Assembly: GCA_038897035.1 (NCBI GenBank)
Contig: JAWAXF010000003.1
Coordinates: 64,064 to 128,063 of the forward strand
DNA length: 64,000 nt
Direction of reading: 5' to 3'
From: Candidatus Bathyarchaeia archaeon
GTDB lineage: Archaea; Thermoproteota; Bathyarchaeia; Bathyarchaeales; DTEX01
Part shown: positions 1-64,000 of the stretch, piece by piece
How the letters are laid out: each line of letters opens with the position of its first letter
How positions within the stretch are numbered: the first letter of the stretch is position 1
Translations under genes and position numbers: made by a program
Notes under the pieces: model-generated
Databases searched by the model: none
The model's input: only the letters and a program-made list of their open reading frames with translations
Told to the model about the DNA's origin: nothing

Positions 1-537
1 GAGGTTAAGGTTAAAGTCAGGCTTGATGGAGCCGGTTCCTCAAGCGTCAGCACCGGCATATCATTCCTGGATCACATGCTTAGGTCCCTGGCAACCCACA
101 GCCTAATCGACATGACAGTGGAGGCTAGAGGCGACCTAAGCCATCACATTATTGAGGATGTGGCCATATGCCTGGGCGAGGCGATGAGGAGGGCTATAGG
201 CGAAGCCGCTGGCATAAGGAGGTTCGGGTACGCTATAGTCCCAATGGACTGCTCATTGGCCATCGCCGCAGTAGACATATCCAACAGGCCTTACCCAAAA
301 ATAGATCTTAAGCTTGAGGGCAAGGTTGTCGAGGATATGCGGTGCGAGGACATATACCACTTCATGGAGACCTTGGCAAACTCCCTGAGGACGAACATAC
401 ACATTCTAGTCCAGTATGGATCGAATGATCACCATAAGGTTGAGGCAGCCTTCAAGGCCCTCGCCCTATCCCTGAGGCAGGCAGTCTCAATAGATGTTAA
501 GAGGGTCGGTGTGCCGAGCTCGAAGGGCGTCATTTAG
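1..537 (+). CDS. hisB: Imidazoleglycerol-phosphate dehydratase (5' end outside window)
   Basis: Frame 1 is open from base 1 (EVKVKVRLDGAGSSSVSTGISFLDHMLRSLATH...). The FLDHML and GSNDHHKVEAAFKALA motifs are typical of IGPD. It sits upstream of hisA/hisF. Confidence 0.9.
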   Translation, partial: EVKVKVRLDGAGSSSVSTGISFLDHMLRSLATHSLIDMTVEARGDLSHHIIEDVAICLGEAMRRAIGEAAGIRRFGYAIVPMDCSLAIAAVDISNRPYPKIDLKLEGKVVEDMRCEDIYHFMETLANSLRTNIHILVQYGSNDHHKVEAAFKALALSLRQAVSIDVKRVGVPSSKGVI

Positions 538-568
538 CATGTTGACAACTGGCTAAGCTCTAATTTGG

Positions 569-1297
569 GTGTTGCCGTTGTTGGTCATTCCCTCCGTAGA
601 TCTGATGAGCGGTAAGGTTGCCAGGCTGTTGCGTGGCGACCCTAAGCATGCATGGTTCTACGAGCACTTCGGGAACCCCGTGGCCGTCGCTAAGAGGTGG
701 GAGTCTGAGGGCGCGCAGCTAATCCACATAGTTGACCTAGACGCGGCTCTCAGAAGGGGCGACAATATGATGGTTATAGCCGAGATAATTCGAGCCTTAA
801 ACGTTCCGGTGCAGGTTGGTGGCGGAATAAGGAGTATCACACGGGCGCGCCAGATAATCGACCTCGGAGCTAGGAGAATTGTTATTGGATCGATGGCTTT
901 CAGGGATCCGGAGGCCTTCATGGCTCTTTTGGGGGAGATGGGGTCTGATAGAATTGTGGTTGCCTTAGACCACCTGGAGGGCGTCGTCATGATTGATGGC
1001 TGGCGTGAGGGGGCTGGGATAAGCCTTAGGGACGCTGCAGAAAGGTTCGTTAGTTTGGGTGTTAGGTTCCTCCTGGTGACGTCGGTTCAGCGCGATGGGT
1101 CTTTAGCCGGGCCGGATCTCGAGAACCTATCTAAGATTCTAGACCTAGGCGCTAATATAATTGCGTCCGGCGGAGTCAGAAACCTAGAGGACCTCGTATC
1201 CCTAAGAGATCTTGGCCTCTACGGGGTTATCGTCGGTAGGGCGCTCTACGAGGGGCGCCTAAGCCTAAGGGAATCTTTAAAAGTTACCTCTAAATGA
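569..1297 (+). CDS. hisA: ProFAR isomerase
   Basis: GTG start. PSVDLMSGKVARL, GGGIRS and ASGGV motifs of the HisA/HisF (beta/alpha)8 family. Lies between hisB and hisF. Confidence 0.9.
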   Translation: MLPLLVIPSVDLMSGKVARLLRGDPKHAWFYEHFGNPVAVAKRWESEGAQLIHIVDLDAALRRGDNMMVIAEIIRALNVPVQVGGGIRSITRARQIIDLGARRIVIGSMAFRDPEAFMALLGEMGSDRIVVALDHLEGVVMIDGWREGAGISLRDAAERFVSLGVRFLLVTSVQRDGSLAGPDLENLSKILDLGANIIASGGVRNLEDLVSLRDLGLYGVIVGRALYEGRLSLRESLKVTSK

Positions 1298-1322
1298 AAT
1301 ACTATTCTGTGGTGTCCCTAGA

Positions 1323-2126
1323 ATGGGTCAATTCAAGCGCATAATACCATGCCTAGACGTGGACCATGGAAGAGTCGTTAAGGGCATAAATTTCATAGGT
1401 CTTAGGGATGCCGGAGATCCGGTTGAGCTAGCTAGGCGATACCAGGAGGACGGCGCTGATGAGCTAGTCTTCCTCGACATAACGGCATCCGTTGAGAAGA
1501 GGAGCATACTAAAGGATGTTGTTAGGGCCGTTGCCTCAGAGATAGACATACCATTCACGGTTGGCGGGGGGATAAGGAGCCTAGAAGATGCCGAGGCAGT
1601 TTTATCCAGCGGGGCCGATAAGGTCTCCATCGGGACGGCTGCCGTTGAGAGACCGGACTTTATCAAGGACCTTGTTAGGATATTTGGCCCCCAAAGTGTG
1701 GTCTTAGCGATAGATGCGAAGAGGACATATGAGCGCAGGCCGAACAAAAATGTCATTGAAACACCTGATGGGCCATGTTGGTTTGAGGTATACACCTATG
1801 GAGGCCGTAAACCCACGGGGATGGATGCAATTAAGTGGGCCATTAGGGGCAAGGAGCTCGGCGCCGGAGAGATACTGCTTACTTCAATTGATAGAGATGG
1901 AACCGAGCTCGGATACGACATTGAGCTAACCAGAGGCGTGGCTGAGCGCGTCAATATACCTGTGGTAGCGAGCGGCGGGGCCGGTAGGCCGGAGCACTTC
2001 CTGGAAGCCCTCACGGCCGGTAAGGCTGATGGGGCATTAGCAGCCTCGGTCTTCCATTACAGCAAGTACCCAATACCCGTAGTCAAGAGGTTCCTTCATG
2101 AGAGGGGTGTACCAGTTAGACTATGA
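1323..2126 (+). CDS. hisF: Imidazole glycerol phosphate synthase, cyclase subunit
   Basis: IIPCLDV, VFLDITAS, GGGIRS, SIDRDGT and ASGGAG motifs. Confidence 0.93.
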   Translation: MGQFKRIIPCLDVDHGRVVKGINFIGLRDAGDPVELARRYQEDGADELVFLDITASVEKRSILKDVVRAVASEIDIPFTVGGGIRSLEDAEAVLSSGADKVSIGTAAVERPDFIKDLVRIFGPQSVVLAIDAKRTYERRPNKNVIETPDGPCWFEVYTYGGRKPTGMDAIKWAIRGKELGAGEILLTSIDRDGTELGYDIELTRGVAERVNIPVVASGGAGRPEHFLEALTAGKADGALAASVFHYSKYPIPVVKRFLHERGVPVRL

Positions 2127-2497
2127 AGATCCTGAAGAATGTGAATCTAAGTGAGCTGAATTTCGAGAAGGGTGAGGGTATACTCCCAGTCGTAGTTCAG
2201 GAGGAGGGCACCGGGAGGATTTTAACTCTGGCCTACGTGAATAAGGAGGCCGTCCAAAAGACCATCGAGACCGGGTACGCACACTATTATAGGCGCTCTC
2301 ATGGAAGGGTCATGATGAAAGGCGAGACTTCCGGAAACGTTCAGGAGGTCGTGGATATACTTGTTGACTGCGACCTAGACGCGGTGCTGTATGTTGTTAG
2401 GCCTGGGGGGCCCGCATGCCACCTAGGTGAGGAGACATGCTTTCACAATAGGTTAAAAGAGGCTGAGAACCTTAAAAGAGAACCCAGATCAACTTAA
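2123..2497 (+). CDS. hisI: Phosphoribosyl-AMP cyclohydrolase
   Basis: ATGA overlap with hisF. Contains SGNVQEVVDILVDCDLDAVLYVV...GPACHLGEETCF, the HisI Cys/His metal site. Confidence 0.88.
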   Translation: MKILKNVNLSELNFEKGEGILPVVVQEEGTGRILTLAYVNKEAVQKTIETGYAHYYRRSHGRVMMKGETSGNVQEVVDILVDCDLDAVLYVVRPGGPACHLGEETCFHNRLKEAENLKREPRST

Positions 2498-3459
2498 GAG
2501 GTTTCTATTCTCGTCTCCTCGCGCCTTCTCCCCTTAACTAGACCAATTATCTTGCAGAAGTGGCATGCCGCGCCCTTTAGCGATGTTGGCATGCCGCAGA
2601 TCGGGCAATCATATATTTCGGTCTCCTCCTGATCCCTTAAGGCCCGCTCTAATAGCGGTAATATCCTCTTGTAATGGGAGCTTAGGAACGTATGTTTGAA
2701 GTTTGGTATCCTCTCCACTATAATGTTCAGTAGTTCCTTCCGTCTAATCGACCTGGATCCGCGGGAGAATTGGCAGTCAAGGGTTCTCACGGGCAGCCCC
2801 CTATACTCGGCATAGAGGTGGCACTCCAGGTCGGTCAATCCTATCAGAGGCTTTATTTTAGGCACTATCTTAGGATGAGTTTTGGGCAGGTATGGCTTAA
2901 GCCTAACGAGGGACTTAACGTTCCCCTCTATGTAGAAGTTAAGTAGCGCCTCGACAGTATCATCTAGGTTATGCCCAGTGGCTATCTTCGTTAACCCCAA
3001 ATCATACGCTATCTTGTTAAAGAGGTAGCGCTTTATCGCGCCGCACGCCGAGCATGGTTTTCTGCCGTAAATCGTATACTTAATGCTCTCCATCGTGAAC
3101 CCCAGCTCCCTCTCCAAGCTATAAACCACAAGATCCTCACTAAGCATCTCGGCTAGCTCCTCAACCTTCTCTAGGCAGTGCTTAGAATACTCCGGCAGGC
3201 CGAGGTCTATATATATTAGAGTCATGTCCAGCTCCTCATAGAGTCCTCTTAGGATGTATGCCAAGCTTGAGCTGTCTTTTCCGCCGGAGACGGCTACCCC
3301 AAGCTTATCCTCCTTGGAAATCATCTTGTATGTCTCAACTGTATTCTTCACTCTTCTTTCCGTTAGGAGGACGAAGCAGTCTGGGCATAGGCTCAGATTT
3401 GAGTGGGCTAGGTAAACCTCAGCCCTATTCACACCGCACCTCCTACACTCAGGAGCCAC
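2494..3459 (-). CDS. PP-loop ATPase, TtuA/Ncs6 tRNA 2-thiolation family
   Basis: SGGKDS PP-loop, N-terminal CRRCG...CPDCF and C-terminal CPICG...CHFCK zinc fingers. The track ORF runs to 3723, but the extra 88 aa are low-complexity. The paralog at 14022-14948 starts 3 aa before its first Cys, and the GTG at 3459 (preceded by GGGGAG) gives the same architecture. Confidence 0.75.
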   Translation of the reverse strand: MAPECRRCGVNRAEVYLAHSNLSLCPDCFVLLTERRVKNTVETYKMISKEDKLGVAVSGGKDSSSLAYILRGLYEELDMTLIYIDLGLPEYSKHCLEKVEELAEMLSEDLVVYSLERELGFTMESIKYTIYGRKPCSACGAIKRYLFNKIAYDLGLTKIATGHNLDDTVEALLNFYIEGNVKSLVRLKPYLPKTHPKIVPKIKPLIGLTDLECHLYAEYRGLPVRTLDCQFSRGSRSIRRKELLNIIVERIPNFKHTFLSSHYKRILPLLERALRDQEETEIYDCPICGMPTSLKGAACHFCKIIGLVKGRRREETRIETS

Positions 3460-3559
3460 ATCTCTCCCCCAGAAACTTTCTGACCTATCCTTCAAGAGAT
3501 AAGCTATCGTGATTAATCTATGCTTTTCGTAATAACGTTTTCCTCGAGGGCATGCATTA

Positions 3560-3748
3560 ATGCTCTTTAAGAGCGCCTTTTCTATGTGTAACTTCTCATG
3601 GATGAATTTAAGGGAGATTTTGAATTCTATTCTTAGGCAAAACCTAGTTAATGTTGTTATAGAGGATAGCTGGAGACTATATAGGTTGACGGAGAGGGGC
3701 CGTGGGGTCCTAGAATACTTCAATAAAGCTCAAATACTCCTGCCATGA
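3560..3748 (+). CDS. Possible small winged-helix protein (62 aa)
   Basis: GAGGG lies 9 nt upstream of the ATG. The C-terminal LRQNLVNVVIEDSWRLYRLTERGRGVLEYF looks like a recognition helix plus wing. It is antisense only to the doubtful 5' extension of the neighbouring ORF. Confidence 0.3.
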   Translation: MLFKSAFSMCNFSWMNLREILNSILRQNLVNVVIEDSWRLYRLTERGRGVLEYFNKAQILLP

Positions 3749-4101
3749 GCAGGGGAGGAAGAAGGGTTCCGCGTAGATTTTTTACTTTTATTTACAAGAC
3801 AACTCTAATTCTTCTTCCTAAAAGCAAACTCCACAGTCTCCATAACATCGCTCATCGAGAGAAGACCCCTTAACTTCTTCACCACTAAGGACCAATGTTT
3901 CCATATAATCACCAGCGACAAGAAAATTAAACTTAGGATTTTATTTACCTAAATCATGTTTATATTTAAAGTTTATGGCCAACCTTTATAAGATATTTGG
4001 CCGACGAGTAACCTCTTTGTAATCGCCTCAAATGTGGACCGAGTAACAGATAAATTTTATCTGAATTAAGGTGGAGATTAGAGGGGAGGTTAAAGATTAA
4101 C

Positions 4102-4800
4102 TTGGGTTTAAGGGTCTGCGTTCCTGTTCCGGCTAGAGATTTTCGGGAACTCGCTAGCCTGATCCGTGAGGCTGAGAGTAGTGGTGCCGATCTAGTTGAG
4201 GTTCGGCTGGATTATATGGGCGAGGGCCTGCTGGAGAATATTGATCACCTTAGAGATATTGTTGAAGCCTGCTCAGTTCCCATGATAGCAACTAATAGGC
4301 ATAGGGGGCAGGGCGGTGTTTGCATGCTGGATGAGGAGCTCAGGGTTGAGTCGCTACTAAGAGCGGCCGAGATCGGCTTTGACCATGTAGACGTAGAATT
4401 GGACACGCGGGGCCTCCATGAAATTGTTAGCCACATTAAGGCTTACGGCGCTAAGGTAATAGTCTCCCATCATACCTTTACTCATACGCCCTCCACGGAG
4501 GAGCTGGAGGAGACTGTTAGGAGGGAGGTTAAAGCCGGCGCTGACATATGTAAGGTGGTTACCATGGCGAATAGCCTAGCCGATAGCGTTAGATCCCTAG
4601 TCTTCACGTATGAGATGAGCCGGAGGGTTAGCCTGGTCTGTTTCGCTATGGGCGAGAGGGGGCTACCATCGAGGGTTCTATCTCCCATCTTCGGAGCATC
4701 TTTCACATACGCATCACTTGGAAGGGGCCTTGAGACAGCCCCCGGCCAGATAGCAATTCATGAGATGAGGGAGATCTATAGGAGGATGAGGCTAGAGTGA
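4102..4800 (+). CDS. aroD: 3-dehydroquinate dehydratase, type I
   Basis: TTG start. VEVRLDY, ATNRH and ADICKVVTMA (Schiff-base Lys region). First gene of the aro operon. Confidence 0.85.
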   Translation: MGLRVCVPVPARDFRELASLIREAESSGADLVEVRLDYMGEGLLENIDHLRDIVEACSVPMIATNRHRGQGGVCMLDEELRVESLLRAAEIGFDHVDVELDTRGLHEIVSHIKAYGAKVIVSHHTFTHTPSTEELEETVRREVKAGADICKVVTMANSLADSVRSLVFTYEMSRRVSLVCFAMGERGLPSRVLSPIFGASFTYASLGRGLETAPGQIAIHEMREIYRRMRLE

Positions 4801-5666
4801 TTGGAGTTACTGGTAAAACAAGGATCTGCGCCCTAATAGGCTATCCAGTTGAGCATTCACTGAGCCCGATAATGCATAATGCTGCCTTCCAGCACCTCGG
4901 CCTAGACTACATATACGTGGCATTCAACGTCCCCCCAGAGAGACTCAGGGAGGCCATTTCTGGAATAAGGGGCCTAGGCATCTGCGGGGTGAACGTGACG
5001 ATGCCCCATAAAATAAGTGTAATAAAGTATCTTGATGATCTTGACGAGGACGCTAGGCTCGCTGGCTCAGTAAATACCATACTAAACAGAGGAGGACGGC
5101 TCATAGGGTATACAACCGACGGCTTAGGCGCGCTCAATGCACTAAAGTACGCTGGATCCAACCCCCTTGGAAGGAAGGTTGTTATCCTGGGGGCTGGCGG
5201 CGCCTCCAGATCAATATCCCTTGCGCTAGCCAACTACGCCCGGGAGCTAGTTATTCTAAATAGGACGCCGGAGAAGGCTGAGGACCTTGTAGACGAGTTA
5301 AAAAGAATTTATGGCTCGACAAGTATTAGGGCCGGCCCCCTCTCCGAGTGGGTCTTGGAAGAGGAGTTAAAGGATGCCGACATACTGGTAAACGCGACGT
5401 CGGTTGGCATGAGACCGAACATAGACGAAATCCCTGTTAAAAGGGAGCTACTTCACGGGAACTTAACGGTATTTGATATAGTTTATGATCCACTTGAGAC
5501 GAGGCTCCTTAGAGAAGCCAGATCTGTTGGCGCGAAGACTGTTGATGGCCTCTCGATGCTGGTTCATCAGGGCGCATTGTCCTTTGAGATATGGACTGGC
5601 GTCAAGGCCCCGATAGAGGTTATGAGGGAGACTGCCCTAAAGAAGATTATGGAGAAGGAGCATTGA
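4797..5666 (+). CDS. aroE: Shikimate 5-dehydrogenase
   Basis: HSLSPIMHNAAF, NVTMPHK, TDG and GAGGASR motifs. 4-nt overlap with aroD. Confidence 0.92.
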   Translation: MIGVTGKTRICALIGYPVEHSLSPIMHNAAFQHLGLDYIYVAFNVPPERLREAISGIRGLGICGVNVTMPHKISVIKYLDDLDEDARLAGSVNTILNRGGRLIGYTTDGLGALNALKYAGSNPLGRKVVILGAGGASRSISLALANYARELVILNRTPEKAEDLVDELKRIYGSTSIRAGPLSEWVLEEELKDADILVNATSVGMRPNIDEIPVKRELLHGNLTVFDIVYDPLETRLLREARSVGAKTVDGLSMLVHQGALSFEIWTGVKAPIEVMRETALKKIMEKEH

Positions 5667-5676
5667 GGTGTAATCT

Positions 5677-6546
5677 TTGGCGAGGGTTGGGCGGGCAGTT
5701 GCGTATGGGGCTGTAACAATAATTAATGCGATATCCTGTGGCCTAGGCGCGGCTCTGGGGATAAACCTTTGGACCGAGGCCAGGGTTAAGCTCACGAATG
5801 AGCCCGGCAGGATTGAGGGCAGGATCCTCACAGACCCATCCGAGAGTCCAATCCTGATTGAGAAGGTTGTCTGCCGCGTTTTAAGGCATTTTGGTGCTGA
5901 GGATAAGTATGGGGCCTATGTTGAGACGGAGTCGATTATCCCCATAGCGCGTGGACTAAAGAGCAGTAGTGCTGCCGCCAATGCAATAGCCCTCGCAACA
6001 GTCTCCGCGTTAGGCGGGGAGATAGACGATTTAACGGCAATAAACATCGGCGTAGATGCATCTATCGAGGCTGGCGTAACCATCACAGGAGCCTTCGACG
6101 ACGCATGCGCCTCATACTTAGGAAATGTAGTCATAACAGACAATATAGAAAGAAAGATTCTACGCATCTTTCAGCCGGAAGAAGACTACGCTGTACTAAT
6201 ACATGTCCCGCCGAAAAAAGCCTACACAGCCGAGTCAGACGTTAATAGGATGAGGACAATAGCCCATGAGATAAGAGCCCTCCACAGGATGGCCCTCTCC
6301 GGGGACTATTGGCGCGCCATGACCCTTAACGGCTTAGCCTACTCGGCGGTTTTAGGATACGATCCAAGCATAGCCATAGATGCATTAGCCAATGGCGCGA
6401 TAGCCGCGGGCCTCTCAGGCAAGGGCCCAGCCGTGGCCGCGGTCGTTCCGAGGGATAGGGTTGACGATGTCCGGTCTATCTGGGGTAAGTATGGTGGCGA
6501 GGTGATAGAGGCTGGGATTAACCGCGGGAAGGCGCACCCAATATAG
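5677..6546 (+). CDS. Archaeal GHMP-type shikimate kinase
   Basis: GHMP motif PIARGLKSSSAAANA. Positioned between aroE and aroA, as in archaeal aro operons. Confidence 0.8.
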   Translation: MARVGRAVAYGAVTIINAISCGLGAALGINLWTEARVKLTNEPGRIEGRILTDPSESPILIEKVVCRVLRHFGAEDKYGAYVETESIIPIARGLKSSSAAANAIALATVSALGGEIDDLTAINIGVDASIEAGVTITGAFDDACASYLGNVVITDNIERKILRIFQPEEDYAVLIHVPPKKAYTAESDVNRMRTIAHEIRALHRMALSGDYWRAMTLNGLAYSAVLGYDPSIAIDALANGAIAAGLSGKGPAVAAVVPRDRVDDVRSIWGKYGGEVIEAGINRGKAHPI

Positions 6547-6564
6547 CGCATATGGTGGCCATTT

Positions 6565-7848
6565 ATGGTCAGGTTGATTATTAGGGGCGGGGCGGCGCTA
6601 AGCGGCTCCGTAAGGGCACCGCCCTCAAAGGCGCATACACATAGGGCTATAATAGCCTCATCTCTCTCACACGGCGAGTCATTGATCTATAACGCCCTTC
6701 TTTGCGACGATACCCTGGCGACGATAAACGCGTGTCGGATGCTTGGGGCCGAGATAACGGTCTTGGGCGATGGTGTCATAAGGGTCCGCGGCGAGCCAAG
6801 GCCTAAGACTCCGGATGACGTTATAGATTGCGGCGAGTCCGGCTCAACGATGCGTTTTATCACTCCGGTATGCGCTCTGGCGGAGGGCATCTCCGTTCTT
6901 ACTGGCGGCGAGAGCTTGAGGAGGAGGCCGATGGCGCCGCTCTTGGACGCGCTCGGCCAGCTTGGGGTTAGATGTTACTCGGCTAGGGGTGATGGTAGGC
7001 CTCCAATAATCGTCTTCGGAGGCGGGATTAGGGGTGGGAGGGCTGAGATTAGGGGAGACGTAAGCTCACAGTTCATCTCAGGCCTACTATTTGCGACTCC
7101 AATGGCCCAAAGTGACACGCATATATACCTCTTAACGCCCCTCGAATCTAAGCCCTATGTGGATATAACAGTGGATATCCTTATGAGACATGGTGTAAAG
7201 ACAGTTTCGTCCGGAAGCCTATTCTATGTGCCCTCGGGGCAGGAGTATAAGCCCTATAACCATGATATTGAAGGCGATTACTCCTCAGCAGCCTTCCCCC
7301 TCGCGGCGGCCGCCGTAACCGGGTCTCATATTAGGGTCAAGAACCTATTAAGGGATAGCCTTCAAGGGGATCGAAGGATTATTAGAATACTCAGTGATAT
7401 GGGGGCTATAGTAGATGTCGGCCCAGATTATGTGGAGGTTATGGGCGTTGAGGGCCACCTAAAACCAATTAATGTTGACATGAGGGATAACCCGGATTTG
7501 GTCCCGGTCTGCGTTGTCCTAGCATGCTTCGCTGATGGCGAGTCTACGATAGGCGGCGTTAGGAGACTTAGGTTCAAGGAGTCTGATAGGGTTGAGGCCC
7601 TGCTAAGCGAGCTAACGAAGATGGGTGCTGATATAAAGGCTTTAGGCGAATCTCTAATTATCCATGGCGGTGTCCGCCTCCATGGCGTGGAGATAGACCC
7701 CCATAGAGACCATAGAATAGCGATGGCCTGCGCTGTCGCAGCCCTCGGAGCTAAGGGCGAGACAATTATACATGACGCCGAATGTATAAGTAAGTCTTAC
7801 CCAAATTTCATTAGGGATATGCGTCTACTCGGGGCGGATATTATTTGA
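6565..7848 (+). CDS. aroA: 3-phosphoshikimate 1-carboxyvinyltransferase (EPSP synthase)
   Basis: 427 aa. PPSKAHTHR, ESGSTMRF, LRRRPM and FKESDR motifs. Confidence 0.92.
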   Translation: MVRLIIRGGAALSGSVRAPPSKAHTHRAIIASSLSHGESLIYNALLCDDTLATINACRMLGAEITVLGDGVIRVRGEPRPKTPDDVIDCGESGSTMRFITPVCALAEGISVLTGGESLRRRPMAPLLDALGQLGVRCYSARGDGRPPIIVFGGGIRGGRAEIRGDVSSQFISGLLFATPMAQSDTHIYLLTPLESKPYVDITVDILMRHGVKTVSSGSLFYVPSGQEYKPYNHDIEGDYSSAAFPLAAAAVTGSHIRVKNLLRDSLQGDRRIIRILSDMGAIVDVGPDYVEVMGVEGHLKPINVDMRDNPDLVPVCVVLACFADGESTIGGVRRLRFKESDRVEALLSELTKMGADIKALGESLIIHGGVRLHGVEIDPHRDHRIAMACAVAALGAKGETIIHDAECISKSYPNFIRDMRLLGADII

Positions 7849-8948
7849 ATGGTAACTCGATAGGCAAGGCGCTTGTACTAACATGCTTTGGCGAGAGCCA
7901 TGGATTATGTATAGGGGCGGTCCTAGACGGCTGCCCCGCAGGTCTCCCCCTAAACGAGGCGGATATACAGGCCGAGCTCGATAAGAGGAGGCCAGGCCTC
8001 TCTGAGGTGACATCGCCCAGGAGGGAGGAGGATAGGGTTGAGATCCTCTCAGGCATCTATAGGGGCTACACCACCGGCGCGCCCATATGCATGATCGTCA
8101 GGAACATGGATGTCGACTCTAGGCCCTACGAGTCCGTTATGGTTAGGCCTAGGCCGGGGCACGCGGACTACACGGCTAGGGTGAAATACGGCGGCTTTAA
8201 TGATCCGCGCGGTGGTGGAAGGTTCTCGGGTAGGGTGACTGCAGCCTACATTATGGCTGGCGCGATCGCGAAGAAGCTCCTAAGCCTAATTGGCGTTGAG
8301 GTCCTGGCCCATACAGTGCAGATTGGTGGTGTTAGGGTTGAACGTGAGGTGTCATATGACGAGATTAGAAGGAACGTTTATATGAACCCCGTTAGGTGCG
8401 CTGTGCCGGAGGATGCTGAGAGGATGATTGAGGAGGTCCTTAGGGCCGCTAGGGAGGGCGATAGCGTTGGCGGCATAGTTGAAGGAATAGCGCTGAACGT
8501 CCCGGCGGGGTTGGGTGAGCCGATATTCGACTCGCTGGACTCGGACATAGCTAAGATGCTATTTGATATTCCGGCCGTTAAGGGCGTCGAGTTCGGGGCT
8601 GGCTTTAGGGCTGCCTTGATGAGGGGCTCTGAGGCCAACGATCAGTATGCAATAAAGGAGGGGAAAATTATTACGCTGACAAATAATGCTGGCGGCATAG
8701 TTGGCGGGCTGTCTAATGGCATGCCGATTAAGCTTAGGGTTGCGTTTAAGCCAACACCGTCAATATCTAAAAGGCAGAGAACAGTGAACCTGGAGACGAC
8801 GAGTGAGGAGGAAATTCAGATCACTGGGAGACACGACCCCTGCATAGTCCCAAGGGCCGTACCCGTCGTCGAAGCATGTCTCGCATTCGTGTTGGCAGAT
8901 CACGCTCTTAGGGCTGGAAAAATACCAAGAGTAATCAAGAGTTTCTAG
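7845..8948 (+). CDS. aroC: Chorismate synthase
   Basis: FGESHG, RPGHAD and GGGRFSGR motifs. 4-nt overlap with aroA. Confidence 0.93.
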
Positions 8949-9214
8949 GAAAAATTGATTGTATGCCGCATGCAAATCCTCTTGCCTATTTCTCACATTT
9001 TCTGAGCCTAGCCCTCTCCTCTCCCACCTTCATATTAAGCGCTTAGTTGCCCATCAATTCCTTTTTTGCTTGGTTCTAAACTCAATAATCTTCCTAGGAT
9101 AATATGGGCTTCATAAAAATATCCATTGGCTTTGTAATTTTAGCCTGACTTTTAACGCATAATCCGAATAAGAATCTTCTTTACTCTTTCGACAGTCTTT
9201 TCTCTCTTCACTAT

Positions 9215-10564
9215 CTATATTCCTCTTAGGCTTCTCTGCAGGTACTCTATGGCTTCTTTTACACTTTGGAATCCATATTTGATTTCGTCGTGTTCTCTTC
9301 TTAGGGCTATGACATCTTCTCTTACTTCTTCCGGTTTACGCTTGCCCTTAATTATGTCCAGCATTAGGTCACATAGGTATTTTACGTCGCTTTCCGTGAA
9401 GCCCCTTCTAGTTATCTCCTGGAAGCCTATTCTCAGTCCAGATGGGTTCTCCCGGTTATTCTGGTCATCGTATGGCAGTATATTCCTGTTTAGAATTATG
9501 TTTGCCCTTTCAAGGTCTTCGGCAATTTTCCCACCTCCGCCATACTCCCGCACGTCCACGGCCAGCTGATGCGACCTAGTAAAACTCTTCTTCTCCCCGA
9601 GAACTTTTAGGCCCCTCTCATAAAGGTATTGCCCAGCAACCTGCGCGTTCCTAACAGTCTGCCTGGCTAGGGTCTCGCCGAAAAGCTTCACTTCAAGCGC
9701 GGCTATGCCCGTTGCCGGGAGCCTTCCAAGGTGCGTATTAGATGTGCTCAGCGGGAATATCGCATACTGGACGCTCTTTATAGCCTTCTCCATCCACTCA
9801 TCCCTATTCTCAGCGAGGATCACGCCGCCCTGGGGCCCTGGAAAGGTCTTATGCGTTGATGCTGTTATGAAGTCAGCCCCCTCCCTCAGGGGATCCTGGA
9901 ACTCCCCACCGGCTATTAGCCCCAATACATGGGCTCCATCGTAGACTAGGTATGCACCGACCTCATGTGCAACCTCGCTTAGCTCCTTAACTGGATGCGG
10001 GAATAGGAATAGGCTTCCGCCCAACGTCACTATGCCAGGCTTAGCAGCCCTAATTATCTCAGCCGACCTATGTGGATCAATATTCATCTCATCAATATCA
10101 TATACCAGCTCTATGTTCTCCAGACCCAGAACCATGCCAGCTAGGCCCGTGTAGTCGTGAGATATGTGTGCTCCTGCACTGAGGGGCGCAACAACCATCT
10201 TCCTATTTTTAGTAGCCAGAGATATGCCCTTGAAGGCCGCTAGGTTTGCGTGGGTTCCGGAGACTAGGCGGACATCAGCCCAATTACACCTGAAAAGCCT
10301 CTTCATTAAGTCTGTTACGCAGTTCTCTATTACCGTGATGTATCTTTGCCCCTGATAATATCTCTTCTTGACGCGCCCCGCGAGGTCATTCTCTCCCTCA
10401 GCGTACCTGCACTCGAGATCCATCATCAGCTGTAGCATCTCCCTAACGGCCGGGGACTTTAGGCCCTCGCTGGCTATGAGGTTTATACACTCCTCGCCCC
10501 TGTACCTCTCATGCCTCTCGCTCGACTCAATAAGCTCAAGCGCTATTCTAAAGAACTCCTCCAT
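9215..10564 (-). CDS. glyA: Serine hydroxymethyltransferase
   Basis: PLP-lysine motif TASTHKTFPGPQGG, with full-length SHMT-like sequence. Confidence 0.9.
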   Translation of the reverse strand: MEEFFRIALELIESSERHERYRGEECINLIASEGLKSPAVREMLQLMMDLECRYAEGENDLAGRVKKRYYQGQRYITVIENCVTDLMKRLFRCNWADVRLVSGTHANLAAFKGISLATKNRKMVVAPLSAGAHISHDYTGLAGMVLGLENIELVYDIDEMNIDPHRSAEIIRAAKPGIVTLGGSLFLFPHPVKELSEVAHEVGAYLVYDGAHVLGLIAGGEFQDPLREGADFITASTHKTFPGPQGGVILAENRDEWMEKAIKSVQYAIFPLSTSNTHLGRLPATGIAALEVKLFGETLARQTVRNAQVAGQYLYERGLKVLGEKKSFTRSHQLAVDVREYGGGGKIAEDLERANIILNRNILPYDDQNNRENPSGLRIGFQEITRRGFTESDVKYLCDLMLDIIKGKRKPEEVREDVIALRREHDEIKYGFQSVKEAIEYLQRSLRGI

Positions 10565-10637
10565 GAAACCACCCCTCCCAAACGAATTTTAAAGAAGTTC
10601 TTCACGGGTATTTATACTTAGCCTTCAGCGGCCGTGG

Positions 10638-12194
10638 CTAGCGCTCTAGAACAAAGGTCTTCTTCGCTATAGGTCTCTCCCTGATCTCGTGGATCAGCAT
10701 CTCCATCCTATCCCCCACGCCTATGGCCGGGTTCTCCTCAAAGATCTTTATTGGGTTCTCGAGTCTACTCGCCCTTTCAGCAAATATCGTTGCCAGCGGC
10801 TCGCCCTCCAAAACTTTGTCCCCAATCTTCTTATGTAGCAGTATGCCTGCACCCTTATCCCTTGGCGCCCCAGCCAACCTCGCAGCCTCAATTATCAAAG
10901 AATTATCTATCCATAAGACCACACCACTCCTCTTTGAGCGGACAGTATACCTTTGAGAGCCCAGCGCTATGTCATCCGGAGTCATCTTTGGGTCCCCGCC
11001 CTGCGCAGCTATGATCTCCCTCAACTTCTCCTCAGCTTTACCGCCCTCAAGAACCTTTAGGGCTAATTCTCTCCCATAACCGCTCTTAGCCTTCCCGCTC
11101 ATCTCCAACAGTATGCCCGCTATGTGGACAGCCTTATCAATTAAATCGTAGGGCCTGCTCCTGCCCATTATCGTGTTTAAGGCCTCCCAGGCCTCTAGGG
11201 CGGGCCCAACAGTGTAGCCGACTGGCTGCTCCCCATACGTCACAGCGCACCTAACCTTTATCCCAAGTCTCCTACCGATCTCAAGAAAATCCTTGGCCAG
11301 CAGATCCGCCTCCCCAATGGTCTTCACCTTCGTCCCCCTACCCGTCGGTATATCCACCACAAGGAGGTTTGCCCCCACAGCCTTCTTTTTACTCATTATC
11401 GATGGTAGAAGAAGTGGGTCTATTGATAGTGGGTGCTCAACCCTAATGAAAATGTCGTCCGCGGGCGCCAGATCCAGCGCCCCTCCCCAGACAATACATC
11501 CATTAGTCTTCTCAACAACCTCGCGCACCTCATCCAGTTTAAGGTTAACTGGCATTAGGACCTCAGCTCTATCAGCCGTTCCAGCAGCGGAAGTTACCGC
11601 CCGTGAGGAGGATTTGGGTATAGTTAGGCCTGAAGCCGCTATAATTGGGACCGCTAGGAGTGTTGTCTTATCCCCCGGAACGCCGCCTATGGAGTGCTTG
11701 TCCACTATTAGCGGCTTCTTTAGGTCAAGCTTGCTTCCAGTCTCAACCATAGCGAGCGATAGGCTCGCAGCCTCATCTAAATCCAGCCCAAATGCGTGGA
11801 GGGTCACTATAAAGGCCGAAAGCTCAACCTCGCTAAGCCTTCCACTAACCACATCCCTAACTATCTCATACATCTCTTCATAGGTTAGCCTTCTGCCGCC
11901 GAGCTTACTTCTAATATGGTAAACTGACGCCGGTATACCTATGGCCTCTACCTCAACCTCCTCCCCATCCTCTAAGCCTAGAGAACCTTTAACCTCGTTA
12001 TATATGCCAATATAGCCTCTTGGAATGCTCTCAATAGCCAAATTAACTATCGCCGTCACATCCTTAGGCCCCTTTGAAACCCTAACTCTGCTGAGCCCAG
12101 ATACGCCGAGGTCCTCAGCATCCTCGCGGTTAAGAATAACAATGAACCTTCCACCAGCCTCTAAATCAAGTAACCTAGCCCTCAGCTTCGCCAT
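10638..12194 (-). CDS. deoA: AMP phosphorylase (thymidine phosphorylase family)
   Basis: DKHSIGGVPGDKTT motif plus the N-terminal extra domain typical of archaeal AMP phosphorylase. The start was moved to the internal ATG (MAKLRARLLDLEAGG). The upstream 23 aa of the track ORF look non-coding. Confidence 0.8.
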   Translation of the reverse strand: MAKLRARLLDLEAGGRFIVILNREDAEDLGVSGLSRVRVSKGPKDVTAIVNLAIESIPRGYIGIYNEVKGSLGLEDGEEVEVEAIGIPASVYHIRSKLGGRRLTYEEMYEIVRDVVSGRLSEVELSAFIVTLHAFGLDLDEAASLSLAMVETGSKLDLKKPLIVDKHSIGGVPGDKTTLLAVPIIAASGLTIPKSSSRAVTSAAGTADRAEVLMPVNLKLDEVREVVEKTNGCIVWGGALDLAPADDIFIRVEHPLSIDPLLLPSIMSKKKAVGANLLVVDIPTGRGTKVKTIGEADLLAKDFLEIGRRLGIKVRCAVTYGEQPVGYTVGPALEAWEALNTIMGRSRPYDLIDKAVHIAGILLEMSGKAKSGYGRELALKVLEGGKAEEKLREIIAAQGGDPKMTPDDIALGSQRYTVRSKRSGVVLWIDNSLIIEAARLAGAPRDKGAGILLHKKIGDKVLEGEPLATIFAERASRLENPIKIFEENPAIGVGDRMEMLIHEIRERPIAKKTFVLER

Positions 12195-12327
12195 AAAGCC
12201 CACCAACAATAAACTTCTCAGATAAAGCTTACACCAATGGAGATAAAAGGTTTCATCGGCCACCCCGACTTTAGGTAAATTTTATGTTCAGTTAAATCCT
12301 TGTTGTTTATGTGAGTGTGGGTCTCCA

Positions 12328-13623
12328 TTGTCTAGTTCAAAGCTCATATATGTTGTCATTGACGGCATGGGGGACCTGCCCGTAGAGGAGCTAGGAAATA
12401 AGACGCCGCTTGAGTTTGCCGAGACACCTAACATGGATTTCTTGGCTAGTAGGGGTAAGCTCGGCTTGGTGTATACTGTTGGGCGGGGCGTTGCTCCGGA
12501 GAGCCACGTGGCCGCTGTATCAATTTTGGGATACGACCCCCACATATATTACATTAGGAGGGGACCCATAGAGGCCTATGGAGCCGGCCTAGATGTGGTG
12601 GATGGGAACCTAGCTCTGAGGTGCAACTTCGCAACGCTTGGCTCGGGTGGGGTTATAGTCGATAGGAGGGCTGGAAGAGACCTAACAACCGAGGAGGCTT
12701 CAAGGCTCGCTCAAGCCATAAACAGGGCCATTAGGTTGGAATCCCATCCAGCGGAGTTTGAGTTTAAGAGTACGGTCGGCTATAGGGGGGTCCTAATGAT
12801 AAGGAGTAAGAGTATCCCGCTCTCAGATAAGATTTCAGTTATGGATCCGGTTTACGATAGGGTTGCCGGGCTGGAGGTTGCTAAGTCCGGGGTCGATATG
12901 TCCTTAAGGGAGTGCATCCCGCTCGAGGATAACGAGTCCGCGAGGGTCTCAGCGGATCTGGTGAACGAGTTCATCTCTAAGAGCCACAAGGTTCTTGAGG
13001 AACATGAGGTTAATAGGAGGCGTGAGGCTGAGGGTAAACTTAAGGCTAATGCGATAATTGCACGCGGCGCCGGCAATGCCCTGCCAAAATTCCATAATAT
13101 ATGCGAGAAATATGGTGTTAGATTTGCGTGCTTAGCTGATATGCCAGTTGAGAGGGGGGTTGCCAAGCTCGCCGGCATGCATGTGATCGAGGCTCCACCC
13201 CCCTCCGGAGACGCGGCTGCAGACTGCCTCTTGAGGGCTGAGAGGCTATTAAATAACCTAGAAAGGTTCGACTGCTTTTACATACATATTAAGGGGCCTG
13301 ATGAGCCTGGGCATGATGGGAACTGCCTCCTCAAAGCGAAGGTGATCGCCACCATAGACGAGTGCTTCTTTGGGAGGGTTCTACCGAGAATCGACCTAGA
13401 GAACACGATCGTATGCGTGACAGCCGATCACTCAACCCCATGCAAACTAAGGGCACACAGCGACGACCCGGTCCCCCTGCTGATCTCCGGCGGGGGAATG
13501 GAGAGTGACGGGATAGAAAGATTCTCCGAAAGGAGGTGCGCACGCGGCAGCCTAGGAATAATAGAGAGGGGAACAATGCTAATGCCGCTACTAATGGAAG
13601 CCTACAGAAAGAAAAGCGCTTAA
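12328..13623 (+). CDS. apgM: Cofactor-independent phosphoglycerate mutase, archaeal type
   Basis: VVIDGMGD N-terminus and VTADHSTP metal-site motif. 431 aa. Confidence 0.85.
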   Translation: MSSSKLIYVVIDGMGDLPVEELGNKTPLEFAETPNMDFLASRGKLGLVYTVGRGVAPESHVAAVSILGYDPHIYYIRRGPIEAYGAGLDVVDGNLALRCNFATLGSGGVIVDRRAGRDLTTEEASRLAQAINRAIRLESHPAEFEFKSTVGYRGVLMIRSKSIPLSDKISVMDPVYDRVAGLEVAKSGVDMSLRECIPLEDNESARVSADLVNEFISKSHKVLEEHEVNRRREAEGKLKANAIIARGAGNALPKFHNICEKYGVRFACLADMPVERGVAKLAGMHVIEAPPPSGDAAADCLLRAERLLNNLERFDCFYIHIKGPDEPGHDGNCLLKAKVIATIDECFFGRVLPRIDLENTIVCVTADHSTPCKLRAHSDDPVPLLISGGGMESDGIERFSERRCARGSLGIIERGTMLMPLLMEAYRKKSA

Positions 13624-13636
13624 GCAGAGCACACAA

Positions 13637-13643
13637 TTTATTA
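13637..13643 (+). promoter_or_regulatory. TATA-like box for the SRP RNA gene
   Basis: TTTATTA is centred about 29 nt upstream of the predicted SRP RNA 5' end. Confidence 0.35.
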
Positions 13644-13668
13644 GAACCCTAACCATAATTTTATTCTT

Positions 13669-14003
13669 GGACGGCGGGTCTAAGGCGGGGGGCTAGGGGT
13701 CCCCTGAGAGGCAAATAGCCTCGACCGCAAACCCCCTATATGGCGGGCCGAAAGCCGAGGTAAGGCGCGTAAGGCCGCTGGCTCGGCCAGCCCTAAACAA
13801 TGAGTACCTGTCCTCTGGGGCTAGCGGTCGCGGAGCACCCCTCGTAGGAGGGGGTGTAACCGCGTTTGCCGGGCGAACCTGGCCAGGCCCGGGAGGGAGC
13901 AACCTAAGCCTGGACGCCTAGTGCTCAGAGGGGTGCGGGTACGAGTGGCGGGTTGGCTTGGGCCCGCGGATTCTGCGCGTCGAGCCCCGGTGACCCGCCG
14001 TCC
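13669..14003 (+). ncRNA. Signal recognition particle RNA (archaeal 7S RNA)
   Basis: A 12-bp terminal helix (GGACGGCGGGUC at 13669-13680 pairs with GACCCGCCGUCC at 13992-14003). The helix-8 core CCAGGCCCGGGAGGGAGCAAC matches the conserved SRP RNA motif. The block is far more GC-rich than its flanks. Ends are good to about 10 nt. Confidence 0.85.
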
Positions 14004-14021
14004 AAAATCCTTGTTCTTGGC

Positions 14022-14948
14022 CTAGAGACTCTGGAGGAGCCTGCATGCTTGGCATATCTCTCCCACAGTTGTTTCGCCGCATATACTGCACTGTCTCAAC
14101 TTTACCTCCGGCCTAGCTTCCTTTAGTCTTTCCCTTATCCTCTCAGCGGATCTAAAGATTGTGTACTTTGTTCCCGGGTGCTTCTCTTCGAGTCTGTTAA
14201 GCATGTTTCTTATGTCATTTCTTAAAGCTTCGCTGGCGTATGGGCATGGGTTCTCCTGAAACTTTATCCCCTTCAGGTAGGCGTAGAGGGCTACCTCTCT
14301 CTCTAGGATCTCGCAGAGGGGCTTAACCCTGGGCACAAGCCCCTCTATCTCCTCATTGAAGGCCGGCCCGCTTCTAGATATTCTCGGCGGATCCCCATGC
14401 ACTATATTAATTATGAAGGTCTGTACTTCATCATCCAAGTTATTGGCCAGGGCGATCTTCGTCGCATTAACTTTCCTAGCCAGTATGTTAAGTGCCTTTC
14501 TCCTCAGAACCCCACAGTAGGAGCACGGTGTTAAGCGGCTTCCGGAGGCCCTAACCCTCCTGACGATCTCGTCCAGCGTGTAGCCATAGAGGTCTTTAAA
14601 TGAAATTACATGGTGCTCTACGCCCAGAGCCCGGCAGTTCTCCGAGGCTATTCTAATCGCCTCGTCCCTATAACCTTCTATCCCCTCATCGACGGTTATG
14701 GCGTATAGGGATGCCCTTGGGAAGTCCCTCTCAATCCTCGCCAATATGTGTAGTAGACTAACGCTGTCCTTTCCACCCGAGACCGCGACAGCTATCCTAT
14801 CATTAAACATCAGCATCTTGTACTTAGCGATCGTCGCCCTAACCTTAACTTCAATAGACTCAATGAAGCATTTTGTGCAGAGCTTCTCGCCGGAATACGC
14901 TCTCAAATAGAAGGCTTCCCTAACACCACATGAAGTACATTTCACCAT
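14022..14948 (-). CDS. PP-loop ATPase, TtuA/Ncs6 tRNA 2-thiolation family (paralog)
   Basis: MVKCTSCG...CTKCF N-terminal finger, SGGKDS PP-loop and C-terminal CSICG...CQAC finger. Confidence 0.8.
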   Translation of the reverse strand: MVKCTSCGVREAFYLRAYSGEKLCTKCFIESIEVKVRATIAKYKMLMFNDRIAVAVSGGKDSVSLLHILARIERDFPRASLYAITVDEGIEGYRDEAIRIASENCRALGVEHHVISFKDLYGYTLDEIVRRVRASGSRLTPCSYCGVLRRKALNILARKVNATKIALANNLDDEVQTFIINIVHGDPPRISRSGPAFNEEIEGLVPRVKPLCEILEREVALYAYLKGIKFQENPCPYASEALRNDIRNMLNRLEEKHPGTKYTIFRSAERIRERLKEARPEVKLRQCSICGETTVGEICQACRLLQSL

Positions 14949-14980
14949 GCCTCTGCCCTCCCAGTCTAGTCGCGCATCTG

Positions 14981-16105
14981 CTAGACGCTTGACATGACTA
15001 TGTTTACGAGAAGCAGGAAAATCGATAGTGCGTTGAGGAGTTTCTTTACTGCGGCTCCAACCCTACTTGCTCTCTCAGCTAGGCATTGCAGAAGTCTATC
15101 GCCATCCAAGTATGGTATTGGGAGCATATTTAGCGCCGCGACGCTGACGAGCACTATGAATAGCCAGTTTAGCGTGAGGTATAGATGTACGTCGAGCGGG
15201 TAGCCGAGCCCAAGCCTACTCGGATAATACGGGATCGAGGAGACCAGCCCGATGATGGCCCTCTGCCCACATCCGGGGCTCGGCGCAGCGGTTACGACGA
15301 AATCCCCCCTACCAGTCCTAACAACAATTTCCTCGCCTGGCTTAACACTAGACATAAAATCCCCCAGATCCTGCAGAGTGTGGATCTCATGGTTATTTAA
15401 GGCGTATATTATATCCCATGTTCTGATACCAGCCCTCTGTAAAGGCCCCTCCTCAAGGGTCTCAAGAACTATTAGTCCAGATGGAATTTGTATAAATAGT
15501 CCAGAGAGGAGAAGGAAGACAATTAGCCCAGCAAGCAAATTTGATGCTGAACCAGCTGAGAAAACTTTTATCTTAGCTTTAGGCGGGGCGACATTTAATT
15601 CCCTTTCATCGAGTTCAACGAAGCCCCCGAAGAATGTTGCTAGTAGCAGTGCACCAGCGGACTTTACGCTTATGCTCTCGCTCAGGGCGACGGCGCCGTG
15701 AGCGGCTTCGTGGATAAAGATGGTAATGACTACGGCTACCAGAAAGTATGGCAGCCAGTACAGCCTAAGGGTTACTCCTGGTATAACTAATGCCACTGAG
15801 GAGGATGCTTCATGAACAATAACTACCCTAACAATATTCCATAATAGAAAAGCTAATGCGAGAGCCATAAGCCCAACGCCGATAAACATGCTTACCCAAG
15901 AGAAGGCCCTCCAAGCCCTCCCCCACCTACTTGAGCACCTGTAAAGAAGATCCCTAAACTTCTTTGATTCCCATTTGATAAAAAACGGCCGGATATCTAA
16001 TCCATACCTGCTTAGAGATAGCTTCCTACTGAGGATATACACGACTAGCCAAAATGTTAGAAGGAAGAATGCGAAGTTTAGGGTTTCATTCAATGTATCC
16101 ACCAA
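14981..16105 (-). CDS. Site-2 protease (M50 metalloprotease) with PDZ domain
   Basis: HEAAHG zinc motif in a TM helix, multiple TM segments, a central PDZ-like segment and a C-terminal LNMLPIPYLDGD motif. Confidence 0.85.
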   Translation of the reverse strand: MVDTLNETLNFAFFLLTFWLVVYILSRKLSLSRYGLDIRPFFIKWESKKFRDLLYRCSSRWGRAWRAFSWVSMFIGVGLMALALAFLLWNIVRVVIVHEASSSVALVIPGVTLRLYWLPYFLVAVVITIFIHEAAHGAVALSESISVKSAGALLLATFFGGFVELDERELNVAPPKAKIKVFSAGSASNLLAGLIVFLLLSGLFIQIPSGLIVLETLEEGPLQRAGIRTWDIIYALNNHEIHTLQDLGDFMSSVKPGEEIVVRTGRGDFVVTAAPSPGCGQRAIIGLVSSIPYYPSRLGLGYPLDVHLYLTLNWLFIVLVSVAALNMLPIPYLDGDRLLQCLAERASRVGAAVKKLLNALSIFLLLVNIVMSSV

Positions 16106-16184
16106 TGTGACTTTCTCTACTAATAGCTGAGGCGGCGGAATAAATATATTGGGGTTAAGCTACACGTTATCTTGAGTGGAGAGA

Positions 16185-16331
16185 ATGAAGTGCGAACATG
16201 GAGAAGTTGAGCTTTTAGGTGAGCAGAAGGGCGAGAGATCCACTAACAAGTACTTTAGGTGCCTAAAGTGCGGCAACGTTCTAATCCTATCAGAAGACAA
16301 CGTCCTCTATGAGGTGCCGAAAAGCCGGTGA
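16185..16331 (+). CDS. Possible small zinc-ribbon protein (48 aa)
   Basis: Hand-translated as MKCEHGEVELLGEQKGERSTNKYFRCLKCGNVLILSEDNVLYEVPKSR. It has a CxH...CxxC pattern. It is below the ORF-track length cutoff. Confidence 0.3.
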   Translation: MKCEHGEVELLGEQKGERSTNKYFRCLKCGNVLILSEDNVLYEVPKSR

Positions 16332-16454
16332 ATTCTTATCCGCCGACCTAATAGTCTCCTGATTTGGTGGAGCCGAAAATAAAGGTTATCTTATCATAAA
16401 AGATATATGCTACCCGCCAAGATAATTCTAGAAACTGTTTATGGTGAGATTTAA

Positions 16455-17756
16455 ATGGATAATAAGGCTGTAATAGTGAGTGGTGTTAGGACAGCCATAG
16501 GGAATTTTGGCGGCTCTCTAAGAGATATTCCAGTAGTTAAGCTTGGAAGCATAGTTATTAAGGAGGCTCTTAAGAGGGCTGGCTTAAGGCCGATAATTGA
16601 CGAGAAGGTAAGAGGGTTTGCGCCCACCCCATTTAGGGACTCTGGAATGATAGACCTTGAGAAACAATACTATGACTACGAGAGTTCACTTACCGGCGTA
16701 TATATAAACGAGGTTATTATGGGGAATGTCCTCCAAGCTGGTTTGGGGCAGAACCCGGCGCGCCAAGCTTCAATATATGCTGGGGTGCCGAAGGAGACCC
16801 CTGCCTACACAGTCAATAAGGTTTGCGCCTCTGGATTAAAGGCGATAGCCCTTGGGGCCCAGGAGATAGCTCTCGGCGAGGCCGACATCGTCGTCGCTGG
16901 TGGGATGGAGAACATGAGCCAGGTGCCATACGGGCTACCAAAGGCCCGCTGGGGATATAGAATGGACATTAATGTTAAAGCCGATCTAGTGGACCTAATG
17001 GTTCTTGATGGGCTATGGGAGATATTCTATGGCTATCACATGGGCTACACGGCGGAGAATATAGCCGAGAAATACGGCATCTCTAGAAGGGAGCAGGATG
17101 AGATAGGCGTCTTGAGTCATCAAAGGGCCTTAAGGACGATAAGAGAGGGAATATTTAAGGAGGAGATAGTCCCAGTCACAATTCCGCCAGCGAAGAGGGG
17201 CGAGCCGCCCAAAATATTTGATACGGATGAGCGGCCAAGGGAAACAAACATGGAGCTAATGGCTCAGCTACCACCAGTATTCAAGAAAGATGGAACCGTA
17301 ACTGCTGGAAATGCAAGCGGCATCAACGATGCAGCGGCGGCAGTCGTCCTCATGAGCGAGAAGAAAGCCGAAGAACTGGGCTTAAAACCCCTAGCTTACA
17401 TTAGATGCTATGCCTCTGCCGGCGTAGACCCGGCATATATGGGGCTTGGCCCCATTCCAGCAGTAAGGAAAGTTTTGGATAAGACTGGGTTAACGATAGA
17501 TGATATAGATGTTGTGGAGCTTAACGAAGCCTTCGCAGCTCAGTTCATAGCGTGCCAGAGGGAGCTCGGCCTAGACCTGAATAAGACTAATCTTAATGGG
17601 AGCGGTATATCTCTTGGGCATCCAATAGGCTGCACTGGGGCGAGACTCGTGGTCACAATGATACATGAGATGAAGAGAAGAAACCTTAAGAGGGGTCTAG
17701 CGGCCCTTTGCATAGGCGGAGGACAGGGAATGGCGATGCTCTTAGAGAGGCCCTGA
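16455..17756 (+). CDS. Acetyl-CoA C-acetyltransferase (thiolase II type)
   Basis: VNKVCASGLKA (nucleophilic Cys), GHPIGCTGARL and CIGGGQG motifs. Confidence 0.9.
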   Translation: MDNKAVIVSGVRTAIGNFGGSLRDIPVVKLGSIVIKEALKRAGLRPIIDEKVRGFAPTPFRDSGMIDLEKQYYDYESSLTGVYINEVIMGNVLQAGLGQNPARQASIYAGVPKETPAYTVNKVCASGLKAIALGAQEIALGEADIVVAGGMENMSQVPYGLPKARWGYRMDINVKADLVDLMVLDGLWEIFYGYHMGYTAENIAEKYGISRREQDEIGVLSHQRALRTIREGIFKEEIVPVTIPPAKRGEPPKIFDTDERPRETNMELMAQLPPVFKKDGTVTAGNASGINDAAAAVVLMSEKKAEELGLKPLAYIRCYASAGVDPAYMGLGPIPAVRKVLDKTGLTIDDIDVVELNEAFAAQFIACQRELGLDLNKTNLNGSGISLGHPIGCTGARLVVTMIHEMKRRNLKRGLAALCIGGGQGMAMLLERP

Positions 17757-17924
17757 GGGCGAGCCCCAAGACAGGTATATTTTAGGCGTAATAATCTCCT
17801 AGTTATCTAAAAGGATATTTATCAAAAATATTTTTAATTTTTTGTGAGAAGAGCTAAAAGCCGGCTACTAAATCATATATAGCTCTGTCCCTAAAGGAGT
17901 TGCGGGAATTTTGGGGTTATTAAT

Positions 17925-18632
17925 TTGGCTAAGAAGCCTCTAATTCGGGCTGAAAGGGTTGATGTTAACTATAGCGCTGAGCATTGGAGGTTATTGGCGG
18001 ATTTGAGGAGTAAGGCGATGAGGGTCATGGAGGCGCTTGAGAGGTTTAATATTCCCTGCATCGTTCATGGTAGCATTGCCCGTGGCGATGTTTCGCATAA
18101 AAGCGACGTAGATATATTTGTACCAGAAATCTACTCATCATTTACAATCGAGAATTCCTTGAGGCTCTCCGGCCTTCCAATCATTAGGAGAGTGCTGGTC
18201 CAGGCAACGCCATTCTATGCTGTTAAGGGCTACATTGAAATCGATGAGCGGACATGCGTATCTTTCCCGCTTTCAAAGATGAGGACCGTTGAGAGGGAAT
18301 TCTATAAGTTTGGCGGTGAAGCAACTTTAGAGCTGCTGAGGAAGAATGTTAGGGTGCCCGGTGTTGATAAGAGGTTAATGCTAATCGAGCCGACGGAATC
18401 TGGTCACATCGAAGGCAGCATCATCGGCCAGGAAGAAAAAGTCGCTAAGCTACTTGGGATATCCGTTGAGACGGTGCTTAATAGGGTTCATGTTCTCCTG
18501 CGCCGGGACTCGATCGGGAGGACGGGCCTATTTATTAAAAGGGATCTATCTCCAGACGAAACATTTGAAATAATATTGAAGAGGTTGGCTGACAAAAACC
18601 CAGCTCTAAGAAGAAGACTAAAAGAAGATTGA
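17925..18632 (+). CDS. Pol-beta-superfamily nucleotidyltransferase domain protein
   Basis: HGSIARGDVSHKSDVDIF (GS...DxD NTase motif). The C-terminal part has no recognisable function. Confidence 0.6.
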   Translation: MAKKPLIRAERVDVNYSAEHWRLLADLRSKAMRVMEALERFNIPCIVHGSIARGDVSHKSDVDIFVPEIYSSFTIENSLRLSGLPIIRRVLVQATPFYAVKGYIEIDERTCVSFPLSKMRTVEREFYKFGGEATLELLRKNVRVPGVDKRLMLIEPTESGHIEGSIIGQEEKVAKLLGISVETVLNRVHVLLRRDSIGRTGLFIKRDLSPDETFEIILKRLADKNPALRRRLKED

Positions 18633-18647
18633 GGGGAACTCTATTTC

Positions 18648-19550
18648 TTACAGCAGTTCTCGTAGGTAAACCTTAAATTGGCCGAGCTTACCTCCGTAGT
18701 TACCAGCAGTTATCTTAAGGACCCCTGGGACCTTAACTGTAGCCCCGATTCCCTCAGCCATAGCCGCCTTAATGCTCTCTAGGTTCAGTCCATTTATCAC
18801 TATCTCATATATCACATTCACCCCCTCGGGAACCATCGTATCCGCCACAACCCCCCTTAGCTTAGGGCAGTAGGGATGGTTTGTTGATGCCGGTATCTTA
18901 TATTTAAGTGAGCCGACCTTAGAGCCGGATCGGCATATGCCCCCTGGGAACGGCATTATCACGTCTTTCACCTCCTTCTTTATGGCCTCAACAGCCGCCT
19001 CGGCCGCGGCTAGGCCGGACTTGAGGTCACTAGCCATTATAAAGAAGTTTCCCCCCGCAATTCCCTTCTTGACGCCGAAGCTGTTCTCGACTATGAACTC
19101 GCCCTCCATCACCGGTATACGCCACACTTTCCTGCCGTATAACTCATCGAGCTTCTGGAACCCATCCCCGAAGTATCTTAGGCTCCTCCCCACCTTAAGC
19201 TTCTTGGGAGTCCCCCCTAGGGCATTAAAAGCGGCTGTTGTTGGGCACGTCATCACGCACTGCCCTATCCTGGCGACCATCTGCCTCTTCAGATCACCCC
19301 TCGTGCGGTGGTAGAAGTGAACTAGTGCGCCGACTCTCCCATCCGGGGTCTCTTGGGGCGGTACGAGCCGCTCTACCCCCGCCTCGGCTGGTGAGCCTAT
19401 TATTGAGGATGCGAAGCCAGCGGCGCTCTCAGCCGCTCTCAAAGCCCACTTCTCATTCTCGGCCGTTATCAAAACCCTGCTAACCCACATCTCAAACAAT
19501 TCTGCAAAGGTATCCTCAATCTCAACAGCACCGCATTTAAGGGTGGACAA
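18648..19550 (-). CDS. ftr: Formylmethanofuran:tetrahydromethanopterin formyltransferase
   Basis: The N-terminus VEIEDTFAELFEMWVSRVLITA and a ~300-aa length match the Ftr family pattern. Confidence 0.85.
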   Translation of the reverse strand: MSTLKCGAVEIEDTFAELFEMWVSRVLITAENEKWALRAAESAAGFASSIIGSPAEAGVERLVPPQETPDGRVGALVHFYHRTRGDLKRQMVARIGQCVMTCPTTAAFNALGGTPKKLKVGRSLRYFGDGFQKLDELYGRKVWRIPVMEGEFIVENSFGVKKGIAGGNFFIMASDLKSGLAAAEAAVEAIKKEVKDVIMPFPGGICRSGSKVGSLKYKIPASTNHPYCPKLRGVVADTMVPEGVNVIYEIVINGLNLESIKAAMAEGIGATVKVPGVLKITAGNYGGKLGQFKVYLRELL

Positions 19551-19673
19551 TAATCATCGCCTCCAAACGATTTATTAACTTAAGCAACGTATTTCTTAAT
19601 TAATGTTTCTGGAGAAAAGTAGATAAATACCTTTATGGTCTGTAGATGGTATAATGGGTGGATGGTATAATTT

Positions 19674-20063
19674 ATGGAGTTTATTTTGATTACCGGTAGG
19701 TCGATAGATCAGGGTAAGTTTAAGGAGCACGCCAAGGTCACCGACAAGTATAGGGAAAGCGTAGCTGTTTGCGAGATGCACGTCGATGATATGGAGAATC
19801 TTAACATAAAAGATGGAGATAATATTAAGGTTACAACCGAGTTTGGGTCTGTTGTTGTCAGGGCTAAGAGGTCTAAGAGGATAAGGACGCCTGGCATAGT
19901 TTTTATACCATTTGGCCCATGGGTCAACTCTATATTACCATCTGAAACGGAGGGGACTGGGATGCCGCAACTCAAGGGATTTAAGGTTAGGATCGAGCCT
20001 ACAAGCGAGCCAGTCCCAGACATAAAAGAACTACTCTTAAAAACCTATAGGGCTAAAAAGTAA
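19674..20063 (+). CDS. fwdD: Formylmethanofuran dehydrogenase subunit D
   Basis: 129-aa molybdopterin-dinucleotide-binding beta-barrel (ILITGRS...GDNIKVTTEFGSVVVRAK). Lies directly upstream of fwdB. Confidence 0.8.
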   Translation: MEFILITGRSIDQGKFKEHAKVTDKYRESVAVCEMHVDDMENLNIKDGDNIKVTTEFGSVVVRAKRSKRIRTPGIVFIPFGPWVNSILPSETEGTGMPQLKGFKVRIEPTSEPVPDIKELLLKTYRAKK

Positions 20064-20079
20064 GGGGGTAGGATGATAT

Positions 20080-21516
20080 ATGCAGGTTGTTTCCGGAGTC
20101 CTATGTCCATTCTGCGGGTGCTGCTGTGACGACCTTGAAGTTCTCCTTGAGAATAATACCGTCGTTGATGTTAGGAATGCCTGCGCCCTAGGCGCCTCGA
20201 AGTTCATGGAGTTCTCCACGCATAGGAACGCTAAGCCCCTCATAAGGAAGAATGGTGAGCTAGTGGAGACGACCCTCAATGAGGCGATAAGAAAGTGTGC
20301 AGAGATCCTGGCAGAAGCATCATATCCACTCCTATACGGCTGGAGCAATACAAGCTGCGAGGCAATAAGGGTAGGCCTAGAGCTTACTGAGGAAGTCGGT
20401 GGGGTCGTAGATAACACCTCCACGGTCTGCCACGGCCCATCCATCCTAGCGATACAGGAGGTTGGGATACCGGGGTGCACGCTTGGGCAGATAAGACATA
20501 GAGCTGATCTAGTGATCTACTGGGGGTGCAATCCATGGAGCGCACACCCACGTCATCTGGAGCGCTACACAGCTCTCTCCGAGGGTAGGTTCCAGCGGGC
20601 CGCGTGGAGACGCTATCTATCACGCTTAATCCTCGAGTCTGCTATGAAGAGGCGCTATAGGGCTGCGGGCAGGGTTCTTAAGGGTGGGACTGCGGCACTA
20701 CCCGCCGGGGAGGAGAGGGAGTGGATGCTCCCACCACCGGAAGAGAGAAAGCTTATTGTCGTAGACGTCCAGAAGACTAGGACGGCCAGCTTAGCCGATA
20801 TCTTCATTAGAGTAGAGCCGGGCGGAGACTATGATGTTCTTCAGGCCCTACGCGCATTGATCCGTGACGAGGATCTCGATGTAGATAATGTTGCTGGCGT
20901 TCCAGTCGAGAAGCTCGAGGAGCTGGCGGACATGATGGTTAACTGCAGGTTTGGCATACTCTTCTTTGGGCTCGGCTTAACGATGAGCGTGGGCAAATCT
21001 AGGAATATTGAGGTTGCGATAAAGCTGACTAGAGACTTGAACATGTACACAAAGTTCCTCATTATGCCCATGAGAGGCCACTTTAACGTAACTGGAGCGA
21101 ACGTCGTCTCAACTTGGCAGACAGGATACCCATATGCCGTGGATCTATCACATGGATACCCGAGATATAATCCTGGTGAGACGTCGGCCATAGATATCCT
21201 GTCGAGAGGGGATGCAGATGCAGCACTTGTAATTGCCTCCGACCCAGTCTCGAGCTTCCCAAGGAAGGCTGTTGAGCACCTCGCCAAAATACCGCTCGCA
21301 GTTATTGATCCGTGCATAACGCCGACGGCGCTAATGGCCGACGTAGTCCTTCCATCCGCCTTTGTTGGAATAGAGGCTGAGGGAACCGCCTATCGCATGG
21401 ATCACGTCCCCCTCCCATTAAAGAAGGTTGTTGAGCCACCCGAGGGAATTCTTCCAGACGAGGAAATACTTCGCAGAATACTTCGTGAAGTAAGGAAAAT
21501 TAAAAGGGGTTCTTGA
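20080..21516 (+). CDS. fwdB: Formylmethanofuran dehydrogenase subunit B (Cys type)
   Basis: N-terminal CPFCGCCCDD FeS motif, active-site TVCHGPS, and HPRH, GILFFG, PMRGHFNVTG motifs. Carries a ~48-aa Arg/Ala-rich insertion (see findings). Confidence 0.88.
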   Translation: MQVVSGVLCPFCGCCCDDLEVLLENNTVVDVRNACALGASKFMEFSTHRNAKPLIRKNGELVETTLNEAIRKCAEILAEASYPLLYGWSNTSCEAIRVGLELTEEVGGVVDNTSTVCHGPSILAIQEVGIPGCTLGQIRHRADLVIYWGCNPWSAHPRHLERYTALSEGRFQRAAWRRYLSRLILESAMKRRYRAAGRVLKGGTAALPAGEEREWMLPPPEERKLIVVDVQKTRTASLADIFIRVEPGGDYDVLQALRALIRDEDLDVDNVAGVPVEKLEELADMMVNCRFGILFFGLGLTMSVGKSRNIEVAIKLTRDLNMYTKFLIMPMRGHFNVTGANVVSTWQTGYPYAVDLSHGYPRYNPGETSAIDILSRGDADAALVIASDPVSSFPRKAVEHLAKIPLAVIDPCITPTALMADVVLPSAFVGIEAEGTAYRMDHVPLPLKKVVEPPEGILPDEEILRRILREVRKIKRGS

Positions 21517-21627
21517 GTTCGATAAGGGTCGAATTTAGGCGTCGCATTACCCCTCTTTAAGCCATCGTCACAAAATAAAAATAAACCGTTCAAGTATTCA
21601 TAAAAGGAGATGTCTACTTAAAATAAT

Positions 21628-22077
21628 TTGGGTGGAAATATGGTTAAGCCAAAAACTTATCCACTCTTCTATGCTGGAAGGCGGATGCATTGGGCTAAGG
21701 GCGCTGTTGCGAATGGCTTTGTCTTTCTGGCGGGGACCGAGGGAATAGATCCTGAGACATTGAGGCCGGTTGAGGGGATTGAAGCCCAAACAAGACTGGC
21801 ACTAGAAAAAGTTAAGGCTAGGCTGGAGGAGATGGGCTCATCATTAAATCATATCGTTAAAATAACATATTATATAGCTGGGGAATTCCCGGAGGGCGTA
21901 GTAACCTCAGAAAAATATCAAAGGATGGCAAAAGTCAGAGATGAATTCTTTAGGGAGAATGGCATAGATCCAGCAGACATCCCCTCAGACCTCATAGGCG
22001 TTACGGCGCTCGGCAGAAAGGGTATGGAGATAGAGATAGCCGTCATAGCAACCCTAAAAGATCCAAACGAAACTTAG
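21628..22077 (+). CDS. RidA/YjgF family protein
   Basis: ~145 aa with the FLAGTEG...ITYYI...MEIEIAVIA pattern of the RidA fold. The start could instead be the ATG at 21640. Confidence 0.7.
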   Translation: MGGNMVKPKTYPLFYAGRRMHWAKGAVANGFVFLAGTEGIDPETLRPVEGIEAQTRLALEKVKARLEEMGSSLNHIVKITYYIAGEFPEGVVTSEKYQRMAKVRDEFFRENGIDPADIPSDLIGVTALGRKGMEIEIAVIATLKDPNET

Positions 22078-22296
22078 TTTCCAGTTTTCTTATTTTTCCT
22101 TTCTCGCTTTAAGCCGAAAAGAGAACGTTGCCTCGCTTTAGATAATAATTGAGTATATATTTTGGTTTATTGAATTTTTATGTTGTTAGGCGGGTTGAGC
22201 TCCGCCTTTACCCCATATGTGGCGAACCCTTGGATGATGGGGAAGCCGAAGGGGAAATCAACCAGCCTCCGCAGAAAGTGGGGGTGAAAGAGATCT

Positions 22297-22785
22297 GTGA
22301 GATTTAGGCTAAGGGAGATATCGTTAACCGTGGTTTTCGCAGCCCTCTACGCGGTAGCAGTCATTTTATTAGCGCCGATAAGCTTCGGTGTATGGCAGGT
22401 TCGGGTGGCTGATGCGCTGTTACCGCTATCAATAGTCTTCGGCATGCCCTGCGCCGTGGGCTTGAGTCTGGGCTGCATTATGGGGAATATATATGGCGGC
22501 CTAGGGCCAATAGACATTATTGGCGGGTCAATCGCGAATTTCATAGCATGCTTCATCGCATATCAGATAGGAAAGAAAAATAGCGTCGTCGCAAGGTTTC
22601 TCGGCTCCCTCGCCGAAACAGTAATTATAACTGTTATAGTCGGCGGATACCTAGCATATCTATTTAATATACCGTTGGAGTTAAGTATAGTAGGGGTTCT
22701 CGCAGGCTCCGTCATCGCTATAAATGTGATGGGGTTCACTCTTGAAGAGATTATAAGACGTATGTACGCCCACCCTACAAGGTGA
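22297..22785 (+). CDS. queT: QueT-family queuosine/archaeosine-precursor transporter
   Basis: GTG start, with GGGGTGA about 10 nt upstream. Five to six TM helices and the WQVRVADALLPL motif characteristic of QueT. Confidence 0.7.
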   Translation: MRFRLREISLTVVFAALYAVAVILLAPISFGVWQVRVADALLPLSIVFGMPCAVGLSLGCIMGNIYGGLGPIDIIGGSIANFIACFIAYQIGKKNSVVARFLGSLAETVIITVIVGGYLAYLFNIPLELSIVGVLAGSVIAINVMGFTLEEIIRRMYAHPTR

Positions 22786-22834
22786 GAAAATATAGTAGAA
22801 GCTACTTAAAGATAGAACAAAAAGAAGAAAAGAT

Positions 22835-23206
22835 TTAAGATTTAGTGGTGATGAACGTTTTCTTGAGAGGCCAGGTTATTTTCGCCGTTGCGATCTTCAA
22901 CGTGTACCAGCTTACCGCGAGTATTATTCCCCAAGCCGCGACTGTTGTAGCGGTCATCATCGCTCCGATCGTCGCCATTTCATGCAGCATTATCGGTATG
23001 TCTGCTGGGTTAGCCATAGCAGTTAGGAATGGTGGCCATGGGACAACTTCGCCATGCCATACATGCTCCAGAGCCAGCAGTATCACTCCTCCCCAGAGCA
23101 GGGCATTAAGGATCCAAATCTTCAGCCTTTCAGCCAAGCTACGCGCAGTCTTCTGTATGGTGGATGTTACTATTGCTAACACCATTGGAACTAGGAAGCA
23201 CGCCAT
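22835..23206 (-). CDS. Small membrane protein (paralog A)
   Basis: Three predicted TM helices. Start placed at the internal ATG (MACFLVPMVLAIV). Shares the LWGGxILLALEHV / W-IIL pattern with the divergent neighbour. Confidence 0.55.
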   Translation of the reverse strand: MACFLVPMVLAIVTSTIQKTARSLAERLKIWILNALLWGGVILLALEHVWHGEVVPWPPFLTAMANPADIPIMLHEMATIGAMMTATTVAAWGIILAVSWYTLKIATAKITWPLKKTFITTKS

Positions 23207-23277
23207 CTTCTTCCCCCCAAGATAACACAAATTTTATATTTCGTAACACCAATATAAAACTATCTGAGGAAACGGTC

Positions 23278-23571
23278 ATGTGGCTTATAATCCTAGCCCT
23301 TGCGGCCGCTATAGCCACTCCAATATGGTATTCTAAGGCTGAGGATGATAAATACATGCTCAGAATTCTCTGTCTAATTCTCTGGGGTGCAGCGATAATG
23401 ATCCTCGTAGACCGCGTGATGGGTTACTTCATGGAGGGTGGAGCTTTCCTCGAGCTAACGCCAGAAGCTGCCGCCTTAGGCTTCACAATGCTAACAGCAG
23501 CTCTCATACTCTGGGAAATAATACTATTACTCAAAGATCCAAAGTGTGTTATTCGCAAAAGAGCAGCGTAA
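23278..23571 (+). CDS. Small membrane protein (paralog B)
   Basis: ATG at 23278 preceded by GAGGA. MWLIILALAAAI...ILWGAAIMILVDRV...LILWEIILLL. The 5' part of the track ORF overlaps the divergent gene and looks non-coding. Confidence 0.55.
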   Translation: MWLIILALAAAIATPIWYSKAEDDKYMLRILCLILWGAAIMILVDRVMGYFMEGGAFLELTPEAAALGFTMLTAALILWEIILLLKDPKCVIRKRAA

Positions 23572-23926
23572 CATAATGAAAGATAACGTCGCAGGAAAAC
23601 CGAAGAATGCTATTTTTAGCGTCATCCACTATAATTAATCTCCATTTTTGCCAATCTGATAGGACCTTAAACTTAGGTGCGGCGCCCCTATCAGATCTAA
23701 AAACCCAAATGGGTTCAATCTTTCTTTCTAAGAGTTAACGCGAGTCTTTAATCTCTTCTAGAATACGCTTAACTCGAATCTTCAGCCTTTTTAGACGAAA
23801 GGATGAGTAATAAAAGTTTTAATTCAAGATTTACATTTACTTTTTTACAAGACACGGCGGCTGTTGCTGGTGGAATGTTTGGCTGGCCGTGCAAGCAGGG
23901 CTTTGGATTATCAGAGAGCCGAGGCT

Positions 23927-25258
23927 ATGGGGCTGGAGAAAATCTCTAGACTTTTAATGCGTTTTTCGGTGCCTGCTATTATTGCTAATGAGGGGGAAGC
24001 ATTCTATGAATTATTTGACGCAATTTGGTGTGGACGTATCGGCACAGAGGCGCTTGCCGCATTAACTGTTGCCGGACCTTTGATGGCGATATATAGGGCT
24101 ATTGGCGTCGGAATAGCCGTTGGAAGCGCCTCTCTAGTTGCTAGGCGTCTTGGAGCTGGAAAGAAAAGCGAGGCTGATGGGGCAGTATGCAACACCATAA
24201 CCCTCTTTTTAATTGTAAGCGGGGCGATATCACTCATCTGCTTGGCAGGCTTAGGCTTCCTGCTAAGACTCTTCGGAGCGTCGGAAGCCGTTTTCCCGTA
24301 CGCATACAGCTACATGTTTATTGAAACATGCTCTATGCCCGTTGACTTCTTTTTGGTCGTTGTTGCAGAGCTTATTAGGGCCCAAGGGAGCCCAACTATT
24401 GCAAGCGCGGGCTTGATTTTGGCAAATATAGCCGACATCATTTGGAGTCCAATTCTAGTTTTTGGGGTTGGTCCATTCCCAGCCTTAGGGATCGCCGGAG
24501 CGGCGTTTGGAACTCTTATAGGGCGTGCCATAGGATCAGCACTTTTAACACCCTATTTAGTGTTTAAAACCATATATAGGTTTAAGCCCACATATTTCAG
24601 ACTAAATTATGAAACGGTTGCTGAGATCTATAGTATTGGGGCGTCCAGCACTTTAAGGATGGTTGCGGTCTCCATATCCCAAATGCTAGCTTGCATAGCG
24701 GCATCCCCCTTCGGAACAGTTCCATTAGCTATTCTTGGCGTTCTATTCAGAATTGCTAGGCTAAATTTTGCATTCTGCATAGGCTTAAGCCAAGCTGTGG
24801 TGCCGCTTGTAGGATATAATTATGGAGCGCAGAAAGAAGAGCGCATCCGTGAAATTGTGGTTAAGGCAATATTAGTCAGCGTTATGTGGGGGGCATCGTG
24901 GTACACGGCGGTTATTCTTTTTCCAACACAAGCATTATCACTGTTCACCGTAGATCCAGAATTCTTAAGCGCAGGGGTATCTGCACTACAGATTTTCGCC
25001 ATAACCTTTCTAACAATGTCAGAAGTGATAATAAGCGCATTCTTTCAGGGAATAGGAAGGGCAACCCCAGCTCTAATTGTAACATCTGCCCGCCAAGTTA
25101 TCTTCTTAATACCCTGTCTCCTCATATTACCCTACACGCTTGGCTTGAACGGGTTATGGCTGGCATACCCTATAGCAGGAGTCTTAGCTATTGCATTAAG
25201 TTTAATCTTAACATTTCTCGAATTCCGAAAATTAAGGCCTAATAAAATCCCCATTTAA
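23927..25258 (+). CDS. MATE family efflux transporter
   Basis: 12-TM profile with a typical MATE N-terminus (LLMRFSVPAIIAN). Start taken at the ATG with an upstream GAGG. The track ORF begins at 23864. Confidence 0.8.
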   Translation: MGLEKISRLLMRFSVPAIIANEGEAFYELFDAIWCGRIGTEALAALTVAGPLMAIYRAIGVGIAVGSASLVARRLGAGKKSEADGAVCNTITLFLIVSGAISLICLAGLGFLLRLFGASEAVFPYAYSYMFIETCSMPVDFFLVVVAELIRAQGSPTIASAGLILANIADIIWSPILVFGVGPFPALGIAGAAFGTLIGRAIGSALLTPYLVFKTIYRFKPTYFRLNYETVAEIYSIGASSTLRMVAVSISQMLACIAASPFGTVPLAILGVLFRIARLNFAFCIGLSQAVVPLVGYNYGAQKEERIREIVVKAILVSVMWGASWYTAVILFPTQALSLFTVDPEFLSAGVSALQIFAITFLTMSEVIISAFFQGIGRATPALIVTSARQVIFLIPCLLILPYTLGLNGLWLAYPIAGVLAIALSLILTFLEFRKLRPNKIPI

Positions 25259-25482
25259 TACCCAATGGGCAAAGCCTGTCCCCAGCTTAGTCGCCGGAAT
25301 AATCCGCCTCGACCAGCTTTATGCTAACAGTATGGGAGCCAACATGTCCAGATGATTTCCTCTTATGTAAAGAGCCTGCACAAAAGGAAAATTTTCCAAA
25401 TATCGGTTAAAAGATCTTAAAAGTCCTTTTATCTTGTTTTATGTAGACAGAAATGTTTATAGATTTGTAGACGATAATAATT

Positions 25483-25719
25483 GTGGTGGTGTTTACGAGC
25501 ACCGTAATCAGCGTTAGGGTTAGAGAAGAGATCAAGAAGCTGCTGGAAGAAAGTGGCCTAGATGTAAGTGAAGAGGTTAGAAAGTATTTAGAGGAACTGG
25601 CATGGAAGGTGAAGATTAAAAGGATGATTGAGAAGTGGGATATTATTTTAAGGGATGTGAGGCCAAGTGAAGTAGGCTTCTCCGAGAAGTCTGTGAGGGA
25701 AGATCGTGAGAGTCATTGA
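25483..25719 (+). CDS. vapB: VapB-type antitoxin
   Basis: 78 aa, charged and helical. Overlaps the downstream PIN gene by 14 nt. Confidence 0.65.
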   Translation: MVVFTSTVISVRVREEIKKLLEESGLDVSEEVRKYLEELAWKVKIKRMIEKWDIILRDVRPSEVGFSEKSVREDRESH

Positions 25720-26101
25720 CTCCTCAACTTTGATCAAATATTTTACGCATGAGGATGGGTGGGAGAAAGTTAGAGAGATCATCTTAGAAGGTGTAATAAC
25801 GCTAGATCTGGCAATAAAGGAGGTGGCAAACGCATTATGGAAAAAAGTTTTAAGAGGGGACTTGAATCATGAAACTGCAATAAGAATTCTTAAGGACATT
25901 GTGGAAGAGAAGCCTTTACCAATCATAAACCAGGATAAGTATCTGGTCAACGCATTTGAAATCTCGGCGAAGCATGGAATAACAATATACGACGCGCTAT
26001 TTATAGCCCTATCAAAAGAGAGAAACCAAGAGCTGGTAACAAGCGATACCAAGCAGGCGAAAATAGCGAGGGAGCTGGGACTGAAAGCCATATTAGTTTA
26101 G
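25706..26101 (+). CDS. vapC: VapC PIN-domain toxin
   Basis: MRVIDSS (first acidic residue)...ITIYDALFIALS...VTSD, which is the PIN acidic quartet pattern. Confidence 0.8.
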   Translation: MRVIDSSTLIKYFTHEDGWEKVREIILEGVITLDLAIKEVANALWKKVLRGDLNHETAIRILKDIVEEKPLPIINQDKYLVNAFEISAKHGITIYDALFIALSKERNQELVTSDTKQAKIARELGLKAILV

Positions 26102-26250
26102 CGCAAAAGCTATGATATACCCACTGGAATCTCTGAATTAAGTTTTACCATGTAGATTTGAGACGTGACTAAAACCCGTGTTTCATTAAAGCAAGCATAG
26201 CCAACGCTAAAAATAGATAAAAGAGAGACCATAGACTCGAACCCAAAAGA

Positions 26251-26393
26251 TGGCGGGCCCGCCGGGATTTGAACCCGGGATCTCCGGCTCTCCTCGGCCT
26301 CTGTGCATTTTAAGGGGAAGCCGACCCTAGAAGGCCGACGCGTTATCCATGCTACGCCTCCCGAATCGGGCTTAAGTCCGATTTCACGGGCCC
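26251..26393 (-). tRNA. tRNA-Arg(UCU) with two introns and encoded CCA
   Basis: Minus strand reads GGGCCCG-UG-[27-nt intron AAAUCGGACUUAAGCCCGAUUCGGGAG]-GCGU-AGCAUGGAUA-ACGC-G-UCGGC-CUUCUA-[38-nt intron]-A-GCCGG-AGAUC-CCGGG-UUCAAAU-CCCGG-CGGGCCC-G-CCA. The spliced product is a 78-nt canonical cloverleaf. Confidence 0.85.
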
Positions 26394-26527
26394 TAGACGC
26401 CATCCCAGCGGCCCATCTTACTCTGTTATCATGGTGGAATTTAAACTTTAATCTTTGGTATGGCATGTTTTTGCGGTATATGCTCGTGTATTGGAGAAGA
26501 TTTTAAATTCTCCATCCTTCTATTCTG

Positions 26528-27061
26528 TTGGGATGGACGATGTGCATACTTGGCAGGGATATGCTCATTGAGTTGATAGAAAAGTATAAGTGTATCTATC
26601 CATTTGATCCCAACCTCCTCGACGGAGATGGCTACGTTTTAACGGTTAAGGAGGACGTTACACTACAATATCTTGAACACAAAAATCTTATCTCAAATGA
26701 GATAGTGTTCACCCCACCGAACATTGTTGCGCATCTAACAGCGAAGAGCAAGTATGGTAGGATGGGCCTCTCCTTCCTCAATGCGGCTAAGGTTCACAGC
26801 GGCTTTGTTGGGAGACTAGCCCTAGAAGTAGTTAACTTAAGTAATGACAGGTCTCCAATAACGATTAAGCGCGGCGATCCATTTATGCATATAGAATTCA
26901 TAACTAGGATGGGCGCCCCCTCGCCGTACACAGGCGAGTACCAGTTCCAATATATGACAGATGAAGAGATAAAAATATATATTCCAGTCCTAAGGAGTCT
27001 CCTTAAAAATTATGATGAGCTGGCTGTAATATGGTTTAAAAATAGACAACTTACTCTTTAA
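26528..27061 (+). CDS. dcd: dCTP deaminase / dUTPase-fold protein
   Basis: SKYGRMGLSF...VHSGFVGRLALEVVNLS...GDPFMHIEF matches the dCTP deaminase family core. The start may be the ATG at 26540. Confidence 0.7.
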   Translation: MGWTMCILGRDMLIELIEKYKCIYPFDPNLLDGDGYVLTVKEDVTLQYLEHKNLISNEIVFTPPNIVAHLTAKSKYGRMGLSFLNAAKVHSGFVGRLALEVVNLSNDRSPITIKRGDPFMHIEFITRMGAPSPYTGEYQFQYMTDEEIKIYIPVLRSLLKNYDELAVIWFKNRQLTL

Positions 27062-27188
27062 GTAATCCCTGCTCGATATTTCGACTTAAAGGATTCCAGC
27101 CGCTGAAACTACCTCTTTCCGTCATGCTTATATTAATGTTTAAATATTTTTGCCAAAAACTTATTGTTAAGAGGGTTAGGGAGCAAAT

Positions 27189-27686
27189 ATGAAGGCGCGA
27201 AACTACAGGGAAGTTAAGGGCATGCCGTATACCAGGATAGAATATGTTGATAGTATTCCGCAGTCAAAGATAACTAAGTATACTCTGGGGAAGCCCTCAG
27301 AGGTGTACACCTATCAGGTTTCGCTCTTAGCGGATGAGCATGTTCAGATTAGGCATAATGCCCTCGAAGCAGCGAGGATTGCAGCCAATAGGTACCTACA
27401 GAAGATGCTGGGCGAGAAGTTTTTTATGCGGGTTATGGTCATACCGCATGTCATTTTGAGAGAAAATAAGATGGTGATGGGTGCGAAGGCCGAGAGACTC
27501 CAGAAGGGTATGCGTAGGGCCTTTGGTAAACCGGTTGGTAGGGCGGCCCGCGTTGAACCGGATCAGGAGATAATAGTTGTTAGAGTGGATGAGAGCGGTT
27601 TGGAGATAGCCAAGGAGGCTCTGAGAAGGGCCGCTACAAAGCTCCCAACCACGTGTAGAATAGTTATTGAAAAGATTTCTGCCTAG
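27189..27686 (+). CDS. rpl10e: 50S ribosomal protein L10e (uL16)
   Basis: YTRIEYVDSIPQSKI...IRHNALEAARIAANRY...GMRRAFGKP is typical of archaeal L10e. Confidence 0.9.
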   Translation: MKARNYREVKGMPYTRIEYVDSIPQSKITKYTLGKPSEVYTYQVSLLADEHVQIRHNALEAARIAANRYLQKMLGEKFFMRVMVIPHVILRENKMVMGAKAERLQKGMRRAFGKPVGRAARVEPDQEIIVVRVDESGLEIAKEALRRAATKLPTTCRIVIEKISA

Positions 27687-27697
27687 CAAGTAGACGG

Positions 27698-30115
27698 GTG
27701 AATAGGGTGCCTGAAAAGAAGGGAAAATATACATTATGGTTTGACGAGATAGGCATTGAAGATGTGCCGCTCGTCGGCGGTAAGAGCGCGAGCTTAGGTG
27801 AGATGACTAAAAAGGTTGGCGTTCCGGTCCCCTTCGGCTTCGCCATTACAGCTGAAGCATACAGACACTACTTAAGAGCTAATGGCTTAGAAAATAAAAT
27901 AGCTGACGCCCTTAAGAAGTTAAGCGATCCAAACGACACGGAGACCCTCCAGAGGGTTGGCGCGGCAATAAGGAGGATAATAGTCTCAGCCGAGATGCCT
28001 AAAGACTTAGAGGAAGAGATCGTGGATGCCTATAATAGGCTTGCCAGGTTAATCGGTGAAGATGAACCCTTCGTCGCGATTCGCAGCTCGGCTACGGCTG
28101 AGGATCTACCTGATGCGAGCTTCGCTGGCCAGCAAGAGACGTACCTGAACGTTCGCGGAGCCAGAGAAGTTGTTGAGAAGATAAAGCGCTGTTATGCAAG
28201 CCTCTTCACTGACAGAGCAATATTCTATAGGACCCAGAAGGGCTTCGATCACATGGCTGTAGCATTAAGTGCAATTGTCCAGATAATGGTTTACAGTAAG
28301 GCTAGCGGCATCGCGTTTACGCTCGACGTGGTTACTGGAGATAGGAGTGTCGTCATAATAGAAGCTGGTTATGGGTTAGGCGAATACATTGTTCAGGGAA
28401 AAATAACGCCCGATGAATACTATGTTAGAAAGTCCGATCTAGAAATCGTGAAGAAGAAAATTCCAAGAAAAACAGTTCAGTTAGTGAGGAACCCGGCTGG
28501 TGGAACCGAGGAGAAGGCTGTCCCGCCGGAGCTGCAGGATAAGCAAGTCTTAACCGATGAGCAGATCAGAGAGTTAGCTAAGTATGCCATAGAGATTGAG
28601 AGACATTATGGTAAGCCAATGGATATTGAATGGGCTCTTGACGAAAGAACGAACAAGATCCTCATACTGCAGGCCAGGCCTGAGACTGTTTGGGCCCTGA
28701 AGAAGGTTGAGGGCGTTGAGGAGAGGGTGGTGATGACAAAGGAGAGGAAAATCTTAGTGCGTGGCCTTCCAGCCTCTCCAGGCATAGCTATTGGAAGAGT
28801 TCACATTATACCAAGCGTTAATAAAATTGGCGAATTTCAAAGGGGCGAGATACTCGTTACAGAAATGACTGCACCAGACTGGGTTCCGGCAATGCGTAAA
28901 GCGGCCGCAATTATAACCAACTCTGGCGGGATAACATGCCACGCGGCAATAATCTCCAGGGAACTTGGCATACCATGCATTGTCGGAACAGCCTCGCAAG
29001 GCATGCCAGCGACCGAGATTCTCAAGGATGGCATGATAGTAACAGTTGATGCGAATTTGGGCGTTGTTTATGAAGGCGCGGTTGAAGAAACTGTTGAGAA
29101 GATAGCCAGGAAAGCAGAGGTTAGACCTGTAGCTGTAGTCCCCACAGAGTCTCATATAGTTACTGGAACAAAGATTTACGTGAATTTAGGCGAGCCTGAA
29201 CTTGCGGAAAAGGTTGCAGCCCTGCCTGCTGATGGTGTGGGGTTACTTAGACAGGAATTTGTTTGGACAAGCGAGATAGGCGAGCATCCATTATATATGA
29301 TCGAGACTGGCAGGGCTGAAGAGTTTGTTAATAAGCTCGCCGAGGCGTTCCGCCGCATATGTGTGGTCTTCTATCCAAGGCCAGTTATTATGCGCTTCAG
29401 CGACTTCAAATCTTCGGAATACAGGAAACTGAAAGGTGGGGAGAAATATGAGCCGGTTGAGACTTCAGCGCTTCTGGGCTGGAGGGGCGCCTCAAGATAC
29501 TATGATCCAAAATACGTTGAGGCGTTTAGGCTTGAAGTTAAAGCCGTTAAAAAGGTTAGGGAAGAGTATGGTCTCAAAAACCTTTGGGTCATGATACCCT
29601 TCTGTAGGCGGGTTGACGAGCTGGAGAAGATAATCAAGATAATGGAAGAGGAGGGTCTGAGGAGGGACCCGGACTTCAAAGTTTGGCTTATGGCTGAGCT
29701 GCCGAGCAATATCCTCCTAGCAGATAAATTCAATAAGTACGTTGACGGCTATAGCATTGGCAGTAATGACCTAACAATGATGATTCTGGGCTGCGATAGA
29801 GATAATGAGACTGTCGCATACCTGTTTGATGAGAGAGATCTAGCCGTTAAGCGCGCGATTAAGCTGCTAATTAAGCTGGCTCATAAGGATGGGAAGACCG
29901 TGAGTATATGTGGACAGGCCCCGAGCGTCTATCCGGAGTTCGTTGAGTTTCTGGTTAGGTGCGGAATAGACAGCATATCCGTTAACCCGGACGCCGTGAT
30001 GGAAACTAAGAAGATTGTTGCCTCAATAGAGCAGCGCATACTGCTCGAGAAAGCTACTGGTATAAGCATTAAAGAGGATCCAGACTTAGATATACCAGCC
30101 GATGATGAGAAATAA
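27698..30115 (+). CDS. ppsA: Phosphoenolpyruvate synthase
   Basis: 805 aa. ATP-grasp N-domain, phospho-His motif GGITCHAAIISRELGIPC, and a PEP-utilising C-domain (GSNDLT). Confidence 0.93.
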   Translation: MNRVPEKKGKYTLWFDEIGIEDVPLVGGKSASLGEMTKKVGVPVPFGFAITAEAYRHYLRANGLENKIADALKKLSDPNDTETLQRVGAAIRRIIVSAEMPKDLEEEIVDAYNRLARLIGEDEPFVAIRSSATAEDLPDASFAGQQETYLNVRGAREVVEKIKRCYASLFTDRAIFYRTQKGFDHMAVALSAIVQIMVYSKASGIAFTLDVVTGDRSVVIIEAGYGLGEYIVQGKITPDEYYVRKSDLEIVKKKIPRKTVQLVRNPAGGTEEKAVPPELQDKQVLTDEQIRELAKYAIEIERHYGKPMDIEWALDERTNKILILQARPETVWALKKVEGVEERVVMTKERKILVRGLPASPGIAIGRVHIIPSVNKIGEFQRGEILVTEMTAPDWVPAMRKAAAIITNSGGITCHAAIISRELGIPCIVGTASQGMPATEILKDGMIVTVDANLGVVYEGAVEETVEKIARKAEVRPVAVVPTESHIVTGTKIYVNLGEPELAEKVAALPADGVGLLRQEFVWTSEIGEHPLYMIETGRAEEFVNKLAEAFRRICVVFYPRPVIMRFSDFKSSEYRKLKGGEKYEPVETSALLGWRGASRYYDPKYVEAFRLEVKAVKKVREEYGLKNLWVMIPFCRRVDELEKIIKIMEEEGLRRDPDFKVWLMAELPSNILLADKFNKYVDGYSIGSNDLTMMILGCDRDNETVAYLFDERDLAVKRAIKLLIKLAHKDGKTVSICGQAPSVYPEFVEFLVRCGIDSISVNPDAVMETKKIVASIEQRILLEKATGISIKEDPDLDIPADDEK

Positions 30116-30177
30116 CGCTTTTATATTGTGGCCCGGTAAGATTATATTATATTAAGAGCTTATTTTTCGCGATAAAC

Positions 30178-31182
30178 TTGTCATTCCTCTTTGATTTAGA
30201 GGAAGATAGGATTAAGGAGGAGATTATTAGGCGGCATGCTCTTAGGGTCTTAGTTCAGTTACCTGAGGGGCTTAGATCCAAAGCCCTTCACATAGCATCA
30301 ATTATAGAGGAGACTGGTGCATCAGCGATAATCTCCGCGGATCCCTGCTACGGCGCATGTGACTTAGCCTTAGATGAAGCTAAATTGCTTGCAGCTGATA
30401 TGCTAATTCACTTTGGGCACTCTGAAAGAAATCATTTCAGGCAGCAGAATATTCCAGTAATTTATGTTGAGGCTAAAGCGGCTGTTGACGTTAGGGGGAT
30501 AATTGAAAGTTATTTAAAGGAGCTTAAAGACTGGGATAGAATTGGACTAGCAACAACCGTTCAGCATGTACATTCCATAGATGAGGTCAGAAGGGCTCTT
30601 GAGGGGGCTGGTAAGAAGGTATACGTTGGGTGGGAGCCGGGCTTAAGGTATCCAGGTCAAGTTTTAGGCTGCGACTACAGAAACTGTAAATCAATATCTA
30701 ATATAGTGGACGCTTTTCTATTCCTCGGATCGGGCTTATTCCACGCTGTGGGAGTCTTCTTAGCCACGATGAAGCCCACAATCGCCGCCGATCCCTTCGC
30801 CGGGAGTATTAATAGAGCCGACAACTTGGCTAGACTCATAATTAACAGGCGGTGGATGGATATACGTGAGGCCTCAGAGGCCAGGACGTGGGGGGTAATA
30901 ATTGGGCTTAAATCCGGCCAACAGAACCTTGAAGTAGCATTTAAGTTAAAGAGGGATCTCGAGGAGTCTAGCAGAAAGGTTGCTCTTTTATCCATGAGGG
31001 AGATAACGCCCAGTATCTTAAGGGATTTTGCCGACATAGAGGCCTACGCTAATACGGCCTGCCCAAGAATCTCTCTTTATGAGACAAAGGTATTCCAGAA
31101 GCCGATTCTAACCCCCAAGGAGGTTTACGTTGCTCTTGGAAAGATTGGATGGGAAGAGTATTTGAGGTCAGGGATTCTCTGA
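30178..31182 (+). CDS. dph2: Diphthamide synthesis protein Dph2
   Basis: 334 aa with conserved Cys positions (DPCYGACD...GCDY...NTACPRI). Sits in the conserved dph2-methylase-csl4-rpoL neighbourhood. Confidence 0.8.
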   Translation: MSFLFDLEEDRIKEEIIRRHALRVLVQLPEGLRSKALHIASIIEETGASAIISADPCYGACDLALDEAKLLAADMLIHFGHSERNHFRQQNIPVIYVEAKAAVDVRGIIESYLKELKDWDRIGLATTVQHVHSIDEVRRALEGAGKKVYVGWEPGLRYPGQVLGCDYRNCKSISNIVDAFLFLGSGLFHAVGVFLATMKPTIAADPFAGSINRADNLARLIINRRWMDIREASEARTWGVIIGLKSGQQNLEVAFKLKRDLEESSRKVALLSMREITPSILRDFADIEAYANTACPRISLYETKVFQKPILTPKEVYVALGKIGWEEYLRSGIL

Positions 31183-31213
31183 AGAATAAAGGTGAACATG
31201 GGGTTAACCGCGC

Positions 31214-31843
31214 TTGCTGAGGAGAAAGCACGTCGCTATTATTCTTTCGCAGCTCGAACCGATCCCAAGCCCCAAGCTTAAGTGGGAAAGCTATACCCTT
31301 GATGCTGAGAGCGCGGCTACAATAGTCTATATCGCAGCGCATGAGCATAATGACATAGCTGGGAAGAGAGTTATAGATCTGGGTTGTGGATCTGGCATCT
31401 TGGCGATAGCCGCCTCACTGTTTGGCGCAGAATGGGTCGTTGGCGTTGACGTTGATAGGGAAGCTATAAGAGTCGCCGCTAAGAATGCCAGCAGGGTTGG
31501 CGCCAAGGTAGACTTCATTAACGGGGATATAGCCTGCATAAGTGGGCATTTCGAGACAACCTTAATGAATCCGCCATTTGGGAGCTGGCGCAAGGGCGCG
31601 GACACAAATTTTCTAAGAAAAGCTATTAAAATATCAGGTGTAATATACTCGCTGCACAAGAGAAGCCCCTCCGTAAGGGGCTTTTTAAGCAGATTTATTT
31701 CCGAGCTCGGTGGCACTATAGACCGCATTTACGAGCTGGATATCGTAATAAGAAGGACGTTTGATTTCCATAAAAAGAGATATTATAAAGTTAAAGCAGA
31801 CCTCTACAGGATTATTAGTACTGGCCAAGTACCAAAATGGTAA
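31214..31843 (+). CDS. SAM-dependent N6-adenine methyltransferase (METTL5-like)
   Basis: DLGCGSG (motif I) and TLMNPPFG (motif IV). Confidence 0.75.
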   Translation: MLRRKHVAIILSQLEPIPSPKLKWESYTLDAESAATIVYIAAHEHNDIAGKRVIDLGCGSGILAIAASLFGAEWVVGVDVDREAIRVAAKNASRVGAKVDFINGDIACISGHFETTLMNPPFGSWRKGADTNFLRKAIKISGVIYSLHKRSPSVRGFLSRFISELGGTIDRIYELDIVIRRTFDFHKKRYYKVKADLYRIISTGQVPKW

Positions 31844-31883
31844 TTATAGGAGCAAAGCTAATAATACTGTTGATCAATTTTAA

Positions 31884-32495
31884 GTGTTGACAAAAGTGCC
31901 GGATCGCTGGGCTATGTTAGAGGAAAAAAGAAGTGGCCGTCTCGTCATGCCGGGTGATAAGATAGGCGTTATAGAAGAGTTTATACCAGGGTATGGGACA
32001 TATGTTGTGGATGGCATTATATATGCGAGCAACGTCGGCTATCTTTCCATTGATCCAAAGAGCAGGGTAGCCTCTATTCAGCCCGCATCCCAAAGAGCAC
32101 ATTCGCCGAGAGTTGGAAACACCGTTATTGGTCATGTTTTAGGCGTCCAAACATCAATGGCCCTCATACGAATAATTAAGGTTGAAAGGAGCTTCCTTTC
32201 AGGCTTCTTCACGGGGCTTTTACACGTCTCGGACGTTGATGTGAAGTTCACTAAAGATATTCTGGATGCGCTTAAGCCCGGTGATATAATTCGCGCAAAG
32301 GTTATAAGTGAAGTCAATAGATCATATTACTTATCTACAAAGGGGCAGAATTTAGGTGTAATATTGGCATTGTGCTCTAAATGTGGTGGCACATTGAGGG
32401 TGAAGAGTAAGAGAGATAAAAAATTGTGCTGTGAAGTTTGCGGAAACTTGGAGACGAGAAAGATAGCGTCAGATTATGGTTCCGGCAACATATGA
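31884..32495 (+). CDS. csl4: Exosome complex RNA-binding protein Csl4
   Basis: PGDKIGVIEEF N-domain, S1 domain, and C-terminal zinc ribbon CSKCGG...CCEVCG. The start may be the ATG at 31914. Confidence 0.85.
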   Translation: MLTKVPDRWAMLEEKRSGRLVMPGDKIGVIEEFIPGYGTYVVDGIIYASNVGYLSIDPKSRVASIQPASQRAHSPRVGNTVIGHVLGVQTSMALIRIIKVERSFLSGFFTGLLHVSDVDVKFTKDILDALKPGDIIRAKVISEVNRSYYLSTKGQNLGVILALCSKCGGTLRVKSKRDKKLCCEVCGNLETRKIASDYGSGNI

Positions 32496-32510
32496 TGGAG
32501 GGCAACTGGG

Positions 32511-32831
32511 ATGCAAGTAAGGGTTCTTGAGAAAAAGGAGAATGAGGTCGTGCTTGAGATTGAGGGTGAGGGGCATACCCTATGCAACCTATTAGAATCG
32601 GTTTTACTTGAGGATGAAGAGGTTGAGTTCGCTGGATACACGATATCCCACCCGTTAGTTGGCAAACCTATATTGAGAGTGCGTACTAAGGGAAAGGAAC
32701 CAAAGGAGGCATTAAAGGAGGCACTCACAAAGATAATATGGAGAGGAAGAAAATTTAGAGAGGAATTTGAGAGAGCCCTTAAGGAACACGATGAAGTATC
32801 TTCAGGCAAGAAGACTTCTACTTCTTTCTAA
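32511..32831 (+). CDS. rpoL: DNA-directed RNA polymerase subunit L (Rpo11)
   Basis: EIEGEGHTLCNLLESVLLEDEEVEFAGYTISHPL is typical of RpoL/Rpb11. Confidence 0.88.
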   Translation: MQVRVLEKKENEVVLEIEGEGHTLCNLLESVLLEDEEVEFAGYTISHPLVGKPILRVRTKGKEPKEALKEALTKIIWRGRKFREEFERALKEHDEVSSGKKTSTSF

Positions 32832-33209
32832 GACAGTTTTTAGTAACATGCTTATGTTCTCCACTAAATCCCCCTCACGCGCTAATGTGTCGATGGCTTC
32901 CCTAATAGATATTATGCCAGAAAGCCAACCGTAAACCAGCAGCGCCTCCGCAGCATCTGCCTGCTCATGCCTGTCTACCCTGTACGGTAACAGTTTCCTT
33001 GCGCCTGATTTTCTTAAGGCTGATGAGAGAACGGAACCATTTAATTTGCGCCCAATGGGTTTACCATGGCACCTCGATAGAGCCAACGAATAAATGAAGT
33101 TCACGTACGCATCGCCAAGAGAAGCCAAATCCTTATCACTTAAAACTTCCTCAATCCTAGAGTACTTTTGTATGAAGGGAAAATATTCGCCTAGGTCAGC
33201 CTCGGCCAA
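32802..33209 (-). CDS. RNase III catalytic-domain-only protein (Mini-III-like)
   Basis: LASLGDAYVNFIYSLALS resembles the RNase III signature (xLGDA), and HEQADAAEALLVYGWL resembles the second (DxxEAxxGA) motif. No dsRBD. The 3' end overlaps rpoL by 30 nt (convergent). Confidence 0.45.
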   Translation of the reverse strand: MAEADLGEYFPFIQKYSRIEEVLSDKDLASLGDAYVNFIYSLALSRCHGKPIGRKLNGSVLSSALRKSGARKLLPYRVDRHEQADAAEALLVYGWLSGIISIREAIDTLAREGDLVENISMLLKTVLERSRSLLA

Positions 33210-33276
33210 CTATGTCACCTAATGCTGTTCTACCAACATATATAGGGAACCCCTTAACATCATATTTATTTAGTTT

Positions 33277-34335
33277 ATGAGGAGGACCATCATTTTAAGG
33301 GTTGATGGGGAGAATCCCGATCTGGAGAAGATTAGACTAGCGGCCAGCATCATACGGGAAGGTGGACTAGTTGCCTTCCCCACGGAAACTGTATATGGTT
33401 TAGGGGCAGATGCCCTAAACCCCTACGCTGTCAGGGAGATATATGTTGCTAAGATGAGGCCAATAGATAATCCGATAATAGTCCATGTCGCTAGCAGGAA
33501 GGATGTTTATATGCTTGCCGTTGACGTTCCAAAGAGCGCTGAGAAGCTTATAGAAGCTTTTTGGCCAGGTCCACTAACGCTCGTTCTCAAAGTCTCAGAT
33601 ATAATTCCTAGGGTAACGACGGGTGGTCTGGACACGGTTGCCATAAGAATGCCCAGACACAATGTTGCTCTAGCCCTTATAAGGGAGGCTGGGAGGCCAA
33701 TAGCGGCGCCAAGCGCAAACCTCGCTGGTAAACCGAGTCCCACATTAGCGGAGCACGTTATCCAAGATCTCTATGGGAGAATAGATGCCATACTAGACGC
33801 CGGGCCAACTAATATAGGTGTTGAGTCAACAGTCCTAGACATGACATGTGATCCGCCGCAGATACTTAGGCCAGGAGGGGTTACACACGAGGATCTTAAG
33901 GCTGTTCTGGGCGAGGTTAGTATACATCCGGCCGCGATGGCTAGAAGCGAGGTTCACGTCGAGAGAGCGAGGTCCCCCGGAATGAAGTATAGACATTATG
34001 CACCTAAGGCCGCGATGCTTGTTGTGGAGGGTGAGTTTGGGTCAGTTATTGGGAAGATTAGGGAGCTGGCTGAGTTTTACCTAAAGGCTGGAAAGAAAGT
34101 TGGCATACTAGCCACGGACGAAAGTATGAAAGAGTATGATATGGGTGTAGTGAAATCTATGGGCAGCAGGAAAGACTTATCTCTTTTGGCTAGAAACCTA
34201 TTCAGGCTTCTTAGGGAGTTTGATGAGGAAGGTGTGGACTTAATTATTGCTGAAGGTGTCCCGCAGGAGGATTTAGGCTTAGCAATAATGAATAGACTCA
34301 GGAAAGCCGCAGGATACAACATAATTAGAATCTAG
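33277..34335 (+). CDS. sua5: L-threonylcarbamoyladenylate synthase (Sua5/YrdC)
   Basis: YrdC domain (AFPTETVYGLGADA, RPxDNP, SANLAGKPSPT) plus a Sua5 C-terminal domain. Confidence 0.9.
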   Translation: MRRTIILRVDGENPDLEKIRLAASIIREGGLVAFPTETVYGLGADALNPYAVREIYVAKMRPIDNPIIVHVASRKDVYMLAVDVPKSAEKLIEAFWPGPLTLVLKVSDIIPRVTTGGLDTVAIRMPRHNVALALIREAGRPIAAPSANLAGKPSPTLAEHVIQDLYGRIDAILDAGPTNIGVESTVLDMTCDPPQILRPGGVTHEDLKAVLGEVSIHPAAMARSEVHVERARSPGMKYRHYAPKAAMLVVEGEFGSVIGKIRELAEFYLKAGKKVGILATDESMKEYDMGVVKSMGSRKDLSLLARNLFRLLREFDEEGVDLIIAEGVPQEDLGLAIMNRLRKAAGYNIIRI

Positions 34336-34336
34336 G

Positions 34337-35308
34337 CTACTCTTCCTCCGCGTCAGCTATACCCTTTTCAGTTATCATGAAGCAAGCTTCCCTTTCAGGC
34401 AGATATGGACTATCAATTATCCTAGCTATTCTGACTCCTCTATTCCCCTTCCTTAAATATACTCTGTGTGTACACGCATGAGCCATTACATGCCCCCCGG
34501 CTGGTCTTGTGGGATCTCCGAAGAAGATCGCTGGGTTAGCTTGAACCTGATTAGTTATAACTACAGCCAAGTTATATGCCTCGGCTAATCTGAGTAGTTT
34601 GTGGAGGTACTGGTTCAGCTTCTGCTGTCTCTCTGAGAGCGTTTCGCGCCCGATATACTCTCCCCTGAAGTGGCTTATCATGCTGTCGATTACCACAAGC
34701 TTTACGTTATGCTCCGGGCATAATGTGAATAGCCTATCGATAAGCAGACATTGGTGACTGCTATTATATGCTCTTGCAACAAGTATGTTATTGGCAACCT
34801 CACGCGGGTTAAGCCCTAACCCTGATGCAATCTGGTATACCCTTTCTGGCATGAATGTCCCCTCAGTATCTATGAACACGGTCTTTCCCTCAAGCCCACC
34901 CCTCTCGTATGGCAGCTGAGCTGTGACTGAGAGCATCATGCATAGCTGCGTCTTCCCAGAACCATACTCACCTATGAGCTCCGTTATGGCCTGCGTCTCC
35001 ACCCCACCACCAAGTATTTCATCCAAATTCTTCGACCCAGTCGTGCAGCGCCTCATATTCTTCCTGTGCTCATAATATTCCAGTGCAGTCTTAAAGTCGG
35101 CTGACAACATCCTACGTGCAGACTCTTGAATCTTGAGTATCGTGTTCAGCCCTATGTTCGTCTTATCGGCTATCTCCATCGGGGGCGTAACGGCTATAGC
35201 TTCTATAGTTGTGAAGCCCGCGGCCCTAAGCTTAGATGCAATTGTTGGACCCACACCATCTAACGACTCCAGGTCCTCCACTTTAACCGCTCCCTCCCAC
35301 AACATCAC
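34337..35308 (-). CDS. radA: DNA repair and recombination protein RadA
   Basis: N-terminal HhH ([12 protein letters not shown]), Walker [10 protein letters not shown] and Walker B LVVIDS. Confidence 0.93.
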
Positions 35309-35467
35309 GTCATTATGTAGTGTGAGTCACCATATCCACATTTTACAAGGGGGTCTCTTAAGAAACCATTAGCCCGGATTTTCCTACTAGGCATTAAAAT
35401 TCTTAGCCTGACCATTTTAACCGAGGAAATATATCTCTTTACATCTATTTAAGGAGTCTGTGAAAGG

Positions 35468-35797
35468 TTAGGTAGGGGAGGGGGGAGGAGTAGAATATTG
35501 TTTGTCTCGTATCTTTTGGAGGAACTCTATTATCATCCTGACCATTTCGTTCTCCAAGTTTATTTGGTAGGTTTTCGGCTTATATTGATTCTCTTTTACC
35601 CAGCCTATCTCTATAAGTGTTTTCAGGCGCCTCTCTATTGATGGTATCCTAAGTCCAGTGGCTTTGGCGAGGGCATATTTTGTAAAAGCTTTTTCTGGAT
35701 TTAACGCTAAGTGAATTAGAACTTTGAACTTCTTCCCTCCGCCAAGACCCAGCTCAAGTTCTTCCCATACATCTCTTCTAGTCTCTTTCTCCCTCAT
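35468..35797 (-). CDS. Winged-helix (ArsR-like) DNA-binding protein
   Basis: KVLIHLALNPEKAFTKYALAKATGLRIPSIERRLKTLIEIGWV. Starts 5 nt downstream of orc1/cdc6 on the same strand. Confidence 0.6.
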   Translation of the reverse strand: MREKETRRDVWEELELGLGGGKKFKVLIHLALNPEKAFTKYALAKATGLRIPSIERRLKTLIEIGWVKENQYKPKTYQINLENEMVRMIIEFLQKIRDKQYSTPPPSPT

Positions 35798-35802
35798 GCC
35801 AT

Positions 35803-37041
35803 CTACTCAATATGCTCTAATTGTCTTAGCAGGTTATTAAGAAATCTCTCTAAATCTATGAGTGCAGCGCCCGTTATTCCTATCTCCAATAGCGACTTCA
35901 TGTCTATTATTCCACGATAAATAAGATCTTGAATGCGCTCCTCAAACTCATCAATAGGTCTTACACCATATTCTTCACAAACAATATTGTAGAATTTCCT
36001 GAACTCTCTCAAACTTATATATGCCGATTTACTCGCTCTTAGCCCTCTCACGAGGGCTAGAAGCACAAGTTTGCTGTCTTTATTTAGACTCAAAATATCT
36101 TCAGCGGTTATCGTCGGATTTATTTCGCTATAGACTCTGCGGACGTGCTCCGGGGTAACCTTAGCCGAGCCGGTGCTCTCAGCAAGAGCACCGGAGTAAT
36201 AAAGCAATTCTAGCCCAACCCTTGCGTCTCCATTGATTGGTGGACTGGCGGTTATATCGCTAATCAAGTCGAGAGTCTCATCTAGGACCACGTTTGGCCG
36301 AAATGCCTCCTCAACTCTATCAGCCAGTATATCCCTAATCTGCCTACTGGTATACCTTGGGAACTCAATTATACCCCTGCCGAGCGTTGACCTCTCGCCT
36401 GGCTCTAGGAGGTCATGCCACCTAAGTGATCTGGCGACAAATATTCCTCCGACCATCGGTATAGGAGCACCCGGCTGCATTTCAGGTATCCTCGTTAGGT
36501 CATATACTATGTGCTCCTTAGGATTCATCTGAACGAAGTAATCTATTTCATCAAATGTTACTAGCAAGAATATTTCCTCGAACTTCAAGTAATCAATTAA
36601 TTGTCTGATCATCTCCTCTGGGCTTAGGCTTTTGGTTGAGATTTTCGGCGTTGCTTTTCTCACTAAATTGCTATATAGGACGTAGCGCGTTGTCCCATCG
36701 ACCTTACAGTTCATGTAAACGTGCTGTAGGTTTATACCCTCCCTGCGCGCCCGCTCGGAAATAATCTCACCAAACCTGATTGCCGTGCAAGTCTTCCCGG
36801 TTCCAGCGGGCCCAACAATCTCTATGAAGCGCGGGTAAGCCTCCCATATATTCTCAAGCATACTTCCGTAAATCGAGAGGAGCATGTTTATCTGCTGTTC
36901 CCTATGAGGGAGCCTTCTCGGAATATAATATGGCGAGAGCTTATTTCTGTCCTTAAATATAAATGATTTAGTCAAGTTGCAACCCAACAAAAATTTGACG
37001 CTAGAAACAAATAAATCAGTTTTGCTTAAACCCTTTGGCAA
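35803..37041 (-). CDS. cdc6: Orc1/Cdc6 replication initiator
   Basis: Walker A GPAGTGKT, Walker B LVTFDEIDY, PHREQQI N-motif and a C-terminal winged helix. The true start may be the TTG at 36975 (MTKSFIFKDRNKL). Confidence 0.88.
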   Translation of the reverse strand: MPKGLSKTDLFVSSVKFLLGCNLTKSFIFKDRNKLSPYYIPRRLPHREQQINMLLSIYGSMLENIWEAYPRFIEIVGPAGTGKTCTAIRFGEIISERARREGINLQHVYMNCKVDGTTRYVLYSNLVRKATPKISTKSLSPEEMIRQLIDYLKFEEIFLLVTFDEIDYFVQMNPKEHIVYDLTRIPEMQPGAPIPMVGGIFVARSLRWHDLLEPGERSTLGRGIIEFPRYTSRQIRDILADRVEEAFRPNVVLDETLDLISDITASPPINGDARVGLELLYYSGALAESTGSAKVTPEHVRRVYSEINPTITAEDILSLNKDSKLVLLALVRGLRASKSAYISLREFRKFYNIVCEEYGVRPIDEFEERIQDLIYRGIIDMKSLLEIGITGAALIDLERFLNNLLRQLEHIE

Positions 37042-37131
37042 ATTGCCATTTTGCCATTGAACAGGTTGCTTTAAATGTTTATAAAAGTTATTGTTACTTG
37101 GTTAGCGTGATATACATGGTTTGGTGCGATC

Positions 37132-38145
37132 ATGCCGGGTAAGATGCCGCCTAAGGTTATGGAAAGGATCGTTTATAGCAGGCTTGGCGCTTTAGATTCA
37201 AGCGTTCTTGTTGGGCCAGCTGTCGGCGAGGATGCTGCGATAATTGATATTGGCGGCGGCTTGGCCATGGTAGTTCACAGCGATGCCATAAGCGGTGCAA
37301 GCGAGCTTTTGGGGTGGCTTGCGGTTCACATAACGGCCAATGACATATCTGTTAGGGGGGCTAAACCTAGGTGGTTCCTAATGTCCTTATTCCTTCCAGA
37401 AGTCTCTGCAGAAGCTCTCCTTGACAAAGTTATGTCTCAGGTGGATAGTGCTGCTAAGGAGCTGGGGGTTATGGTTGTTGGTGGGCATAGTGAGAAGACT
37501 CCTGGGATTAGTAGGCCACTAGTTGGCACGATGGCCGTTGGCTTAATTGAGAAAGATAAAGTTGTCACGACTTCTGGAGCAAGGGCTGGAGACTATTTAA
37601 TTATGAGCAAAACAGCCGCTCTTGAGGGGACGGCTATCCTCTGCACGGACTTCGCAGGAGTTTTAAGGAGTAAAGGAGTCAGCGATAAGATCCTCGAGAT
37701 TGGCTCCGGTTTTCTGCTTAAGATAAGCGTTGTTAAGGAGGCCCTTGCCTTAGCGGAGAAAGGACTTGTAACGGCTATGCATGATCCTACTGAGGGCGGT
37801 GTACTTGGAGGCGTAGCAGAGATAGCCTATGCCTCAAAGAAGACTGTCGAGCTATGGGCTGATAGGGTGCCCATAGCGGAAGAAACCAAAGCTATTGCTG
37901 AAGCACTTGATATAGACGTCCTGAGACTAATCAGCTCTGGCGCGCTAATAGCGGCCGTTCCACCGGATAAGGTCGATGGAGCAATTAAGGCCCTAAACTC
38001 CCTTAACATTGAGGCGAAAGTCATCGGAAGAGTTAAGGAGTACGCTGGCCACCTCGTCGAAATTGTAGAGGGCTCATCGGTAACGTATGTTAACGAGGTT
38101 TATGTTATGGATGAAATTTATAAATTCTGGGAAAAACCGACGTAA
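37132..38145 (+). CDS. AIR-synthase-related protein (PurM/HypE/ThiL superfamily)
   Basis: GEDAAIID...HSDAI...ANDISVRGAKP...MHDPTEGG pattern. It lacks the HypE C-terminal PRIC motif, so the specific function is open. Confidence 0.65.
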   Translation: MPGKMPPKVMERIVYSRLGALDSSVLVGPAVGEDAAIIDIGGGLAMVVHSDAISGASELLGWLAVHITANDISVRGAKPRWFLMSLFLPEVSAEALLDKVMSQVDSAAKELGVMVVGGHSEKTPGISRPLVGTMAVGLIEKDKVVTTSGARAGDYLIMSKTAALEGTAILCTDFAGVLRSKGVSDKILEIGSGFLLKISVVKEALALAEKGLVTAMHDPTEGGVLGGVAEIAYASKKTVELWADRVPIAEETKAIAEALDIDVLRLISSGALIAAVPPDKVDGAIKALNSLNIEAKVIGRVKEYAGHLVEIVEGSSVTYVNEVYVMDEIYKFWEKPT

Positions 38146-38203
38146 CAGAGTCGTTTTTATGAAACTGTGGAGTTATTTAATAAAATTGTTGGTGTAGGTC
38201 TCC

Positions 38204-39925
38204 ATGCTCGTGATTGCCGAAAAACCCTCTGTCGCAAAGAATATTAAGATGGCAATAAATCCTCCACCAACGGTTATAGCTTTAAGAGGACATCTTCTAG
38301 AGTTAGACTTTCCAGAAGAGTACTCTAAGTGGAGAAGTATTGATCCGCGGTTGCTTTTTCACGCCCCTGTTAAATGGACTGTAAGAGATTCCGAGACATA
38401 TAGGGAGTTAGCTAAGGCGGTTAGGGAAGCGGGGATATTAGTTCTTGCGACGGATAATGACCCAGAAGGAGAATTGATAGCGTATGAATCTCTACTGACG
38501 GCTAAGGAATTCCTTGGGGCTCTACCAAGGTACTATAGAATGAGGTTTAACACAGTCACACCGAGCGAGCTTAGACGTGCTTGGAAGAGCCTTGAGTCTG
38601 ACCTAAAGTGGAACTGGGTTTGGAAGGCTTTACTTCGCCAAAAATTTGACTTGATAACTGGCGCTGCATATACTAGGCTTTTAACTCTCTCTAAAAAGCT
38701 GAATAACAGTGATGGCGTTATTTCCTGGGGTTCATGCCAGATACCGACGCTCTGGTTTGTCTATCAGAGGGAGATGGATATCAGAAACTTTAAGCCCGAA
38801 AAATACTACGTTCTATCAGCCATTCTAGATGCTAATGGCGTTAAAGTTAAGGTTTCCTCTGAGCCAATCAGGGATGCTAACGGAGCAAAGGAAATCTACG
38901 CCCTAGCCAAGACGGCTAAATATGCTCTGGTCGCTGGTTTTCAGCTGCAGGATGAGATTGAATCCAAGCCGCTTCCAACCGACACGGATTCGATGCTCCA
39001 AGATCTCTCTAAAATCATGGGTTTAAGCGCCGCTAGAATAATGGCTTTAGCCGAGTCCCTCTACGGCGACGGCTACATAAGTTACCCTAGAACCGAGACA
39101 AATATGTGGCTAACTGTTGATCATAAATCGATACTAGCGATGATGTCTCAAACGCTCCTAGGCAAGTATGTCAATATGCTAAATTATAGCCCCAGAGATG
39201 GTAAGAAGAACGATGGGGCGCACCCACCGATATACCCGACAGCGTACTACCAATGGTTGGACGATAGAGGTAAGGTTTGGGAATATATTGCTAGACGGTA
39301 TCTAGCTAACGTGATCGGTAAAGACGCTCTCTTAAAGAGATGGAAATTACAGGTTAATGTAAATGGCTTAAAGTTGAGCGCCACGGGAAGATACTTTGTC
39401 AACGAGGGCTTCTATCAAGTATTTCCATATTTTAAGCCCAAAGATACCCTCTGGATTCCGCAACTGCGTGCTGGTGATAAATTACTGGTCGTTGAGGTCA
39501 ATCTTGAGGAGAAGAGGACTAAACCCCCACCACGTCTAACAGAGTCTGAGCTGCTTAGGCTTCTGGAGCAGCACTCCATTGGCACGGATGCTACAAGAGC
39601 AGATTACCCGCAGATTATTATTGAGAGGGGCTATGCTGAGAAGAAACGTAAGTCCTTCTACCTAAGCAGCCTAGGCGAGATACTGATAAACCTCTTAAAA
39701 GATGTAGATGAGCGGCTTGTCACGCCAGACACAAGGCGATATGTTGAGCAGCTAATGGCCGAGGTTGAGGTGGGAAAGATAAGCGTAGAAAGTGCCCTTA
39801 AAGAGGCCATAAATATCTATGAGAGCCTCTTTGAGAAGGTCTCAATTAAGCTAAAAACCATGAAGGACATATCTAGTGAGAAAGAATCGAAATGCCCCGG
39901 CACCCGGGAAAAGTTTAATACTTAA
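38204..39925 (+). CDS. topA: DNA topoisomerase, type IA (short form, no zinc-finger tail)
   Basis: Toprim N-terminus (VIAEKPS, ATDNDPEGE) and active-site Tyr motif GYISYPRTETN. Confidence 0.85.
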   Translation: MLVIAEKPSVAKNIKMAINPPPTVIALRGHLLELDFPEEYSKWRSIDPRLLFHAPVKWTVRDSETYRELAKAVREAGILVLATDNDPEGELIAYESLLTAKEFLGALPRYYRMRFNTVTPSELRRAWKSLESDLKWNWVWKALLRQKFDLITGAAYTRLLTLSKKLNNSDGVISWGSCQIPTLWFVYQREMDIRNFKPEKYYVLSAILDANGVKVKVSSEPIRDANGAKEIYALAKTAKYALVAGFQLQDEIESKPLPTDTDSMLQDLSKIMGLSAARIMALAESLYGDGYISYPRTETNMWLTVDHKSILAMMSQTLLGKYVNMLNYSPRDGKKNDGAHPPIYPTAYYQWLDDRGKVWEYIARRYLANVIGKDALLKRWKLQVNVNGLKLSATGRYFVNEGFYQVFPYFKPKDTLWIPQLRAGDKLLVVEVNLEEKRTKPPPRLTESELLRLLEQHSIGTDATRADYPQIIIERGYAEKKRKSFYLSSLGEILINLLKDVDERLVTPDTRRYVEQLMAEVEVGKISVESALKEAINIYESLFEKVSIKLKTMKDISSEKESKCPGTREKFNT

Positions 39926-39957
39926 TAGAAATTTTAGAGGTTTCTGGAGGTGGAAGA

Positions 39958-40713
39958 TTGAGTAGTAATAGCAATGTTAAAATTGTTGAGGTTAGGGACA
40001 TCCCCGAGGGCATTAGAATTATTTGTGGTCTGCCAGACGTTGGCTTAGTGGGAGTTATTGCGGTAGCGCATATAATTTCAAAGATGAATCTTAGAGAGGT
40101 AGCCTATATAGAGACAGATCTGCTTCCACCAGTGGTTATACTTGAAAATGGTCTGCCAAAGTCGCCAATAAGGATCTTTGAAGGCGGAGGAGTCGCTGTT
40201 CTAAGTTCTGAGATAGCGATCCCTTTAGATGCAATTTACTTATTGATGAGGAACGTTGTTGACTGGGCCTTAAAGAAAAAAGCTGAAAAAATCTTCATTC
40301 TGAGCGGACTGCCAGTTCCAAATAGACATGAGCTTGAAGAAATAAGGATTTTTGGAGCCGCATCTAACGATGCTATGCTGAAAGTCTTAAAGGATAACGA
40401 GATTGAGATTATTGAGAGAGGCTTTCTGGTAGGTCCTCAGGCGCTAATATTAAAGTATTGCGTGGAGAGGAGTATACCAGCAATAGCATTGTTGGCTGAA
40501 ACATTCTACAATTATCCTGACCCAGAAGCCTCGTCAGCAGTGATAAAGGCGCTCAACAGAATAATGAATATGAATATCGATGTATCAGAGCTGGTGGAAA
40601 GGGGGGAGGAGGTCCGCTTAGCCATGAGAGATATGATGCGGAGAACTCAAGCTGAACTTACGCGGATGAAGAAGTCACAAGAATATGATATCCCAAGCTT
40701 CTATATTAGGTAG
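39958..40713 (+). CDS. PAC2-family proteasome assembly chaperone
   Basis: TTG start. GLPDVGLVG motif and a ~250-aa ATP-grasp-like PAC2 pattern. Confidence 0.7.
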   Translation: MSSNSNVKIVEVRDIPEGIRIICGLPDVGLVGVIAVAHIISKMNLREVAYIETDLLPPVVILENGLPKSPIRIFEGGGVAVLSSEIAIPLDAIYLLMRNVVDWALKKKAEKIFILSGLPVPNRHELEEIRIFGAASNDAMLKVLKDNEIEIIERGFLVGPQALILKYCVERSIPAIALLAETFYNYPDPEASSAVIKALNRIMNMNIDVSELVERGEEVRLAMRDMMRRTQAELTRMKKSQEYDIPSFYIR

Positions 40714-40715
40714 TT

Positions 40716-41210
40716 TTGGAGGGGGAGTATGTGAGTGCGAGAAGGAGAAGAAGATCTATATTTGATTTTGTTCGCGAATATGTTGAAGAAATCGAGTCTT
40801 TGACCGATGAGATTATTGAGAGGTTTATGGAAAAGCCTAGCTGGGATACTAGTTCACAGACGCTTGAACCATTATGTGACGTATATGTTAGCCATGAGAA
40901 AGTTATTGTAACCGCTGATTTACCTAAGGCCGACCCAGAAAGCATAAGGATAAGCAGCATAAGGGATGACCTCATCGAGATTACTGCGAAAATGAGAGTG
41001 AAGGTGAGATTTGAGGATCTAGGTGTGACTCATAGGAGGGGGGAGTTCACATGCTTCTGTTGTAGGGTACCACTACCGGTTCCGGTTGATATCAGTAAAG
41101 CGAAAGCCAGGTTTGTTAAGGGTATACTGGAGATAACGCTTCCAAGAAAGAGGGGCAGTGAGATTAAGGTGGAGGAAGAAGAAAAGGGTTATGAAATTAA
41201 GGTAGAATAG
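40716..41210 (+). CDS. hsp20: Small heat-shock protein (Hsp20/alpha-crystallin)
   Basis: DVYVSHEKVIVTADLPKADPESIRI...KARFVKGILEITLPRK alpha-crystallin domain. Confidence 0.8.
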   Translation: MEGEYVSARRRRRSIFDFVREYVEEIESLTDEIIERFMEKPSWDTSSQTLEPLCDVYVSHEKVIVTADLPKADPESIRISSIRDDLIEITAKMRVKVRFEDLGVTHRRGEFTCFCCRVPLPVPVDISKAKARFVKGILEITLPRKRGSEIKVEEEEKGYEIKVE

Positions 41211-41863
41211 TTCCCCCTTTCAGAGAACCCTAACGACCTGAATTAATAAGATAAGATCTCTAATCTTAGTTATTTAACGGCGCCTTGCGTGAGTTCAAAC
41301 TTATGGGTGGGGCCATCCTCTTAGAGGAAAGGGCTAGAACTGAAAGCCTCCTAACTAAGATGATGGAAGAGACTCTAGACGCGTTCTGAAGCGTCTTAGT
41401 TCTGAAGCACAGAGAAGTAGGGTGCCTAAAAGACTCCATAGATTAGCTCTTACAAACGATCAGGTTACTGTTCAACTGTTTAGTATGAACATATGGGATC
41501 GCTTCGAAAAGCCGATCTTAACGCCTTCCCAAATCGAGAGATTAATAAGTTATTGTTAAAGGTAGTTTAGCCTACGAGGGGGCATGCGATGCCATTAGAC
41601 AGATCCTAGTAGCGCACTTCCTAAGCTCCGGTAGGCTGAGACGCAGCTCGATAGAAAGGCCGAGATAGAGCTAATGTCTAGGCGCCTCCAATGTAGATCA
41701 TGGGGTAGAACCGCAAACACGGTTAAAACTCGGCCAATAGACTTAAAATCCGAATTAAGGCTGTATGCAGGTAAGCTAATTGAATATTATATGGAAATGG
41801 TAGGAATTTCTCCTAAAAAAATAATTAGTGCAATAATAATATTTTTAACTTAATGGAATACCC

Positions 41864-42454
41864 CTATCTTGGTTTGCATATGATCTCCTTAATTTTCCTT
41901 CTCTCCTCCTTCTTACCGAAGATTGTTTCTAGCTCAAGGAAATCCTTGCTTTTCATTGCCTCGATAACTATTGCGGTGTCTGCTCCTCCTCCCTTCTCAT
42001 AACCAAGTCTACCGGTTCCCCCAACAGCGATAACCTCTTCCTTTGGCTTTACAAAACCCATCTCCGTCGCAACTAATGCAACTTCAACACAAACCTTAAG
42101 CCCCTCACAGAACCTGCGCAGGGTATCCTGAACAACTTCTGGGAACTCATATTTGACATCCGAGGCATAACAGAAATTATGCCCCATCTGTTCTATTCTT
42201 CGTCGCAGGTCTTCTGGAAAACCTGGAAATTGAGGACCGCTTATGCTTACGATGGTTAACTTAATGTCGGTATCCTTAAAGATTTCTAAGGCTCTTTCAG
42301 CGGTGAACCCTGCTATGGAGGCCACAATAACATTTTTTATGCCCCTTTTTTGAGCTCTTTCCTTGGCTAATTTAAGTGTATGATCAGTATTATGCCTTCC
42401 GCCAGACTCAAAATAAACAATCTTCTCTACACTTATGCTGGCCAACTTCACCAC
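41864..42454 (-). CDS. Pyruvate kinase C-terminal (alpha/beta)-domain-like protein
   Basis: IVYFESGGRHNTDHTLKLAKERAQKRGIKNVIVAS...GGGADTAIVIEA...EIICKPR matches the stand-alone PK_C-like family pattern as I recall it. Confidence 0.55.
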   Translation of the reverse strand: MVKLASISVEKIVYFESGGRHNTDHTLKLAKERAQKRGIKNVIVASIAGFTAERALEIFKDTDIKLTIVSISGPQFPGFPEDLRRRIEQMGHNFCYASDVKYEFPEVVQDTLRRFCEGLKVCVEVALVATEMGFVKPKEEVIAVGGTGRLGYEKGGGADTAIVIEAMKSKDFLELETIFGKKEERRKIKEIICKPR

Positions 42455-42616
42455 CCCGAGCTAAATGTAATTATTGTAATTATTATTAATAACATTAACA
42501 TTAATTTAAGAATTTAGGCATCATTAGGGCGTGCTAATTAGTTTAGTTATGATATAATATGATCAATTGATCTTAGAGCATTGGTGTAAACTGGATGCGT
42601 GTAATTTTCCATAAAA

Positions 42617-42659
42617 TCGACTCTAATTCAATGAAAAGAAAAATTAATTTTAGAGTCGA
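42617..42659. promoter_or_regulatory. 10-bp perfect inverted repeat with 23-nt spacer
   Basis: TCGACTCTAA (42617-42626) and TTAGAGTCGA (42650-42659), in the divergent intergenic region. Confidence 0.4.
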
Positions 42660-42785
42660 AACGGTGTTAATAAAACAAAAGATAGTCTCTAGATCTGGAA
42701 AAACTACACATTCAATGTAATATACTTCGCACATTTTTGCTTAAGAAGGCTACTCATCCCGTAAATTTGTAAATGTTTTTAAGAC

Positions 42786-42806
42786 ATTATTGAGAATCTC
42801 AATAAT
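42786..42806. promoter_or_regulatory. 21-bp perfect palindrome (candidate operator)
   Basis: ATTATTGAGAATCTCAATAAT ends 19 nt upstream of the ATG at 42825. Confidence 0.45.
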
Positions 42807-42824
42807 TAAGGGGAATGAAAATTT

Positions 42825-43925
42825 ATGTCTATAGTGTTTTTCGGCGTCCCTTTAGATCCTGATGACAGGTATGAAAGATGCCTCATTAAACGTGCATATA
42901 TTTATGCTCTTATTGGAGGACATGTTCCAACGCCAAACTTTCTCACACCATATGAGGCGCTCATGCATTACCTACAAGAAATCTTTGCGAACCCAAAATT
43001 TGTTAGGTTAGGTGAGTTACCCGTGGACTCATGGCTCACACCTAAGCCAAGTTTTAAAGATCTCTCTTTAATAAACCCTGAGTCGTATTCCGCTTTTCTA
43101 GCAGCTGGTTGCTGTAGGGATTATGCAGAAATGGTTAACCTTTTTGTTAAAAGGAAAGTTCTTCCAAACAAATTTGTGATGATAGGTGTCGATCACTCCT
43201 CTACAGGTGGATGCCTAAAAGCTCTCTCAAGTTTTTATGGTATAGAAAACTTGGGTGTAATTATACTTGATTCCCATTTCGACGCCTTGCCCATAAGACT
43301 TAGAAAAAGTCTCTTCTCGTATTTTAAAGGGCATAATATCCCCACACTTATGCCTTACGCCAACAATGTTGAGGATGTCTTAGAATTAGACACCCCCGAA
43401 ACTTATAATAGCGGGAGCTTTCTCCGGTACTTGTTAGAGGAGAGAATCATTCTTCCCGAAAATACTATAATAGTTGGACCAGCAGATTATCCAGGTGAAG
43501 AGCTTGAAAAAATAGAGGATGAGAGCGTTAAAAAGTGGATTAATGAATATAGGCAATTTGAGAAGGAAGGCGTAACCATTTTACCACGTGTTAGATTAAG
43601 AAAAGAGGGAACAGGTCCCTTAAAGGCATTTTTAAGTAATCTAAGAGCACCCTATATTTATATATCTTTAGATATAGATGTAATGTCCTTTGAAGGGGTT
43701 TACGCTGCTAGAATATTAAACACGAGAGGGTTAGAACCAGAGGAAGTTTATAAAATACTTGAAATAGTCAGAGAATATATTATCCAGGAAGGAATTGATC
43801 TAATTGGCTTTGACTTAATGGAGATCGATGTTCACACAGCTAATGCCCATTTAAAGAATGGAACAGTTGACAGAACCTACGAAATATCCAAAATAATTAT
43901 AAAGAAGATAATAGACGTCATGTAG
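42825..43925 (+). CDS. Arginase/ureohydrolase-fold metallohydrolase, divergent
   Basis: FFGVPLD, GVDHSSTGG, ILDSHFDA, SLDIDV and DLMEIDV correspond to the binuclear-Mn ligand motifs (GGDHS, DAHxD, SxDxD, E-x-N/D). It has long insertions and an unknown substrate. Confidence 0.65.
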   Translation: MSIVFFGVPLDPDDRYERCLIKRAYIYALIGGHVPTPNFLTPYEALMHYLQEIFANPKFVRLGELPVDSWLTPKPSFKDLSLINPESYSAFLAAGCCRDYAEMVNLFVKRKVLPNKFVMIGVDHSSTGGCLKALSSFYGIENLGVIILDSHFDALPIRLRKSLFSYFKGHNIPTLMPYANNVEDVLELDTPETYNSGSFLRYLLEERIILPENTIIVGPADYPGEELEKIEDESVKKWINEYRQFEKEGVTILPRVRLRKEGTGPLKAFLSNLRAPYIYISLDIDVMSFEGVYAARILNTRGLEPEEVYKILEIVREYIIQEGIDLIGFDLMEIDVHTANAHLKNGTVDRTYEISKIIIKKIIDVM

Positions 43926-44016
43926 CATATTCTGTTAAAATTGACTGATTGCTTCAAAAAAATTTAAAGGGTAGTAGACTTTAGCTTCTACAACATAAGA
44001 GAGCTGGTGAAGTCAA

Positions 44017-44658
44017 TTGTCTTTAGACGAGCTTATTGAAACATTTGTTAATCTTGAGGAGGAAAGGGTGCTTAAGATTGTTAAGAGACTAATTGAGGAG
44101 GGTAAAGATCCATCTGAGATCTTTGAAGCATGTAGAAGAGCGGCAGAATTTATTGGAGAAAAATTTGAAAATGGAGAATACTTCCTCTCCGAGCTAGTAT
44201 ATGCAGGCGAGATCTTCAATAACATTATGAAAGTTGTTCTTCCGCTAATCAGAAGGGAGATTAAACCAGCGGGCACAATACTTTTAGGTACTGTTCAGGG
44301 AGACATACATGATATAGGCAAGAATATCTTTAAGGTGTTTGCAGAAGCGGCTGGCTTTAAAGTCATAGATATTGGCGTTGATGTCCCTCCAGAGAAATTT
44401 GTGGAAGCCGTAAAGGCATATAATCCTGATATTGTCGGAATGAGTGGGCTTTTAACTATAGCTTATGATGCGATGAAGAGGACTGTTGAATCTCTAAAAG
44501 AGGCAGGCTTGAGAGATAAAGTAAAGGTAATAATTGGAGGAGGCAGGGTAAACGAGGATATAAAAAGGTATACAGGGGCGGATGAATGGGCTGATAATGC
44601 GGTAATTGGCGTAAAGAAGTGTAAGCAGATGTTGGGACTAGGGGATAAGATAACATGA
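44017..44658 (+). CDS. Corrinoid (B12-binding) methyl-carrier protein, MtaC/MtbC-like
   Basis: TTG start. N-terminal helical cap domain, then GTVQGDIHDIGKNI (DxHxxG), MSGLLT (SxL) and IIGGG. Confidence 0.85.
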   Translation: MSLDELIETFVNLEEERVLKIVKRLIEEGKDPSEIFEACRRAAEFIGEKFENGEYFLSELVYAGEIFNNIMKVVLPLIRREIKPAGTILLGTVQGDIHDIGKNIFKVFAEAAGFKVIDIGVDVPPEKFVEAVKAYNPDIVGMSGLLTIAYDAMKRTVESLKEAGLRDKVKVIIGGGRVNEDIKRYTGADEWADNAVIGVKKCKQMLGLGDKIT

Positions 44659-45899
44659 GCGCCATGAAGGAGGTCAAACCAAAAAGTCCTGAGGAACTAG
44701 TAAGAGAGAGAAGGGAAAGAATAGAAAAAGCTATAGAGTTAAAAGAGCCCGACAAAGTACCCTTGGCATTATTTTCTAGCGGCGATGTCTTACGCAAATA
44801 TGTTACTGGCCACGAACTTTACTTCAATTACGAGAAGGCACGTGAAGCAGCCGTAAAATTTGTTACAAATTATCAAGTAGACATGTTTTCACCAATTTTA
44901 GGAGCTGAAGGCTTCATTTTTGCGTTAGCCTTCGCTGAGTACCCGGATATAGCTCCTGCTGTTAGAGTTTGGACTGGACCGATGCATGATATTCTTAAGG
45001 ATAAATTCGCGAAGTGGCCTGGCAGGGAACTTCCTGAGGACAGCATCCTTCAGTTTATTGGCGGGCAATTTATGGATGCAAAAGAGTATGCCAACCTCCC
45101 TGAGGATCCGATAACCTTTATAAACGAAGTTATTCTTCCAAGGTCATGCATAAACCTGGAGAAAATTGGGTCGCCGAAAGCTAATGCTGCGTTGGTTAAG
45201 CTTGGGGCTGAGGCAGCCAGAGCTCGTAATTTCTTAGTAAATCTTGCCATGGATTTGGCTAGGGTTGGGGTACCTTCCTTGCCTTTGACGTATGCCTATG
45301 CTCCGTTAGACTGTATAGGAGATTTTCTTAGAACCCCAACTGGTATCCTAATAGACATAAGGAGGCATCCAGATGATGTTAAGCGTGCATGTGAGGCTCT
45401 TGTGGAGCCGATAATTAAAGTCGCATTTGCTCTAAAGTCGGCTGGAGCGAAATATGCATCTATACCATTACACCTCAATGAATATTTATCTCCCAAGTTG
45501 TATAACGAGTTTTATTGGTCGACCCTTAAAAAGATTATAGTGGCCTTATATGAGCAAGGGATAAAATCGCTTGTATTTTTTGAGGGATGGCACGATGCTC
45601 ACCTTGAAACAATATTAGATTTACCTAAAGGGTGGGGCATAGCGAGATTTGAAAAGACGGATGTAAGGAAGGCTAAAAGAGTCCTGGCTGGGCACACTTG
45701 TATAATGGGAGGGGTTCCCTCATCATTACTGCTTGGAGCGACTCCAAGCAAAATTAGTGAATATATAAAAACTCTTCTAAAGGAAATGAAACTTGAAGGA
45801 GGATTTATACTAGCAAATGATGTTGACATTCCAAAAAATGTTCCGCCAGAAAATTTAAAAGCGTTAATAGAGGCGGTGGAAAAAGAGGGAAGGTACTAA
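44655..45899 (+). CDS. UroD/MtaA-superfamily corrinoid-dependent methyltransferase
   Basis: ATGA overlap with the corrinoid protein. N-terminal EPDKVPL and C-terminal GGVPSSLLLGATPSKI...GGFILANDVDIPKNVPPENLKALIEAV parallel the MtaA pattern (DKVP...GNVS...P.EN.KALV). At 414 aa it is longer than typical MtaA. Confidence 0.7.
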   Translation: MSAMKEVKPKSPEELVRERRERIEKAIELKEPDKVPLALFSSGDVLRKYVTGHELYFNYEKAREAAVKFVTNYQVDMFSPILGAEGFIFALAFAEYPDIAPAVRVWTGPMHDILKDKFAKWPGRELPEDSILQFIGGQFMDAKEYANLPEDPITFINEVILPRSCINLEKIGSPKANAALVKLGAEAARARNFLVNLAMDLARVGVPSLPLTYAYAPLDCIGDFLRTPTGILIDIRRHPDDVKRACEALVEPIIKVAFALKSAGAKYASIPLHLNEYLSPKLYNEFYWSTLKKIIVALYEQGIKSLVFFEGWHDAHLETILDLPKGWGIARFEKTDVRKAKRVLAGHTCIMGGVPSSLLLGATPSKISEYIKTLLKEMKLEGGFILANDVDIPKNVPPENLKALIEAVEKEGRY

Positions 45900-45991
45900 T
45901 AGGCTGGTTAAAATTCATTTAAACCTTCAACGACTCATGCTACGTTAAACTTATAAATAGATTTAAAGAAAAGGGGATTCCATCTTTCTTG

Positions 45992-46774
45992 TTATGTGCC
46001 CTTGAATATCGGTTTTCTCTTTTCCAGAAAAGCAGCTACTCCCTCTCTAAAGTCTTCCGTAGTGGAGATTAAGGCTATGAGCGCAGCCTCGTATGCTAGC
46101 CCGGTTCTTATATCTAAGTTAAGGCTTGAATTAATTAGCAGCTTAGCAAGAGCCAACGCAAGTGGAGGTTTACTTATTATTTCTCTTGCGATTTCCTCAG
46201 CAGTCGTCATAAGCTTGTCTAATGGTACAACTTTATTGACGAGCCCCATATCCCCCGCCGTCTTCGCATCGATCATCCTACCGGTAAAAATAAGCTCTTT
46301 TGCAACTGCTTTACCAACTAGCTTAGGTAAACGTTGAGTGCCACCGCCACCTGGGAAGAATCCGAGATTTACTTCTGGCTGGCCGAGCATCGCGTTCTCA
46401 GATGCTATGCGTATATCGCATGCTAACGCAATCTCAAAACCACCTCCAAGAGCATAACCATTAATTGCCGCTATAGCGGGCTTGCTACCCTCCTCTATAG
46501 ATAATGTTATCTCCTGTAACAGCCTGACGGCTCTAAACATTCTGATTGGGCTTGCGTCCTTAATAGATTTAAGATCTAGACCGGCGCAAAATGCTCTATT
46601 TCCAGCACCAGTAATTATTATTGCTCTGACATTATCATCTTTATTCGCATCATTTACCTCAGAAAGGATTTCGAGCATCGTCTCTTCGTTTAAGGCATTA
46701 AGCACCTCTTGACGATTTATGGTTATAATCGCTACATTATCCCTTTTCTCGTAAAAAGTGTTTTTTAATTCCAT
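45992..46774 (-). CDS. Enoyl-CoA hydratase (crotonase family)
   Basis: GAGNRAFCAGLDL and INGYALGGGFEIALACD oxyanion-hole motifs. Confidence 0.88.
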   Translation of the reverse strand: MELKNTFYEKRDNVAIITINRQEVLNALNEETMLEILSEVNDANKDDNVRAIIITGAGNRAFCAGLDLKSIKDASPIRMFRAVRLLQEITLSIEEGSKPAIAAINGYALGGGFEIALACDIRIASENAMLGQPEVNLGFFPGGGGTQRLPKLVGKAVAKELIFTGRMIDAKTAGDMGLVNKVVPLDKLMTTAEEIAREIISKPPLALALAKLLINSSLNLDIRTGLAYEAALIALISTTEDFREGVAAFLEKRKPIFKGT

Positions 46775-46786
46775 GAAACGTTCCCT

Positions 46787-47659
46787 CTAAGTAATCTGAG
46801 ACCACTCATAGAAACCTTTACCAGTTTTTTTACCAAGGAAGCCAGCTCTAATCATTTGCCTTAAGAGCGGGCTCGGCCGGAACTTAGGATCCAATTCGCC
46901 TTCTAAGACTTCAAGTATTGCTAGGGCCGTATCTAAGCCAATATAATCTAATAGCTTTAATGGCCCCATCGGCCAGTTTAATCCGAGCTCACATGCCTTA
47001 TCTATATCATCTCTTTCAGCAACCCCTTCCCAAAGAATATGTAGAGCCTCATTTAATGCTGCCATAAGTATCCTATTAACTATGAAGCCAACGCAATCTT
47101 TCTTGACGATCACGGGCTCCTTTCCCATCCTTCTGGCAGCCTCAGCAACGGTATTTATTGTCTCGTCCGACGTTCTTGCGCCTCGAATTATTTCTACAAG
47201 CCTCATTATTTGGGGCGGGTTAAAGAAGTGCATCCCGCAGAATCTTTCAGGCCTACTTATTGACGAGGCGAGTTCCGTTATACTTAGCGAAGAAGTATTC
47301 GTGGCGAGTATAGCTTCCGGCTTAGCAATTCTATCAACTTGAGAGAATATATTCTTCTTTGACTGAATGTCTTCAGCAATTGTCTCAATTATTAGATCTG
47401 CATCAAAAATAGCCTTATCTAAATCTGAAAGTGGTATGACGCGTATTCTATTTAAGGTCTCCTTAATTTGATCCTCAGTTAATAAGCCCTTTTTATGGAA
47501 CTTCTGCAAGCTATCTTTTATCATTGCCATTGCTTTATCGAGAGTTGATGGACTCCTGCTTAACATAACTACATCGAATTTTGCTACTTGAGCAGCCACT
47601 TGGGCTATACCATGTCCCATTAAACCAGCTCCAATAACAGCCACCTTTTTAATCTCCAA
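46787..47659 (-). CDS. hbd: 3-hydroxyacyl/3-hydroxybutyryl-CoA dehydrogenase
   Basis: VIGAGLMGHGIA Rossmann motif, NTSSLS, HFFNP and a C-terminal dimerisation domain. Confidence 0.88.
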   Translation of the reverse strand: MEIKKVAVIGAGLMGHGIAQVAAQVAKFDVVMLSRSPSTLDKAMAMIKDSLQKFHKKGLLTEDQIKETLNRIRVIPLSDLDKAIFDADLIIETIAEDIQSKKNIFSQVDRIAKPEAILATNTSSLSITELASSISRPERFCGMHFFNPPQIMRLVEIIRGARTSDETINTVAEAARRMGKEPVIVKKDCVGFIVNRILMAALNEALHILWEGVAERDDIDKACELGLNWPMGPLKLLDYIGLDTALAILEVLEGELDPKFRPSPLLRQMIRAGFLGKKTGKGFYEWSQIT

Positions 47660-47954
47660 TGATTACTCCCTCCAGCTTTACTCCACACACGCATAACATT
47701 TATTCATTGTTCTTCTTAAGATTTATTAAAATAAACCGCAAACAAATAAAAACAACACTTGAAGGTTCTAAAGGCTTTTTGGTTTAAAATGGGACTCCTA
47801 AACTCATACGTTTCTTCCAGAAAATAGCTGGTGTAAAGAGTTGCCTAATCCCGCATCTCTAAGGGCTTTCGTTTGAATAGAATTAAATAGCATCCAATTA
47901 CTTTTCATTCCAGAAATAGAGAGGTGAAGGAGTCTCTGTTAGTATCTGTACCAC

Positions 47955-48305
47955 TTAGCTTTTAGGATAACCAGCGATAACCAGCATTGTAGCTGGCATA
48001 TTTGTTCTGTTTATTAGGTAACGTTTTTCACAGGGAGGTATATATAATGAGTCCAGAGGTTTTAGAACTATTTCTTTTTTATCCTCAGTTATCACGGTCA
48101 TCTCTCCAGAGATCATTAAGTAAACTCTCTCAACATTGGACGCGGACATTTCGGCCCCGCCACCGGGAAGGAAATGTGATAATCCAACCCAGAAGCTTTC
48201 CACACCAGTCGTCTCCTTATGCTGTAAACGCAGAGCAACCATTCCAAAGTGTCCTGCCGCCTCATAGGGCTTAGCGTCTTTTAATTCCACCTTCTTCATT
48301 TTCAT
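47955..48305 (-). CDS. Cupin-fold protein
   Basis: 116 aa with the FLPGGGAEMSASNVERVYLMISGEMTV beta-barrel pattern. The canonical His ligands are not evident. Confidence 0.55.
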   Translation of the reverse strand: MKMKKVELKDAKPYEAAGHFGMVALRLQHKETTGVESFWVGLSHFLPGGGAEMSASNVERVYLMISGEMTVITEDKKEIVLKPLDSLYIPPCEKRYLINRTNMPATMLVIAGYPKS

Positions 48306-48554
48306 TTCACTCTCCAGAGATACTCATTCTTTCTTTTGATAACCTCAATATATTTAAAAGTTTCAGTGTTTTAGTTCTATCGGGCCTATTTAATTATTCT
48401 ATTTCCCACTTTAACATGTAAGAGAAATCCCTCATCATAAGGAAGGAAATTAAAATCTTTATTATCAAAAATTATCTAAATTAAAAATGCTTCTCAAAAC
48501 ACTTCTTATTCCAAATTGCGAAAAACTGATATTCATTTCTTTTTCTTTTAAAGT

Positions 48555-49331
48555 TTGGGGGTAGTAATATTGAGACTTAGAGATAAAGTCGCGTTAATTA
48601 CGGGTGCGGGATCAGGAATAGGGCAGGCAACGGCAGTATTATTTGCTAAAGAAGGAGCAAAAATTGCAGTTGTTGATATAGTGAAAGAAACAGGTGAAGA
48701 AACAGTGAGAATGATTCACGATTTTGGTGGAGAGGCCATATTTATACAAGCTGACGTTGCTAAGGCTAATGAGGTACAGAAGATGGTGGAAACCACCGTG
48801 AACAACTATGGGGGACTTGATATACTCTTTAATAATGCTGGCATTAATATACCGGCTCCAATAACCGAAATAACGGAGGAAATTTGGGACAGAATAATAA
48901 ACGTAAACTTAAAGGGCGTCTTCTTAGGCTGCAAATATGCAGTCCCTCTAATGAAGAAGCAACGGAGTGGAGTAATCATAAATACAGCCTCGGCCCTTGC
49001 ATGGGTGGGGGCAATTAATTTCAGCGCTTACTGCGCCTCAAAAGGCGGAATCCTTGCCTTTACAAGAGCCTTAGCTTTAGAATTAGCGCCATATAATATC
49101 CGTGTTAACTGCATATGCCCGGGAGCGACCGATACCCCGCTCCTTCGGCAGCTATCGGGGAAAACTGAGAGGCCTAATGAGACGCTAGAATCGCACTTGA
49201 AGCTAATCCCATTGGGGAGACTGGGGAGACCCGAGGATATTGCTTATGCAGCTCTCTTCTTAGCCTCTGACGAGTCAGCTTTCATTACAGGAGCAGCCCT
49301 GCTCGTTGACGGAGGGTTCACAGCACGATAA
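48555..49331 (+). CDS. Short-chain dehydrogenase/reductase (classical SDR)
   Basis: TTG start. TGAGSGIG, NNAG and YCASKGG motifs. Confidence 0.88.
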   Translation: MGVVILRLRDKVALITGAGSGIGQATAVLFAKEGAKIAVVDIVKETGEETVRMIHDFGGEAIFIQADVAKANEVQKMVETTVNNYGGLDILFNNAGINIPAPITEITEEIWDRIINVNLKGVFLGCKYAVPLMKKQRSGVIINTASALAWVGAINFSAYCASKGGILAFTRALALELAPYNIRVNCICPGATDTPLLRQLSGKTERPNETLESHLKLIPLGRLGRPEDIAYAALFLASDESAFITGAALLVDGGFTAR

Positions 49332-49486
49332 GGAAATATAATTTAATGCCAAGTTAAGTCTCTGTGGCATTACGGTGATCTTCATAAACTATGCAAAAAC
49401 GTAAATTTCTAAGAAAATTGGGCGCTTATAGAGTTTTGGGTGGGAGCAAATATAAGGTTATTTATATTAAAAAAGAAGGTGGTATA

Positions 49487-50785
49487 TTATGGTAGTGGCC
49501 AGATCGGCTTCTCTACTGGAGCTTTGATCCACGATGGGACGTAAACTATATTCATGTCCCATTTTCCATCCTTCATTACGAATTGCGCTAGCGTGTTTGT
49601 TGTCTCGCATATGTGGTCCGGCCTGAATTTGACCTGACCCACAGGCATTTCTATATCCACTTTGGCGAACGCATCCCTTATTGCTGTTCTATCTAGGGTG
49701 CCTGCAACCTTTATGGCTTCGACTGCAACGTAGAAGGCGGTATATGCGATGCCTTCCATATGTGTCAAGCTCATGTCCCCGAAGTATTTCTGCCAGTTCT
49801 CCTTAAACCATTCATTTCCTTTGAATGGCAAAGTATACCACCAGTGAGTTTCAGCTGTTATTCCTTCAGCTAGCTCTCTACCTAAAGCCTCTGCCTCCGG
49901 GATCTTCATACATCTGCCGACACAGAACATTAATGGCTTAAAACCGAATGCGGCACATTGGCGTCTGAAAGCAATCCAGTCTGCTGGCAGAGTGTTAGCT
50001 ATGACCACGTTAACGCCTTCTTCCTTGAATTTTAGTATAATGGGTGTGAAATCAGTTATGCCTGGAGGATGCAGTCCTGGGTCAACTATCATGAAACCTG
50101 CTTCTTGTAGTTTCGGAGTTACTTTCTTTTTAGCGTCGCGTCCGCTTACATCGTCAGAGTAGAGTACTCCTATCTTCTTAATCTGGTCTTTCCACTGGCT
50201 GAGCCACTCTTTCCAAAGCATTCCGTAAATAGTATAGTTAAAGCTACAATGCCATGTCCATGTAAACTTGTTTCCGGGGATTGATGGGAGAGCGTTCATC
50301 GCGATCGTATCTACTGGGCTCATACTCAGTACTGGCTGTCCACCTACTTTCTCAGCGCTAATTACTGCTGGAACTGTAAATGGTGGTGGTGCACCAATGA
50401 ATATAACGAGATGCGCGACTTTCTCCGTTACGGCTTTTGTTGCAAGCTCAACATACCTGGAAGTTGAGCTCTCCCCATCATAGAATATCAGCTCTATTGG
50501 GTGATATTTGCCAGTCCCTGATAAATATACTCCACCCTTCGCATTAATTTCTGTTGCGAGAGCGGTCATCAAAAGTCTATGCCGTATACCTTCAGGCGCG
50601 TAACCTCCAGACAAGTTCAATACTACTGCAATCTTAATGGGTTCGCCTTTTTCTGTTGGGCGCACTTGCGTTTGAGAATAATAATAGTAGACCACAGCGG
50701 CGGCAGCGATGATTATAATAACTATTGCTATTAGAATAGCTTGCATTTTGCTAACAGCTTTTTTATTCCTCATATATTCCTTCAT
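49487..50785 (-). CDS. Liv-type (PBP type I) ABC substrate-binding protein, membrane-anchored
   Basis: N-terminal TM anchor (ILIAIVIIIIAAAAVVYYYY) followed by a ~390-aa LivJ/K-like two-lobe pattern. Confidence 0.8.
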   Translation of the reverse strand: MKEYMRNKKAVSKMQAILIAIVIIIIAAAAVVYYYYSQTQVRPTEKGEPIKIAVVLNLSGGYAPEGIRHRLLMTALATEINAKGGVYLSGTGKYHPIELIFYDGESSTSRYVELATKAVTEKVAHLVIFIGAPPPFTVPAVISAEKVGGQPVLSMSPVDTIAMNALPSIPGNKFTWTWHCSFNYTIYGMLWKEWLSQWKDQIKKIGVLYSDDVSGRDAKKKVTPKLQEAGFMIVDPGLHPPGITDFTPIILKFKEEGVNVVIANTLPADWIAFRRQCAAFGFKPLMFCVGRCMKIPEAEALGRELAEGITAETHWWYTLPFKGNEWFKENWQKYFGDMSLTHMEGIAYTAFYVAVEAIKVAGTLDRTAIRDAFAKVDIEMPVGQVKFRPDHICETTNTLAQFVMKDGKWDMNIVYVPSWIKAPVEKPIWPLP

Positions 50786-51339
50786 CCTCGATACTCTAAT
50801 ATTTTCAACCCGTTTTATAAATCTTTCCCAATATTCACTTCTATGATTTTGGTTTCTTTAGGTTCATAGGTTGCCGTTTTAGTTCTATTTTTAAGCGATT
50901 CTTCTTGCCAAACCTCTGGCAGAGTTGCTTATAAGGTCTCCGGGCTCACCCAAGGACATGAAAACCTTAATAATAAAATTGTCAAGGGAATTGAAGAAAC
51001 ACAGAAACTGATGGAGCGCTTCCTAATAAGGGAGCTTATAAAATGGCAATCCGACATTTTTATTTAGAAGTTCGTCCGTAGAACTATGGGGTGTAGCCTC
51101 TGGATAACTGTATATTTGAAAAGAAGGAAATATCTGATTTAAGAAGCACGCTTGCCGTAGCGGAGGCAAATGGAGAGCTTATTCGCATAAAAAAACCTGT
51201 TAATGTTAAGCTCGAGCTAGTTGGAGAATACCTCAAGCATGCAGGGGGAACCCCTGTTCCTCAGCCGACGAAGATTGGGCCAATCGTATTATTCGAAAAC
51301 GTTTTCCGAGCGGTTAATTCACAAGTAATTCCATACGGG

Positions 51340-52530
51340 ATGCCTGTGGTGGCTGGCGTCCTTGGAAGTCGCAGAAGGGTTGCATTATACTTTAACACTC
51401 CTGAAAAGAACCTTGCCTTAAAGATGTTGGAGGCTATACGTAATCCGATTCCTCCGATATATGTTAGAGACGCGCCATGCCAAGAAGTTGTGATTGATAG
51501 GAATATTGACTTAACCGCGCAGCTTCCCATACCAACAATGTCATATGATTGCGCTGGCCCTACTATAACTATGGGTCTAATACTTGGGATTGATCCAGAA
51601 ACAGGTCAAAGAGACGTAACTTTTCATAGGATGTTTGTCATAGCTCCAGATACGCTCACTGCATTAATGGGACCTATTAGACATATAAAGCAAATGCAAT
51701 TAAAAGCGGAGGCTAAAGGTGAACCCTTCCCCATATCCATAAATATAGGCATAGACCCCTTTAGCGCGATTTCAGCGGGTATTTCGTCACCGACAGGCAC
51801 AGGTTTAGATGAGCTCGCTGTTGCAGGAGCATTAAAAGGCTCCCCTATAGAATTGGTGAAATGCAAGACCATTAATTGTGAGGCCATAGCCAACGCTGAA
51901 ATAGTGCTTGAGGCTGAAATACAACCAAATGTAAAAATTATGGAAGATACGGTTTCAGAGAAGAAGGGCTGGTCTATGCCTGAAATGGCTGGATATGTGG
52001 GGAGGGCAGCTTTAGCCCAAGTTGTTAAGGTGAAGGCAATAACCTGCAGGATGAAACCTATCTACCAGACTTTAGTCACCCCTGGTGAAGAACACAATGT
52101 TATTATGGGTATTCCTGGAGAAGCTGAAATCCTAAACGCTGCTTGGAAAGCGGGATATCGTGATTTACTTACAGACGTACATCTTTTACCAGCTGGTGGG
52201 GGGAAGCTAATTGCTGCGCTTCAGGTTAGAAAGAGAAGCACGGATGATGACTTAGAAGTTAGGAACCTTGCCTTAATCGCGCTTGCAACGAGACTTGAAA
52301 TGCGATACGTGATTATAGTGGATGAGGATGTAGATATACGTGATCCCATGGACTTATGGTGGGCCTTTACAACAAGATTTAATCCAAAAGAAGACCTTAT
52401 AGTAATTGATCAATGCAAAGTCTGGCCTGGCTTAGCGGAACATATACGCATAACTAAGGCGATTCTCGACTGCACAGTACCATGGGATAAAAAAGAGGAG
52501 ATGCGAAGACCTCGCTGGAAAAGAGACTAG
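51340..52530 (+). CDS. UbiD-family (prFMN-dependent) decarboxylase/carboxylase; start unresolved
   Basis: The first canonical start is at 51340. The same frame stays open back to 51097 and encodes a UbiD-like N-terminus (EISDLRSTLAVAEANGELIRIKKPVNVKLEL...PIVLFENV). See findings. Confidence 0.75.
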   Translation: MPVVAGVLGSRRRVALYFNTPEKNLALKMLEAIRNPIPPIYVRDAPCQEVVIDRNIDLTAQLPIPTMSYDCAGPTITMGLILGIDPETGQRDVTFHRMFVIAPDTLTALMGPIRHIKQMQLKAEAKGEPFPISINIGIDPFSAISAGISSPTGTGLDELAVAGALKGSPIELVKCKTINCEAIANAEIVLEAEIQPNVKIMEDTVSEKKGWSMPEMAGYVGRAALAQVVKVKAITCRMKPIYQTLVTPGEEHNVIMGIPGEAEILNAAWKAGYRDLLTDVHLLPAGGGKLIAALQVRKRSTDDDLEVRNLALIALATRLEMRYVIIVDEDVDIRDPMDLWWAFTTRFNPKEDLIVIDQCKVWPGLAEHIRITKAILDCTVPWDKKEEMRRPRWKRD

Positions 52531-52736
52531 ACCAAAAATAGGCGGTTAGGGTAAGAAAATATTCTTCAATTTTAATGGCATTTAATATCTTTAAAGACCT
52601 TTTTCGCTTAAATTTTTCCTTAAAAAGATCAAATAAAATATTGGTAAAGTACTTATTGAGGGGCCCAGCGTCTTGTCTTCTCGAATATCCTTATTTATTT
52701 CTTAGGGTATTATCTATGATTAGGAGGTTATGATCC

Positions 52737-54017
52737 TTGAACGATAAACCGCGCATTTGTTTAGTGCCTATAGGCAGAATATCTAATGATGTTTTTAAAC
52801 GTGATATTGACAATGTTGAAAATCTGCTTAGGGAATTCGATGTTGAGCTGAAGAAGATCGATGCTATCTCAAATGAGCTACAGGCCCCTCAGTTAAGGAA
52901 TTTACCTGAGAAAGAGAGCTATGATCTTACGCTTTTATTATCCCTTCATGGAGCTACGGCCCATTTGCAAGTATCTGCGGCTGAATGCTTAGAAAAACCT
53001 GTTGTTATTTGGTCGTTGCCCAAGCGTTTTTCCTTCCCTACCTCTGCCAGCGCTTATGGTGCTTTGAAAGAGCGGGGCTTTTGGGTAACCCTTTTGCATG
53101 GAGAGTCTAATGACAAAAAGCTTGCGGAAGAGGTTGTTACGCTGGCAAGAGTGGCATTTGCCATTCATAAACTCTCAAAAACACGTATTGGCATTCTTGG
53201 GAGCTTACCGCACTATATGTTAGCCTCTCTTTATGACTCTGAAGCTCTTGAAAAAAGATTTGGCGTTAAACTAAAACAGCTTTCACATTTCGAGTTTATG
53301 AGCATCTTAAAATCTTTCCAACTTGAAAAGAAGGGTAATATTGAGCAAGTCCTACGTGAAAATGTGAATGTTCAAACGGATGAATGTTCTCTAAGCAAGG
53401 GAATAGCCGTTCACAAAGCAATAAAGGAAATTTTATGCAGGTATAAACTTAACGCAATTGCGTTAGGCTGTCACCCGGACCTTGAGGCCGAGCTTCAAAT
53501 TAATCCTTGCTTTGGTTTTGTTGAAGATTCATATGCCATCGGCTGTGAATGTGATGTCTTGTCGCTCATCTCCGCTCTATTTCTGAAATATCTAAGCGGG
53601 GTTTCAGCCTGGATAACGGATATATATTCGCTAGAGGGCGACAGGCTTACGTTAGCTCATTGCGCAGCGGCAAAATCATTAGCTATGGGTAATGAAGTTA
53701 TAATTTCTGGAAAAACACAAAAGGAAATAGGAGATAGACCACATACCCTTGCCGAATGTAGGCCTAAAATTCCAAAAGGGCCCGCTACTTTAGTTAGACT
53801 TTTGGGGAAACAGGCTGATAGATTACATTTAACCTTTGGAGAGATAGAGAGCTGTGATGTGGAGGAGCAAGTTAAAGTGACCTTAAGGATTCAAGGCAAC
53901 CCCAAAGAATTTATCCGGTATGCTATGGGCAACCATTATACTATGGCACTAGGCGATCTTAGAGAAGAAGTAAAAATTCTTTGTGAACGATTAAACATCA
54001 AGGTGATAGAGACTTAG
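52737..54017 (+). CDS. FucI/AraA-superfamily isomerase-like protein
   Basis: 426 aa with a Rossmann-like N-domain and the ...AIGCECDVLS...GNHYTMALGD pattern. These recall the Glu/Asp and His metal/catalytic positions of sugar isomerase-like proteins. The assignment is tentative. Confidence 0.4.
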   Translation: MNDKPRICLVPIGRISNDVFKRDIDNVENLLREFDVELKKIDAISNELQAPQLRNLPEKESYDLTLLLSLHGATAHLQVSAAECLEKPVVIWSLPKRFSFPTSASAYGALKERGFWVTLLHGESNDKKLAEEVVTLARVAFAIHKLSKTRIGILGSLPHYMLASLYDSEALEKRFGVKLKQLSHFEFMSILKSFQLEKKGNIEQVLRENVNVQTDECSLSKGIAVHKAIKEILCRYKLNAIALGCHPDLEAELQINPCFGFVEDSYAIGCECDVLSLISALFLKYLSGVSAWITDIYSLEGDRLTLAHCAAAKSLAMGNEVIISGKTQKEIGDRPHTLAECRPKIPKGPATLVRLLGKQADRLHLTFGEIESCDVEEQVKVTLRIQGNPKEFIRYAMGNHYTMALGDLREEVKILCERLNIKVIET

Positions 54018-54044
54018 AGAGTTCAAGGAATTATATTTCCCTAA

Positions 54045-54908
54045 CTAGAAGCCCTCTAGCCCAGAAGTTATCTCTTTAAGCCACCGTTCATACATTTTTG
54101 AGTTGTATAACGCTAATCCCGGTAATAACCTATCAAGTATCTGTTTCATAGTTTCTTTTGATGCGCAAGCAATACTTCCACCGTCAACTGGAATACAGCA
54201 GCCAGTAATATACTCTGCATCAGGCGATACGAGCCATAAAGCTACTTTTGCAACATCCATGGGGGTTGCCATCCTCCCCATGGGGGTCATTTTTGCTAAG
54301 GCTTCCCATGTCTCCGGCGGATGGTGTCTAAACATGTCGGTCATCACGGTACCTGGTATTACAGCATTTACTCTAATCTGTGGAGCAAGGGTACCCGCAA
54401 GAGTCCTAACAAGCATCGCAGTAGCCGCTTTAGCACTGAGGTAATGCCAATCTGAGGGACGCACATTATATATACCAGCAGTTAAAGTAAAAAGAATACT
54501 GCCCCTTCCTTGCTTTAACATGTGGGGCACCACATGCTTCGTGAGAAAGAATGGACCCTTAACTATAATGTTATATGTCTGGTCCCAAACTTCTTCCGTT
54601 ACATCATCAATTGTCTTGCAAATATAATGAATAGCAGCGTTATGATATAATATATCTATTCTTCCGAACTCATCTAATGTAGCTTTCACTAATTTTTCAT
54701 GGTCTTTTAGGTTTCCTATATCTGCTTGAACGGCAATGGCTCTTCTTCCCATTTCCTTTATTTTATCTACGACTTTTTGTGCCGCATCCGCATCTCTAAC
54801 ATAGTTCACAACTATATCTGCGCCCTCTTGCGCGAAAAGTAACGCGGCGGCTCTACCTATTCCACGGGAGGAGCCAGTTATAATAGCTACCTGGTCTTTT
54901 AATTTCAT
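54045..54908 (-). CDS. Short-chain dehydrogenase/reductase with C-terminal extension
   Basis: TGSSRGIG, HNAA and YLSAKAA motifs, plus about 40 extra C-terminal residues. Confidence 0.85.
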   Translation of the reverse strand: MKLKDQVAIITGSSRGIGRAAALLFAQEGADIVVNYVRDADAAQKVVDKIKEMGRRAIAVQADIGNLKDHEKLVKATLDEFGRIDILYHNAAIHYICKTIDDVTEEVWDQTYNIIVKGPFFLTKHVVPHMLKQGRGSILFTLTAGIYNVRPSDWHYLSAKAATAMLVRTLAGTLAPQIRVNAVIPGTVMTDMFRHHPPETWEALAKMTPMGRMATPMDVAKVALWLVSPDAEYITGCCIPVDGGSIACASKETMKQILDRLLPGLALYNSKMYERWLKEITSGLEGF

Positions 54909-55236
54909 TTTTATTCCCCCACTCTTAACTTTATTCTTAGGGTGAACAATATATTAAAGTTTCGTCAGATTCCGAGAAATCGACTAAAAATAGTTATCGC
55001 GTTCATTAAGTTTAAGAAACTTGGCAAGCGGACCTTATTAGAAGCCGCATACAATCTTAATTTAGGAAGATGTAAGATCTCTGATTGTATAAAATTGTAA
55101 GCTTTAAGAAGAATAGTGTTAAGGACGTGTGCATGCTAAAGTTTTTGATATTCCTAGATGTGTTTTTGTTATGAGGGCCAAAATACTTGAACTGCAAAGT
55201 TTGGACTAAAAAGTTTAAGAGAGAATTGAAATAAGG

Positions 55237-57816
55237 CTATTTCATTATGAAGAACTTTGGCATTTCTTCTGGTTTGGCTTTGTATACTTTGCATAGGAGG
55301 GCTCTGTCGTACCATGCTCCTGTCTTTTCGTCTAAAGTTGCTGGGTCATCTTCAGTTAAGATATTAGCATTTGATATTAAGGCTCCCCCCAGCCATGGCT
55401 CCTCTGCTGGAAGCTCTGGGTACCACCATGAAGCCTCAACATTTACGACTCTAGGGTGAATGTGAGCGCCTATTCGGGCCCTTTGCAATATTCTTCCTCT
55501 TCTAGTTTCAACCCATACCCAGTCACCGTCCGTTATGCCAAGTTTTCTCGCCGTTTCATAGTGAATGTCGCATAGAGGCCACGGATGTTGCTCTCTGAAG
55601 TTCATTCCCCACTGGCGGTACTCTGAGTGGAACATCGGCCTAAACCTTCCGCCAGTCGTTAATATAAGTGGATATTCCTCAGCTAATTCAGGGGTTCTAA
55701 CAGGGCTCTCGAATGGTTCCTCATACTCGGGAAGGGGATCGTATCCCAAGTCTTCTAGTATTGTGCTCCAGATTTCAGCCCTTCTGCTTGGCGTAGCAAA
55801 GCCTCTTGGCTTACCTGTTCTTGGATCGATCAGAGCATACGCTCTATCATCTTCTCTTCTCCATCCCGGTGTCTCTGAAATAATGAAGCCTCTTCTTGCA
55901 GCCTCTTTCAATGTTAAACCTATCCTTGCAAGGCGGTATTCAACAACTTCTCTTTGGTTTTTCCATGGGAAGTATTCGCCTAATCCAAGGCGTACCGCAA
56001 GACCTCTGAAGAGGTCATAGTCACTGTGTCGATCTCCGAGAGGTTCTATAGCATTTTCGCCTACAGCCATCATCTCCTGATAATCTTCCCAATTGCAACA
56101 GTATGGTACTTCTAGAGATTTGGCTGCCGCTGGTAGCACGTAGTCTGCTAAGGCTGCTGTAGGTGTCATCCAGTAGTCTTGAACAACATGTAACTCTAAA
56201 TTAGGACTCTTCAAAGCCTTAATAACTAGCTTGGTATTCGGAGCCCACATAACCGGGTTTCCACTCCAGGTTATCAGCGCTTTTATCGGATATGGTTTTC
56301 CAGTAAGTATTGCCCGCCATATAAGCGGCACTGATGTAACCATGGTATGTCCTCCAGCATTTTGAGGTATACCCCATGTCCTATGATAATATTCATTATA
56401 ACGGTCATATGCTGGCCAAGCCATAGCCTTATGCTGGTCTGCGCCTAGCTGTTTAAGCTTTGTTTCAGGCTTTATGTATTCATGCCCCTCAAGCTCAGAT
56501 TCTCTAACCGCAAGTTTTCCTCCGATAATCGGGCCGGGTCTAGAACGGTATAAACGTATGCCTCCTCTAACATCATAGTTTCCTGTTATTAAATGAATTA
56601 TCGTCATGGCTATGTGGTTATCTGAAGTATTCTTTCCAGCTTGGTAGAGTGAGACACCCGCGCCTATTCCTCCGGGTCTTCTAGCCCAGAACATTCTAGC
56701 TGTTTCAACGATCTTTTCAGCTGGGATCCATGTTATTTCTTCGACTTTTTCAGGAGTATATTTACTTACCCGCTCGATAAGAAGCTGCCAAACTGTTTTA
56801 CATTCAACTTCCCGTCCATCTAAAAGCCTAACTTTGTATTTTCCTGTTAAAGCTGGCTGGGCATCTTTGGGCCTGTACTCCATGCTTTCAGAAACCCAAA
56901 TGGCCGGGGCGTTCTCACGAACATTCCAGATAACAAAGTTCTCACGTGAACCGCCAGCTATCAAGTCGCTTTCCCGGAGAGTCTTCCTGGTGTCTAAGCG
57001 CACAAGAAACGGAGCATTAGTCCATCCTTCCACAAATTCTTTGTCGTATAACCCCTCATCAATCAAAATTTTAATCCAAGCTAAAAGCAAGGCAGCATCA
57101 GTGCCCGGCCTAATCTGAAGCCACATATCTGCCTCTCTAGCAGTTTCAGTACACCTCGGATCGACACAAACTAAGAAAATGTTCTTACGGTTAAGTATAA
57201 TACTCTGCCACAAAGTAATAAAAGACTCTTTAGGATTAAAGCCCATAGATACAAAATATCTTGCACCATCACTTACGTCTGGGAATTCAACCGAGAACGC
57301 CCCTGTCATACATTGTTCTACAGCGCTTCCAGGGTGGTGACATATGGTGCTTGGGTCCCCCAAGTTAAAGGGGTTTCCAAAAAGATACGCGAATCTTGAT
57401 CTTGCCCAAAAAACGTCTGAACGCATTGTTCCTTCAATGAAAGCAAGACATTCGGGACCATATTTAGCTTTTAGTTCCTTGAGCTTCTCGGCTATTTCGT
57501 CCAAAGCTTGCTCGTAGGGTATGCGTTGCCATTTGCCCTCTCCCCGTTCGCCCACGCGCTTCAAGGCGTACATAAGCTGGTCGGGATGCTCTAACCACTT
57601 TACAGGAAAGTTGGGTATAATAGCCCTGTCAGGACAAACTAGCCGTTCCTGCACCAAAGGATCTGGATGAAGAGCCCAAAGTTTTGTCATTGGATGTTCA
57701 GGATTTCCCTCGACCTTAATGATTTTGCCAGTGTTCCTGTCCACGTATGCAAGAAGCCCGCAGTGCATAAAGCAGCCGCCAGCGCCATTGTGGCATATTA
57801 TCCTTCTAACCTCCAT
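55237..57816 (-). CDS. Bis-MGD molybdo/tungstopterin oxidoreductase catalytic subunit, cytoplasmic
   Basis: MopB architecture: GKIIKVEGNPEHP, IRPGTDAAL and a C-terminal GDWVWVETRRG beta-barrel. Variant N-terminal Cys cluster CHNGAGGCFMHCG...C. No twin-arginine signal. Start taken at MEVRRIICHNG; the track ORF starts at 57894. Confidence 0.85.
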   Translation of the reverse strand: MEVRRIICHNGAGGCFMHCGLLAYVDRNTGKIIKVEGNPEHPMTKLWALHPDPLVQERLVCPDRAIIPNFPVKWLEHPDQLMYALKRVGERGEGKWQRIPYEQALDEIAEKLKELKAKYGPECLAFIEGTMRSDVFWARSRFAYLFGNPFNLGDPSTICHHPGSAVEQCMTGAFSVEFPDVSDGARYFVSMGFNPKESFITLWQSIILNRKNIFLVCVDPRCTETAREADMWLQIRPGTDAALLLAWIKILIDEGLYDKEFVEGWTNAPFLVRLDTRKTLRESDLIAGGSRENFVIWNVRENAPAIWVSESMEYRPKDAQPALTGKYKVRLLDGREVECKTVWQLLIERVSKYTPEKVEEITWIPAEKIVETARMFWARRPGGIGAGVSLYQAGKNTSDNHIAMTIIHLITGNYDVRGGIRLYRSRPGPIIGGKLAVRESELEGHEYIKPETKLKQLGADQHKAMAWPAYDRYNEYYHRTWGIPQNAGGHTMVTSVPLIWRAILTGKPYPIKALITWSGNPVMWAPNTKLVIKALKSPNLELHVVQDYWMTPTAALADYVLPAAAKSLEVPYCCNWEDYQEMMAVGENAIEPLGDRHSDYDLFRGLAVRLGLGEYFPWKNQREVVEYRLARIGLTLKEAARRGFIISETPGWRREDDRAYALIDPRTGKPRGFATPSRRAEIWSTILEDLGYDPLPEYEEPFESPVRTPELAEEYPLILTTGGRFRPMFHSEYRQWGMNFREQHPWPLCDIHYETARKLGITDGDWVWVETRRGRILQRARIGAHIHPRVVNVEASWWYPELPAEEPWLGGALISNANILTEDDPATLDEKTGAWYDRALLCKVYKAKPEEMPKFFIMK

Positions 57817-57974
57817 ATCCCTGCTCAATGAAGGCACCCCTATTTTTACAAAGTAAAAGTAGAAACGCTTGCTTTTATTTATCTTTTTCATCAACGAGAA
57901 TTTGTCATCAAGTTATATCTTATAAAATTTAAAAACACTTTTACCAAAAAATCCCGAATCTATAAAGTGCTAAG

Positions 57975-58937
57975 TCATGGTCCACGCATTTTTCTTCTAG
58001 TGAGGAAGGCGTGTACATATCCCATGATACCTCTGGGGAAGACCAGTACCATGGCCACAATTATTACTCCATAAACCAGCATAGCGAGTCCTGGAAATTC
58101 GACGAGAAAAGTTTGTCTCAGCCAAACAACGAAAAACGCACCTATGATGGGGCCAAGAATTGTTCGCACCCCTCCAAAAACTGTAGCTGTTATTGAAGAT
58201 AGAGTCCAGTAGAAGGCGAAAGCTGCTGCTGGTGAGATAAAACCTGAATAGATAAAGTAGAGACTTCCTGAAATTCCTGCAAAGAAGGATGATATAACCC
58301 AGCATAAAAGCTTGGTTTTGAAGACATCAACGCCGTAAGATTCTGCAGCTATATCATCATCTGCTATTGCTTTAAGCCTTAACCCTACCCTACTTTGCAC
58401 AATGATATATGCAACAAATATTGAAGCAATAGCGATCACAAGAGATATATAGTATAAATCATAAACTGTTACGTGCGCCACTATGGGCATTCCATAACCT
58501 CCACCAACATATGACCAGCCTTGGAACCAGTAGAAAAGAACAGAAGCGCTTACTAGGGTGCCCATTGCGAAATACAACCCCCTCATTTTTATAATCAGGA
58601 AGGATGTTGCTAAAGCTAACAAAACGCACATGGTTCCGCTGATAAACATGCTAACTAGAAGGTGCAAACCCCAAAGTGTACACGCTATTGCCGTTATGTA
58701 CCCTCCAAAACCTACAAACCCATGAAAACCAAGGGCTAGCATCCCTGAATAGCCCGAGAGAAGATTGTAAACTTCAGCCATAGCCGTGTACGTAAAGAAG
58801 AGAAAGAAAAGGGTTATCCAATCAGGTCCTAACCCTAATGGTACTAGAAGCGCGACTATGATTCCTCCAATAATTAAGTAAAATCTAATATCTTTAGAGA
58901 GCTTTATATTTTCAAAGCTAACAGTATTCTTCTTCAT
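57975..58937 (-). CDS. livM: Branched-chain-type ABC transporter permease
   Basis: 320 aa polytopic membrane protein. 4-nt overlap with livH. Confidence 0.85.
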   Translation of the reverse strand: MKKNTVSFENIKLSKDIRFYLIIGGIIVALLVPLGLGPDWITLFFLFFTYTAMAEVYNLLSGYSGMLALGFHGFVGFGGYITAIACTLWGLHLLVSMFISGTMCVLLALATSFLIIKMRGLYFAMGTLVSASVLFYWFQGWSYVGGGYGMPIVAHVTVYDLYYISLVIAIASIFVAYIIVQSRVGLRLKAIADDDIAAESYGVDVFKTKLLCWVISSFFAGISGSLYFIYSGFISPAAAFAFYWTLSSITATVFGGVRTILGPIIGAFFVVWLRQTFLVEFPGLAMLVYGVIIVAMVLVFPRGIMGYVHAFLTRRKMRGP

Positions 58938-59812
58938 ACTTCATACCCAAATATTCCTTCTGGTTTCAAGTAAAGCACTATTAACGTTATAAGATTTTGT
59001 ATAAGGAAAGCATATGCTATTCCTATATAATATGAAGCCAATGCTTGGACAAGACCCACAATAACGCCTCCGACTAGAGCGCCTCGAATACTACCTATGC
59101 CGCCAAGAATTATGACGGAAAAAGCCATACCTAGGTAAATGTGCCCGTAGCTGGGTTCAAAAGCGTAGGTCAACCCTACGAATATTCCTCCTAATGCGGC
59201 AAGTACCGCACCTATGCCGAAAGTGATTGCATACATCCTCTTGTCATTTACCCCAAAAAGGTTAACAGTTATAGGATCCTCAGACGTAGCTCTAATAGCC
59301 CTGCCTATGAAAGTATATTTTAGGAAAATATAGACGAAAATCATTGCAGCCATTGCAGCGATAAAGTCTATTAAATATATAAAAGGTAAGCTAATACCAA
59401 ACAACGTTATACTTCTACCTGCGTAGCTTGGAGCGTAAGGCGTTAAGCTTTTTGCATCAGGACCATAAAGTATGAGTAGAAAGTTTTCGACAATTAAACC
59501 TATCCCTAATATTAATGGTATACGGCCTGCAGGTTCACGCAACATCACCCTATTTATTAGTGAATACTGTAGTGCTAGACCTATACAAAAAACTACAGGA
59601 AGCACTACAAGCGCGGACAGCAGGGGGTCAAGCCTCAATAATGTAACTGTGCTAAAACTAAGATAACAGCCCAAAACAACCATTTGCCCATGAGATACAT
59701 TCATAGTATACCTAATGCCCGTAAAAATTAAGGATAAACCTAAACCCACAATTCCATACACGCCGCCCACAAAAATACCCATTAATATTACCTCAATCAT
59801 ATACATCACCAA
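58934..59812 (-). CDS. livH: Branched-chain-type ABC transporter permease
   Basis: 292 aa polytopic membrane protein of the LivH pattern. Confidence 0.85.
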   Translation of the reverse strand: MVMYMIEVILMGIFVGGVYGIVGLGLSLIFTGIRYTMNVSHGQMVVLGCYLSFSTVTLLRLDPLLSALVVLPVVFCIGLALQYSLINRVMLREPAGRIPLILGIGLIVENFLLILYGPDAKSLTPYAPSYAGRSITLFGISLPFIYLIDFIAAMAAMIFVYIFLKYTFIGRAIRATSEDPITVNLFGVNDKRMYAITFGIGAVLAALGGIFVGLTYAFEPSYGHIYLGMAFSVIILGGIGSIRGALVGGVIVGLVQALASYYIGIAYAFLIQNLITLIVLYLKPEGIFGYEV

Positions 59813-59871
59813 TGATTTACTGTATATATGTAGAAGTAGAAAATGTTACAATATATGTTAATCATATCACA

Positions 59872-60594
59872 TTAAACCCCAAAGTAAGCTTTCATTAATT
59901 CCTTGCTTTTAAGTATTTCTTTTGATCTACCTTCCAGAGTTATTCGCCCGGACCCCATTATATATGCGTAATCGCTTATTTCAAGGCTTCTTTTAATGTT
60001 CTCATCTACAAGAAGAATTGTTATTCCTAGTTGCTTAATTTCATCAACCTTTTTGTATATGTCCTCTCTAACCTTTGGAGCTAAACCTAAGGTTACCTCA
60101 TCTAACATTAACAATTTTGGATCAGCCATCAAGCTTCTTGCAATAGCAAGCATTTGCTGTTCTCCCCCACTTAAAGTTCCGGCTTTTTGGTTTTCTCGTT
60201 CGGCAAGCACCGGAAAAAGTTCATAAATTTCCTTAAGCTTTTGAGTCATATTTTTCCTTTTTGTCTTTGGATAGCAACCCATCAGCAAATTCTCCTTAAC
60301 CGTCATTCGTGTAAAAAGTTTTCGACCCTCAGGTACCTGAATCACTCCAAGATCAGCTATACGCCAAGGAGGAAGATGATCAATTCTTTCACCCTTAAAT
60401 TTAATGGTACCTTTTTTAGGGTGGATTAGCCCGGAAATTGTTTTGATAAGCGTTGATTTTCCCGCACCATTTGGTCCTACTAAAGCAACCGTGGTCCTCT
60501 CATGTATTTTCATAGAAATATCTCGTAAAACGTCTATGTATTCGTAAGAGACGTCAATGTTATTTATTTCTAAAAGCACGTCCTCCGAGTTCAT
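59872..60594 (-). CDS. livF: ABC transporter ATP-binding protein
   Basis: Walker A GPNGAGKST, signature LSGGEQQ and Walker B LLMLDE. Confidence 0.9.
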   Translation of the reverse strand: MNSEDVLLEINNIDVSYEYIDVLRDISMKIHERTTVALVGPNGAGKSTLIKTISGLIHPKKGTIKFKGERIDHLPPWRIADLGVIQVPEGRKLFTRMTVKENLLMGCYPKTKRKNMTQKLKEIYELFPVLAERENQKAGTLSGGEQQMLAIARSLMADPKLLMLDEVTLGLAPKVREDIYKKVDEIKQLGITILLVDENIKRSLEISDYAYIMGSGRITLEGRSKEILKSKELMKAYFGV

Positions 60595-60599
60595 GCGGT

Positions 60600-61313
60600 T
60601 TATCCCCCCAAATATATGTCAACGACTTCTTTGCTACTTAGCACATCTTTTGGCGCGCCCTCAAACAACTTCATACCACGATGCATAAACATTACTCTAT
60701 CAGCAACTCGAGTAATAAGCTCCATCCTATGCTCCACCAAAACTATTGTTATTCCCGTGCCAGAAACTTTTTTAATAACCTCTGCTAAGTAATCAATTTC
60801 CTCCTCTCGCATTCCAGCCGCAGGTTCATCTAAAAGTAGAAGCTTGGGCTTACATGCCAGAGCTCTTGCTATCTCAAGTCTTTTTAATTGAAAAGGAAGC
60901 AAGGATCCGGCGGGAACATCCTTTAAGTTTTCTATTTTTAACAATTTTAACACTTCCATATCATACTCAAGAGCATCCGCATACTTCATGTTTTGACTTG
61001 AAATTGAAGCAACCAGCAAATTCTCCAATACTGTGAGTCTCGGGAATGGACGAGGAATTTGATAGGCTCTTGCCATCCCCATTCTACAAATTTTATGGGG
61101 GGGTAAGCCTTTAATGGAACGCCCTAAAAATTCTATCTTCCCAGCATCTGGTAAATATATGCCCGTTATAACATTGAAAAGGGTTGTTTTGCCAGAGCCA
61201 TTCGGCCCTATTATCCCAAAAATTTCGTTCTTATAAACTTCAAATGTTACATTTGACAAAGCATATAAGCCGCCAAAGCGTTTAGTTATACCTTCCCCTC
61301 TTAAGATGACCAT
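60600..61313 (-). CDS. livG: ABC transporter ATP-binding protein
   Basis: Walker A GPNGSGKTT and Walker B LLLLDEPAAG. Confidence 0.9.
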   Translation of the reverse strand: MVILRGEGITKRFGGLYALSNVTFEVYKNEIFGIIGPNGSGKTTLFNVITGIYLPDAGKIEFLGRSIKGLPPHKICRMGMARAYQIPRPFPRLTVLENLLVASISSQNMKYADALEYDMEVLKLLKIENLKDVPAGSLLPFQLKRLEIARALACKPKLLLLDEPAAGMREEEIDYLAEVIKKVSGTGITIVLVEHRMELITRVADRVMFMHRGMKLFEGAPKDVLSSKEVVDIYLGG

Positions 61314-61499
61314 TAGCTATTAACACACCAATTCGTTTTTAGCAATAATAGCCATCTTACCTATTGTTAATGAGTTTTATAAATTTTACTCAAAAATTTA
61401 CATAATTCGCTTCAGCGGTCATAGACTAAGTACGTCCAAGATAATAACTCAAAAAATAAATATTTATCTCTCTAAATAAGATTTTAGAGGTGGGAAATA

Positions 61500-64000
61500 T
61501 TGAGTAAAACGGAAAAAATGAACTATATATCTGCAGGTTTATGCGGGGTTTCGGGCTCTTCGTTACCCAGCGAAGTCCATGTGAGGAACGGAAAAATTAT
61601 AAGAATTCTTCCATTCCACTTTCCAGAGAATGTTAGGCTTTACGAGATTAAGACTGATAAAGGGGTCTTTACTAGGCCAAGAAAGCATGTCCCATGGACT
61701 TATATGCTGGCCTTTAAAAAGAGGGCGTTTTCGCCAAACAGGGTCATGTATCCCTTGAAGAGGATTGATTGGAACCCTGAAAACAGGAACCCACAAAATA
61801 GGGGAAAATCAGGCTTTGTGAGGATTTCTTGGGAGGAAGCCTTAGACATAATAGCGAATGAGATAAGAAGAATAAAAGAAGTTTACGGCTCGACAGAACC
61901 TATATTAGTATTAGCGGATGGCCATGGACAATCAGGTTATTTGCAAACAACCCATGGCTGGGCGCATTACCTTTTTGATAAGCTTGGTACAGGATGGACC
62001 ATATCTGTTAGAAATCCTGACAGTTGGGAAGGATACTATTATGGTGCAAAACATGTCTGGGGGTTCGACGAGTCGGTTGGGGAGCCTAACCAAGACGCTA
62101 TATGGGACGACATCCTACAGAACTGTGAAATGATTATCTTTAGTGGCTGCGACCCTGAAACAACCGTACCTGGCTTCTCAGGACAGATGGGTACGTATTT
62201 CTGCGATTATCTGAAGAAAGCTGGGATTAAGATTGTTGGTGTATCTCCAGATATGAACTATGCTATAGCCTTACATGCGGATAAGTGGATTCCAGTACGT
62301 CCCAACACGGATGCAGCGCTCTACCTTGCAATCGCACATGTATGGATAACAGAAAAAAGCTATGATGAGGAATATGTAAGAACGCATTGTATTGGTTTTG
62401 ATGAATTTAAGAATTATGTTTTAGGTAAAGATGATGGCACCCCTAAGACGCCTGAATGGGCGGAAAAGATTTGCGGAACTCCATCCTCAGCCATCAAAGC
62501 CTTAGCTAGAGCATGGGCTAGAAAGCGAACATCTTTAGCCGTGCATTATGGAGGCCCAAAGATCAGAGGTTTCTTGTCACATTTACCAGCACGACTAGAG
62601 GCATATTTACTTGCTATGCAGGGGCTCGGAAAGCCTGGAAGACAATTCGTAAGGCTTATTAGGACGCTTCCTTGGCTAGTTTTCAAAAAATTGCCTCCAA
62701 TTCCACAATATCCAGAAACGCTCAGGGAGGGCATCCCGCCACAGCCACCAGCTCCAGAATATATAGGCTCTCCTCCAGAGGGGAGACCTTTTATACTTAA
62801 AACTCTAATTCCTGAGGCCATACTTAACCCGCCAGTCTACTGGTATGGTAAGAATATTATTGTCTGCCCAAGCGAAGATCAATTTAAGGTCTATAGATTT
62901 CCTCCATATGATGGGCACCCGGGAATAAGGGCAATCTGGAATGAGAACTCATGTATGACTGCATGCTGGAACTATGGGTATAAAATGATTGAGGCTATGA
63001 GGAGTCCTAAGATAGAGTTTGTGGTATCTGTGACCCCTTGGCTTGAGAATGATGCTCTCTTCTCAGATATAATATTGCCAGCCCAAACGATTTTTGAACA
63101 TGAAGACCTTGTAGTGGTGCATCACTCAGACACATATGGTATCTTTTACCAAGAAAAGTCTATTGAGCCCATAGGCGAATCTAAAAGTGATTATGAAATT
63201 TACAGGCTTATTGCGGAGAGACTTGGCATTGGAGAATATTTCCTTCAAGTAGAGGAGCTACTAAGAAAAACCTACGAAACGACATTAGCCTCTAGAAAGC
63301 TTCCGTGGGAGGAATTCAAGAAGAAAAAATGTTACATTTATGATGCACCTACATGGGAAGAATGGCTTAAGATAAAAAAGAATGAAATGGGCTTTGAAAA
63401 ATATGAGGGTGGCACGGCTTGGTTCTATAAGCAAGGAACAGGTTTAGGGACCCCAACAGGCAAGATAGAATTTGTTTCTCAGAGAATATTAAAGTACTCT
63501 CCAGAGGATGAAGAAAGACCACCCCTCGCAAAGTGGGTAGCTCATGGAGAAAGCCCTCTTAGTCAAAAGGCTAGGGAATATCCATTCTTAGTCGTCTCAA
63601 ATCATCCAAGATGGAGACATCACACTATAGGTGATGACATAACGTGGTTAAGAGAACTTCCTTCATGTAAGGTAAGAGGACCGGATGGCTATTTATACGA
63701 GCCTGTGTGGATCCACCCCAAGGATGCTGCTAAGAGGGGTATTAAAAATGGAGATATAGTGATGGTTTACAATGACAGAGGAGCCATTCTATGCGGAGCC
63801 ATCGTTACCGAAAGGATAATTCCAGGGGCTCTACAAATAGCGCACGGCTCTCGTTTGGATCTGATTTCCATAGAAGCCAAAATTGATAGAGGTGGTTGCA
63901 TCAACCTTATATGTCCCTCACCGCGCGAAAAATATAAAGAGGGGACTCCTGTAAAGGTGCCTGAAATGGCTGTCAGCGGTTTTCTTGCTGACATCAAGAA
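61500..64000 (+). CDS. Pyrogallol-phloroglucinol transhydroxylase large-subunit-like molybdoenzyme (AthL-like), 3' end outside window
   Basis: Absent from the ORF track because it has no stop codon inside the window. I translated it by hand from the TTG at 61500 (GAGGTG lies 8 nt upstream, with an in-frame TAG at 61485). The frame is open to base 64000 (833 codons). No N-terminal FeS Cys motif. Motifs: GKIIRILP, NPDSWEGYYYGAKHVWGF, GKDDGTPKTPEWAEKICG, ESKSDYEIYRLIAERLGIGEYF, RGIKNGDIVMVYNDRGAIL, DRGGCINLICP. Confidence 0.8.
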   Translation, partial: MSKTEKMNYISAGLCGVSGSSLPSEVHVRNGKIIRILPFHFPENVRLYEIKTDKGVFTRPRKHVPWTYMLAFKKRAFSPNRVMYPLKRIDWNPENRNPQNRGKSGFVRISWEEALDIIANEIRRIKEVYGSTEPILVLADGHGQSGYLQTTHGWAHYLFDKLGTGWTISVRNPDSWEGYYYGAKHVWGFDESVGEPNQDAIWDDILQNCEMIIFSGCDPETTVPGFSGQMGTYFCDYLKKAGIKIVGVSPDMNYAIALHADKWIPVRPNTDAALYLAIAHVWITEKSYDEEYVRTHCIGFDEFKNYVLGKDDGTPKTPEWAEKICGTPSSAIKALARAWARKRTSLAVHYGGPKIRGFLSHLPARLEAYLLAMQGLGKPGRQFVRLIRTLPWLVFKKLPPIPQYPETLREGIPPQPPAPEYIGSPPEGRPFILKTLIPEAILNPPVYWYGKNIIVCPSEDQFKVYRFPPYDGHPGIRAIWNENSCMTACWNYGYKMIEAMRSPKIEFVVSVTPWLENDALFSDIILPAQTIFEHEDLVVVHHSDTYGIFYQEKSIEPIGESKSDYEIYRLIAERLGIGEYFLQVEELLRKTYETTLASRKLPWEEFKKKKCYIYDAPTWEEWLKIKKNEMGFEKYEGGTAWFYKQGTGLGTPTGKIEFVSQRILKYSPEDEERPPLAKWVAHGESPLSQKAREYPFLVVSNHPRWRHHTIGDDITWLRELPSCKVRGPDGYLYEPVWIHPKDAAKRGIKNGDIVMVYNDRGAILCGAIVTERIIPGALQIAHGSRLDLISIEAKIDRGGCINLICPSPREKYKEGTPVKVPEMAVSGFLADIK

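Follow-up and report, generated by a model that had tools for sequence, protein, structure and literature searches.

The final 22 kb of the window, a 64,000-nt stretch of a contig from a hot-spring Candidatus Bathyarchaeia MAG, probably form a catabolic cluster for phenolic compounds. The best characterised relatives of the cluster's four most diagnostic proteins all belong to anaerobic aromatic metabolism: AthL/BthL, AroY-type UbiD decarboxylases, the methyltransferase I group that contains the O-demethylases MtoB/MtvB/OdmB, and the acetylene hydratase (AH)/catechol dehydroxylase group. We observed the family assignments, the conservation of catalytic residues, synteny and co-localisation across phyla. 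A preliminary description had proposed an island for aromatic degradation; its diagnostic families were confirmed, but its exact pathway, its ring-opening step and the island itself were not.

Gene content, composition and borders

The cluster occupies about 41.9-64 kb. Every gene named in the preliminary description was present with the stated fold, and most of its family assignments held. All NCBIfam matches of the cluster proteins were far below the equivalog cut-offs. The genes are as follows.

Left border
41864..42454, minus strand: PK_C-like alpha/beta-domain protein, 196 aa (Pfam PK_C, E = 2.7e-7)

Part A (41.9-49.3 kb)
42825..43925, plus strand: arginase-fold, probably binuclear-Mn hydrolase, 366 aa (Pfam Arginase, E = 5.5e-17)
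44017..44658, plus strand: corrinoid protein with cap and Rossmann B12-binding domains (Pfam B12-binding_2 and B12-binding)
44655..45899, plus strand: methyltransferase I of the UroD superfamily, 414 aa (Pfam URO-D), overlapping the corrinoid gene by 4 bp
45992..46774, minus strand: enoyl-CoA hydratase (crotonase) (Pfam ECH_1, E = 2.7e-68); 90% orthologue in L090
46787..47659, minus strand: 3-hydroxyacyl-CoA dehydrogenase-family protein (Pfam 3HCDH_N and 3HCDH); 93% orthologue in L090
47955..48305, minus strand: small cupin, 116 aa (Pfam Cupin_2)
48555..49331, plus strand: classical SDR, 258 aa (Pfam adh_short_C2, E = 1.8e-72)

Part B (49.5 to about 65 kb)
49487..50785, minus strand: solute-binding protein with N-terminal membrane anchor (Pfam Peripla_BP_6, E = 2.9e-50)
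51100..52530, plus strand: UbiD-family decarboxylase, AroY/VdcC-like (UbiD_N, UbiD and UbiD_C, read from 51142)
52737..54017, plus strand: protein of the L-arabinose/L-fucose-isomerase (AraA/FucI) fold, 426 aa (AlphaFold2 and Foldseek)
54045..54908, minus strand: second SDR, 287 aa (Pfam adh_short_C2, E = 8e-57)
55237..57816, minus strand, ORF reaching 57894: AH-like bis-MGD (Mo or W) enzyme, 859-885 aa
57975-58937 and 58934-59812, minus strand: two LivH/LivM-type ABC permeases (Pfam BPD_transp_2 for both)
59872-60594 and 60600-61313, minus strand: two LivF/LivG-type ABC ATPases (Pfam ABC_tran for both)
61518..64000, plus strand: AthL-like bis-MGD large subunit (RhL/PgtL family), truncated at the window end; whole protein 866 aa
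about 64106-64975 in window-equivalent positions, directly after the AthL-like gene on the contig: BthL-like small subunit, 289 aa (Fer4_11 and CarboxypepD_reg)

The GC content was 0.413 in the cluster and 0.479 upstream, and the means over all 60-nt lines were 0.413 and 0.480. Thus, the end of the window is AT-richer, as had been described, but the full computation gave 41% versus 48% instead of 42% versus 53%. GC3 differed strongly (Mann-Whitney p = 2e-7), with 0.380 for the cluster compared with 0.496 over 14-41.8 kb and 0.578 over 0-14 kb. The shift is a gradient or staircase with the best single breakpoint at 21.5 kb and a second near 40 kb, and a straight line fitted the profile almost equally well. 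The left part of the cluster is syntenic with locus L090 of a different species; neither a tRNA nor an integrase was seen. Given the gradient, this synteny and the lack of a tRNA, acquisition as an island is unsupported. The PK_C-like gene is the conserved left border; its L090 orthologue (88% identity) comes after Hsp20, as in the window. The thiolase (16455-17756) that had been counted in the pathway is located among housekeeping genes 25 kb from the cluster and lies outside it.

The AthL-like, BthL-like and AH-like enzymes

The top PDB match of the AthL-like protein was AthL, pyrogallol hydroxytransferase (4v4c_A, E = 2.6e-123, 416 bits), compared with 238 bits for DMSO reductase. The BthL-like protein, an FeS subunit correctly predicted to lie just downstream of the window, matched 4v4c_B best (E = 4e-50) over its whole length, C-terminal beta-barrel domain included. 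The AthL-like protein shares 36% identity with AthL and belongs to another clade in a tree lacking RhL and DbhL; we class it as an AthL paralogue. Like the rest of its clade, it keeps the His, the Asp-Ser-Trp motif and a Tyr at the position of AthL Tyr404. AthL Arg153 is replaced by Thr, and the loop bearing AthL Tyr560, presumably the second-substrate loop, is deleted. Because the protein is a paralogue at this identity, in a different clade and without the Tyr560 loop, the conversion of pyrogallol to phloroglucinol previously assigned to it is unproven. True AthL orthologues (58%) occur in sibling Bathyarchaeia, adjoining a cyclase of the dihydrophloroglucinol-cyclohydrolase family, and are absent from the window. 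A sibling genome with a window-type cluster (L011) also has an AthL orthologue (58%) with a cyclase (L018).

The top PDB match of the AH-like enzyme was acetylene hydratase (2e7z, E = 8e-102), with the next family at 184 bits. The residue aligned with the AH 'YMCIG' motif is Cys, and thus the Cys ligand is present; the N-terminal Cys motif is C-x6-C-x3-C...C. We assign the enzyme to the acetylene hydratase/catechol dehydroxylase group. An AH-like homologue is found in the 3,5-dihydroxybenzoate degradation operon of Thauera aromatica, and the operon of strain AR-1 also encodes an AthL/BthL-type hydroxylase, DbhLS.

The AthL-like, BthL-like and AH-like genes co-occur repeatedly across phyla. In Bathyarchaeia and at three Chloroflexota loci they lie side by side, and in Desulfobacteraceae and Dehalococcoidaceae they occur with Liv ABC and solute-binding protein genes. 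A 77% AH-like orthologue directly follows the BthL-like gene in L011. AH-like genes adjoin the AthL-like/BthL-like genes in L066, L074 and L075 and lie a few kb off in L064 and L070. Members of the AthL-like clade adjoin UbiD decarboxylases in Alphaproteobacteria, together with an Amidohydro_2 protein, and in Thermoplasmataceae, together with an MFS transporter and an esterase. PF04199 cyclases are also found at individual loci of this clade.

The Mo enzymes might instead constitute an oxidative hydroxylase of the resorcinol/3,5-dihydroxybenzoate type (RhLS/DbhLS-like), taking oxygen from water and passing electrons through the BthL-like FeS subunit; UbiD would decarboxylate the hydroxylated acid, and a catecholic intermediate would be the substrate of the AH-like enzyme. 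The combination of AthL/BthL-like, AH-like and decarboxylase genes parallels the Thauera aromatica AR-1 operon, the association with UbiD recurs in the AthL-like clade, and loss of the presumed second-substrate loop suits a hydroxylase better than a transhydroxylase. However, hydroxyhydroquinone dehydrogenase and the Bqd-type ring-cleaving complex have no counterparts in the window, E1/E2 genes are neighbours of the L011 cluster alone, and a high-potential electron acceptor system is not evident. We consider this hydroxylase doubtful.

Decarboxylase, SDRs, isomerase-fold protein, transporter and methyltransferase

The best PDB matches of the UbiD protein were 3,4-dihydroxybenzoate decarboxylases (E = 6e-87), and it is closest to the protocatechuate decarboxylase AroY. 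It scored 251 bits against NCBIfam VdcC, whose cut-off is 650. A canonical start codon is absent upstream of 51340, and NCBI annotates a 476-aa protein with a CTG start at 51100.

Both SDRs had been cited as support for a phloroglucinol reductase; the matches gave no substrate signal. The top 60 PDB matches of the 258-aa SDR were generic and contained no phloroglucinol reductase. The 287-aa SDR is conserved with the Mo enzymes, and in L008/L011 its 88% orthologue adjoins the genes for the FucI-like and AH-like proteins. The cupin is 89% identical to a cupin in L090, located between an SDR and BKACE in the company of a CoA-transferase, and 78% identical to one in L014, which adjoins a PF04199 cyclase and an SDR. 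These neighbours, in related Bathyarchaeia, belong to enzyme families that also serve in the characterised phloroglucinol pathway. Neither cyclase nor BKACE was found in the 64-kb window, and candidates had been named for a ring-opening step whose enzymes in the known pathway are absent from it. UbiX, an MtrH-type methyltransferase II and a corrinoid activase were not found by Pfam analysis of the window ORFs of at least 150 aa and the cupin, and all these, with BKACE, had been listed as missing.

The exact pathway of the preliminary description runs from O-demethylation through gallate or protocatechuate decarboxylation and AthL-like conversion of pyrogallol to phloroglucinol to SDR reduction, ring opening and beta-oxidation. 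AthL/BthL as the best solved relatives, the AroY-like UbiD protein, and the cyclase and BKACE beside cupin orthologues in sibling clusters speak for it. We nevertheless think it unlikely to run here: the true AthL orthologues belong to a different cluster type of the siblings, the window paralogue keeps neither the Tyr560 loop nor Arg153, cyclase and BKACE are lacking from the window, and neither SDR can be identified as a phloroglucinol reductase.

The FucI-like call agreed with the predicted structure of the isomerase-fold protein (AlphaFold2 pLDDT 89; Foldseek TM 0.75-0.81 to AraA/FucI at 12-14% identity). Its family is very small (11 relatives found), with a 72% orthologue within the L008/L011 cluster. 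The neighbourhoods of distant relatives are of a sugar-acid or lactone-like kind and contain a ThDP enzyme, a lactonase and a 2-hydroxyacid dehydrogenase. This fold and these neighbours, and the non-redox hydratase included in the AH-like family, would fit alicyclic polyols or hydroxy-ketones derived from cyclitols or sugars as substrates, with the isomerase-fold protein and SDRs as the core and the Mo enzymes hydrating or hydroxylating non-aromatic rings. Such substrates are very improbable, as the AroY-like UbiD indicates aromatic acids and every characterised enzyme of the RhL/PgtL family acts on phenols (PMC10100899).

The nearest solved relatives of the solute-binding protein are urea-binding and weakly matched (E = 3e-14); they gave no substrate signal. 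The ABC ATPases have 70-73% orthologues near the L011 cluster. The arginase-fold protein shows GVDHS, DSHFD and SLDIDV in its translation and scores far short of the arginase and agmatinase cut-offs in NCBIfam; its 77% orthologue occupies the corresponding position in L090. The corrinoid protein is MtgC/MtbC/MtaC-like, below every equivalog cut-off, with an 84% orthologue in L090. The sole strong PDB match of the methyltransferase was CdmB (9rui, E = 2.4e-69, full length), which groups with the O-demethylases MtoB/MtvB/OdmB/VdmB yet uses haloalkanes (PMC13222342). Aryl O-demethylation, the role first proposed, is weakened, as this nearest characterised relative dehalogenates chloromethane and does not use methoxy-aromatics. 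Other archaea also carry the corrinoid protein and methyltransferase pair, there without aromatic genes in the vicinity. The claim that no such pathway is characterised in Archaea is likewise weakened by published archaeal O-demethylase systems and an Archaeoglobus phloroglucinol cluster (PMC10989822, PMC10470551).

The chloromethane-using CdmB, the urea-binding relatives and the corrinoid cassette outside aromatic contexts would also suit a region of generic, non-aromatic heterotrophy, with Liv amino-acid uptake, the crotonase and dehydrogenase in beta-oxidation, the Mo enzymes as S- or N-oxide reductases and a corrinoid system for methylamines, methanol or haloalkanes. Among NCBIfam models, the AthL-like protein scored highest with BisC/DmsA/TorA, and relatives are named TMAO reductase by JGI. 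However, these scores are far below the cut-offs, AthL outscores DMSO reductase, a BthL-specific partner is present and the decarboxylase is AroY-like; moreover, the clade repeatedly occurs with UbiD and, at single loci, with Amidohydro_2, PF04199 cyclases or an esterase. We judge generic heterotrophy to be quite improbable.

Proposed route for phenolic compounds

We infer all substrates and the order of steps in the phenolic catabolic cluster. A phenolic acid would be taken up by the ABC system, and its carboxyl group would be removed by UbiD. The AthL/BthL-like enzyme may then move or add a ring hydroxyl, with the transhydroxylase Ser ligand and the His/Asp/Tyr set kept and the second-substrate region different. 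The AH-like enzyme may catalyse dehydroxylation or hydration, as in its catechol-dehydroxylase relatives. The activated ring would be reduced by an SDR, and alicyclic hydroxy-ketone intermediates would pass to the isomerase-fold protein and the cupin. The 3-hydroxyacyl dehydrogenase and crotonase would channel the ring-opened product towards acetyl-CoA. The corrinoid/methyltransferase pair may demethylate methoxy substituents and deliver the methyl group to the H4MPT pathway, of which a formyltransferase is encoded in the window.

The most diagnostic enzymes of the cluster resemble those of the anaerobic breakdown of plant polyphenols by bacteria, but the cluster is divergent and incomplete. 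We lean slightly towards the view that this chromosomal neighbourhood would allow this hot-spring Bathyarchaeia archaeon to import and anaerobically transform hydroxylated, possibly methoxylated, benzenoids.

Composition and synteny of the cluster region

The cluster occupies 41864-64000 of the window and continues to about 65 kb on the contig. The window is identical to part of the 131-kb contig JAWBVL010000003.1 (GCA_038840575.1); a window position x is converted to its contig coordinate as 67595 - x, and this contig ends 3.6 kb further on. A preliminary description had proposed an island for the degradation of aromatic compounds, proceeding by O-demethylation, decarboxylation, transhydroxylation by an AthL-like enzyme, reduction by short-chain dehydrogenases (SDRs), and ring opening. 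Every gene that it listed was present with the stated fold. The genes most relevant to this study are as follows.

44017..44658 (+), corrinoid protein (CP)
44655..45899 (+), UroD-type methyltransferase (MT I)
51100..52530 (+), UbiD-family decarboxylase
52737..54017 (+), protein with the AraA/FucI fold (isomerase-fold protein)
55237..57816 (-), acetylene-hydratase-like (AH-like) bis-MGD enzyme
61518..64000 (+), AthL-like bis-MGD large subunit, cut by the window end; the gene of a BthL-like small subunit lies just downstream

The first 41 kb carries housekeeping genes, namely those for histidine and shikimate biosynthesis, SHMT, ribosomal protein L10e, PEP synthase, diphthamide synthase, Sua5, RadA, Cdc6, topoisomerase, PAC2, Hsp20, and H4MPT formyltransferase, together with a thiolase at 16455-17756. 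A 478-aa ORF (20080-21516, +) matched the C-terminal part of the Molybdopterin domain only and is located near the formylmethanofuran:H4MPT formyltransferase gene (18648-19550, -); it is probably an FwdB/FmdB-like subunit. The closest relatives of the window proteins were annotated as Candidatus Bathyarchaeia, and the nearest genome loci were from Bathyarchaeia MAGs, whose sample labels suggest hot springs. An archaeal SRP RNA (Rfam RF01857, 160 bits) at 13672-14000 (+) independently confirmed the archaeal origin.

The GC content was 0.413 in 41.9-64 kb and 0.479 upstream, and GC3 per gene was 0.380 in the cluster, 0.496 at 14-41.8 kb, and 0.578 at 0-14 kb (p = 2e-7). The last 22 kb had been described as AT-richer than the rest; this is correct for both measures, but the difference was overstated and the change is gradual. 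A single breakpoint fitted best at 21.5 kb, with a second near 40 kb, and a linear trend was almost as good. GC3 drops steadily along the contig, within the housekeeping genes as well, an unusual pattern for one segment of a replicon. No tRNA was found in the search at the border and no riboswitch was detected there, the SRP RNA being the only Rfam match in the window, and the Pfam matches included no integrase or transposase. The order of the genes for Hsp20, a PK_C-like protein, an arginase-fold protein, CP, MT, crotonase, 3-hydroxyacyl-CoA dehydrogenase, and cupin was shared, in the same position, with L090, a locus of the Bathyarchaeia genome GCA_038846195.1, at 77-93% protein identity. 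Because the GC change is gradual, tRNA and integrase genes were not found, and the left part is syntenic with L090, recent acquisition as an island is not demonstrable. A sharp compositional boundary was likewise not found; the region is a flexible catabolic neighbourhood with lower GC3.

The AthL/BthL-type enzyme and its acetylene-hydratase-like neighbour

The AthL-like protein is 866 aa in full length on the contig. In the PDB search, its closest relative was pyrogallol hydroxytransferase AthL (PDB 4v4c; 416 bits, E = 2.6e-123), followed by DMSO reductase at 238 bits. Like AthL, this large subunit lacks both an N-terminal FeS motif and a Tat signal, and it belongs with AthL/BthL in the RhL/PgtL family of bis-MGD enzymes. 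The preliminary description suggested that it could convert pyrogallol to phloroglucinol. AthL is indeed the best solved relative, but the window protein is not its orthologue: it shares 36% identity with AthL of P. acidigallici, whereas AthL orthologues with 48-58% identity occur in other loci of the family (L018, L070, L065, L058, and L072) and cluster with AthL in a neighbour-joining tree, apart from the window clade.

We compared the active-site columns of the AthL-like alignment with AthL and its orthologues. H142, D174, S175, and W176 were invariant and Y404 was nearly invariant. Retained in the window clade are the counterparts of AthL His144 and Tyr404 and the Asp-Ser-Trp motif, which holds the Ser ligand. 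We take this Ser to be a metal ligand, and His144 and Tyr404 presumably have functional roles in AthL. The whole window clade has Thr in place of AthL Arg153 and a 12-residue deletion covering 556-567, the Tyr560 loop of AthL; Arg153 and this loop are presumably part of the second-substrate site of AthL. In addition, HH is changed to HG in the window protein, and the 'GGACR' segment is replaced. The chemistry of the AthL-like enzyme is probably related to that of AthL, and its substrate or co-substrate is probably different, since Arg153 is replaced and the Tyr560 loop is absent while the His, Asp-Ser-Trp, and Tyr404 positions are kept.

A BthL-like subunit had been expected just past 64 kb. 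Inspection of the downstream contig revealed a 289-aa Fer4_11 plus CarboxypepD_reg protein encoded directly after the AthL-like gene. Its best solved relative was BthL (4v4c_B, E = 4e-50), which it matched over its full length (residues 4-280), and both this protein and BthL of P. acidigallici combine Fer4_11 with a C-terminal beta-barrel domain. The small subunit follows the large subunit in 53 of 80 related loci. The AthL-like family is large (more than 4900 matches and 592 genome loci, often with several paralogues per locus), and its hosts include Bathyarchaeia, Nitrososphaeria, Nezhaarchaeota, Thermoplasmata, Alphaproteobacteria, and Dehalococcoidia. L070 and L072 carry four AthL-family paralogues each. 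The cultured archaeon Conexivisphaera calida (AP018732.1; L009, 7355-8350) has an AthL-like homologue with 55% identity near a Rieske/VanA_C-type oxygenase gene; a BthL-like gene was not detected at this L009 locus.

The AH-like protein was closest to acetylene hydratase in the PDB search (345 bits), and the next family scored 184 bits. It has a Cys metal ligand aligned with the 'YMCIG' motif of acetylene hydratase, from which it differs by an insertion of approximately 75 residues (query 267-343). The N-terminal Cys spacing is unusual (C-x6-C-x3-C...C), and Pfam Molybdop_Fe4S4 matched only at E = 0.003, under the cut-off. The catechol dehydroxylases Dadh, Cldh, and Hcdh of gut Actinobacteria fall into the same group as acetylene hydratase; the window protein, placed here by its solved relatives, resembles both in being cytoplasmic and single-subunit. 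A search of a representative library returned 1160 clusters at E <= 1e-30 and gave nothing beyond family size.

The Bathyarchaeia locus L011 and the Chloroflexota (Anaerolineae/Chloroflexia) loci L066, L074, and L075 have the genes for the AthL-like, BthL-like, and AH-like proteins side by side. Like the window, L064 (Desulfobacteraceae) and L070 (Dehalococcoidaceae) combine these genes with a Liv-type ABC transporter and binding protein. With this recurrence, the AH-like enzyme is not an incidental neighbour of the AthL-like/BthL-like pair. The L011 module is completed by orthologues of the isomerase-fold protein (72%) and of the 287-aa SDR (88%). Genes for 2-oxoacid dehydrogenase E1/E2, succinyl-CoA-synthetase-like, and Ldh_2 proteins adjacent to L011 were considered as a Bqd-type system of the resorcinol pathway and were treated as incidental, because neither the window nor any other locus has them.

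We compared the cluster with the anaerobic resorcinol and 3,5-dihydroxybenzoate pathways. RhLS and DbhLS of Aromatoleum anaerobium and Thauera aromatica AR-1 are AthL/BthL-type hydroxylases, and the benzoate substrate needs a decarboxylation step. An AH-like homologue is located in the 3,5-dihydroxybenzoate operon of Thauera aromatica; the window thus resembles the Thauera locus, by gene content, in placing an AthL/BthL-type enzyme and an AH-like bis-MGD protein in one catabolic locus. In contrast to the outlined pathways (PMC10084136), a hydroxyhydroquinone dehydrogenase and a Bqd-type cleavage complex are both missing from the window, whose host, unlike Aromatoleum and Thauera, is an archaeon in which nitrate respiration is not evident. 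An oxidative hydroxylase scheme, as for resorcinol or resorcylate, is unlikely for this cluster, and about equally possible as the stepwise pathway of the preliminary description.

Methyl transfer, decarboxylation, and accessory genes

The CP and MT I genes share a 4-bp overlap. CdmB was the one strong solved relative of MT I (E = 2.4e-69, full length); it is grouped with the O-demethylases MtoB, MtvB, OdmB, and VdmB, and its own substrate is chloromethane (haloalkanes), not methoxy-aromatics (CdmB paper, PMC13222342). A UroD-superfamily MT I beside a two-domain CP is common to Mto of Methermicoccus and Archaeoglobus, Mtv/Odm/Vdm of acetogens, Cdm of Acetobacterium dehalogenans, and the window. 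It had been remarked that methyltransferase II and a corrinoid activase are missing from the window, and its annotated ORFs indeed include neither an MtrH- or MeTr-type MT II nor an activating enzyme, a difference from these systems. In both the window and L090, the methyltransferase pair is accompanied by the arginase-fold gene, a conserved arrangement that is seen in Bathyarchaeia only and is not described for the Mto, Mtv, Odm, Vdm, or Cdm systems in the literature examined. The arginase-fold protein retains motifs typical of a binuclear-Mn site.

Thermophilic archaea and Firmicutes commonly carry MT I homologues. Their neighbourhoods point to a mobile CP and MT pair with no constant partner; an Ignisphaera homologue pair adjoins an MtrH-type gene, and no aromatic genes accompany the two-gene cassette in Methanomethylicia and Desulfurococcaceae. 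At L094 and L095, the pair stands isolated in a Methanomethylicia MAG, next to toxin-antitoxin genes and MFS fragments, and in a Desulfurococcaceae MAG. Judged by its kinship to CdmB and the O-demethylases and by its two-domain corrinoid partner, the window pair is a predicted methyltransferase I system; with the cassette found elsewhere without aromatic genes, a methoxy-aromatic substrate is only putative. Earlier work has described bacterial-type MT I genes in Bathyarchaeia (PMC10989822).

The UbiD protein contains UbiD_N, UbiD, and UbiD_C when read from 51142. Its best solved relatives were 3,4-dihydroxybenzoate decarboxylases (AroY; 5ny5/5o3n/5o3m, E = 6e-87), although the score against the curated VdcC model was 251 bits, under the cut-off of 650. 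The domain trio and nearest relatives are thus those of AroY/VdcC/LpdC. No UbiX/flavin prenyltransferase was among the Pfam matches of window ORFs of at least 150 aa plus the cupin, and no UbiX/VdcB or VdcD gene was found near the UbiD gene. In this gene, the stretch before 51340 contains no ATG, GTG, or TTG start; the NCBI start is a CTG at 51100. Homology to the UbiD N-domain runs approximately 200 nt upstream of the first ATG/GTG/TTG (51100-51340), and other annotation pipelines give a shortened product of 394-396 aa. A non-canonical start or damage to the 5′ end could account for this anomaly.

Window-clade AthL-like genes in Alphaproteobacteria and Thermoplasmataceae also adjoin UbiD decarboxylase genes, accompanied by an Amidohydro_2 protein in the alphaproteobacterial locus and by an MFS transporter and an esterase in the Thermoplasmataceae locus. 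This recurrence supports the link to aromatic acids at the family level.

The isomerase-fold protein (426 aa) has the L-arabinose/L-fucose isomerase fold (pLDDT 89; TM 0.75-0.81 at 12-14% identity). Only 11 family members were detected in 5.8 billion proteins by a word-limited search; six of them share 64-100% identity with the window protein, and the named ones are from Bathyarchaeia. The distant relatives adjoin a ThDP enzyme and MBL-fold hydrolases, with a lactonase in one of two loci; in these two loci the contexts were sugar-acid-like and no aromatic context was seen. Non-aromatic readings of the cluster, to which such contexts are relevant, are given a low level of probability.

The Liv-type importer had been linked to aromatic acids through its family. 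In a test of the solute-binding protein for resemblance to aromatic-acid binders, its nearest solved relatives were urea binders, with a weak match; thus the transporter argument is unsupported.

Ring-opening genes, sibling clusters, and interpretation

The phloroglucinol degradation cluster of Clostridium scatologenes encodes four enzymes, PGR, DPGC, HOHDH, and TAL, and the characterised enzymes of this pathway include an SDR, a PF04199 cyclase (DPGC), and a BKACE protein (TAL) (PMC10470551). The window shares with this cluster an SDR and a protein of the 3-hydroxyacyl-CoA-dehydrogenase family, whereas its conserved cupin has no counterpart there. Neither the cyclase of L014 nor the BKACE fragment of L090 had a match in tblastn searches of the window, in agreement with the earlier remark that a BKACE-type lyase is missing. 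The window SDRs matched hundreds of SDRs equally well, and the PDB lists contained no recognisable phloroglucinol reductase. With match lists this generic, the PDB search did not identify the SDRs as phloroglucinol reductases.

The missing steps are found in sibling Bathyarchaeia clusters: the cyclase is present in L014 and L018, and BKACE with a CoA-transferase in L090. The L090 cupin, 89% identical to that of the window, sits between SDR and BKACE genes, with CoA-transferase and acyl-CoA synthetase genes. In L014, an AthL-like/BthL-like pair is immediately followed by the cupin (78%) with its neighbours, the PF04199 cyclase and an SDR. The L090 segment syntenic with window 46-48.3 kb (9479-17245) has extra genes for CoA-transferase A/B, an AMP-forming acyl-CoA synthetase, an SDR, and BKACE; these are not in the window genome, reflecting loss here or gain there. 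L018 (Bathyarchaeia MAG JZ-1_201803_bins_90, scaffold 4; 4107-7538 and 21190-22044) shares its genome with the window-type cluster L011 and holds a true AthL orthologue (58% to the P. acidigallici enzyme) with BthL, as well as a window-family AthL-like/BthL-like pair, a TorD-like chaperone, a thiolase-like pair, a crotonase, and the PF04199 cyclase. By gene content, L090, L014, and L018 are better candidates for a pyrogallol/phloroglucinol route than the window, L018 in particular being a stronger candidate archaeal cluster than the window. Given siblings with the cyclase, BKACE, or an AthL orthologue, the lineage of the window likely handles polyphenols.

We lean towards reading the cluster as one for the catabolism of hydroxylated, possibly methoxylated benzenoids, built around a new AthL/BthL-type clade, an AH-like enzyme, and an AroY-like decarboxylase. 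This reading, like the finding as a whole, is drawn entirely from genomic data. The stepwise pathway proposed earlier is one version of it and a doubtful one: the listed folds are all present and the decarboxylase is close to AroY, but the large subunit is not an AthL orthologue and the cyclase and BKACE had no match in the window.

In the literature searched, no paper linking Bathyarchaeia to pyrogallol was found, and the two papers naming both Bathyarchaeota and phloroglucinol draw no such link. Archaeal O-demethylation (PMC10989822) and a predicted Archaeoglobus phloroglucinol cluster (PMC10470551) have already been published. Bathyarchaeia have been argued to degrade lignin-derived material, with O-demethylation as the only biochemically supported step so far (PMC10989822).

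As a tentative proposal of rather low probability, the new RhL/PgtL clade with its remodelled second-substrate site, the FeS subunit, and the AH-like enzyme might form an undescribed Mo/W module in hot-spring Bathyarchaeia and in the Chloroflexota and Desulfobacteraceae with this triad. Coupled in archaea to the AraA-fold isomerase and an SDR, it would dearomatise and open polyphenol rings without the cyclase and BKACE of the phloroglucinol pathway. The recurrence of the AthL-like/BthL-like/AH-like triad across phyla suggests a widespread and as yet uncharacterised module of enzymes, one that is directly testable. Bathyarchaeia are among the most abundant archaea of anoxic sediments. Molybdenum-dependent hydroxyl-shuffling enzymes and an AroY-type decarboxylase, together with the AthL orthologues, cyclase, and BKACE of the sibling clusters, would give them an oxygen-free route from polyphenols, such as tannins, flavonoids, and lignin monomers, to acetyl-CoA.

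Follow-up and report, generated by a model that had tools for sequence, protein, structure and literature searches.

The window analysed here, a 64-kb stretch of DNA from a hot-spring archaeon of the Bathyarchaeia in which all positions below are counted, contains a gene pair for a corrinoid protein (CP) and a UroD-family substrate:corrinoid methyltransferase (MT1), preceded on the same strand by a gene for an arginase-fold protein. On balance, we think it somewhat probable that the pair represents the methyl-donor half of an MtoB-like system, served by a second methyltransferase (MT2) and an activase encoded outside the window, and that the gene upstream encodes an active ureohydrolase, the two modules lying in one niche without being interdependent. 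The arginase-fold gene (42825-43925, + strand, 366 aa) starts with ATG, the CP gene (44017-44658, + strand, 213 aa) with TTG and the MT1 gene (44655-45899, + strand, 414 aa) with ATG. Reading of the sequence and its ORFs agreed with the original prediction on the three genes and their coordinates, on the overlap of the CP stop and the MT1 start as ATGA (44655-44658) and on the 91-nt gap that separates the arginase stop from the CP start. The three are genuine genes, each with many homologues.

Several lines of comparison place the 414-aa protein as an MT1 belonging to a clade that is sister to MtoB. Pfam URO-D matched its C-terminal half only (3e-25, residues 226-410), and comparison with PDB gave an alignment to CdmB (9rui, E 2.4e-69) over residues 18-414, that is, the full length including the N-terminal extensions. 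Identity amounted to 41-44% with MtoB (four sequences, about 380 aa), 35% with CdmB and 33% with MtvB. A phylogeny, which had been proposed as a check of the assignment, was built by bootstrapped neighbour joining with limited sampling and rooted on Bacillus subtilis UroD; the protein grouped with MtoB of Methermicoccus and Archaeoglobus (bootstrap 87), then with CdmB added (91) and with MtvB added (68), and fell far from true UroD, CmuA, MecE and the MtaA-like clade. Furthermore, a CP gene lies directly upstream of the methyltransferase gene in 58 of the 80 loci of the MT1 clade. The full-length CdmB match, the identity to MtoB, the sister placement and the recurrent upstream CP together argue for an MT1, and the likening of the pair to the MT1/CP pairs of O-demethylases in the original prediction thus stood up.

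The same prediction had left room for an MtaA-type protein, an alternative that is rejected here. That the protein would be a true uroporphyrinogen decarboxylase, or an MtaA-type MT2 (methylcobamide:thiol methyltransferase), could fit the placement in Pfam URO-D and the H-x-C motif (H347, C349), which is invariant in the MT1 clade, but this reading is very improbable and largely refuted, considering not only the position in the tree but also the scores to the NCBIfam models for hemE (TIGR01464, 25 bits versus 303), MtaA/CmuA (TIGR01463, 44 versus 235) and the MtaA equivalog (25.5 versus 400), as well as an identity of only 23% (E 0.006) to B. subtilis UroD.

The CP is made up of a B12-binding_2 cap (PF02607, 5.3e-12) and a Rossmann B12-binding domain (PF02310, 3.2e-25), and the DxHxxG, SxL and GG motifs that had been described as intact are all read in the translation, as DIHDIG, SGL and GGG, respectively. 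Its best NCBIfam matches, all below cutoff, were methyltransferase-cognate corrinoid proteins (pyl_corrinoid, 146 bits versus 215), and it is 41% identical to CdmC. These matches identify it as a methyltransferase-cognate corrinoid protein of the MtaC/MtoC/CdmC type.

Among characterised systems, the pair most resembles MtoB/MtoC of the methoxydotrophic O-demethylase of Methermicoccus shengliensis and Archaeoglobus fulgidus, which are likewise archaeal and combine a UroD-superfamily MT1 of ~410 aa with an adjoining cognate CP; distant members of the window clade also carry an MtoA-like MT2 and a RACo activase nearby, as in mto systems. However, the window contains neither MtoA (MT2) nor MtoD (activase) within its 64 kb, an arginase-fold gene, which mto clusters lack, stands upstream of the CP gene, and the MT1 forms a separate clade. 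The CdmBCA chloromethane methyltransferase system of Acetobacterium dehalogenans shares with the window pair the full-length homology, including the extensions inserted between the first beta-strands, and the related CP, whereas the window MT1 is closer to MtoB and CdmA is absent from the window. MtvB/MtvC, the vanillate O-demethylase of Moorella thermoacetica, falls in the same MT1 superclade and also works with a CP, but is more distant, bacterial and THF-dependent, with MtvA adjacent; it is reported to run without a dedicated activase gene (as cited in PMC10477458). Corrinoid-dependent methyl transfer is found within the Bathyarchaeia themselves with MtgB/MtgC/MtgA of Ca. Baizosediminiarchaeum ligniniphilus, where, as in the 64 kb of the window, there is no recognisable activase. 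MtgB, though, is a Bathyarchaeia-specific lignin O-demethylase of about 300 aa without homology to known MT1s (PMC10989822), while the window MT1 is of the 'bacterial-type' UroD-family kind. Such a 'bacterial-type MT1' has been recorded in 31 of 297 Bathyarchaeia MAGs, methoxydotrophic growth has been described for B. tardum, and no recognisable activase occurs there (PMC10989822, PMC10477458).

By analogy with MtoB, the substrate of the window MT1 would be some small methylated compound, probably a methoxylated aromatic one above all, whose methyl group the enzyme would hand over to Co(I) of the CP with which it is translationally coupled. Halomethanes (as for CdmB), methylthiols and other methyl ethers are also possible donors for the clade. 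That the enzyme is not an O-demethylase, and takes its methyl group from chloromethane or another haloalkane in the manner of CdmB or from methylated thiols, seems unlikely to us. It is a reading to be weighed since CdmB, which is paired with the pterin-type MT2 CdmA and has MtoB as its closest characterised relative, is haloalkane-specific and inactive on methoxyaromatics (PMC13222342), the uncharacterised window clade stands apart from MtoB as its sister, and the neighbours of a Tepidanaerobacter homologue are MFS transporters and amino-acid/sulfur lyases, not aromatic genes. Against it, the identity to MtoB exceeds that to CdmB, methoxydotrophy is documented for Bathyarchaeia in published work, and beta-oxidation-type genes and a UbiD-family decarboxylase gene (51340..52530, + strand; Pfam UbiD) lie nearby. 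The best NCBIfam match of the latter is VdcC, a hydroxyarylic acid decarboxylase subunit (240 bits versus a cutoff of 650); as context only, it gives a hint of phenolic-acid metabolism.

The methyl group would then be transferred to H4MPT or THF by an MT2 supplied from beyond the 64-kb window, from where any ATP-dependent reactivation of the CP would have to come as well. The lack of both partners from the window, as originally stated, was confirmed by tblastn with published reference sequences, by local HMMs and by Pfam searches of the large ORFs: neither an MT2, whether pterin-binding or MtrH/MtoA-like, nor a RACo/RamA-type activase was found in the 64 kb. The tblastn queries, CdmA, MtvA, AcsE, MtoA and the A. 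dehalogenans activase, gave nothing at E<0.01. A weak match to MtvA at 1392-1562 belongs to a HisA/HisF-family gene, and a weak match to the activase at 2584-2844 to a TtuA-like PP-loop protein. The same searches found no MtaB/MttB-like gene in the 64 kb, but the remark that the window lacks a substrate methyltransferase misses the mark, since the UroD-type protein is itself the MT1. More distant members of the MT1 clade have a RACo activase within 3 kb at 17 loci, and an MT2 within the same distance at nine loci (pterin-type) and at seven (MtoA-like); members with MT2 and activase nearby are 48-56% identical to the window MT1.

The arginase-fold protein was assigned to a small, uncharacterised clade of ureohydrolases, comprising 163 clusters at 50% identity (E<=1e-30). 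Pfam Arginase covered residues 95-335 only (5.5e-17, profile positions 68-256), and no NCBIfam ureohydrolase equivalog came near its cutoff (rocF, 25 bits versus 228; agmatinase, 23 versus 174; hutG, 20 versus 229). The sequence found nothing in PDB below E 0.1 (best match, E 0.16), and the predicted structure was therefore used instead. The AF2 model was confident (pLDDT 94.2 overall, about 60 at residues 171-190), and Foldseek matched it to every class of ureohydrolase, including arginases, PAH, FIGase and agmatinase, with probability 1.00, target-normalised TM scores of 0.61-0.72 and 14-19% identity. Modelling, another of the proposed checks, yielded a ureohydrolase-like fold. As had been claimed, the binuclear-metal ligand motifs are complete: H124, D149/H151/D153 and D283/D285 are invariant in 89 family members, as are the guanidinium-binding E333 and R296. 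The fold, the six ligands (H, DxHxD, DxD) and the guanidinium-binding Glu are shared with arginase, agmatinase, guanidinobutyrase/-propionase, proclavaminate amidinohydrolase, formiminoglutamase and metformin hydrolase, and the protein is probably a catalytically active binuclear-metal ureohydrolase. It is, however, equally far from each of these enzymes, and the large insertions mentioned in the original prediction are seen, relative to canonical ureohydrolases, as a conserved N-terminal extension of ~95 aa carrying a SWLTPKP motif and an insertion around residues 155-200, with the invariant Arg296 where a GTP loop is usual. A role as a novel MT1 or activase is very unlikely, the protein having no redox or ATPase domain and a deep active-site cleft ill-suited for corrinoid docking.

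The enzyme would act on a guanidino compound and cleave off urea or an amidino fragment akin to it. Possible substrates are creatine/sarcosine, 4-guanidinobutyrate, argininic acid, formiminoglutamate with the hydroxyglutarate pathway, phenolic agmatine conjugates and methionine-derived methylthio acids.

The order arginase-fold gene, CP and MT1 is specific to one narrow lineage of Bathyarchaeia, in which the trio was found in the window and at loci L001, L009, L014, L015, L100 and L177. The synteny on which the original prediction leaned was kept in seven relatives (71-81% identity), but not at most of the orthologous CP-MT1 pairs, about ten of which (e.g. L011/L012) have no adjoining arginase gene, nor at L176, where an intact arginase gene stands beside a frameshifted remnant of CP-MT1. 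The latter locus indicates that the coupling is not obligate. Across the MT1 clade, an arginase gene is present at only one of the 80 loci. In the 91-nt spacer between the arginase and CP genes (43926..44016, + strand), alignment with five relatives revealed a conserved A/T box, CAAAAAAATTTAAAG, at 43955-43969, and a conserved GGTGA at 44006-44010, six nt 5' of the TTG start; these may be an internal archaeal TATA box and Shine-Dalgarno motif ahead of the CP gene. Together with the single co-occurrence in the MT1 clade, L011/L012 and L176, they suggest that the coupling is loose. In relatives the arginase ORF is longer, so that the A/T box lies inside its 3' end and only 37 nt remain before the CP gene, which suggests co-transcription.

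Beyond the Bathyarchaeia, 13 of the 79 species-level loci of the arginase clade directly adjoin the gene of an MtaA-like UroD methyltransferase, in some cases accompanied by a corrinoid protein. They come from Asgard archaea (L030, L036, L042), Archaeoglobales (L083, with an MtaA-MtaC fusion 13 nt upstream), Desulfobacterota (L035, L072, L078, L079, L084, L092, L060) and Actinomycetota (L086, L091, with overlapping genes). UroD-family methyltransferases occur next to the arginase clade at 15 of the 79 loci, against four of 608 for distant genes, which argues for more than coincidence. The enrichment was given an odds ratio of 8.2 (p 3e-5). The neighbouring UroD genes are of the family of MtaA, the methylcobamide:CoM methyltransferase that goes with the methanol corrinoid protein MtaC; they match PDB 4ay7 with E 5e-71 and score 305-390 bits with MtaA_Meth (cutoff 400). 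In contrast to MtaA/MtaC systems, however, the loci lack MtaB and their hosts are non-methanogens; moreover, the window's own methyltransferase belongs to another family, the tree indicating that the MtaA-like neighbours are not orthologous to the Bathyarchaeia MT1.

As a rule, the loci in these phyla further encode a flavoprotein of the VAO/PCMH-like type and an FeS protein resembling HdrD/TfrB. Comparison with PDB, including that of the C-terminal half alone, disagreed with a glycolate oxidase GlcD/GlcF or D-lactate dehydrogenase; it points, tentatively, to the p-cresol methylhydroxylase/vanillyl-alcohol oxidase group for the flavoprotein and gave TfrB/HdrD as closest to the FeS protein. The VAO/PCMH-like flavoprotein and the CCG FeS protein, which are the commonest partners of the arginase family, are not in the window. 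No report pairing an arginase-fold enzyme with a corrinoid methyltransferase was found in the literature, and the original remark that there is no described precedent therefore stands.

These observations bear on whether the three genes form one functional operon, in which hydrolase and methyltransferase work on a single molecule and the former could free or expose the methyl donor present in a guanidino or amidino conjugate, or process the demethylated product. If so, the trio would represent a new substrate class for corrinoid methyltransferases. We hold this to be doubtful, if well worth considering. The genes are on one strand with a short gap (37 nt in relatives, 91 nt in the window) and remain together in the relatives, including L177. 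The recurrence of the arginase clade beside MtaA-like and corrinoid genes in four other phyla lends indirect support to the earlier supposition that the hydrolase may prepare or process the methyl donor or acceptor, and the non-orthologous methyltransferase in Bathyarchaeia resembles a displacement inside a conserved partnership. On the other hand, the hydrolase survives the decay of CP-MT1 at L176 and is nearly absent from the MT1 clade, the usual flavoprotein and FeS partners are missing from the window, the CP gene possibly has its own promoter, and a single evolutionary event underlies all the Bathyarchaeia cases.

Taken further, the arginase clade could be an unrecognised recurrent part of anaerobic corrinoid methyl-transfer/phenol-type oxidation clusters in Asgard archaea, Archaeoglobales, Bathyarchaeia, Desulfobacterota and Actinomycetota, where it would hydrolyse a guanidino or amidino group on the methyl donor or product; in the Bathyarchaeia trio, as a variant, an MtoB-like MT1 and CP would then have taken the place of the usual MtaA-like partner. 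This is a speculative proposal that we consider unlikely; it would imply a new substrate class or a new accessory step for corrinoid methyltransferases.

Conversely, the arrangement may be pure coincidence, the arginase gene belonging to amino- or hydroxy-acid catabolism and CP-MT1 being a mobile two-gene cassette. Convergent to MT1 lie genes for an enoyl-CoA hydratase (45992-46774, - strand) and a 3-hydroxyacyl-CoA dehydrogenase (46787-47659, - strand), both assigned by Pfam and NCBIfam; they form a syntenic backbone, seen in L001, L009 and L176, and adjoin the arginase gene even after CP-MT1 loss. Such CP-MT cassettes also occur elsewhere in genomes without the hydrolase, and the nearest outgroups of the hydrolase adjoin aconitase-like or flavoprotein genes, not CP. 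We nevertheless rate coincidence as rather unlikely, as the family-wide enrichment of UroD/corrinoid neighbours in four other phyla makes a chance landing less probable. The favoured reading of an MtoB-like methyl-donor half beside an independent ureohydrolase would place both modules in a catabolic island together with the enoyl-CoA hydratase, the 3-hydroxyacyl-CoA dehydrogenase, the UbiD/VdcC-like decarboxylase and LIV-type transport; they probably share this broad catabolic niche without mutual dependence.

Few sediment archaea are as abundant as the Bathyarchaeia, and their use of methylated and lignin-derived compounds is an active question. The locus adds to it a well-delimited, uncharacterised and directly testable sister clade of MtoB, and the wider survey brought out a small, unstudied ureohydrolase clade that repeatedly adjoins MtaA-like/corrinoid genes, a link apparently undescribed so far, and the flavoprotein/HdrD-like pair usually labelled 'GlcD-HdrD' in archaeal genomics papers. 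Once its substrate is found, this clade could bring to light a new anaerobic pathway for guanidino or methylated compounds, and the reading of the 'GlcD-HdrD' pair in methyl-reducing methanogens and Asgard archaea could change as well.

Upstream of the arginase-fold gene, an AT-rich intergenic region (42455..42824, + strand) is its putative promoter, as read from a TATA-like TTTTTAAG at about 42776-42783 and a Shine-Dalgarno-like GGGG run at 42810-42813. Relatives carry an insertion here, consisting of the five genes of a LIV-type ABC transporter. The region is bordered by a divergent gene, given here for context only, encoding a protein with just a pyruvate-kinase C-terminal-like domain (41864..42454, - strand; Pfam PK_C 2.7e-07), a homologue of which also lies near the CP-MT1 pair in the arginase-free arrangement of L011/L012.

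The combination of an arginase-fold hydrolase, a corrinoid protein and a UroD-family methyltransferase described in the original prediction was borne out by the analysis. That is, three ORFs on the same strand encode a 366-aa protein (42825-43925, +; Pfam Arginase), a 213-aa corrinoid protein with a TTG start (CP; 44017-44658, +; Pfam B12-binding_2 and B12-binding) carrying the motifs DIHDIG, SGL and GGG, and a 414-aa protein (44655-45899, +; Pfam URO-D), the first two separated by 91 nt and the last two overlapping by ATGA. An archaeal SRP RNA at 13672-14000 marks the window as archaeal, and the database proteins that match at 100% identity carry the name Candidatus Bathyarchaeia archaeon. 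All NCBIfam curated models scored far below cutoff for the trio proteins, and therefore none of the three is orthologous to a named enzyme.

The UroD-family protein was compared by BLASTP with reference sequences taken from the supplementary tables of PMC13222342. It was 41-44% identical to MtoB (four sequences, from A. fulgidus and M. shengliensis), 35% to CdmB, 33% to MtvB, 29% to MecE (C-terminal part only), 25% to CmuA and 23% to B. subtilis UroD (E 0.006). In a neighbour-joining tree (100 bootstraps; sampling was modest in this and our other trees, all neighbour-joining), its clade, with members from Bathyarchaeia, Methanomethylicia, Desulfurococcaceae, Nezhaarchaeales, Ignisphaera, Tepidanaerobacter/Thermosediminibacter and Atribacteria, was sister to the characterised MtoB (bootstrap 87), followed by CdmB (91) and MtvB (68). 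On the basis of these identities and this placement, the protein is assigned as a substrate:corrinoid methyltransferase (MT1); an MtaA-type MT2, i.e. the enzyme of the second methyl transfer, and a decarboxylase were ruled out on the same grounds. A sequence search of the PDB gave one strong match, CdmB (9rui; E 2.4e-69, residues 18-414). CdmB of Acetobacterium dehalogenans is a chloromethane-specific MT1 described in 2026 (PMC13222342).

In a census of 80 metagenomic loci of the MT1 clade, a CP gene lay immediately upstream of MT1 in 58, and within 3 kb there was a RACo-type activase in 17, a pterin-binding MT2 in nine and an MtoA/MtrH-like MT2 in seven. These neighbours indicate that the clade belongs to canonical four-component systems. 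Clade members at least 70% identical (the Bathyarchaeia group) have CP-MT1 only, and neither an MT2 nor an activase was found when sought across the 64-kb window. A 'bacterial-type MT1' has been reported in 31 of 297 Bathyarchaeia MAGs, in genomes without a recognisable activase (PMC10989822, PMC10477458). In Tepidanaerobacter syntrophicus (L013:6601-10582), an MT1 homologue (52% identical) has no adjacent CP and is flanked on both sides by MFS transporters, with sigma-54 regulators and amino-acid lyases around.

The CP-MT1 pair is a new representative of a known type, and most probably provides the methyl-donor half of an Mto-type system. Our likeliest guess for the donor would be a methoxylated aromatic, which fits with the nearby VdcC-like UbiD decarboxylase, the convergent enoyl-CoA hydratase and 3-hydroxyacyl-CoA dehydrogenase genes after MT1 (ECH/3HCDH; 45992-47659, -) and LIV-type transport genes. 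Since CdmB is haloalkane-specific, however, such a donor should be assumed with caution.

Turning to the hydrolase, an alignment of its family (n=89) showed invariant H124, D149, H151, D153, D283, D285, R296 and E333, with E333 matching the Glu that binds guanidinium in ureohydrolases. The N-terminal region is conserved as well and includes W70, L71 and P75. No relative was found at E<0.1 in a PDB sequence search. A confident AlphaFold2 model (pLDDT 94.2, pTM 0.93) matched arginases, proclavaminate amidinohydrolase, formiminoglutamase, guanidinopropionase, agmatinase and metformin hydrolase about equally well in Foldseek, at 14-19% identity. A profile search covering 1.84 billion representatives placed no more than 163 clusters at E<=1e-30, ahead of a long tail made up of ordinary ureohydrolases, which points to a small, deep and uncharacterised clade. 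The clade probably retains metal-dependent amidino/guanidino hydrolase chemistry, and the window protein is likely an active ureohydrolase. The corresponding NCBI protein (P0001; 300 aa) matches 82% of the ORF at 100% identity and starts 66 codons downstream. The segment that it lacks (42825-43022) contains the family-invariant residues F6, G7, D11, K22, Y43 and G63, and the deposited annotation probably truncates the N-terminus. The G+C minimum of the window (0.37 at 42001-44000, versus 0.42-0.53 elsewhere) spans an AT-rich 370-nt intergenic region and the hydrolase gene. Comparison with relatives also revealed a conserved CAAAAAWTTTTAAA box and GGTGA upstream of the CP start, compatible with an internal archaeal promoter, in a region overlapped by the longer arginase ORF found in relatives.

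The trio was also found at loci L001-L003, L009/L010, L014, L015, L100 and L177, with proteins 71-81% identical, an arginase-CP gap of 37 nt and, in several cases, a LIV-type ABC transporter upstream. Because the flanking genes are common to these relatives too, they amount to essentially one evolutionary event. CP-MT1 orthologues 70-76% identical occur without the arginase gene at L011/L012, L097 and L102-L110, and this gene is present at just one of the 80 MT1-clade loci. Conversely, locus L176 of a Bathyarchaeia relative has an intact arginase gene (377 aa, 75% identity) and intact flanking ECH and 3HCDH genes, and its CP-MT region (L176:2815-3588) is reduced to a remnant of ~450 nt in which the first 45 CP codons are fused to a frameshifted stretch from the end of MT (its last ~100 codons). 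This remnant and the distribution across relatives indicate that the trio is ancestral in this Bathyarchaeia lineage and that CP-MT1 was lost once with the hydrolase kept, so that coupling between them is not obligate.

A scan of species-representative genomes, retaining only loci with a match to one peptide pattern, gave 80 arginase-clade loci in Asgard archaea, Methanofastidiosum, Methanomethylicia, Hadarchaeota, Archaeoglobales, Desulfobacterota, Actinomycetota and two Bathyarchaeia. Neighbours were identified with ad hoc local HMMs and Pfam spot checks after mechanical ORF calling in the fetched loci. The commonest partners were a FAD_binding_4 flavoprotein (~477 aa) and a Fer4/CCG iron-sulfur protein (~413 aa) nearest TfrB/HdrD, both at most 5 kb from the hydrolase at over half of these loci and usually in the order flavoprotein-CCG-hydrolase. 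The closest solved relatives of the flavoprotein are p-cresol methylhydroxylase and vanillyl-alcohol/eugenol oxidases, not GlcD. The Asgard hydrolase loci have a divergent layout, with HgdA/HgdB-like dehydratase subunits and a BcrAD-type ATPase.

In 15 of 79 loci a UroD-family gene was found at most two genes from the hydrolase, versus 4 of 608 genes at least five positions away (odds ratio 8.2, Fisher p 3e-5, in a test that ignores shared ancestry). Those UroD genes that come from outside Bathyarchaeia group as one clade in a neighbour-joining tree; this clade is MtaA-like (PDB 4ay7, E 5e-71; MtaA_Meth 305-390 bits, cutoff 400), and the cases are spread over four separate clades of the hydrolase tree. 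The Desulfobacterota order is Aldedh-flavoprotein-CCG-MFS-MtaA-like-hydrolase-GntR. In an Archaeoglobales MAG (L083:8174-9964), a 596-aa MtaA-like/MtaC-like fusion, which narrowly misses the equivalog cutoff for methanogen MtaA (389.6 versus 400), is separated by 13 nt from the hydrolase downstream, with no MtaB found nearby. In an actinomycete (L086:7270-9675), an 801-aa protein with Fer4_8/CCG domains fused to a full MtaA-like UroD domain overlaps the hydrolase gene start with its end, which looks like a Rosetta-stone link between iron-sulfur protein and methyltransferase. MtaA-like and CP genes are divergent from the hydrolase in Asgard archaea, and in one deltaproteobacterium a CP, a RACo-flavoprotein fusion and a UroD gene precede it. 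A 1150-aa RACo-type activase (L060:5079-8531) carries an inserted Fer4_20 and Pyr_redox_2 (glutamate-synthase-beta-like) module, a domain that might feed electrons from NAD(P)H into the enzyme itself. The recurrent cluster, seen at L083:5478-11008 (Archaeoglobales), L072:2344-12106 (Desulfobacterota) and L030:1784-10735 (Asgard), comprises the VAO/PCMH-like flavoprotein, the HdrD/TfrB-like CCG protein, an MtaA-like methyltransferase with or without CP, and the hydrolase, with frequent addition of an aldehyde dehydrogenase, an MFS transporter, or HgdAB and a BcrAD ATPase. A literature search found no account of this cluster. The outgroups closest to the Bathyarchaeia hydrolases adjoin the flavoprotein (P0007) or an aconitase-like pair (P0006).

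Since in four further phyla the arginase clade recurrently and independently neighbours corrinoid methyltransferases of another family, its adjacency to CP-MT1 does not appear random. Yet each of the two is separable from the other, in both directions, which argues for a loose linkage or none, and we consider a functional coupling of hydrolase and methyltransferase less likely than not. No description of an arginase-fold/corrinoid-methyltransferase association was found in a literature search; the original prediction likewise cited no known precedent for the pairing.

Several other genes lie around the trio. A pyruvate-kinase C-terminal-like domain-only protein of ~190 aa (41864-42454, -; also L011:13642-14223) occurs near CP-MT both where the arginase gene is present and in a second genomic arrangement that lacks it. 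The UbiD-family ORF (51340-52530) has the hydroxyarylic-acid decarboxylase subunit VdcC as best match, and its alignment starts at profile position ~60, possibly because the N-terminus is missing, be it from a wrongly called start, a frameshift or a genuine truncation. Finally, the LIV/Urt-type ABC transporter is split in the window, its substrate-binding protein (49487-50785) lying apart from the permeases and ATPases (57975-61313), with an 885-aa molybdopterin oxidoreductase (55237-57894) among the genes in between, whereas in relatives a complete transporter of this type lies directly upstream of the arginase-fold gene.

Follow-up and report, generated by a model that had tools for sequence, protein, structure and literature searches.

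Does an archaeon carry a pyrogallol-phloroglucinol transhydroxylase, the enzyme whose catalytic subunit is AthL, or does the gene cut by the edge of this contig piece encode something else? The question is raised by the end of a stretch of 64,000 nucleotides (the window, in what follows). An earlier note had described there an open frame of 833 codons, running off the edge and missed by the ORF list, and had assigned it to an AthL-like transhydroxylase. Our reading of frame +3 agrees with the description: it is stop-free from 61488 to 64000, i.e., 837 codons, or 833 counted from the TTG at 61500, and the gene is absent from the ORF list for the sole reason that the frame crosses the window edge. 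Over its final 10 kb the window matches at 100% two longer public contigs, L001 (NCBI GCA_038840575.1) and L003 (JGI), on which the gene could be read to its end. It has 866 codons on the + strand, from TTG 61500 to the window-equivalent position 64100 (61500–64000 within the window). This start is backed by an SD-like GAGGTG (61486–61491) and by the N-termini of homologues. A chance ORF or a pseudogene was rejected, as the frame is intact, 100% identical over six independent assemblies and keeps the invariant residues.

The product has the Pfam domains Molybdopterin and Molydop_binding, and is predicted to be the catalytic subunit (alpha) of an enzyme with two subunits that is soluble, cytoplasmic and of the Mo- or W-bis(pyranopterin guanine dinucleotide) type. 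The lack of an N-terminal FeS Cys motif, also described before, is a property of the whole clade: the CxxCxxxC (FS0) and Tat motifs are absent from the N-terminus of alpha and from those of 120 out of 120 clade members. Neither a TM helix nor a Tat signal was detected in alpha, nor an anchor gene at the locus, and for these reasons a periplasmic or respiratory enzyme was rejected.

That the host is archaeal, as had been claimed, is indicated by the markers Orc1/Cdc6, RadA, Dph2, Rrp4 and FwdB, and by an identical neighbouring protein that carries the NCBI name 'Candidatus Bathyarchaeia archaeon'. The organism is a hot-spring Bathyarchaeia archaeon. The gene is an archaeal member of the family, but the claim that it would extend this chemistry to Archaea is weakened by the hundreds of archaeal homologues in databases, by another Bathyarchaeia locus (L015, see below) and by a phloroglucinol cluster of Archaeoglobus known from genome analysis (PMC10470551). 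The clade to which alpha belongs extends across Archaea and Bacteria, with 592 or more loci among species-representative genomes.

The similarity of alpha to AthL goes far beyond chance. Searching with phmmer, the AthL chain 4v4c_A was found with an E value of 2.6e-123, against 2e-69 for the next family (DorA), and the AthL profile gave 4e-173 in a single stretch spanning AthL residues 11–868. The motifs that the earlier note had quoted (NPDSWEGYYYGAKHVWGF, GKDDGTPKTPEWAE, ESKSDYEIYRLIAERLGIGEYF, RGIKNGDIVMVYNDRG and DRGGCIN) are all present in alpha and match AthL, although the "long near-identical stretches" that it had seen were overstated, the BLASTP identity being 34% overall (34–37% across comparisons). 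The AF2 model of alpha (pLDDT 87, pTM 0.90) had 4v4c_A as its best match, with a TM of 0.82 compared with about 0.75 for DMSO reductases, and Foldseek gave an E value of 1e-71 for AthL vs. 5e-55 for the next. The fold is shared with AthL down to the N-terminal domain, which is beta-rich in the model; PF21423 (AhtL-like first domain) scored 18.5 bits on alpha (E 0.0015), under its 27-bit cutoff, and has precomputed matches on many clade members. Among characterised bis-MGD enzymes AthL and RhL are the nearest to alpha, which belongs to the AthL/RhL family in the broad sense. A tblastn search of a plasmid collection retrieved only distant relatives (28–37%) with generic names.

Within the family, however, alpha stands apart. 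It is 38% identical to RhL and 55–83% to members of its own clade, while AthL and RhL share 60% over the first 399 aa of RhL, the N-terminus that we took from a published supplement, and identities within the AthL clade are at least 61%. In a NJ (not ML) tree with TorA as outgroup, AthL plus RhL were monophyletic in 50 of 50 bootstraps, and so was the superclade of alpha. The idea that RhL might fall inside the clade of alpha had been raised because Betaproteobacteria occur among the close relatives, and was rejected once the RhL N-terminus grouped with AthL; the closest match to RhL among the retrieved proteins was 63%. These comparisons place alpha, by sequence, in a sister clade to AthL plus RhL, none of whose members has been characterised. 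Orthology with AthL, i.e., pyrogallol-phloroglucinol transhydroxylase proper, is not supported.

The same combination of kinship and distance was found in the active site. The motif D174-S175-W176 (in NPDSWEG, with Ser175 as metal ligand) is invariant in both clades; Tyr404 (28 of 30 clade members), Arg356 and one His show little or no variation over both, and Arg359 is common to AthL and alpha. The roles of the AthL residues, including the catalytic His144 and Tyr404, were reportedly described by Messerschmidt and colleagues in 2004. AthL has His144-His145 where alpha has a single invariant His142 beside a 2-residue deletion, and the register of this His is ambiguous (paired with His144 by phmmer and with His145 by MAFFT). 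The Ser ligand, the Asp, Tyr404 and one His are kept, but the surroundings of the substrate are not: Arg153 is replaced by Leu and Phe468 by Ile (Ala or Ser in most of the clade), Trp354 is missing through a 5-residue deletion and the Tyr560 loop through one of 11 residues. All four features are retained in 16–17 of 17 AthL-clade sequences. In addition, Lys750 of AthL is Asp in alpha. The alignments show a substrate pocket remodelled relative to that of AthL.

The gene for a BthL-like partner, expected just past 64 kb, is indeed there, 5 bp 3' of alpha and outside the window (64106–64975, 289 aa). Its product matches BthL over its full length, aligned through residue 273 (E 4e-50, vs. 3e-31 for NrfC), and like BthL combines ferredoxin domains with a C-terminal CarboxypepD_reg barrel (E 3.6e-11). 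The order alpha to beta and the lack of a FeS cluster and of a Tat signal in alpha are also as in AthL/BthL. What departs from the expectation is the number of clusters, as this beta holds 16 Cys forming four [4Fe-4S] sites and BthL 12 ligand Cys for three. The 16 Cys are conserved in 52–53 of 53 clade members (C104 in 44 of the 53), and C81, C101, C104 and C112 are exactly those missing from BthL and from the five full-length AthL-clade betas examined (5/5). From what is known of DmsB and NarH, we take these four to be the ligands of the distal cluster FS4. A beta gene follows alpha in 53 of the 80 related loci compared. A rule by which three clusters would mean a non-redox and four a redox enzyme is unproven, because RhLS, a true redox hydroxylase, sits in the AthL clade.

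We have examined the genes around alpha. As had been noted, it is divergent from an ABC importer operon, which is of the Liv type (57975–61313, − strand) and consists of two ATPases (60600–61313 and 59872–60594) and two BPD_transp_2 permeases (58934–59812 and 57975–58937). The 186 bp between them (61314–61499), read directly, are AT-rich and contain the TATA-like TTTATAAA (about 61379) and AAATATTTAT (about 61459), consistent with a putative promoter function. A Peripla_BP_6 solute-binding protein (49487–50785, − strand) is probably the binding component of the importer. Next to the operon is a second Mo/W enzyme (55237–57894, − strand), acetylene-hydratase-like and of the putative catechol-dehydroxylase group, a group identity taken from the literature (PMC7028382). 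Its start is likely near 57816–57828 (MEVRRIICHNGAGGCFMHCG...), and the product is cytoplasmic with the metal-ligand Cys conserved. An SDR of 287 aa (54045–54908, − strand) is generic and FabG-like, with an orthologue at locus L008 that is 88% identical. The 426-aa protein at 52737–54017 (+ strand) has no passing Pfam family and one sub-threshold match to Fucose_iso_C; its predicted fold is that of L-arabinose/L-fucose isomerase, and its rare family is found together with alpha/beta and the acetylene-hydratase-like gene in L008.

Farther along there is a UbiD-family decarboxylase (51100–52530, + strand; 476 aa in the L001 gene call, or 396 aa if the ATG at 51340 is the start) that is closest to AroY 3,4-dihydroxybenzoate decarboxylases (E 3e-89). 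An accessory module (45992–49331) comprises an ECH (45992–46774), a 3-hydroxyacyl-CoA dehydrogenase (46787–47659) and a cupin (47958–48302), all on the − strand, and another SDR on the + strand (48555–49331). Finally, overlapping genes on the + strand for a corrinoid (B12-binding) protein (44017–44658) and a URO-D/MtaA-type methyltransferase (44655–45899) form a putative aryl O-demethylase module. DPGC/Cyclase and TAL (BKACE) are absent from the window and the 3.6 kb examined beyond it, and no electron-transfer partner gene adjoins alpha/beta. Among the solved structures searched with the SDRs of the window and with that of L011, no entry was named phloroglucinol reductase. The whole island looks built for the O2-free breakdown of plant phenolic acids. 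Its genes occupy several strands and may not form one regulon.

Comparison with related loci gives an idea of which of these neighbours travel with the enzyme. As a positive control we used L087, where an 81% AthL orthologue lies beside PGR SDR, DPGC cyclase, TfD and TAL/BKACE; the window shares with it homologues of the cupin, SDR and 3HCDH, and lacks the Cyclase and BKACE. Closer to home are archaeal paralogues of alpha (57–59% identity) at five loci of Bathyarchaeia- and Nitrososphaeria-labelled MAGs (L011, L012, L014, L015, L028), all of the same sister clade and with a four-cluster beta, that lie beside clusters of Cyclase (PF04199), SDR, cupin, ECH and thiolase. They have in common with the window the cupin, 78% identical to the one between beta and Cyclase in L011 (48% to that of the L087 phloroglucinol cluster), and the ECH (48%). 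The paralogue clusters carry a NarJ-type chaperone and a set of Cyclase, SDR, thiolase and CoA-transferase, where the window has instead the ABC importer, the acetylene-hydratase-like enzyme, the isomerase-fold protein and UbiD. Over the 80 loci, Liv-type ABC homologues adjoin alpha/beta in 12, and any given accessory gene is shared by only 8 to 15. The acetylene-hydratase-like gene is within 10 kb of alpha/beta in only eight, with a close orthologue in L008 alone, where it is directly 3' of beta on the same strand, so that the pairing is suggestive, not established. At L088, Peripla_BP_6 SBPs flank AthL-clade genes. A true AthL-clade gene, 57% identical to AthL, is present at L015, in a related Bathyarchaeia MAG; it retains Arg153, Phe468 and the Tyr560 loop, and not Trp354.

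On balance we lean towards alpha/beta being a redox hydroxyl-transfer enzyme that acts on a phenolic substrate within an aromatic-catabolic island, and not an orthologue of the pyrogallol transhydroxylase. Substrate class and reaction are deduced from homology and neighbours only, because no member of the clade has been characterised. The enzyme would either hydroxylate a phenolic ring, the hydroxyl coming from water, or take a hydroxyl off reductively, and the electrons would run along the four-cluster wire of beta to or from an external partner. In the cell, the Liv-type system would bring in a (methoxy/hydroxy)benzoate, the corrinoid module would O-demethylate it and the AroY-like UbiD enzyme would then decarboxylate it. 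The ring hydroxyls could be re-patterned by alpha/beta and the adjacent acetylene-hydratase-like enzyme, and the product handed to the SDR, cupin and beta-oxidation-type enzymes.

There are characterised systems with parts of this scheme. The resorcinol hydroxylase RhLS of Azoarcus (Aromatoleum) anaerobius has the same two-subunit architecture, and its reaction is of the type proposed here: a phenol is hydroxylated with water in a redox process. AthL, in contrast, moves a hydroxyl from one phenol to another without a net change of redox state. RhLS differs from alpha/beta by its place in the AthL clade, and it is reported to be a membrane-associated enzyme of a nitrate reducer. The 3,5-dihydroxybenzoate (3,5-DHB) operon of Thauera aromatica AR-1 also encodes, as Molina-Fuentes and colleagues are said to have found in 2015, an AthL-type hydroxylase, the 3,5-dihydroxybenzoate hydroxylase DbhLS. 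With that identity, the cluster would have the same pairing as the window and L008, again in anaerobic dihydroxybenzoate catabolism, although it is bacterial, nitrate-respiring and part of an oxidative hydroxyhydroquinone pathway. Loss of the acetylene-hydratase-like homologue of this operon impairs growth (PMC7028382).

Several other readings of the locus have to be weighed. The substrate of a hydroxylase or dehydroxylase of this kind could be non-phenolic (e.g., alicyclic, heterocyclic or CoA-bound), with the aromatic neighbours there by coincidence. The pocket is remodelled, the accessory genes differ among loci, genes for ECH, thiolase, CoA-transferase and acyl-CoA dehydrogenase recur near clade members, and close relatives of alpha are found also in aerobic Alphaproteobacteria. 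Yet alpha has kept the Asp, Tyr and His that are proposed to serve phenol chemistry, the substrates of both relatives with a characterised activity are phenols, and genes for AroY-type UbiD, cupin, SDR plus Cyclase and Peripla_BP_6 recur around the family, so that we consider a non-phenolic substrate rather unlikely.

A genuine archaeal transhydroxylase, the original proposal, would use pyrogallol made from gallate by UbiD, with tetrahydroxybenzene as cosubstrate and no net redox change. It stands insofar as AthL/BthL are the best solved relatives and the Ser/Asp/Tyr core is conserved; an AroY/gallate-decarboxylase-type UbiD is close by, the window has the three homologues of the bona fide AthL-linked phloroglucinol cluster, and paralogues of the clade adjoin the SDR plus Cyclase module. 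What makes it quite unlikely is the position of alpha outside the AthL plus RhL clade at 34% identity, the loss of the four pocket features that are invariant in the AthL clade, the conserved four-cluster beta, and the absence of DPGC and TAL. Moreover, related genomes have a separate AthL-clade gene, and therefore the transhydroxylase role is already filled.

A further elaboration of the redox reading is very doubtful. The island would be an archaeal funnel for lignin- and tannin-derived hydroxybenzoates, working without oxygen, in which the two cytoplasmic Mo/W enzymes jointly re-position ring hydroxyls as a split transhydroxylase. The four-cluster alpha/beta would perform the oxidative water-dependent hydroxylation and the acetylene-hydratase-like enzyme the reductive dehydroxylation, with electrons passing between both via the distal cluster of beta, and no tetrahydroxybenzene cosubstrate would be needed. 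If true, Bathyarchaeia would have a route to dearomatise the rings that remain after O-demethylation.

The DorA/TorA/BisC group (type III DMSO reductase family) provides the next-closest solved folds, Ser-ligated and without FS0, and AthL-type enzymes accept DMSO as oxidant in vitro. Still, a cytoplasmic S-/N-oxide reductase (DMSO, TMAO or biotin-sulfoxide type) with no tie to aromatics is highly improbable here, as the best NCBIfam matches that suggest it (bisC_fam, dmsA_ynfE and torA, in line with the JGI and UniRef names of homologues, TMAO reductase or anaerobic DMSO reductase) are all far under their cutoffs (318 bits vs. 1017 for bisC_fam, 255 vs. 1465 for torA), identities are only 24–28% (28% to TorA), NPDSWEG replaces the DorA-type Ser context, the surroundings are aromatic, and those enzymes are monomers without a ferredoxin beta, most of them periplasmic with Tat signals.

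The separation of the sister clade has consequences for annotation. Pipelines and papers on polyphenols give the name pyrogallol transhydroxylase (pgthAB) to any AthL homologue, those of Dehalococcoidia and SAR116 among them. Transferring this name onto the sister clade is probably wrong, because the clade, with its hundreds of loci, differs from the AthL clade in invariant pocket residues and in the number of FeS clusters.

Bathyarchaeia have been proposed as major anaerobic lignin degraders, yet in the cultured lineage none of the known genes for ring cleavage has been found, according to the literature (PMC10989822). The islands of hot-spring Bathyarchaeia described here, with an O-demethylase-like module, an AroY-like decarboxylase and two Mo/W enzymes, provide candidate genes for this step of lignin breakdown, to which the paralogous loci add the SDR plus Cyclase module (phloroglucinol-reductase/ring-hydrolase type) and the true AthL-clade gene. 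As for the history of the family, one evolutionary scenario makes the RhL/PgtL lineage a late innovation linked to land plants (PMC10100899). A sister clade that spans Archaea and Bacteria broadly and keeps all four clusters in its subunit suggests that the AthL type, with three, is derived.

The open frame that the earlier note had described as running off the window edge is indeed there: frame +3 has no stop between 61488 and the final base of the window, a run of 837 codons (833 of them from the TTG at 61500), and it escaped the ORF track solely because the lister skips ORFs that run off the end. A GAGGTG lies upstream of this TTG and the N-termini of homologues agree with that start. The neighbouring ABC ATPase has exact protein matches on six public contigs (L001–L006). 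Two of these, the 131-kb contig L001 (NCBI GCA_038840575.1) and L003 (JGI), match the final 10 kb of the window at 100% identity and continue beyond its end. On both, the gene of the catalytic alpha subunit spans window-equivalent positions 61500–64100 (+ strand, 866 codons), and five bases after it starts the gene of the beta subunit (64106–64975, 289 codons), the BthL-like partner that had been predicted just beyond 64 kb. Six assemblies, drawn from NCBI, ENA, two JGI metagenomes and two SRA runs, contain this locus at 99.99–100% nucleotide identity, indicating that the organism recurs across samples.

We consider the membership of alpha in the broad AthL/RhL lineage (catalytic subunits of pyrogallol-phloroglucinol transhydroxylase and resorcinol hydroxylase) to be sound. 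Among solved structures AthL (4v4c_A) was the best sequence match by a wide margin (E 2.6e-123; DMSO reductase reached 2e-69), and a profile of the relatives of alpha aligned to AthL in one unbroken stretch, residues 11–868 (E 4e-173). Modelled with AlphaFold (pLDDT 87, pTM 0.90), the 866-aa protein had 4v4c_A as its top structural match (E 1e-71, TM 0.82), followed by DMSO/TMAO reductases at a TM of about 0.75, and matches to the BisC, DmsA and TorA NCBIfam models fell far under their cutoffs. Beta, with Fer4_11 and CarboxypepD_reg domains, matched BthL from end to end, C-terminal barrel included (E 4e-50; NrfC reached 3e-31). All five motifs quoted in the earlier note as shared with AthL are present in alpha and match AthL. 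The reported lack of an N-terminal FeS Cys motif was also confirmed; CxxCxxxC and twin-arginine motifs are both absent from the alpha N-terminus, from 120 of 120 members of its clade and from 120 of 120 members of the AthL clade.

Orthology to AthL, by contrast, did not survive the comparison. Alpha is only 34% identical overall to AthL (residues 11–868, rebuilt from the alignment with the numbering checked). RhL (first 399 residues of UniProt A0N0U2, from a supplementary table of PMC7327174) shares 60% identity with AthL and 38% with alpha. NJ trees with E. coli TorA at the root recovered AthL plus RhL as monophyletic in 50 of 50 bootstraps, and the superclade of alpha likewise, so that both biochemically characterised enzymes lie across the deepest split from it and alpha belongs to a sister clade. 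Its own relatives, at 55–83% identity, come from many Bathyarchaeia, Nitrososphaeria, Nezhaarchaeota, Methanomethylicota, Thermoplasmataceae and Conexivisphaera calida, as well as Alpha-, Beta- and Deltaproteobacteria, with Dehalococcoidia and other Chloroflexota at 45–49%. A separate, dense clade surrounds AthL at identities of at least 61%, with members in Clostridia, Peptococcaceae and Deltaproteobacteria. One AthL-clade protein, P0148 (867 aa), has an Arg/Pro-rich stretch (~230–330) unlike all its relatives, probably a frameshift in its public assembly, and was left out of the alignments.

In the active site, alignments of the two clades show that the Ser metal ligand is kept, within Asp174-Ser175-Trp176-Glu177 (AthL numbering). 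These four residues vary little or not at all in either clade, and the same holds for Arg359, for Tyr404 and for one His. The pocket is altered, residues invariant in the AthL clade being changed in the clade of alpha: Arg153 is replaced by Leu, Trp387 by Val/Leu, Phe468 by Ile/Ala/Ser and Lys750 by Asp/Glu, the His-His pair 144/145 is reduced to one His, which may match either of the two, next to a deletion of 2 residues, Trp354 falls in a deleted 5-residue segment and the 11-residue loop with Tyr560 is deleted. Positions 153 and 354 differ from AthL in RhL too, as expected of specificity determinants. Catalytic or binding roles of these AthL residues were reportedly described by Messerschmidt et al. 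in 2004. The enzyme is a cytoplasmic alpha/beta Mo/W-bisPGD enzyme with a Ser ligand, a conserved Asp/Tyr/His core and an altered pocket, in an archaeal host.

Beta carries 16 Cys in four canonical groups, that is, four cluster-binding motifs. Of 80 loci compared, 53 have the beta gene after alpha, and in the 53 betas encoded directly downstream of members of this clade each Cys is kept in 52–53 sequences, except C104 (44 of 53). BthL is without exactly four of them, C81, C101, C104 and C112, and the same four are missing in five further full-length betas of the AthL clade, four of them from bacteria (loci L087 and L088) and one from an archaeon (L015). In DmsB and NarH, group II Cys4 and group III Cys1–3 ligate FS4, the distal cluster passing electrons to the next partner; by this numbering the four Cys are presumably the FS4 ligands, and their absence in BthL fits the three clusters of its crystal. 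Conservation of the 16 Cys across the clade indicates that a complete four-cluster wire is kept under selection. We read such a wire as evidence for net electron exchange, which would mean hydroxylation with water or reductive dehydroxylation rather than redox-neutral transhydroxylation, with the caveat that RhLS, itself redox-active, belongs to the AthL clade. At the C104 column, some Chloroflexota and Desulfobacteraceae betas (L054, L061) have Met or Ser, solely at this second Cys of group III. NarH has Trp at the same position and binds a [3Fe-4S] cluster, and by analogy these betas may hold a 3Fe distal cluster.

The archaeal host is well marked in the window, which encodes Orc1/Cdc6, RadA, archaeal Dph2, Rrp4, PAC2, archaeal AMP phosphorylase, FwdB, Ftr and L10e. 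The closest genomes are MAGs of Bathyarchaeia from hot springs. Alpha is, as first noticed, divergent from an ABC importer operon, of Liv type, and a Peripla_BP_6 binding protein lies in the same island. The island also encodes an acetylene-hydratase-like (AH-like) Mo/W enzyme of 885 aa (55237–57894, - strand, E 8.6e-102 to 2e7z), cytoplasmic, with the ligand Cys conserved, no Tat signal and an unusual N-terminal C-x6-C-x3-C...C motif, that may be of the catechol-dehydroxylase type. A 426-aa protein (52737–54017, + strand) was confidently modelled with an L-arabinose/L-fucose isomerase fold at 12–14% identity; an identical protein is assigned by NCBI to 'Candidatus Bathyarchaeia archaeon', and the family is very rare, with 11 clusters among 5.8 billion sequences, seemingly all of them from similar archaea. 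Further members are a UbiD enzyme closest to AroY 3,4-dihydroxybenzoate decarboxylases (E 3e-89), two SDRs, one after the AH-like enzyme and the other beside a cupin, a 3-hydroxyacyl-CoA dehydrogenase and an enoyl-CoA hydratase. At the island edge, a B12-binding corrinoid protein and a URO-D/MtaA-type methyltransferase (44017–45899, + strand, 4-bp overlap) look like an aryl O-demethylase module. Farther away, Ftr, the formylmethanofuran:H4MPT formyltransferase (18648–19550, - strand), and formylmethanofuran dehydrogenase subunit B (20080–21516, + strand, above the NCBIfam cutoff) are part of the archaeal methyl branch and could accept the methyl groups of O-demethylation; a thiolase is encoded at 16455–17756.

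We infer that the substrate would be an aromatic with ring hydroxyls, probably formed from a hydroxybenzoate after import and decarboxylation, that the reaction would be a redox hydroxyl transfer, and that the AH-like enzyme would work in the same pathway. Catechol dehydroxylases belong to the AH-like group, which has homologues 'even in Archaea'; one AH-like homologue is encoded in the 3,5-dihydroxybenzoate operon of Thauera, and growth suffers when it is lost (PMC7028382). The gene set is conserved in a second genome despite rearrangement: in Bathyarchaeia JZ-1_bins_90 (L008) the alpha orthologue (73% identity), beta, the AH-like enzyme (77%) and the 426-aa protein (72%) follow in this order on one strand, with the orthologue of the first SDR (88%) and ABC genes close by.

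As a positive control we used L087, where a true AthL orthologue (81% identity) has BKACE, cupin, two SDRs, 3HCDH and Cyclase as neighbours, which make up the experimentally defined phloroglucinol pathway (PMC10470551). Homologues of its cupin (48%), SDR (34%) and 3HCDH (38%) are in the window, while neither Cyclase nor BKACE was found there. Five archaeal loci with a paralogue at 57–59% (L011, L012, L014, L015, L028) all have Cyclase (PF04199, 35–37% to that of L087), thiolase-like, DUF35-like and ECH genes nearby, and most have a NarJ-type chaperone, an SDR (42–44% to that of L087) and a CoA-transferase. Cupin was detected in L011 alone among the five, and that of the window is 78% identical to it. 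A NarJ/TorD-type (Nitrate_red_del) chaperone gene adjoins many members of the clade (L011:9116–9811, + strand, and 9 other loci); tblastn found none in the window.

The gene does not represent a first archaeal AthL, and an Archaeoglobus phloroglucinol cluster had already been reported from genome analysis (PMC10470551). Moreover, the Bathyarchaeia MAG JZ-1_201803_bins_90 (L015:4107–7538, - strand) has a genuine AthL-clade pair: its alpha (4959–7538, 859 aa, 57% to AthL full-length) keeps His-His, Arg153, Trp387, Tyr404, Phe468, the Tyr560 loop and Lys750, and its beta (283 aa), without the four distal-cluster Cys, is of the three-cluster type. The pair stands back-to-back with an alpha/beta of the other clade and the Cyclase/ECH/thiolase cluster, so AthL-clade enzymes do occur in Bathyarchaeia, as separate paralogues. 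What we describe belongs to a variant, so far unstudied, of an enzyme type that is itself known, and its archaeal gene island is informative. The finding is real and has good support at the level of a family variant, but the proposed function is an inference and databases already contain many members of the family. It is relevant to an open ecological question; papers on cultured Bathyarchaeia report that none of the known ring-cleavage genes were found (PMC10989822). Putative members of the clade of alpha have been named 'pyrogallol hydroxytransferases' in Dehalococcoidia (PMC4959651) and 'pgthAB' in SAR116, in both cases purely by homology. At several Dehalococcoidia loci (L054:3366–15250, L062, L068) as many as four alpha genes of the AthL family stand in tandem, with the AthL clade and the superclade of alpha mixed, suggesting that the family diversified over many substrates.
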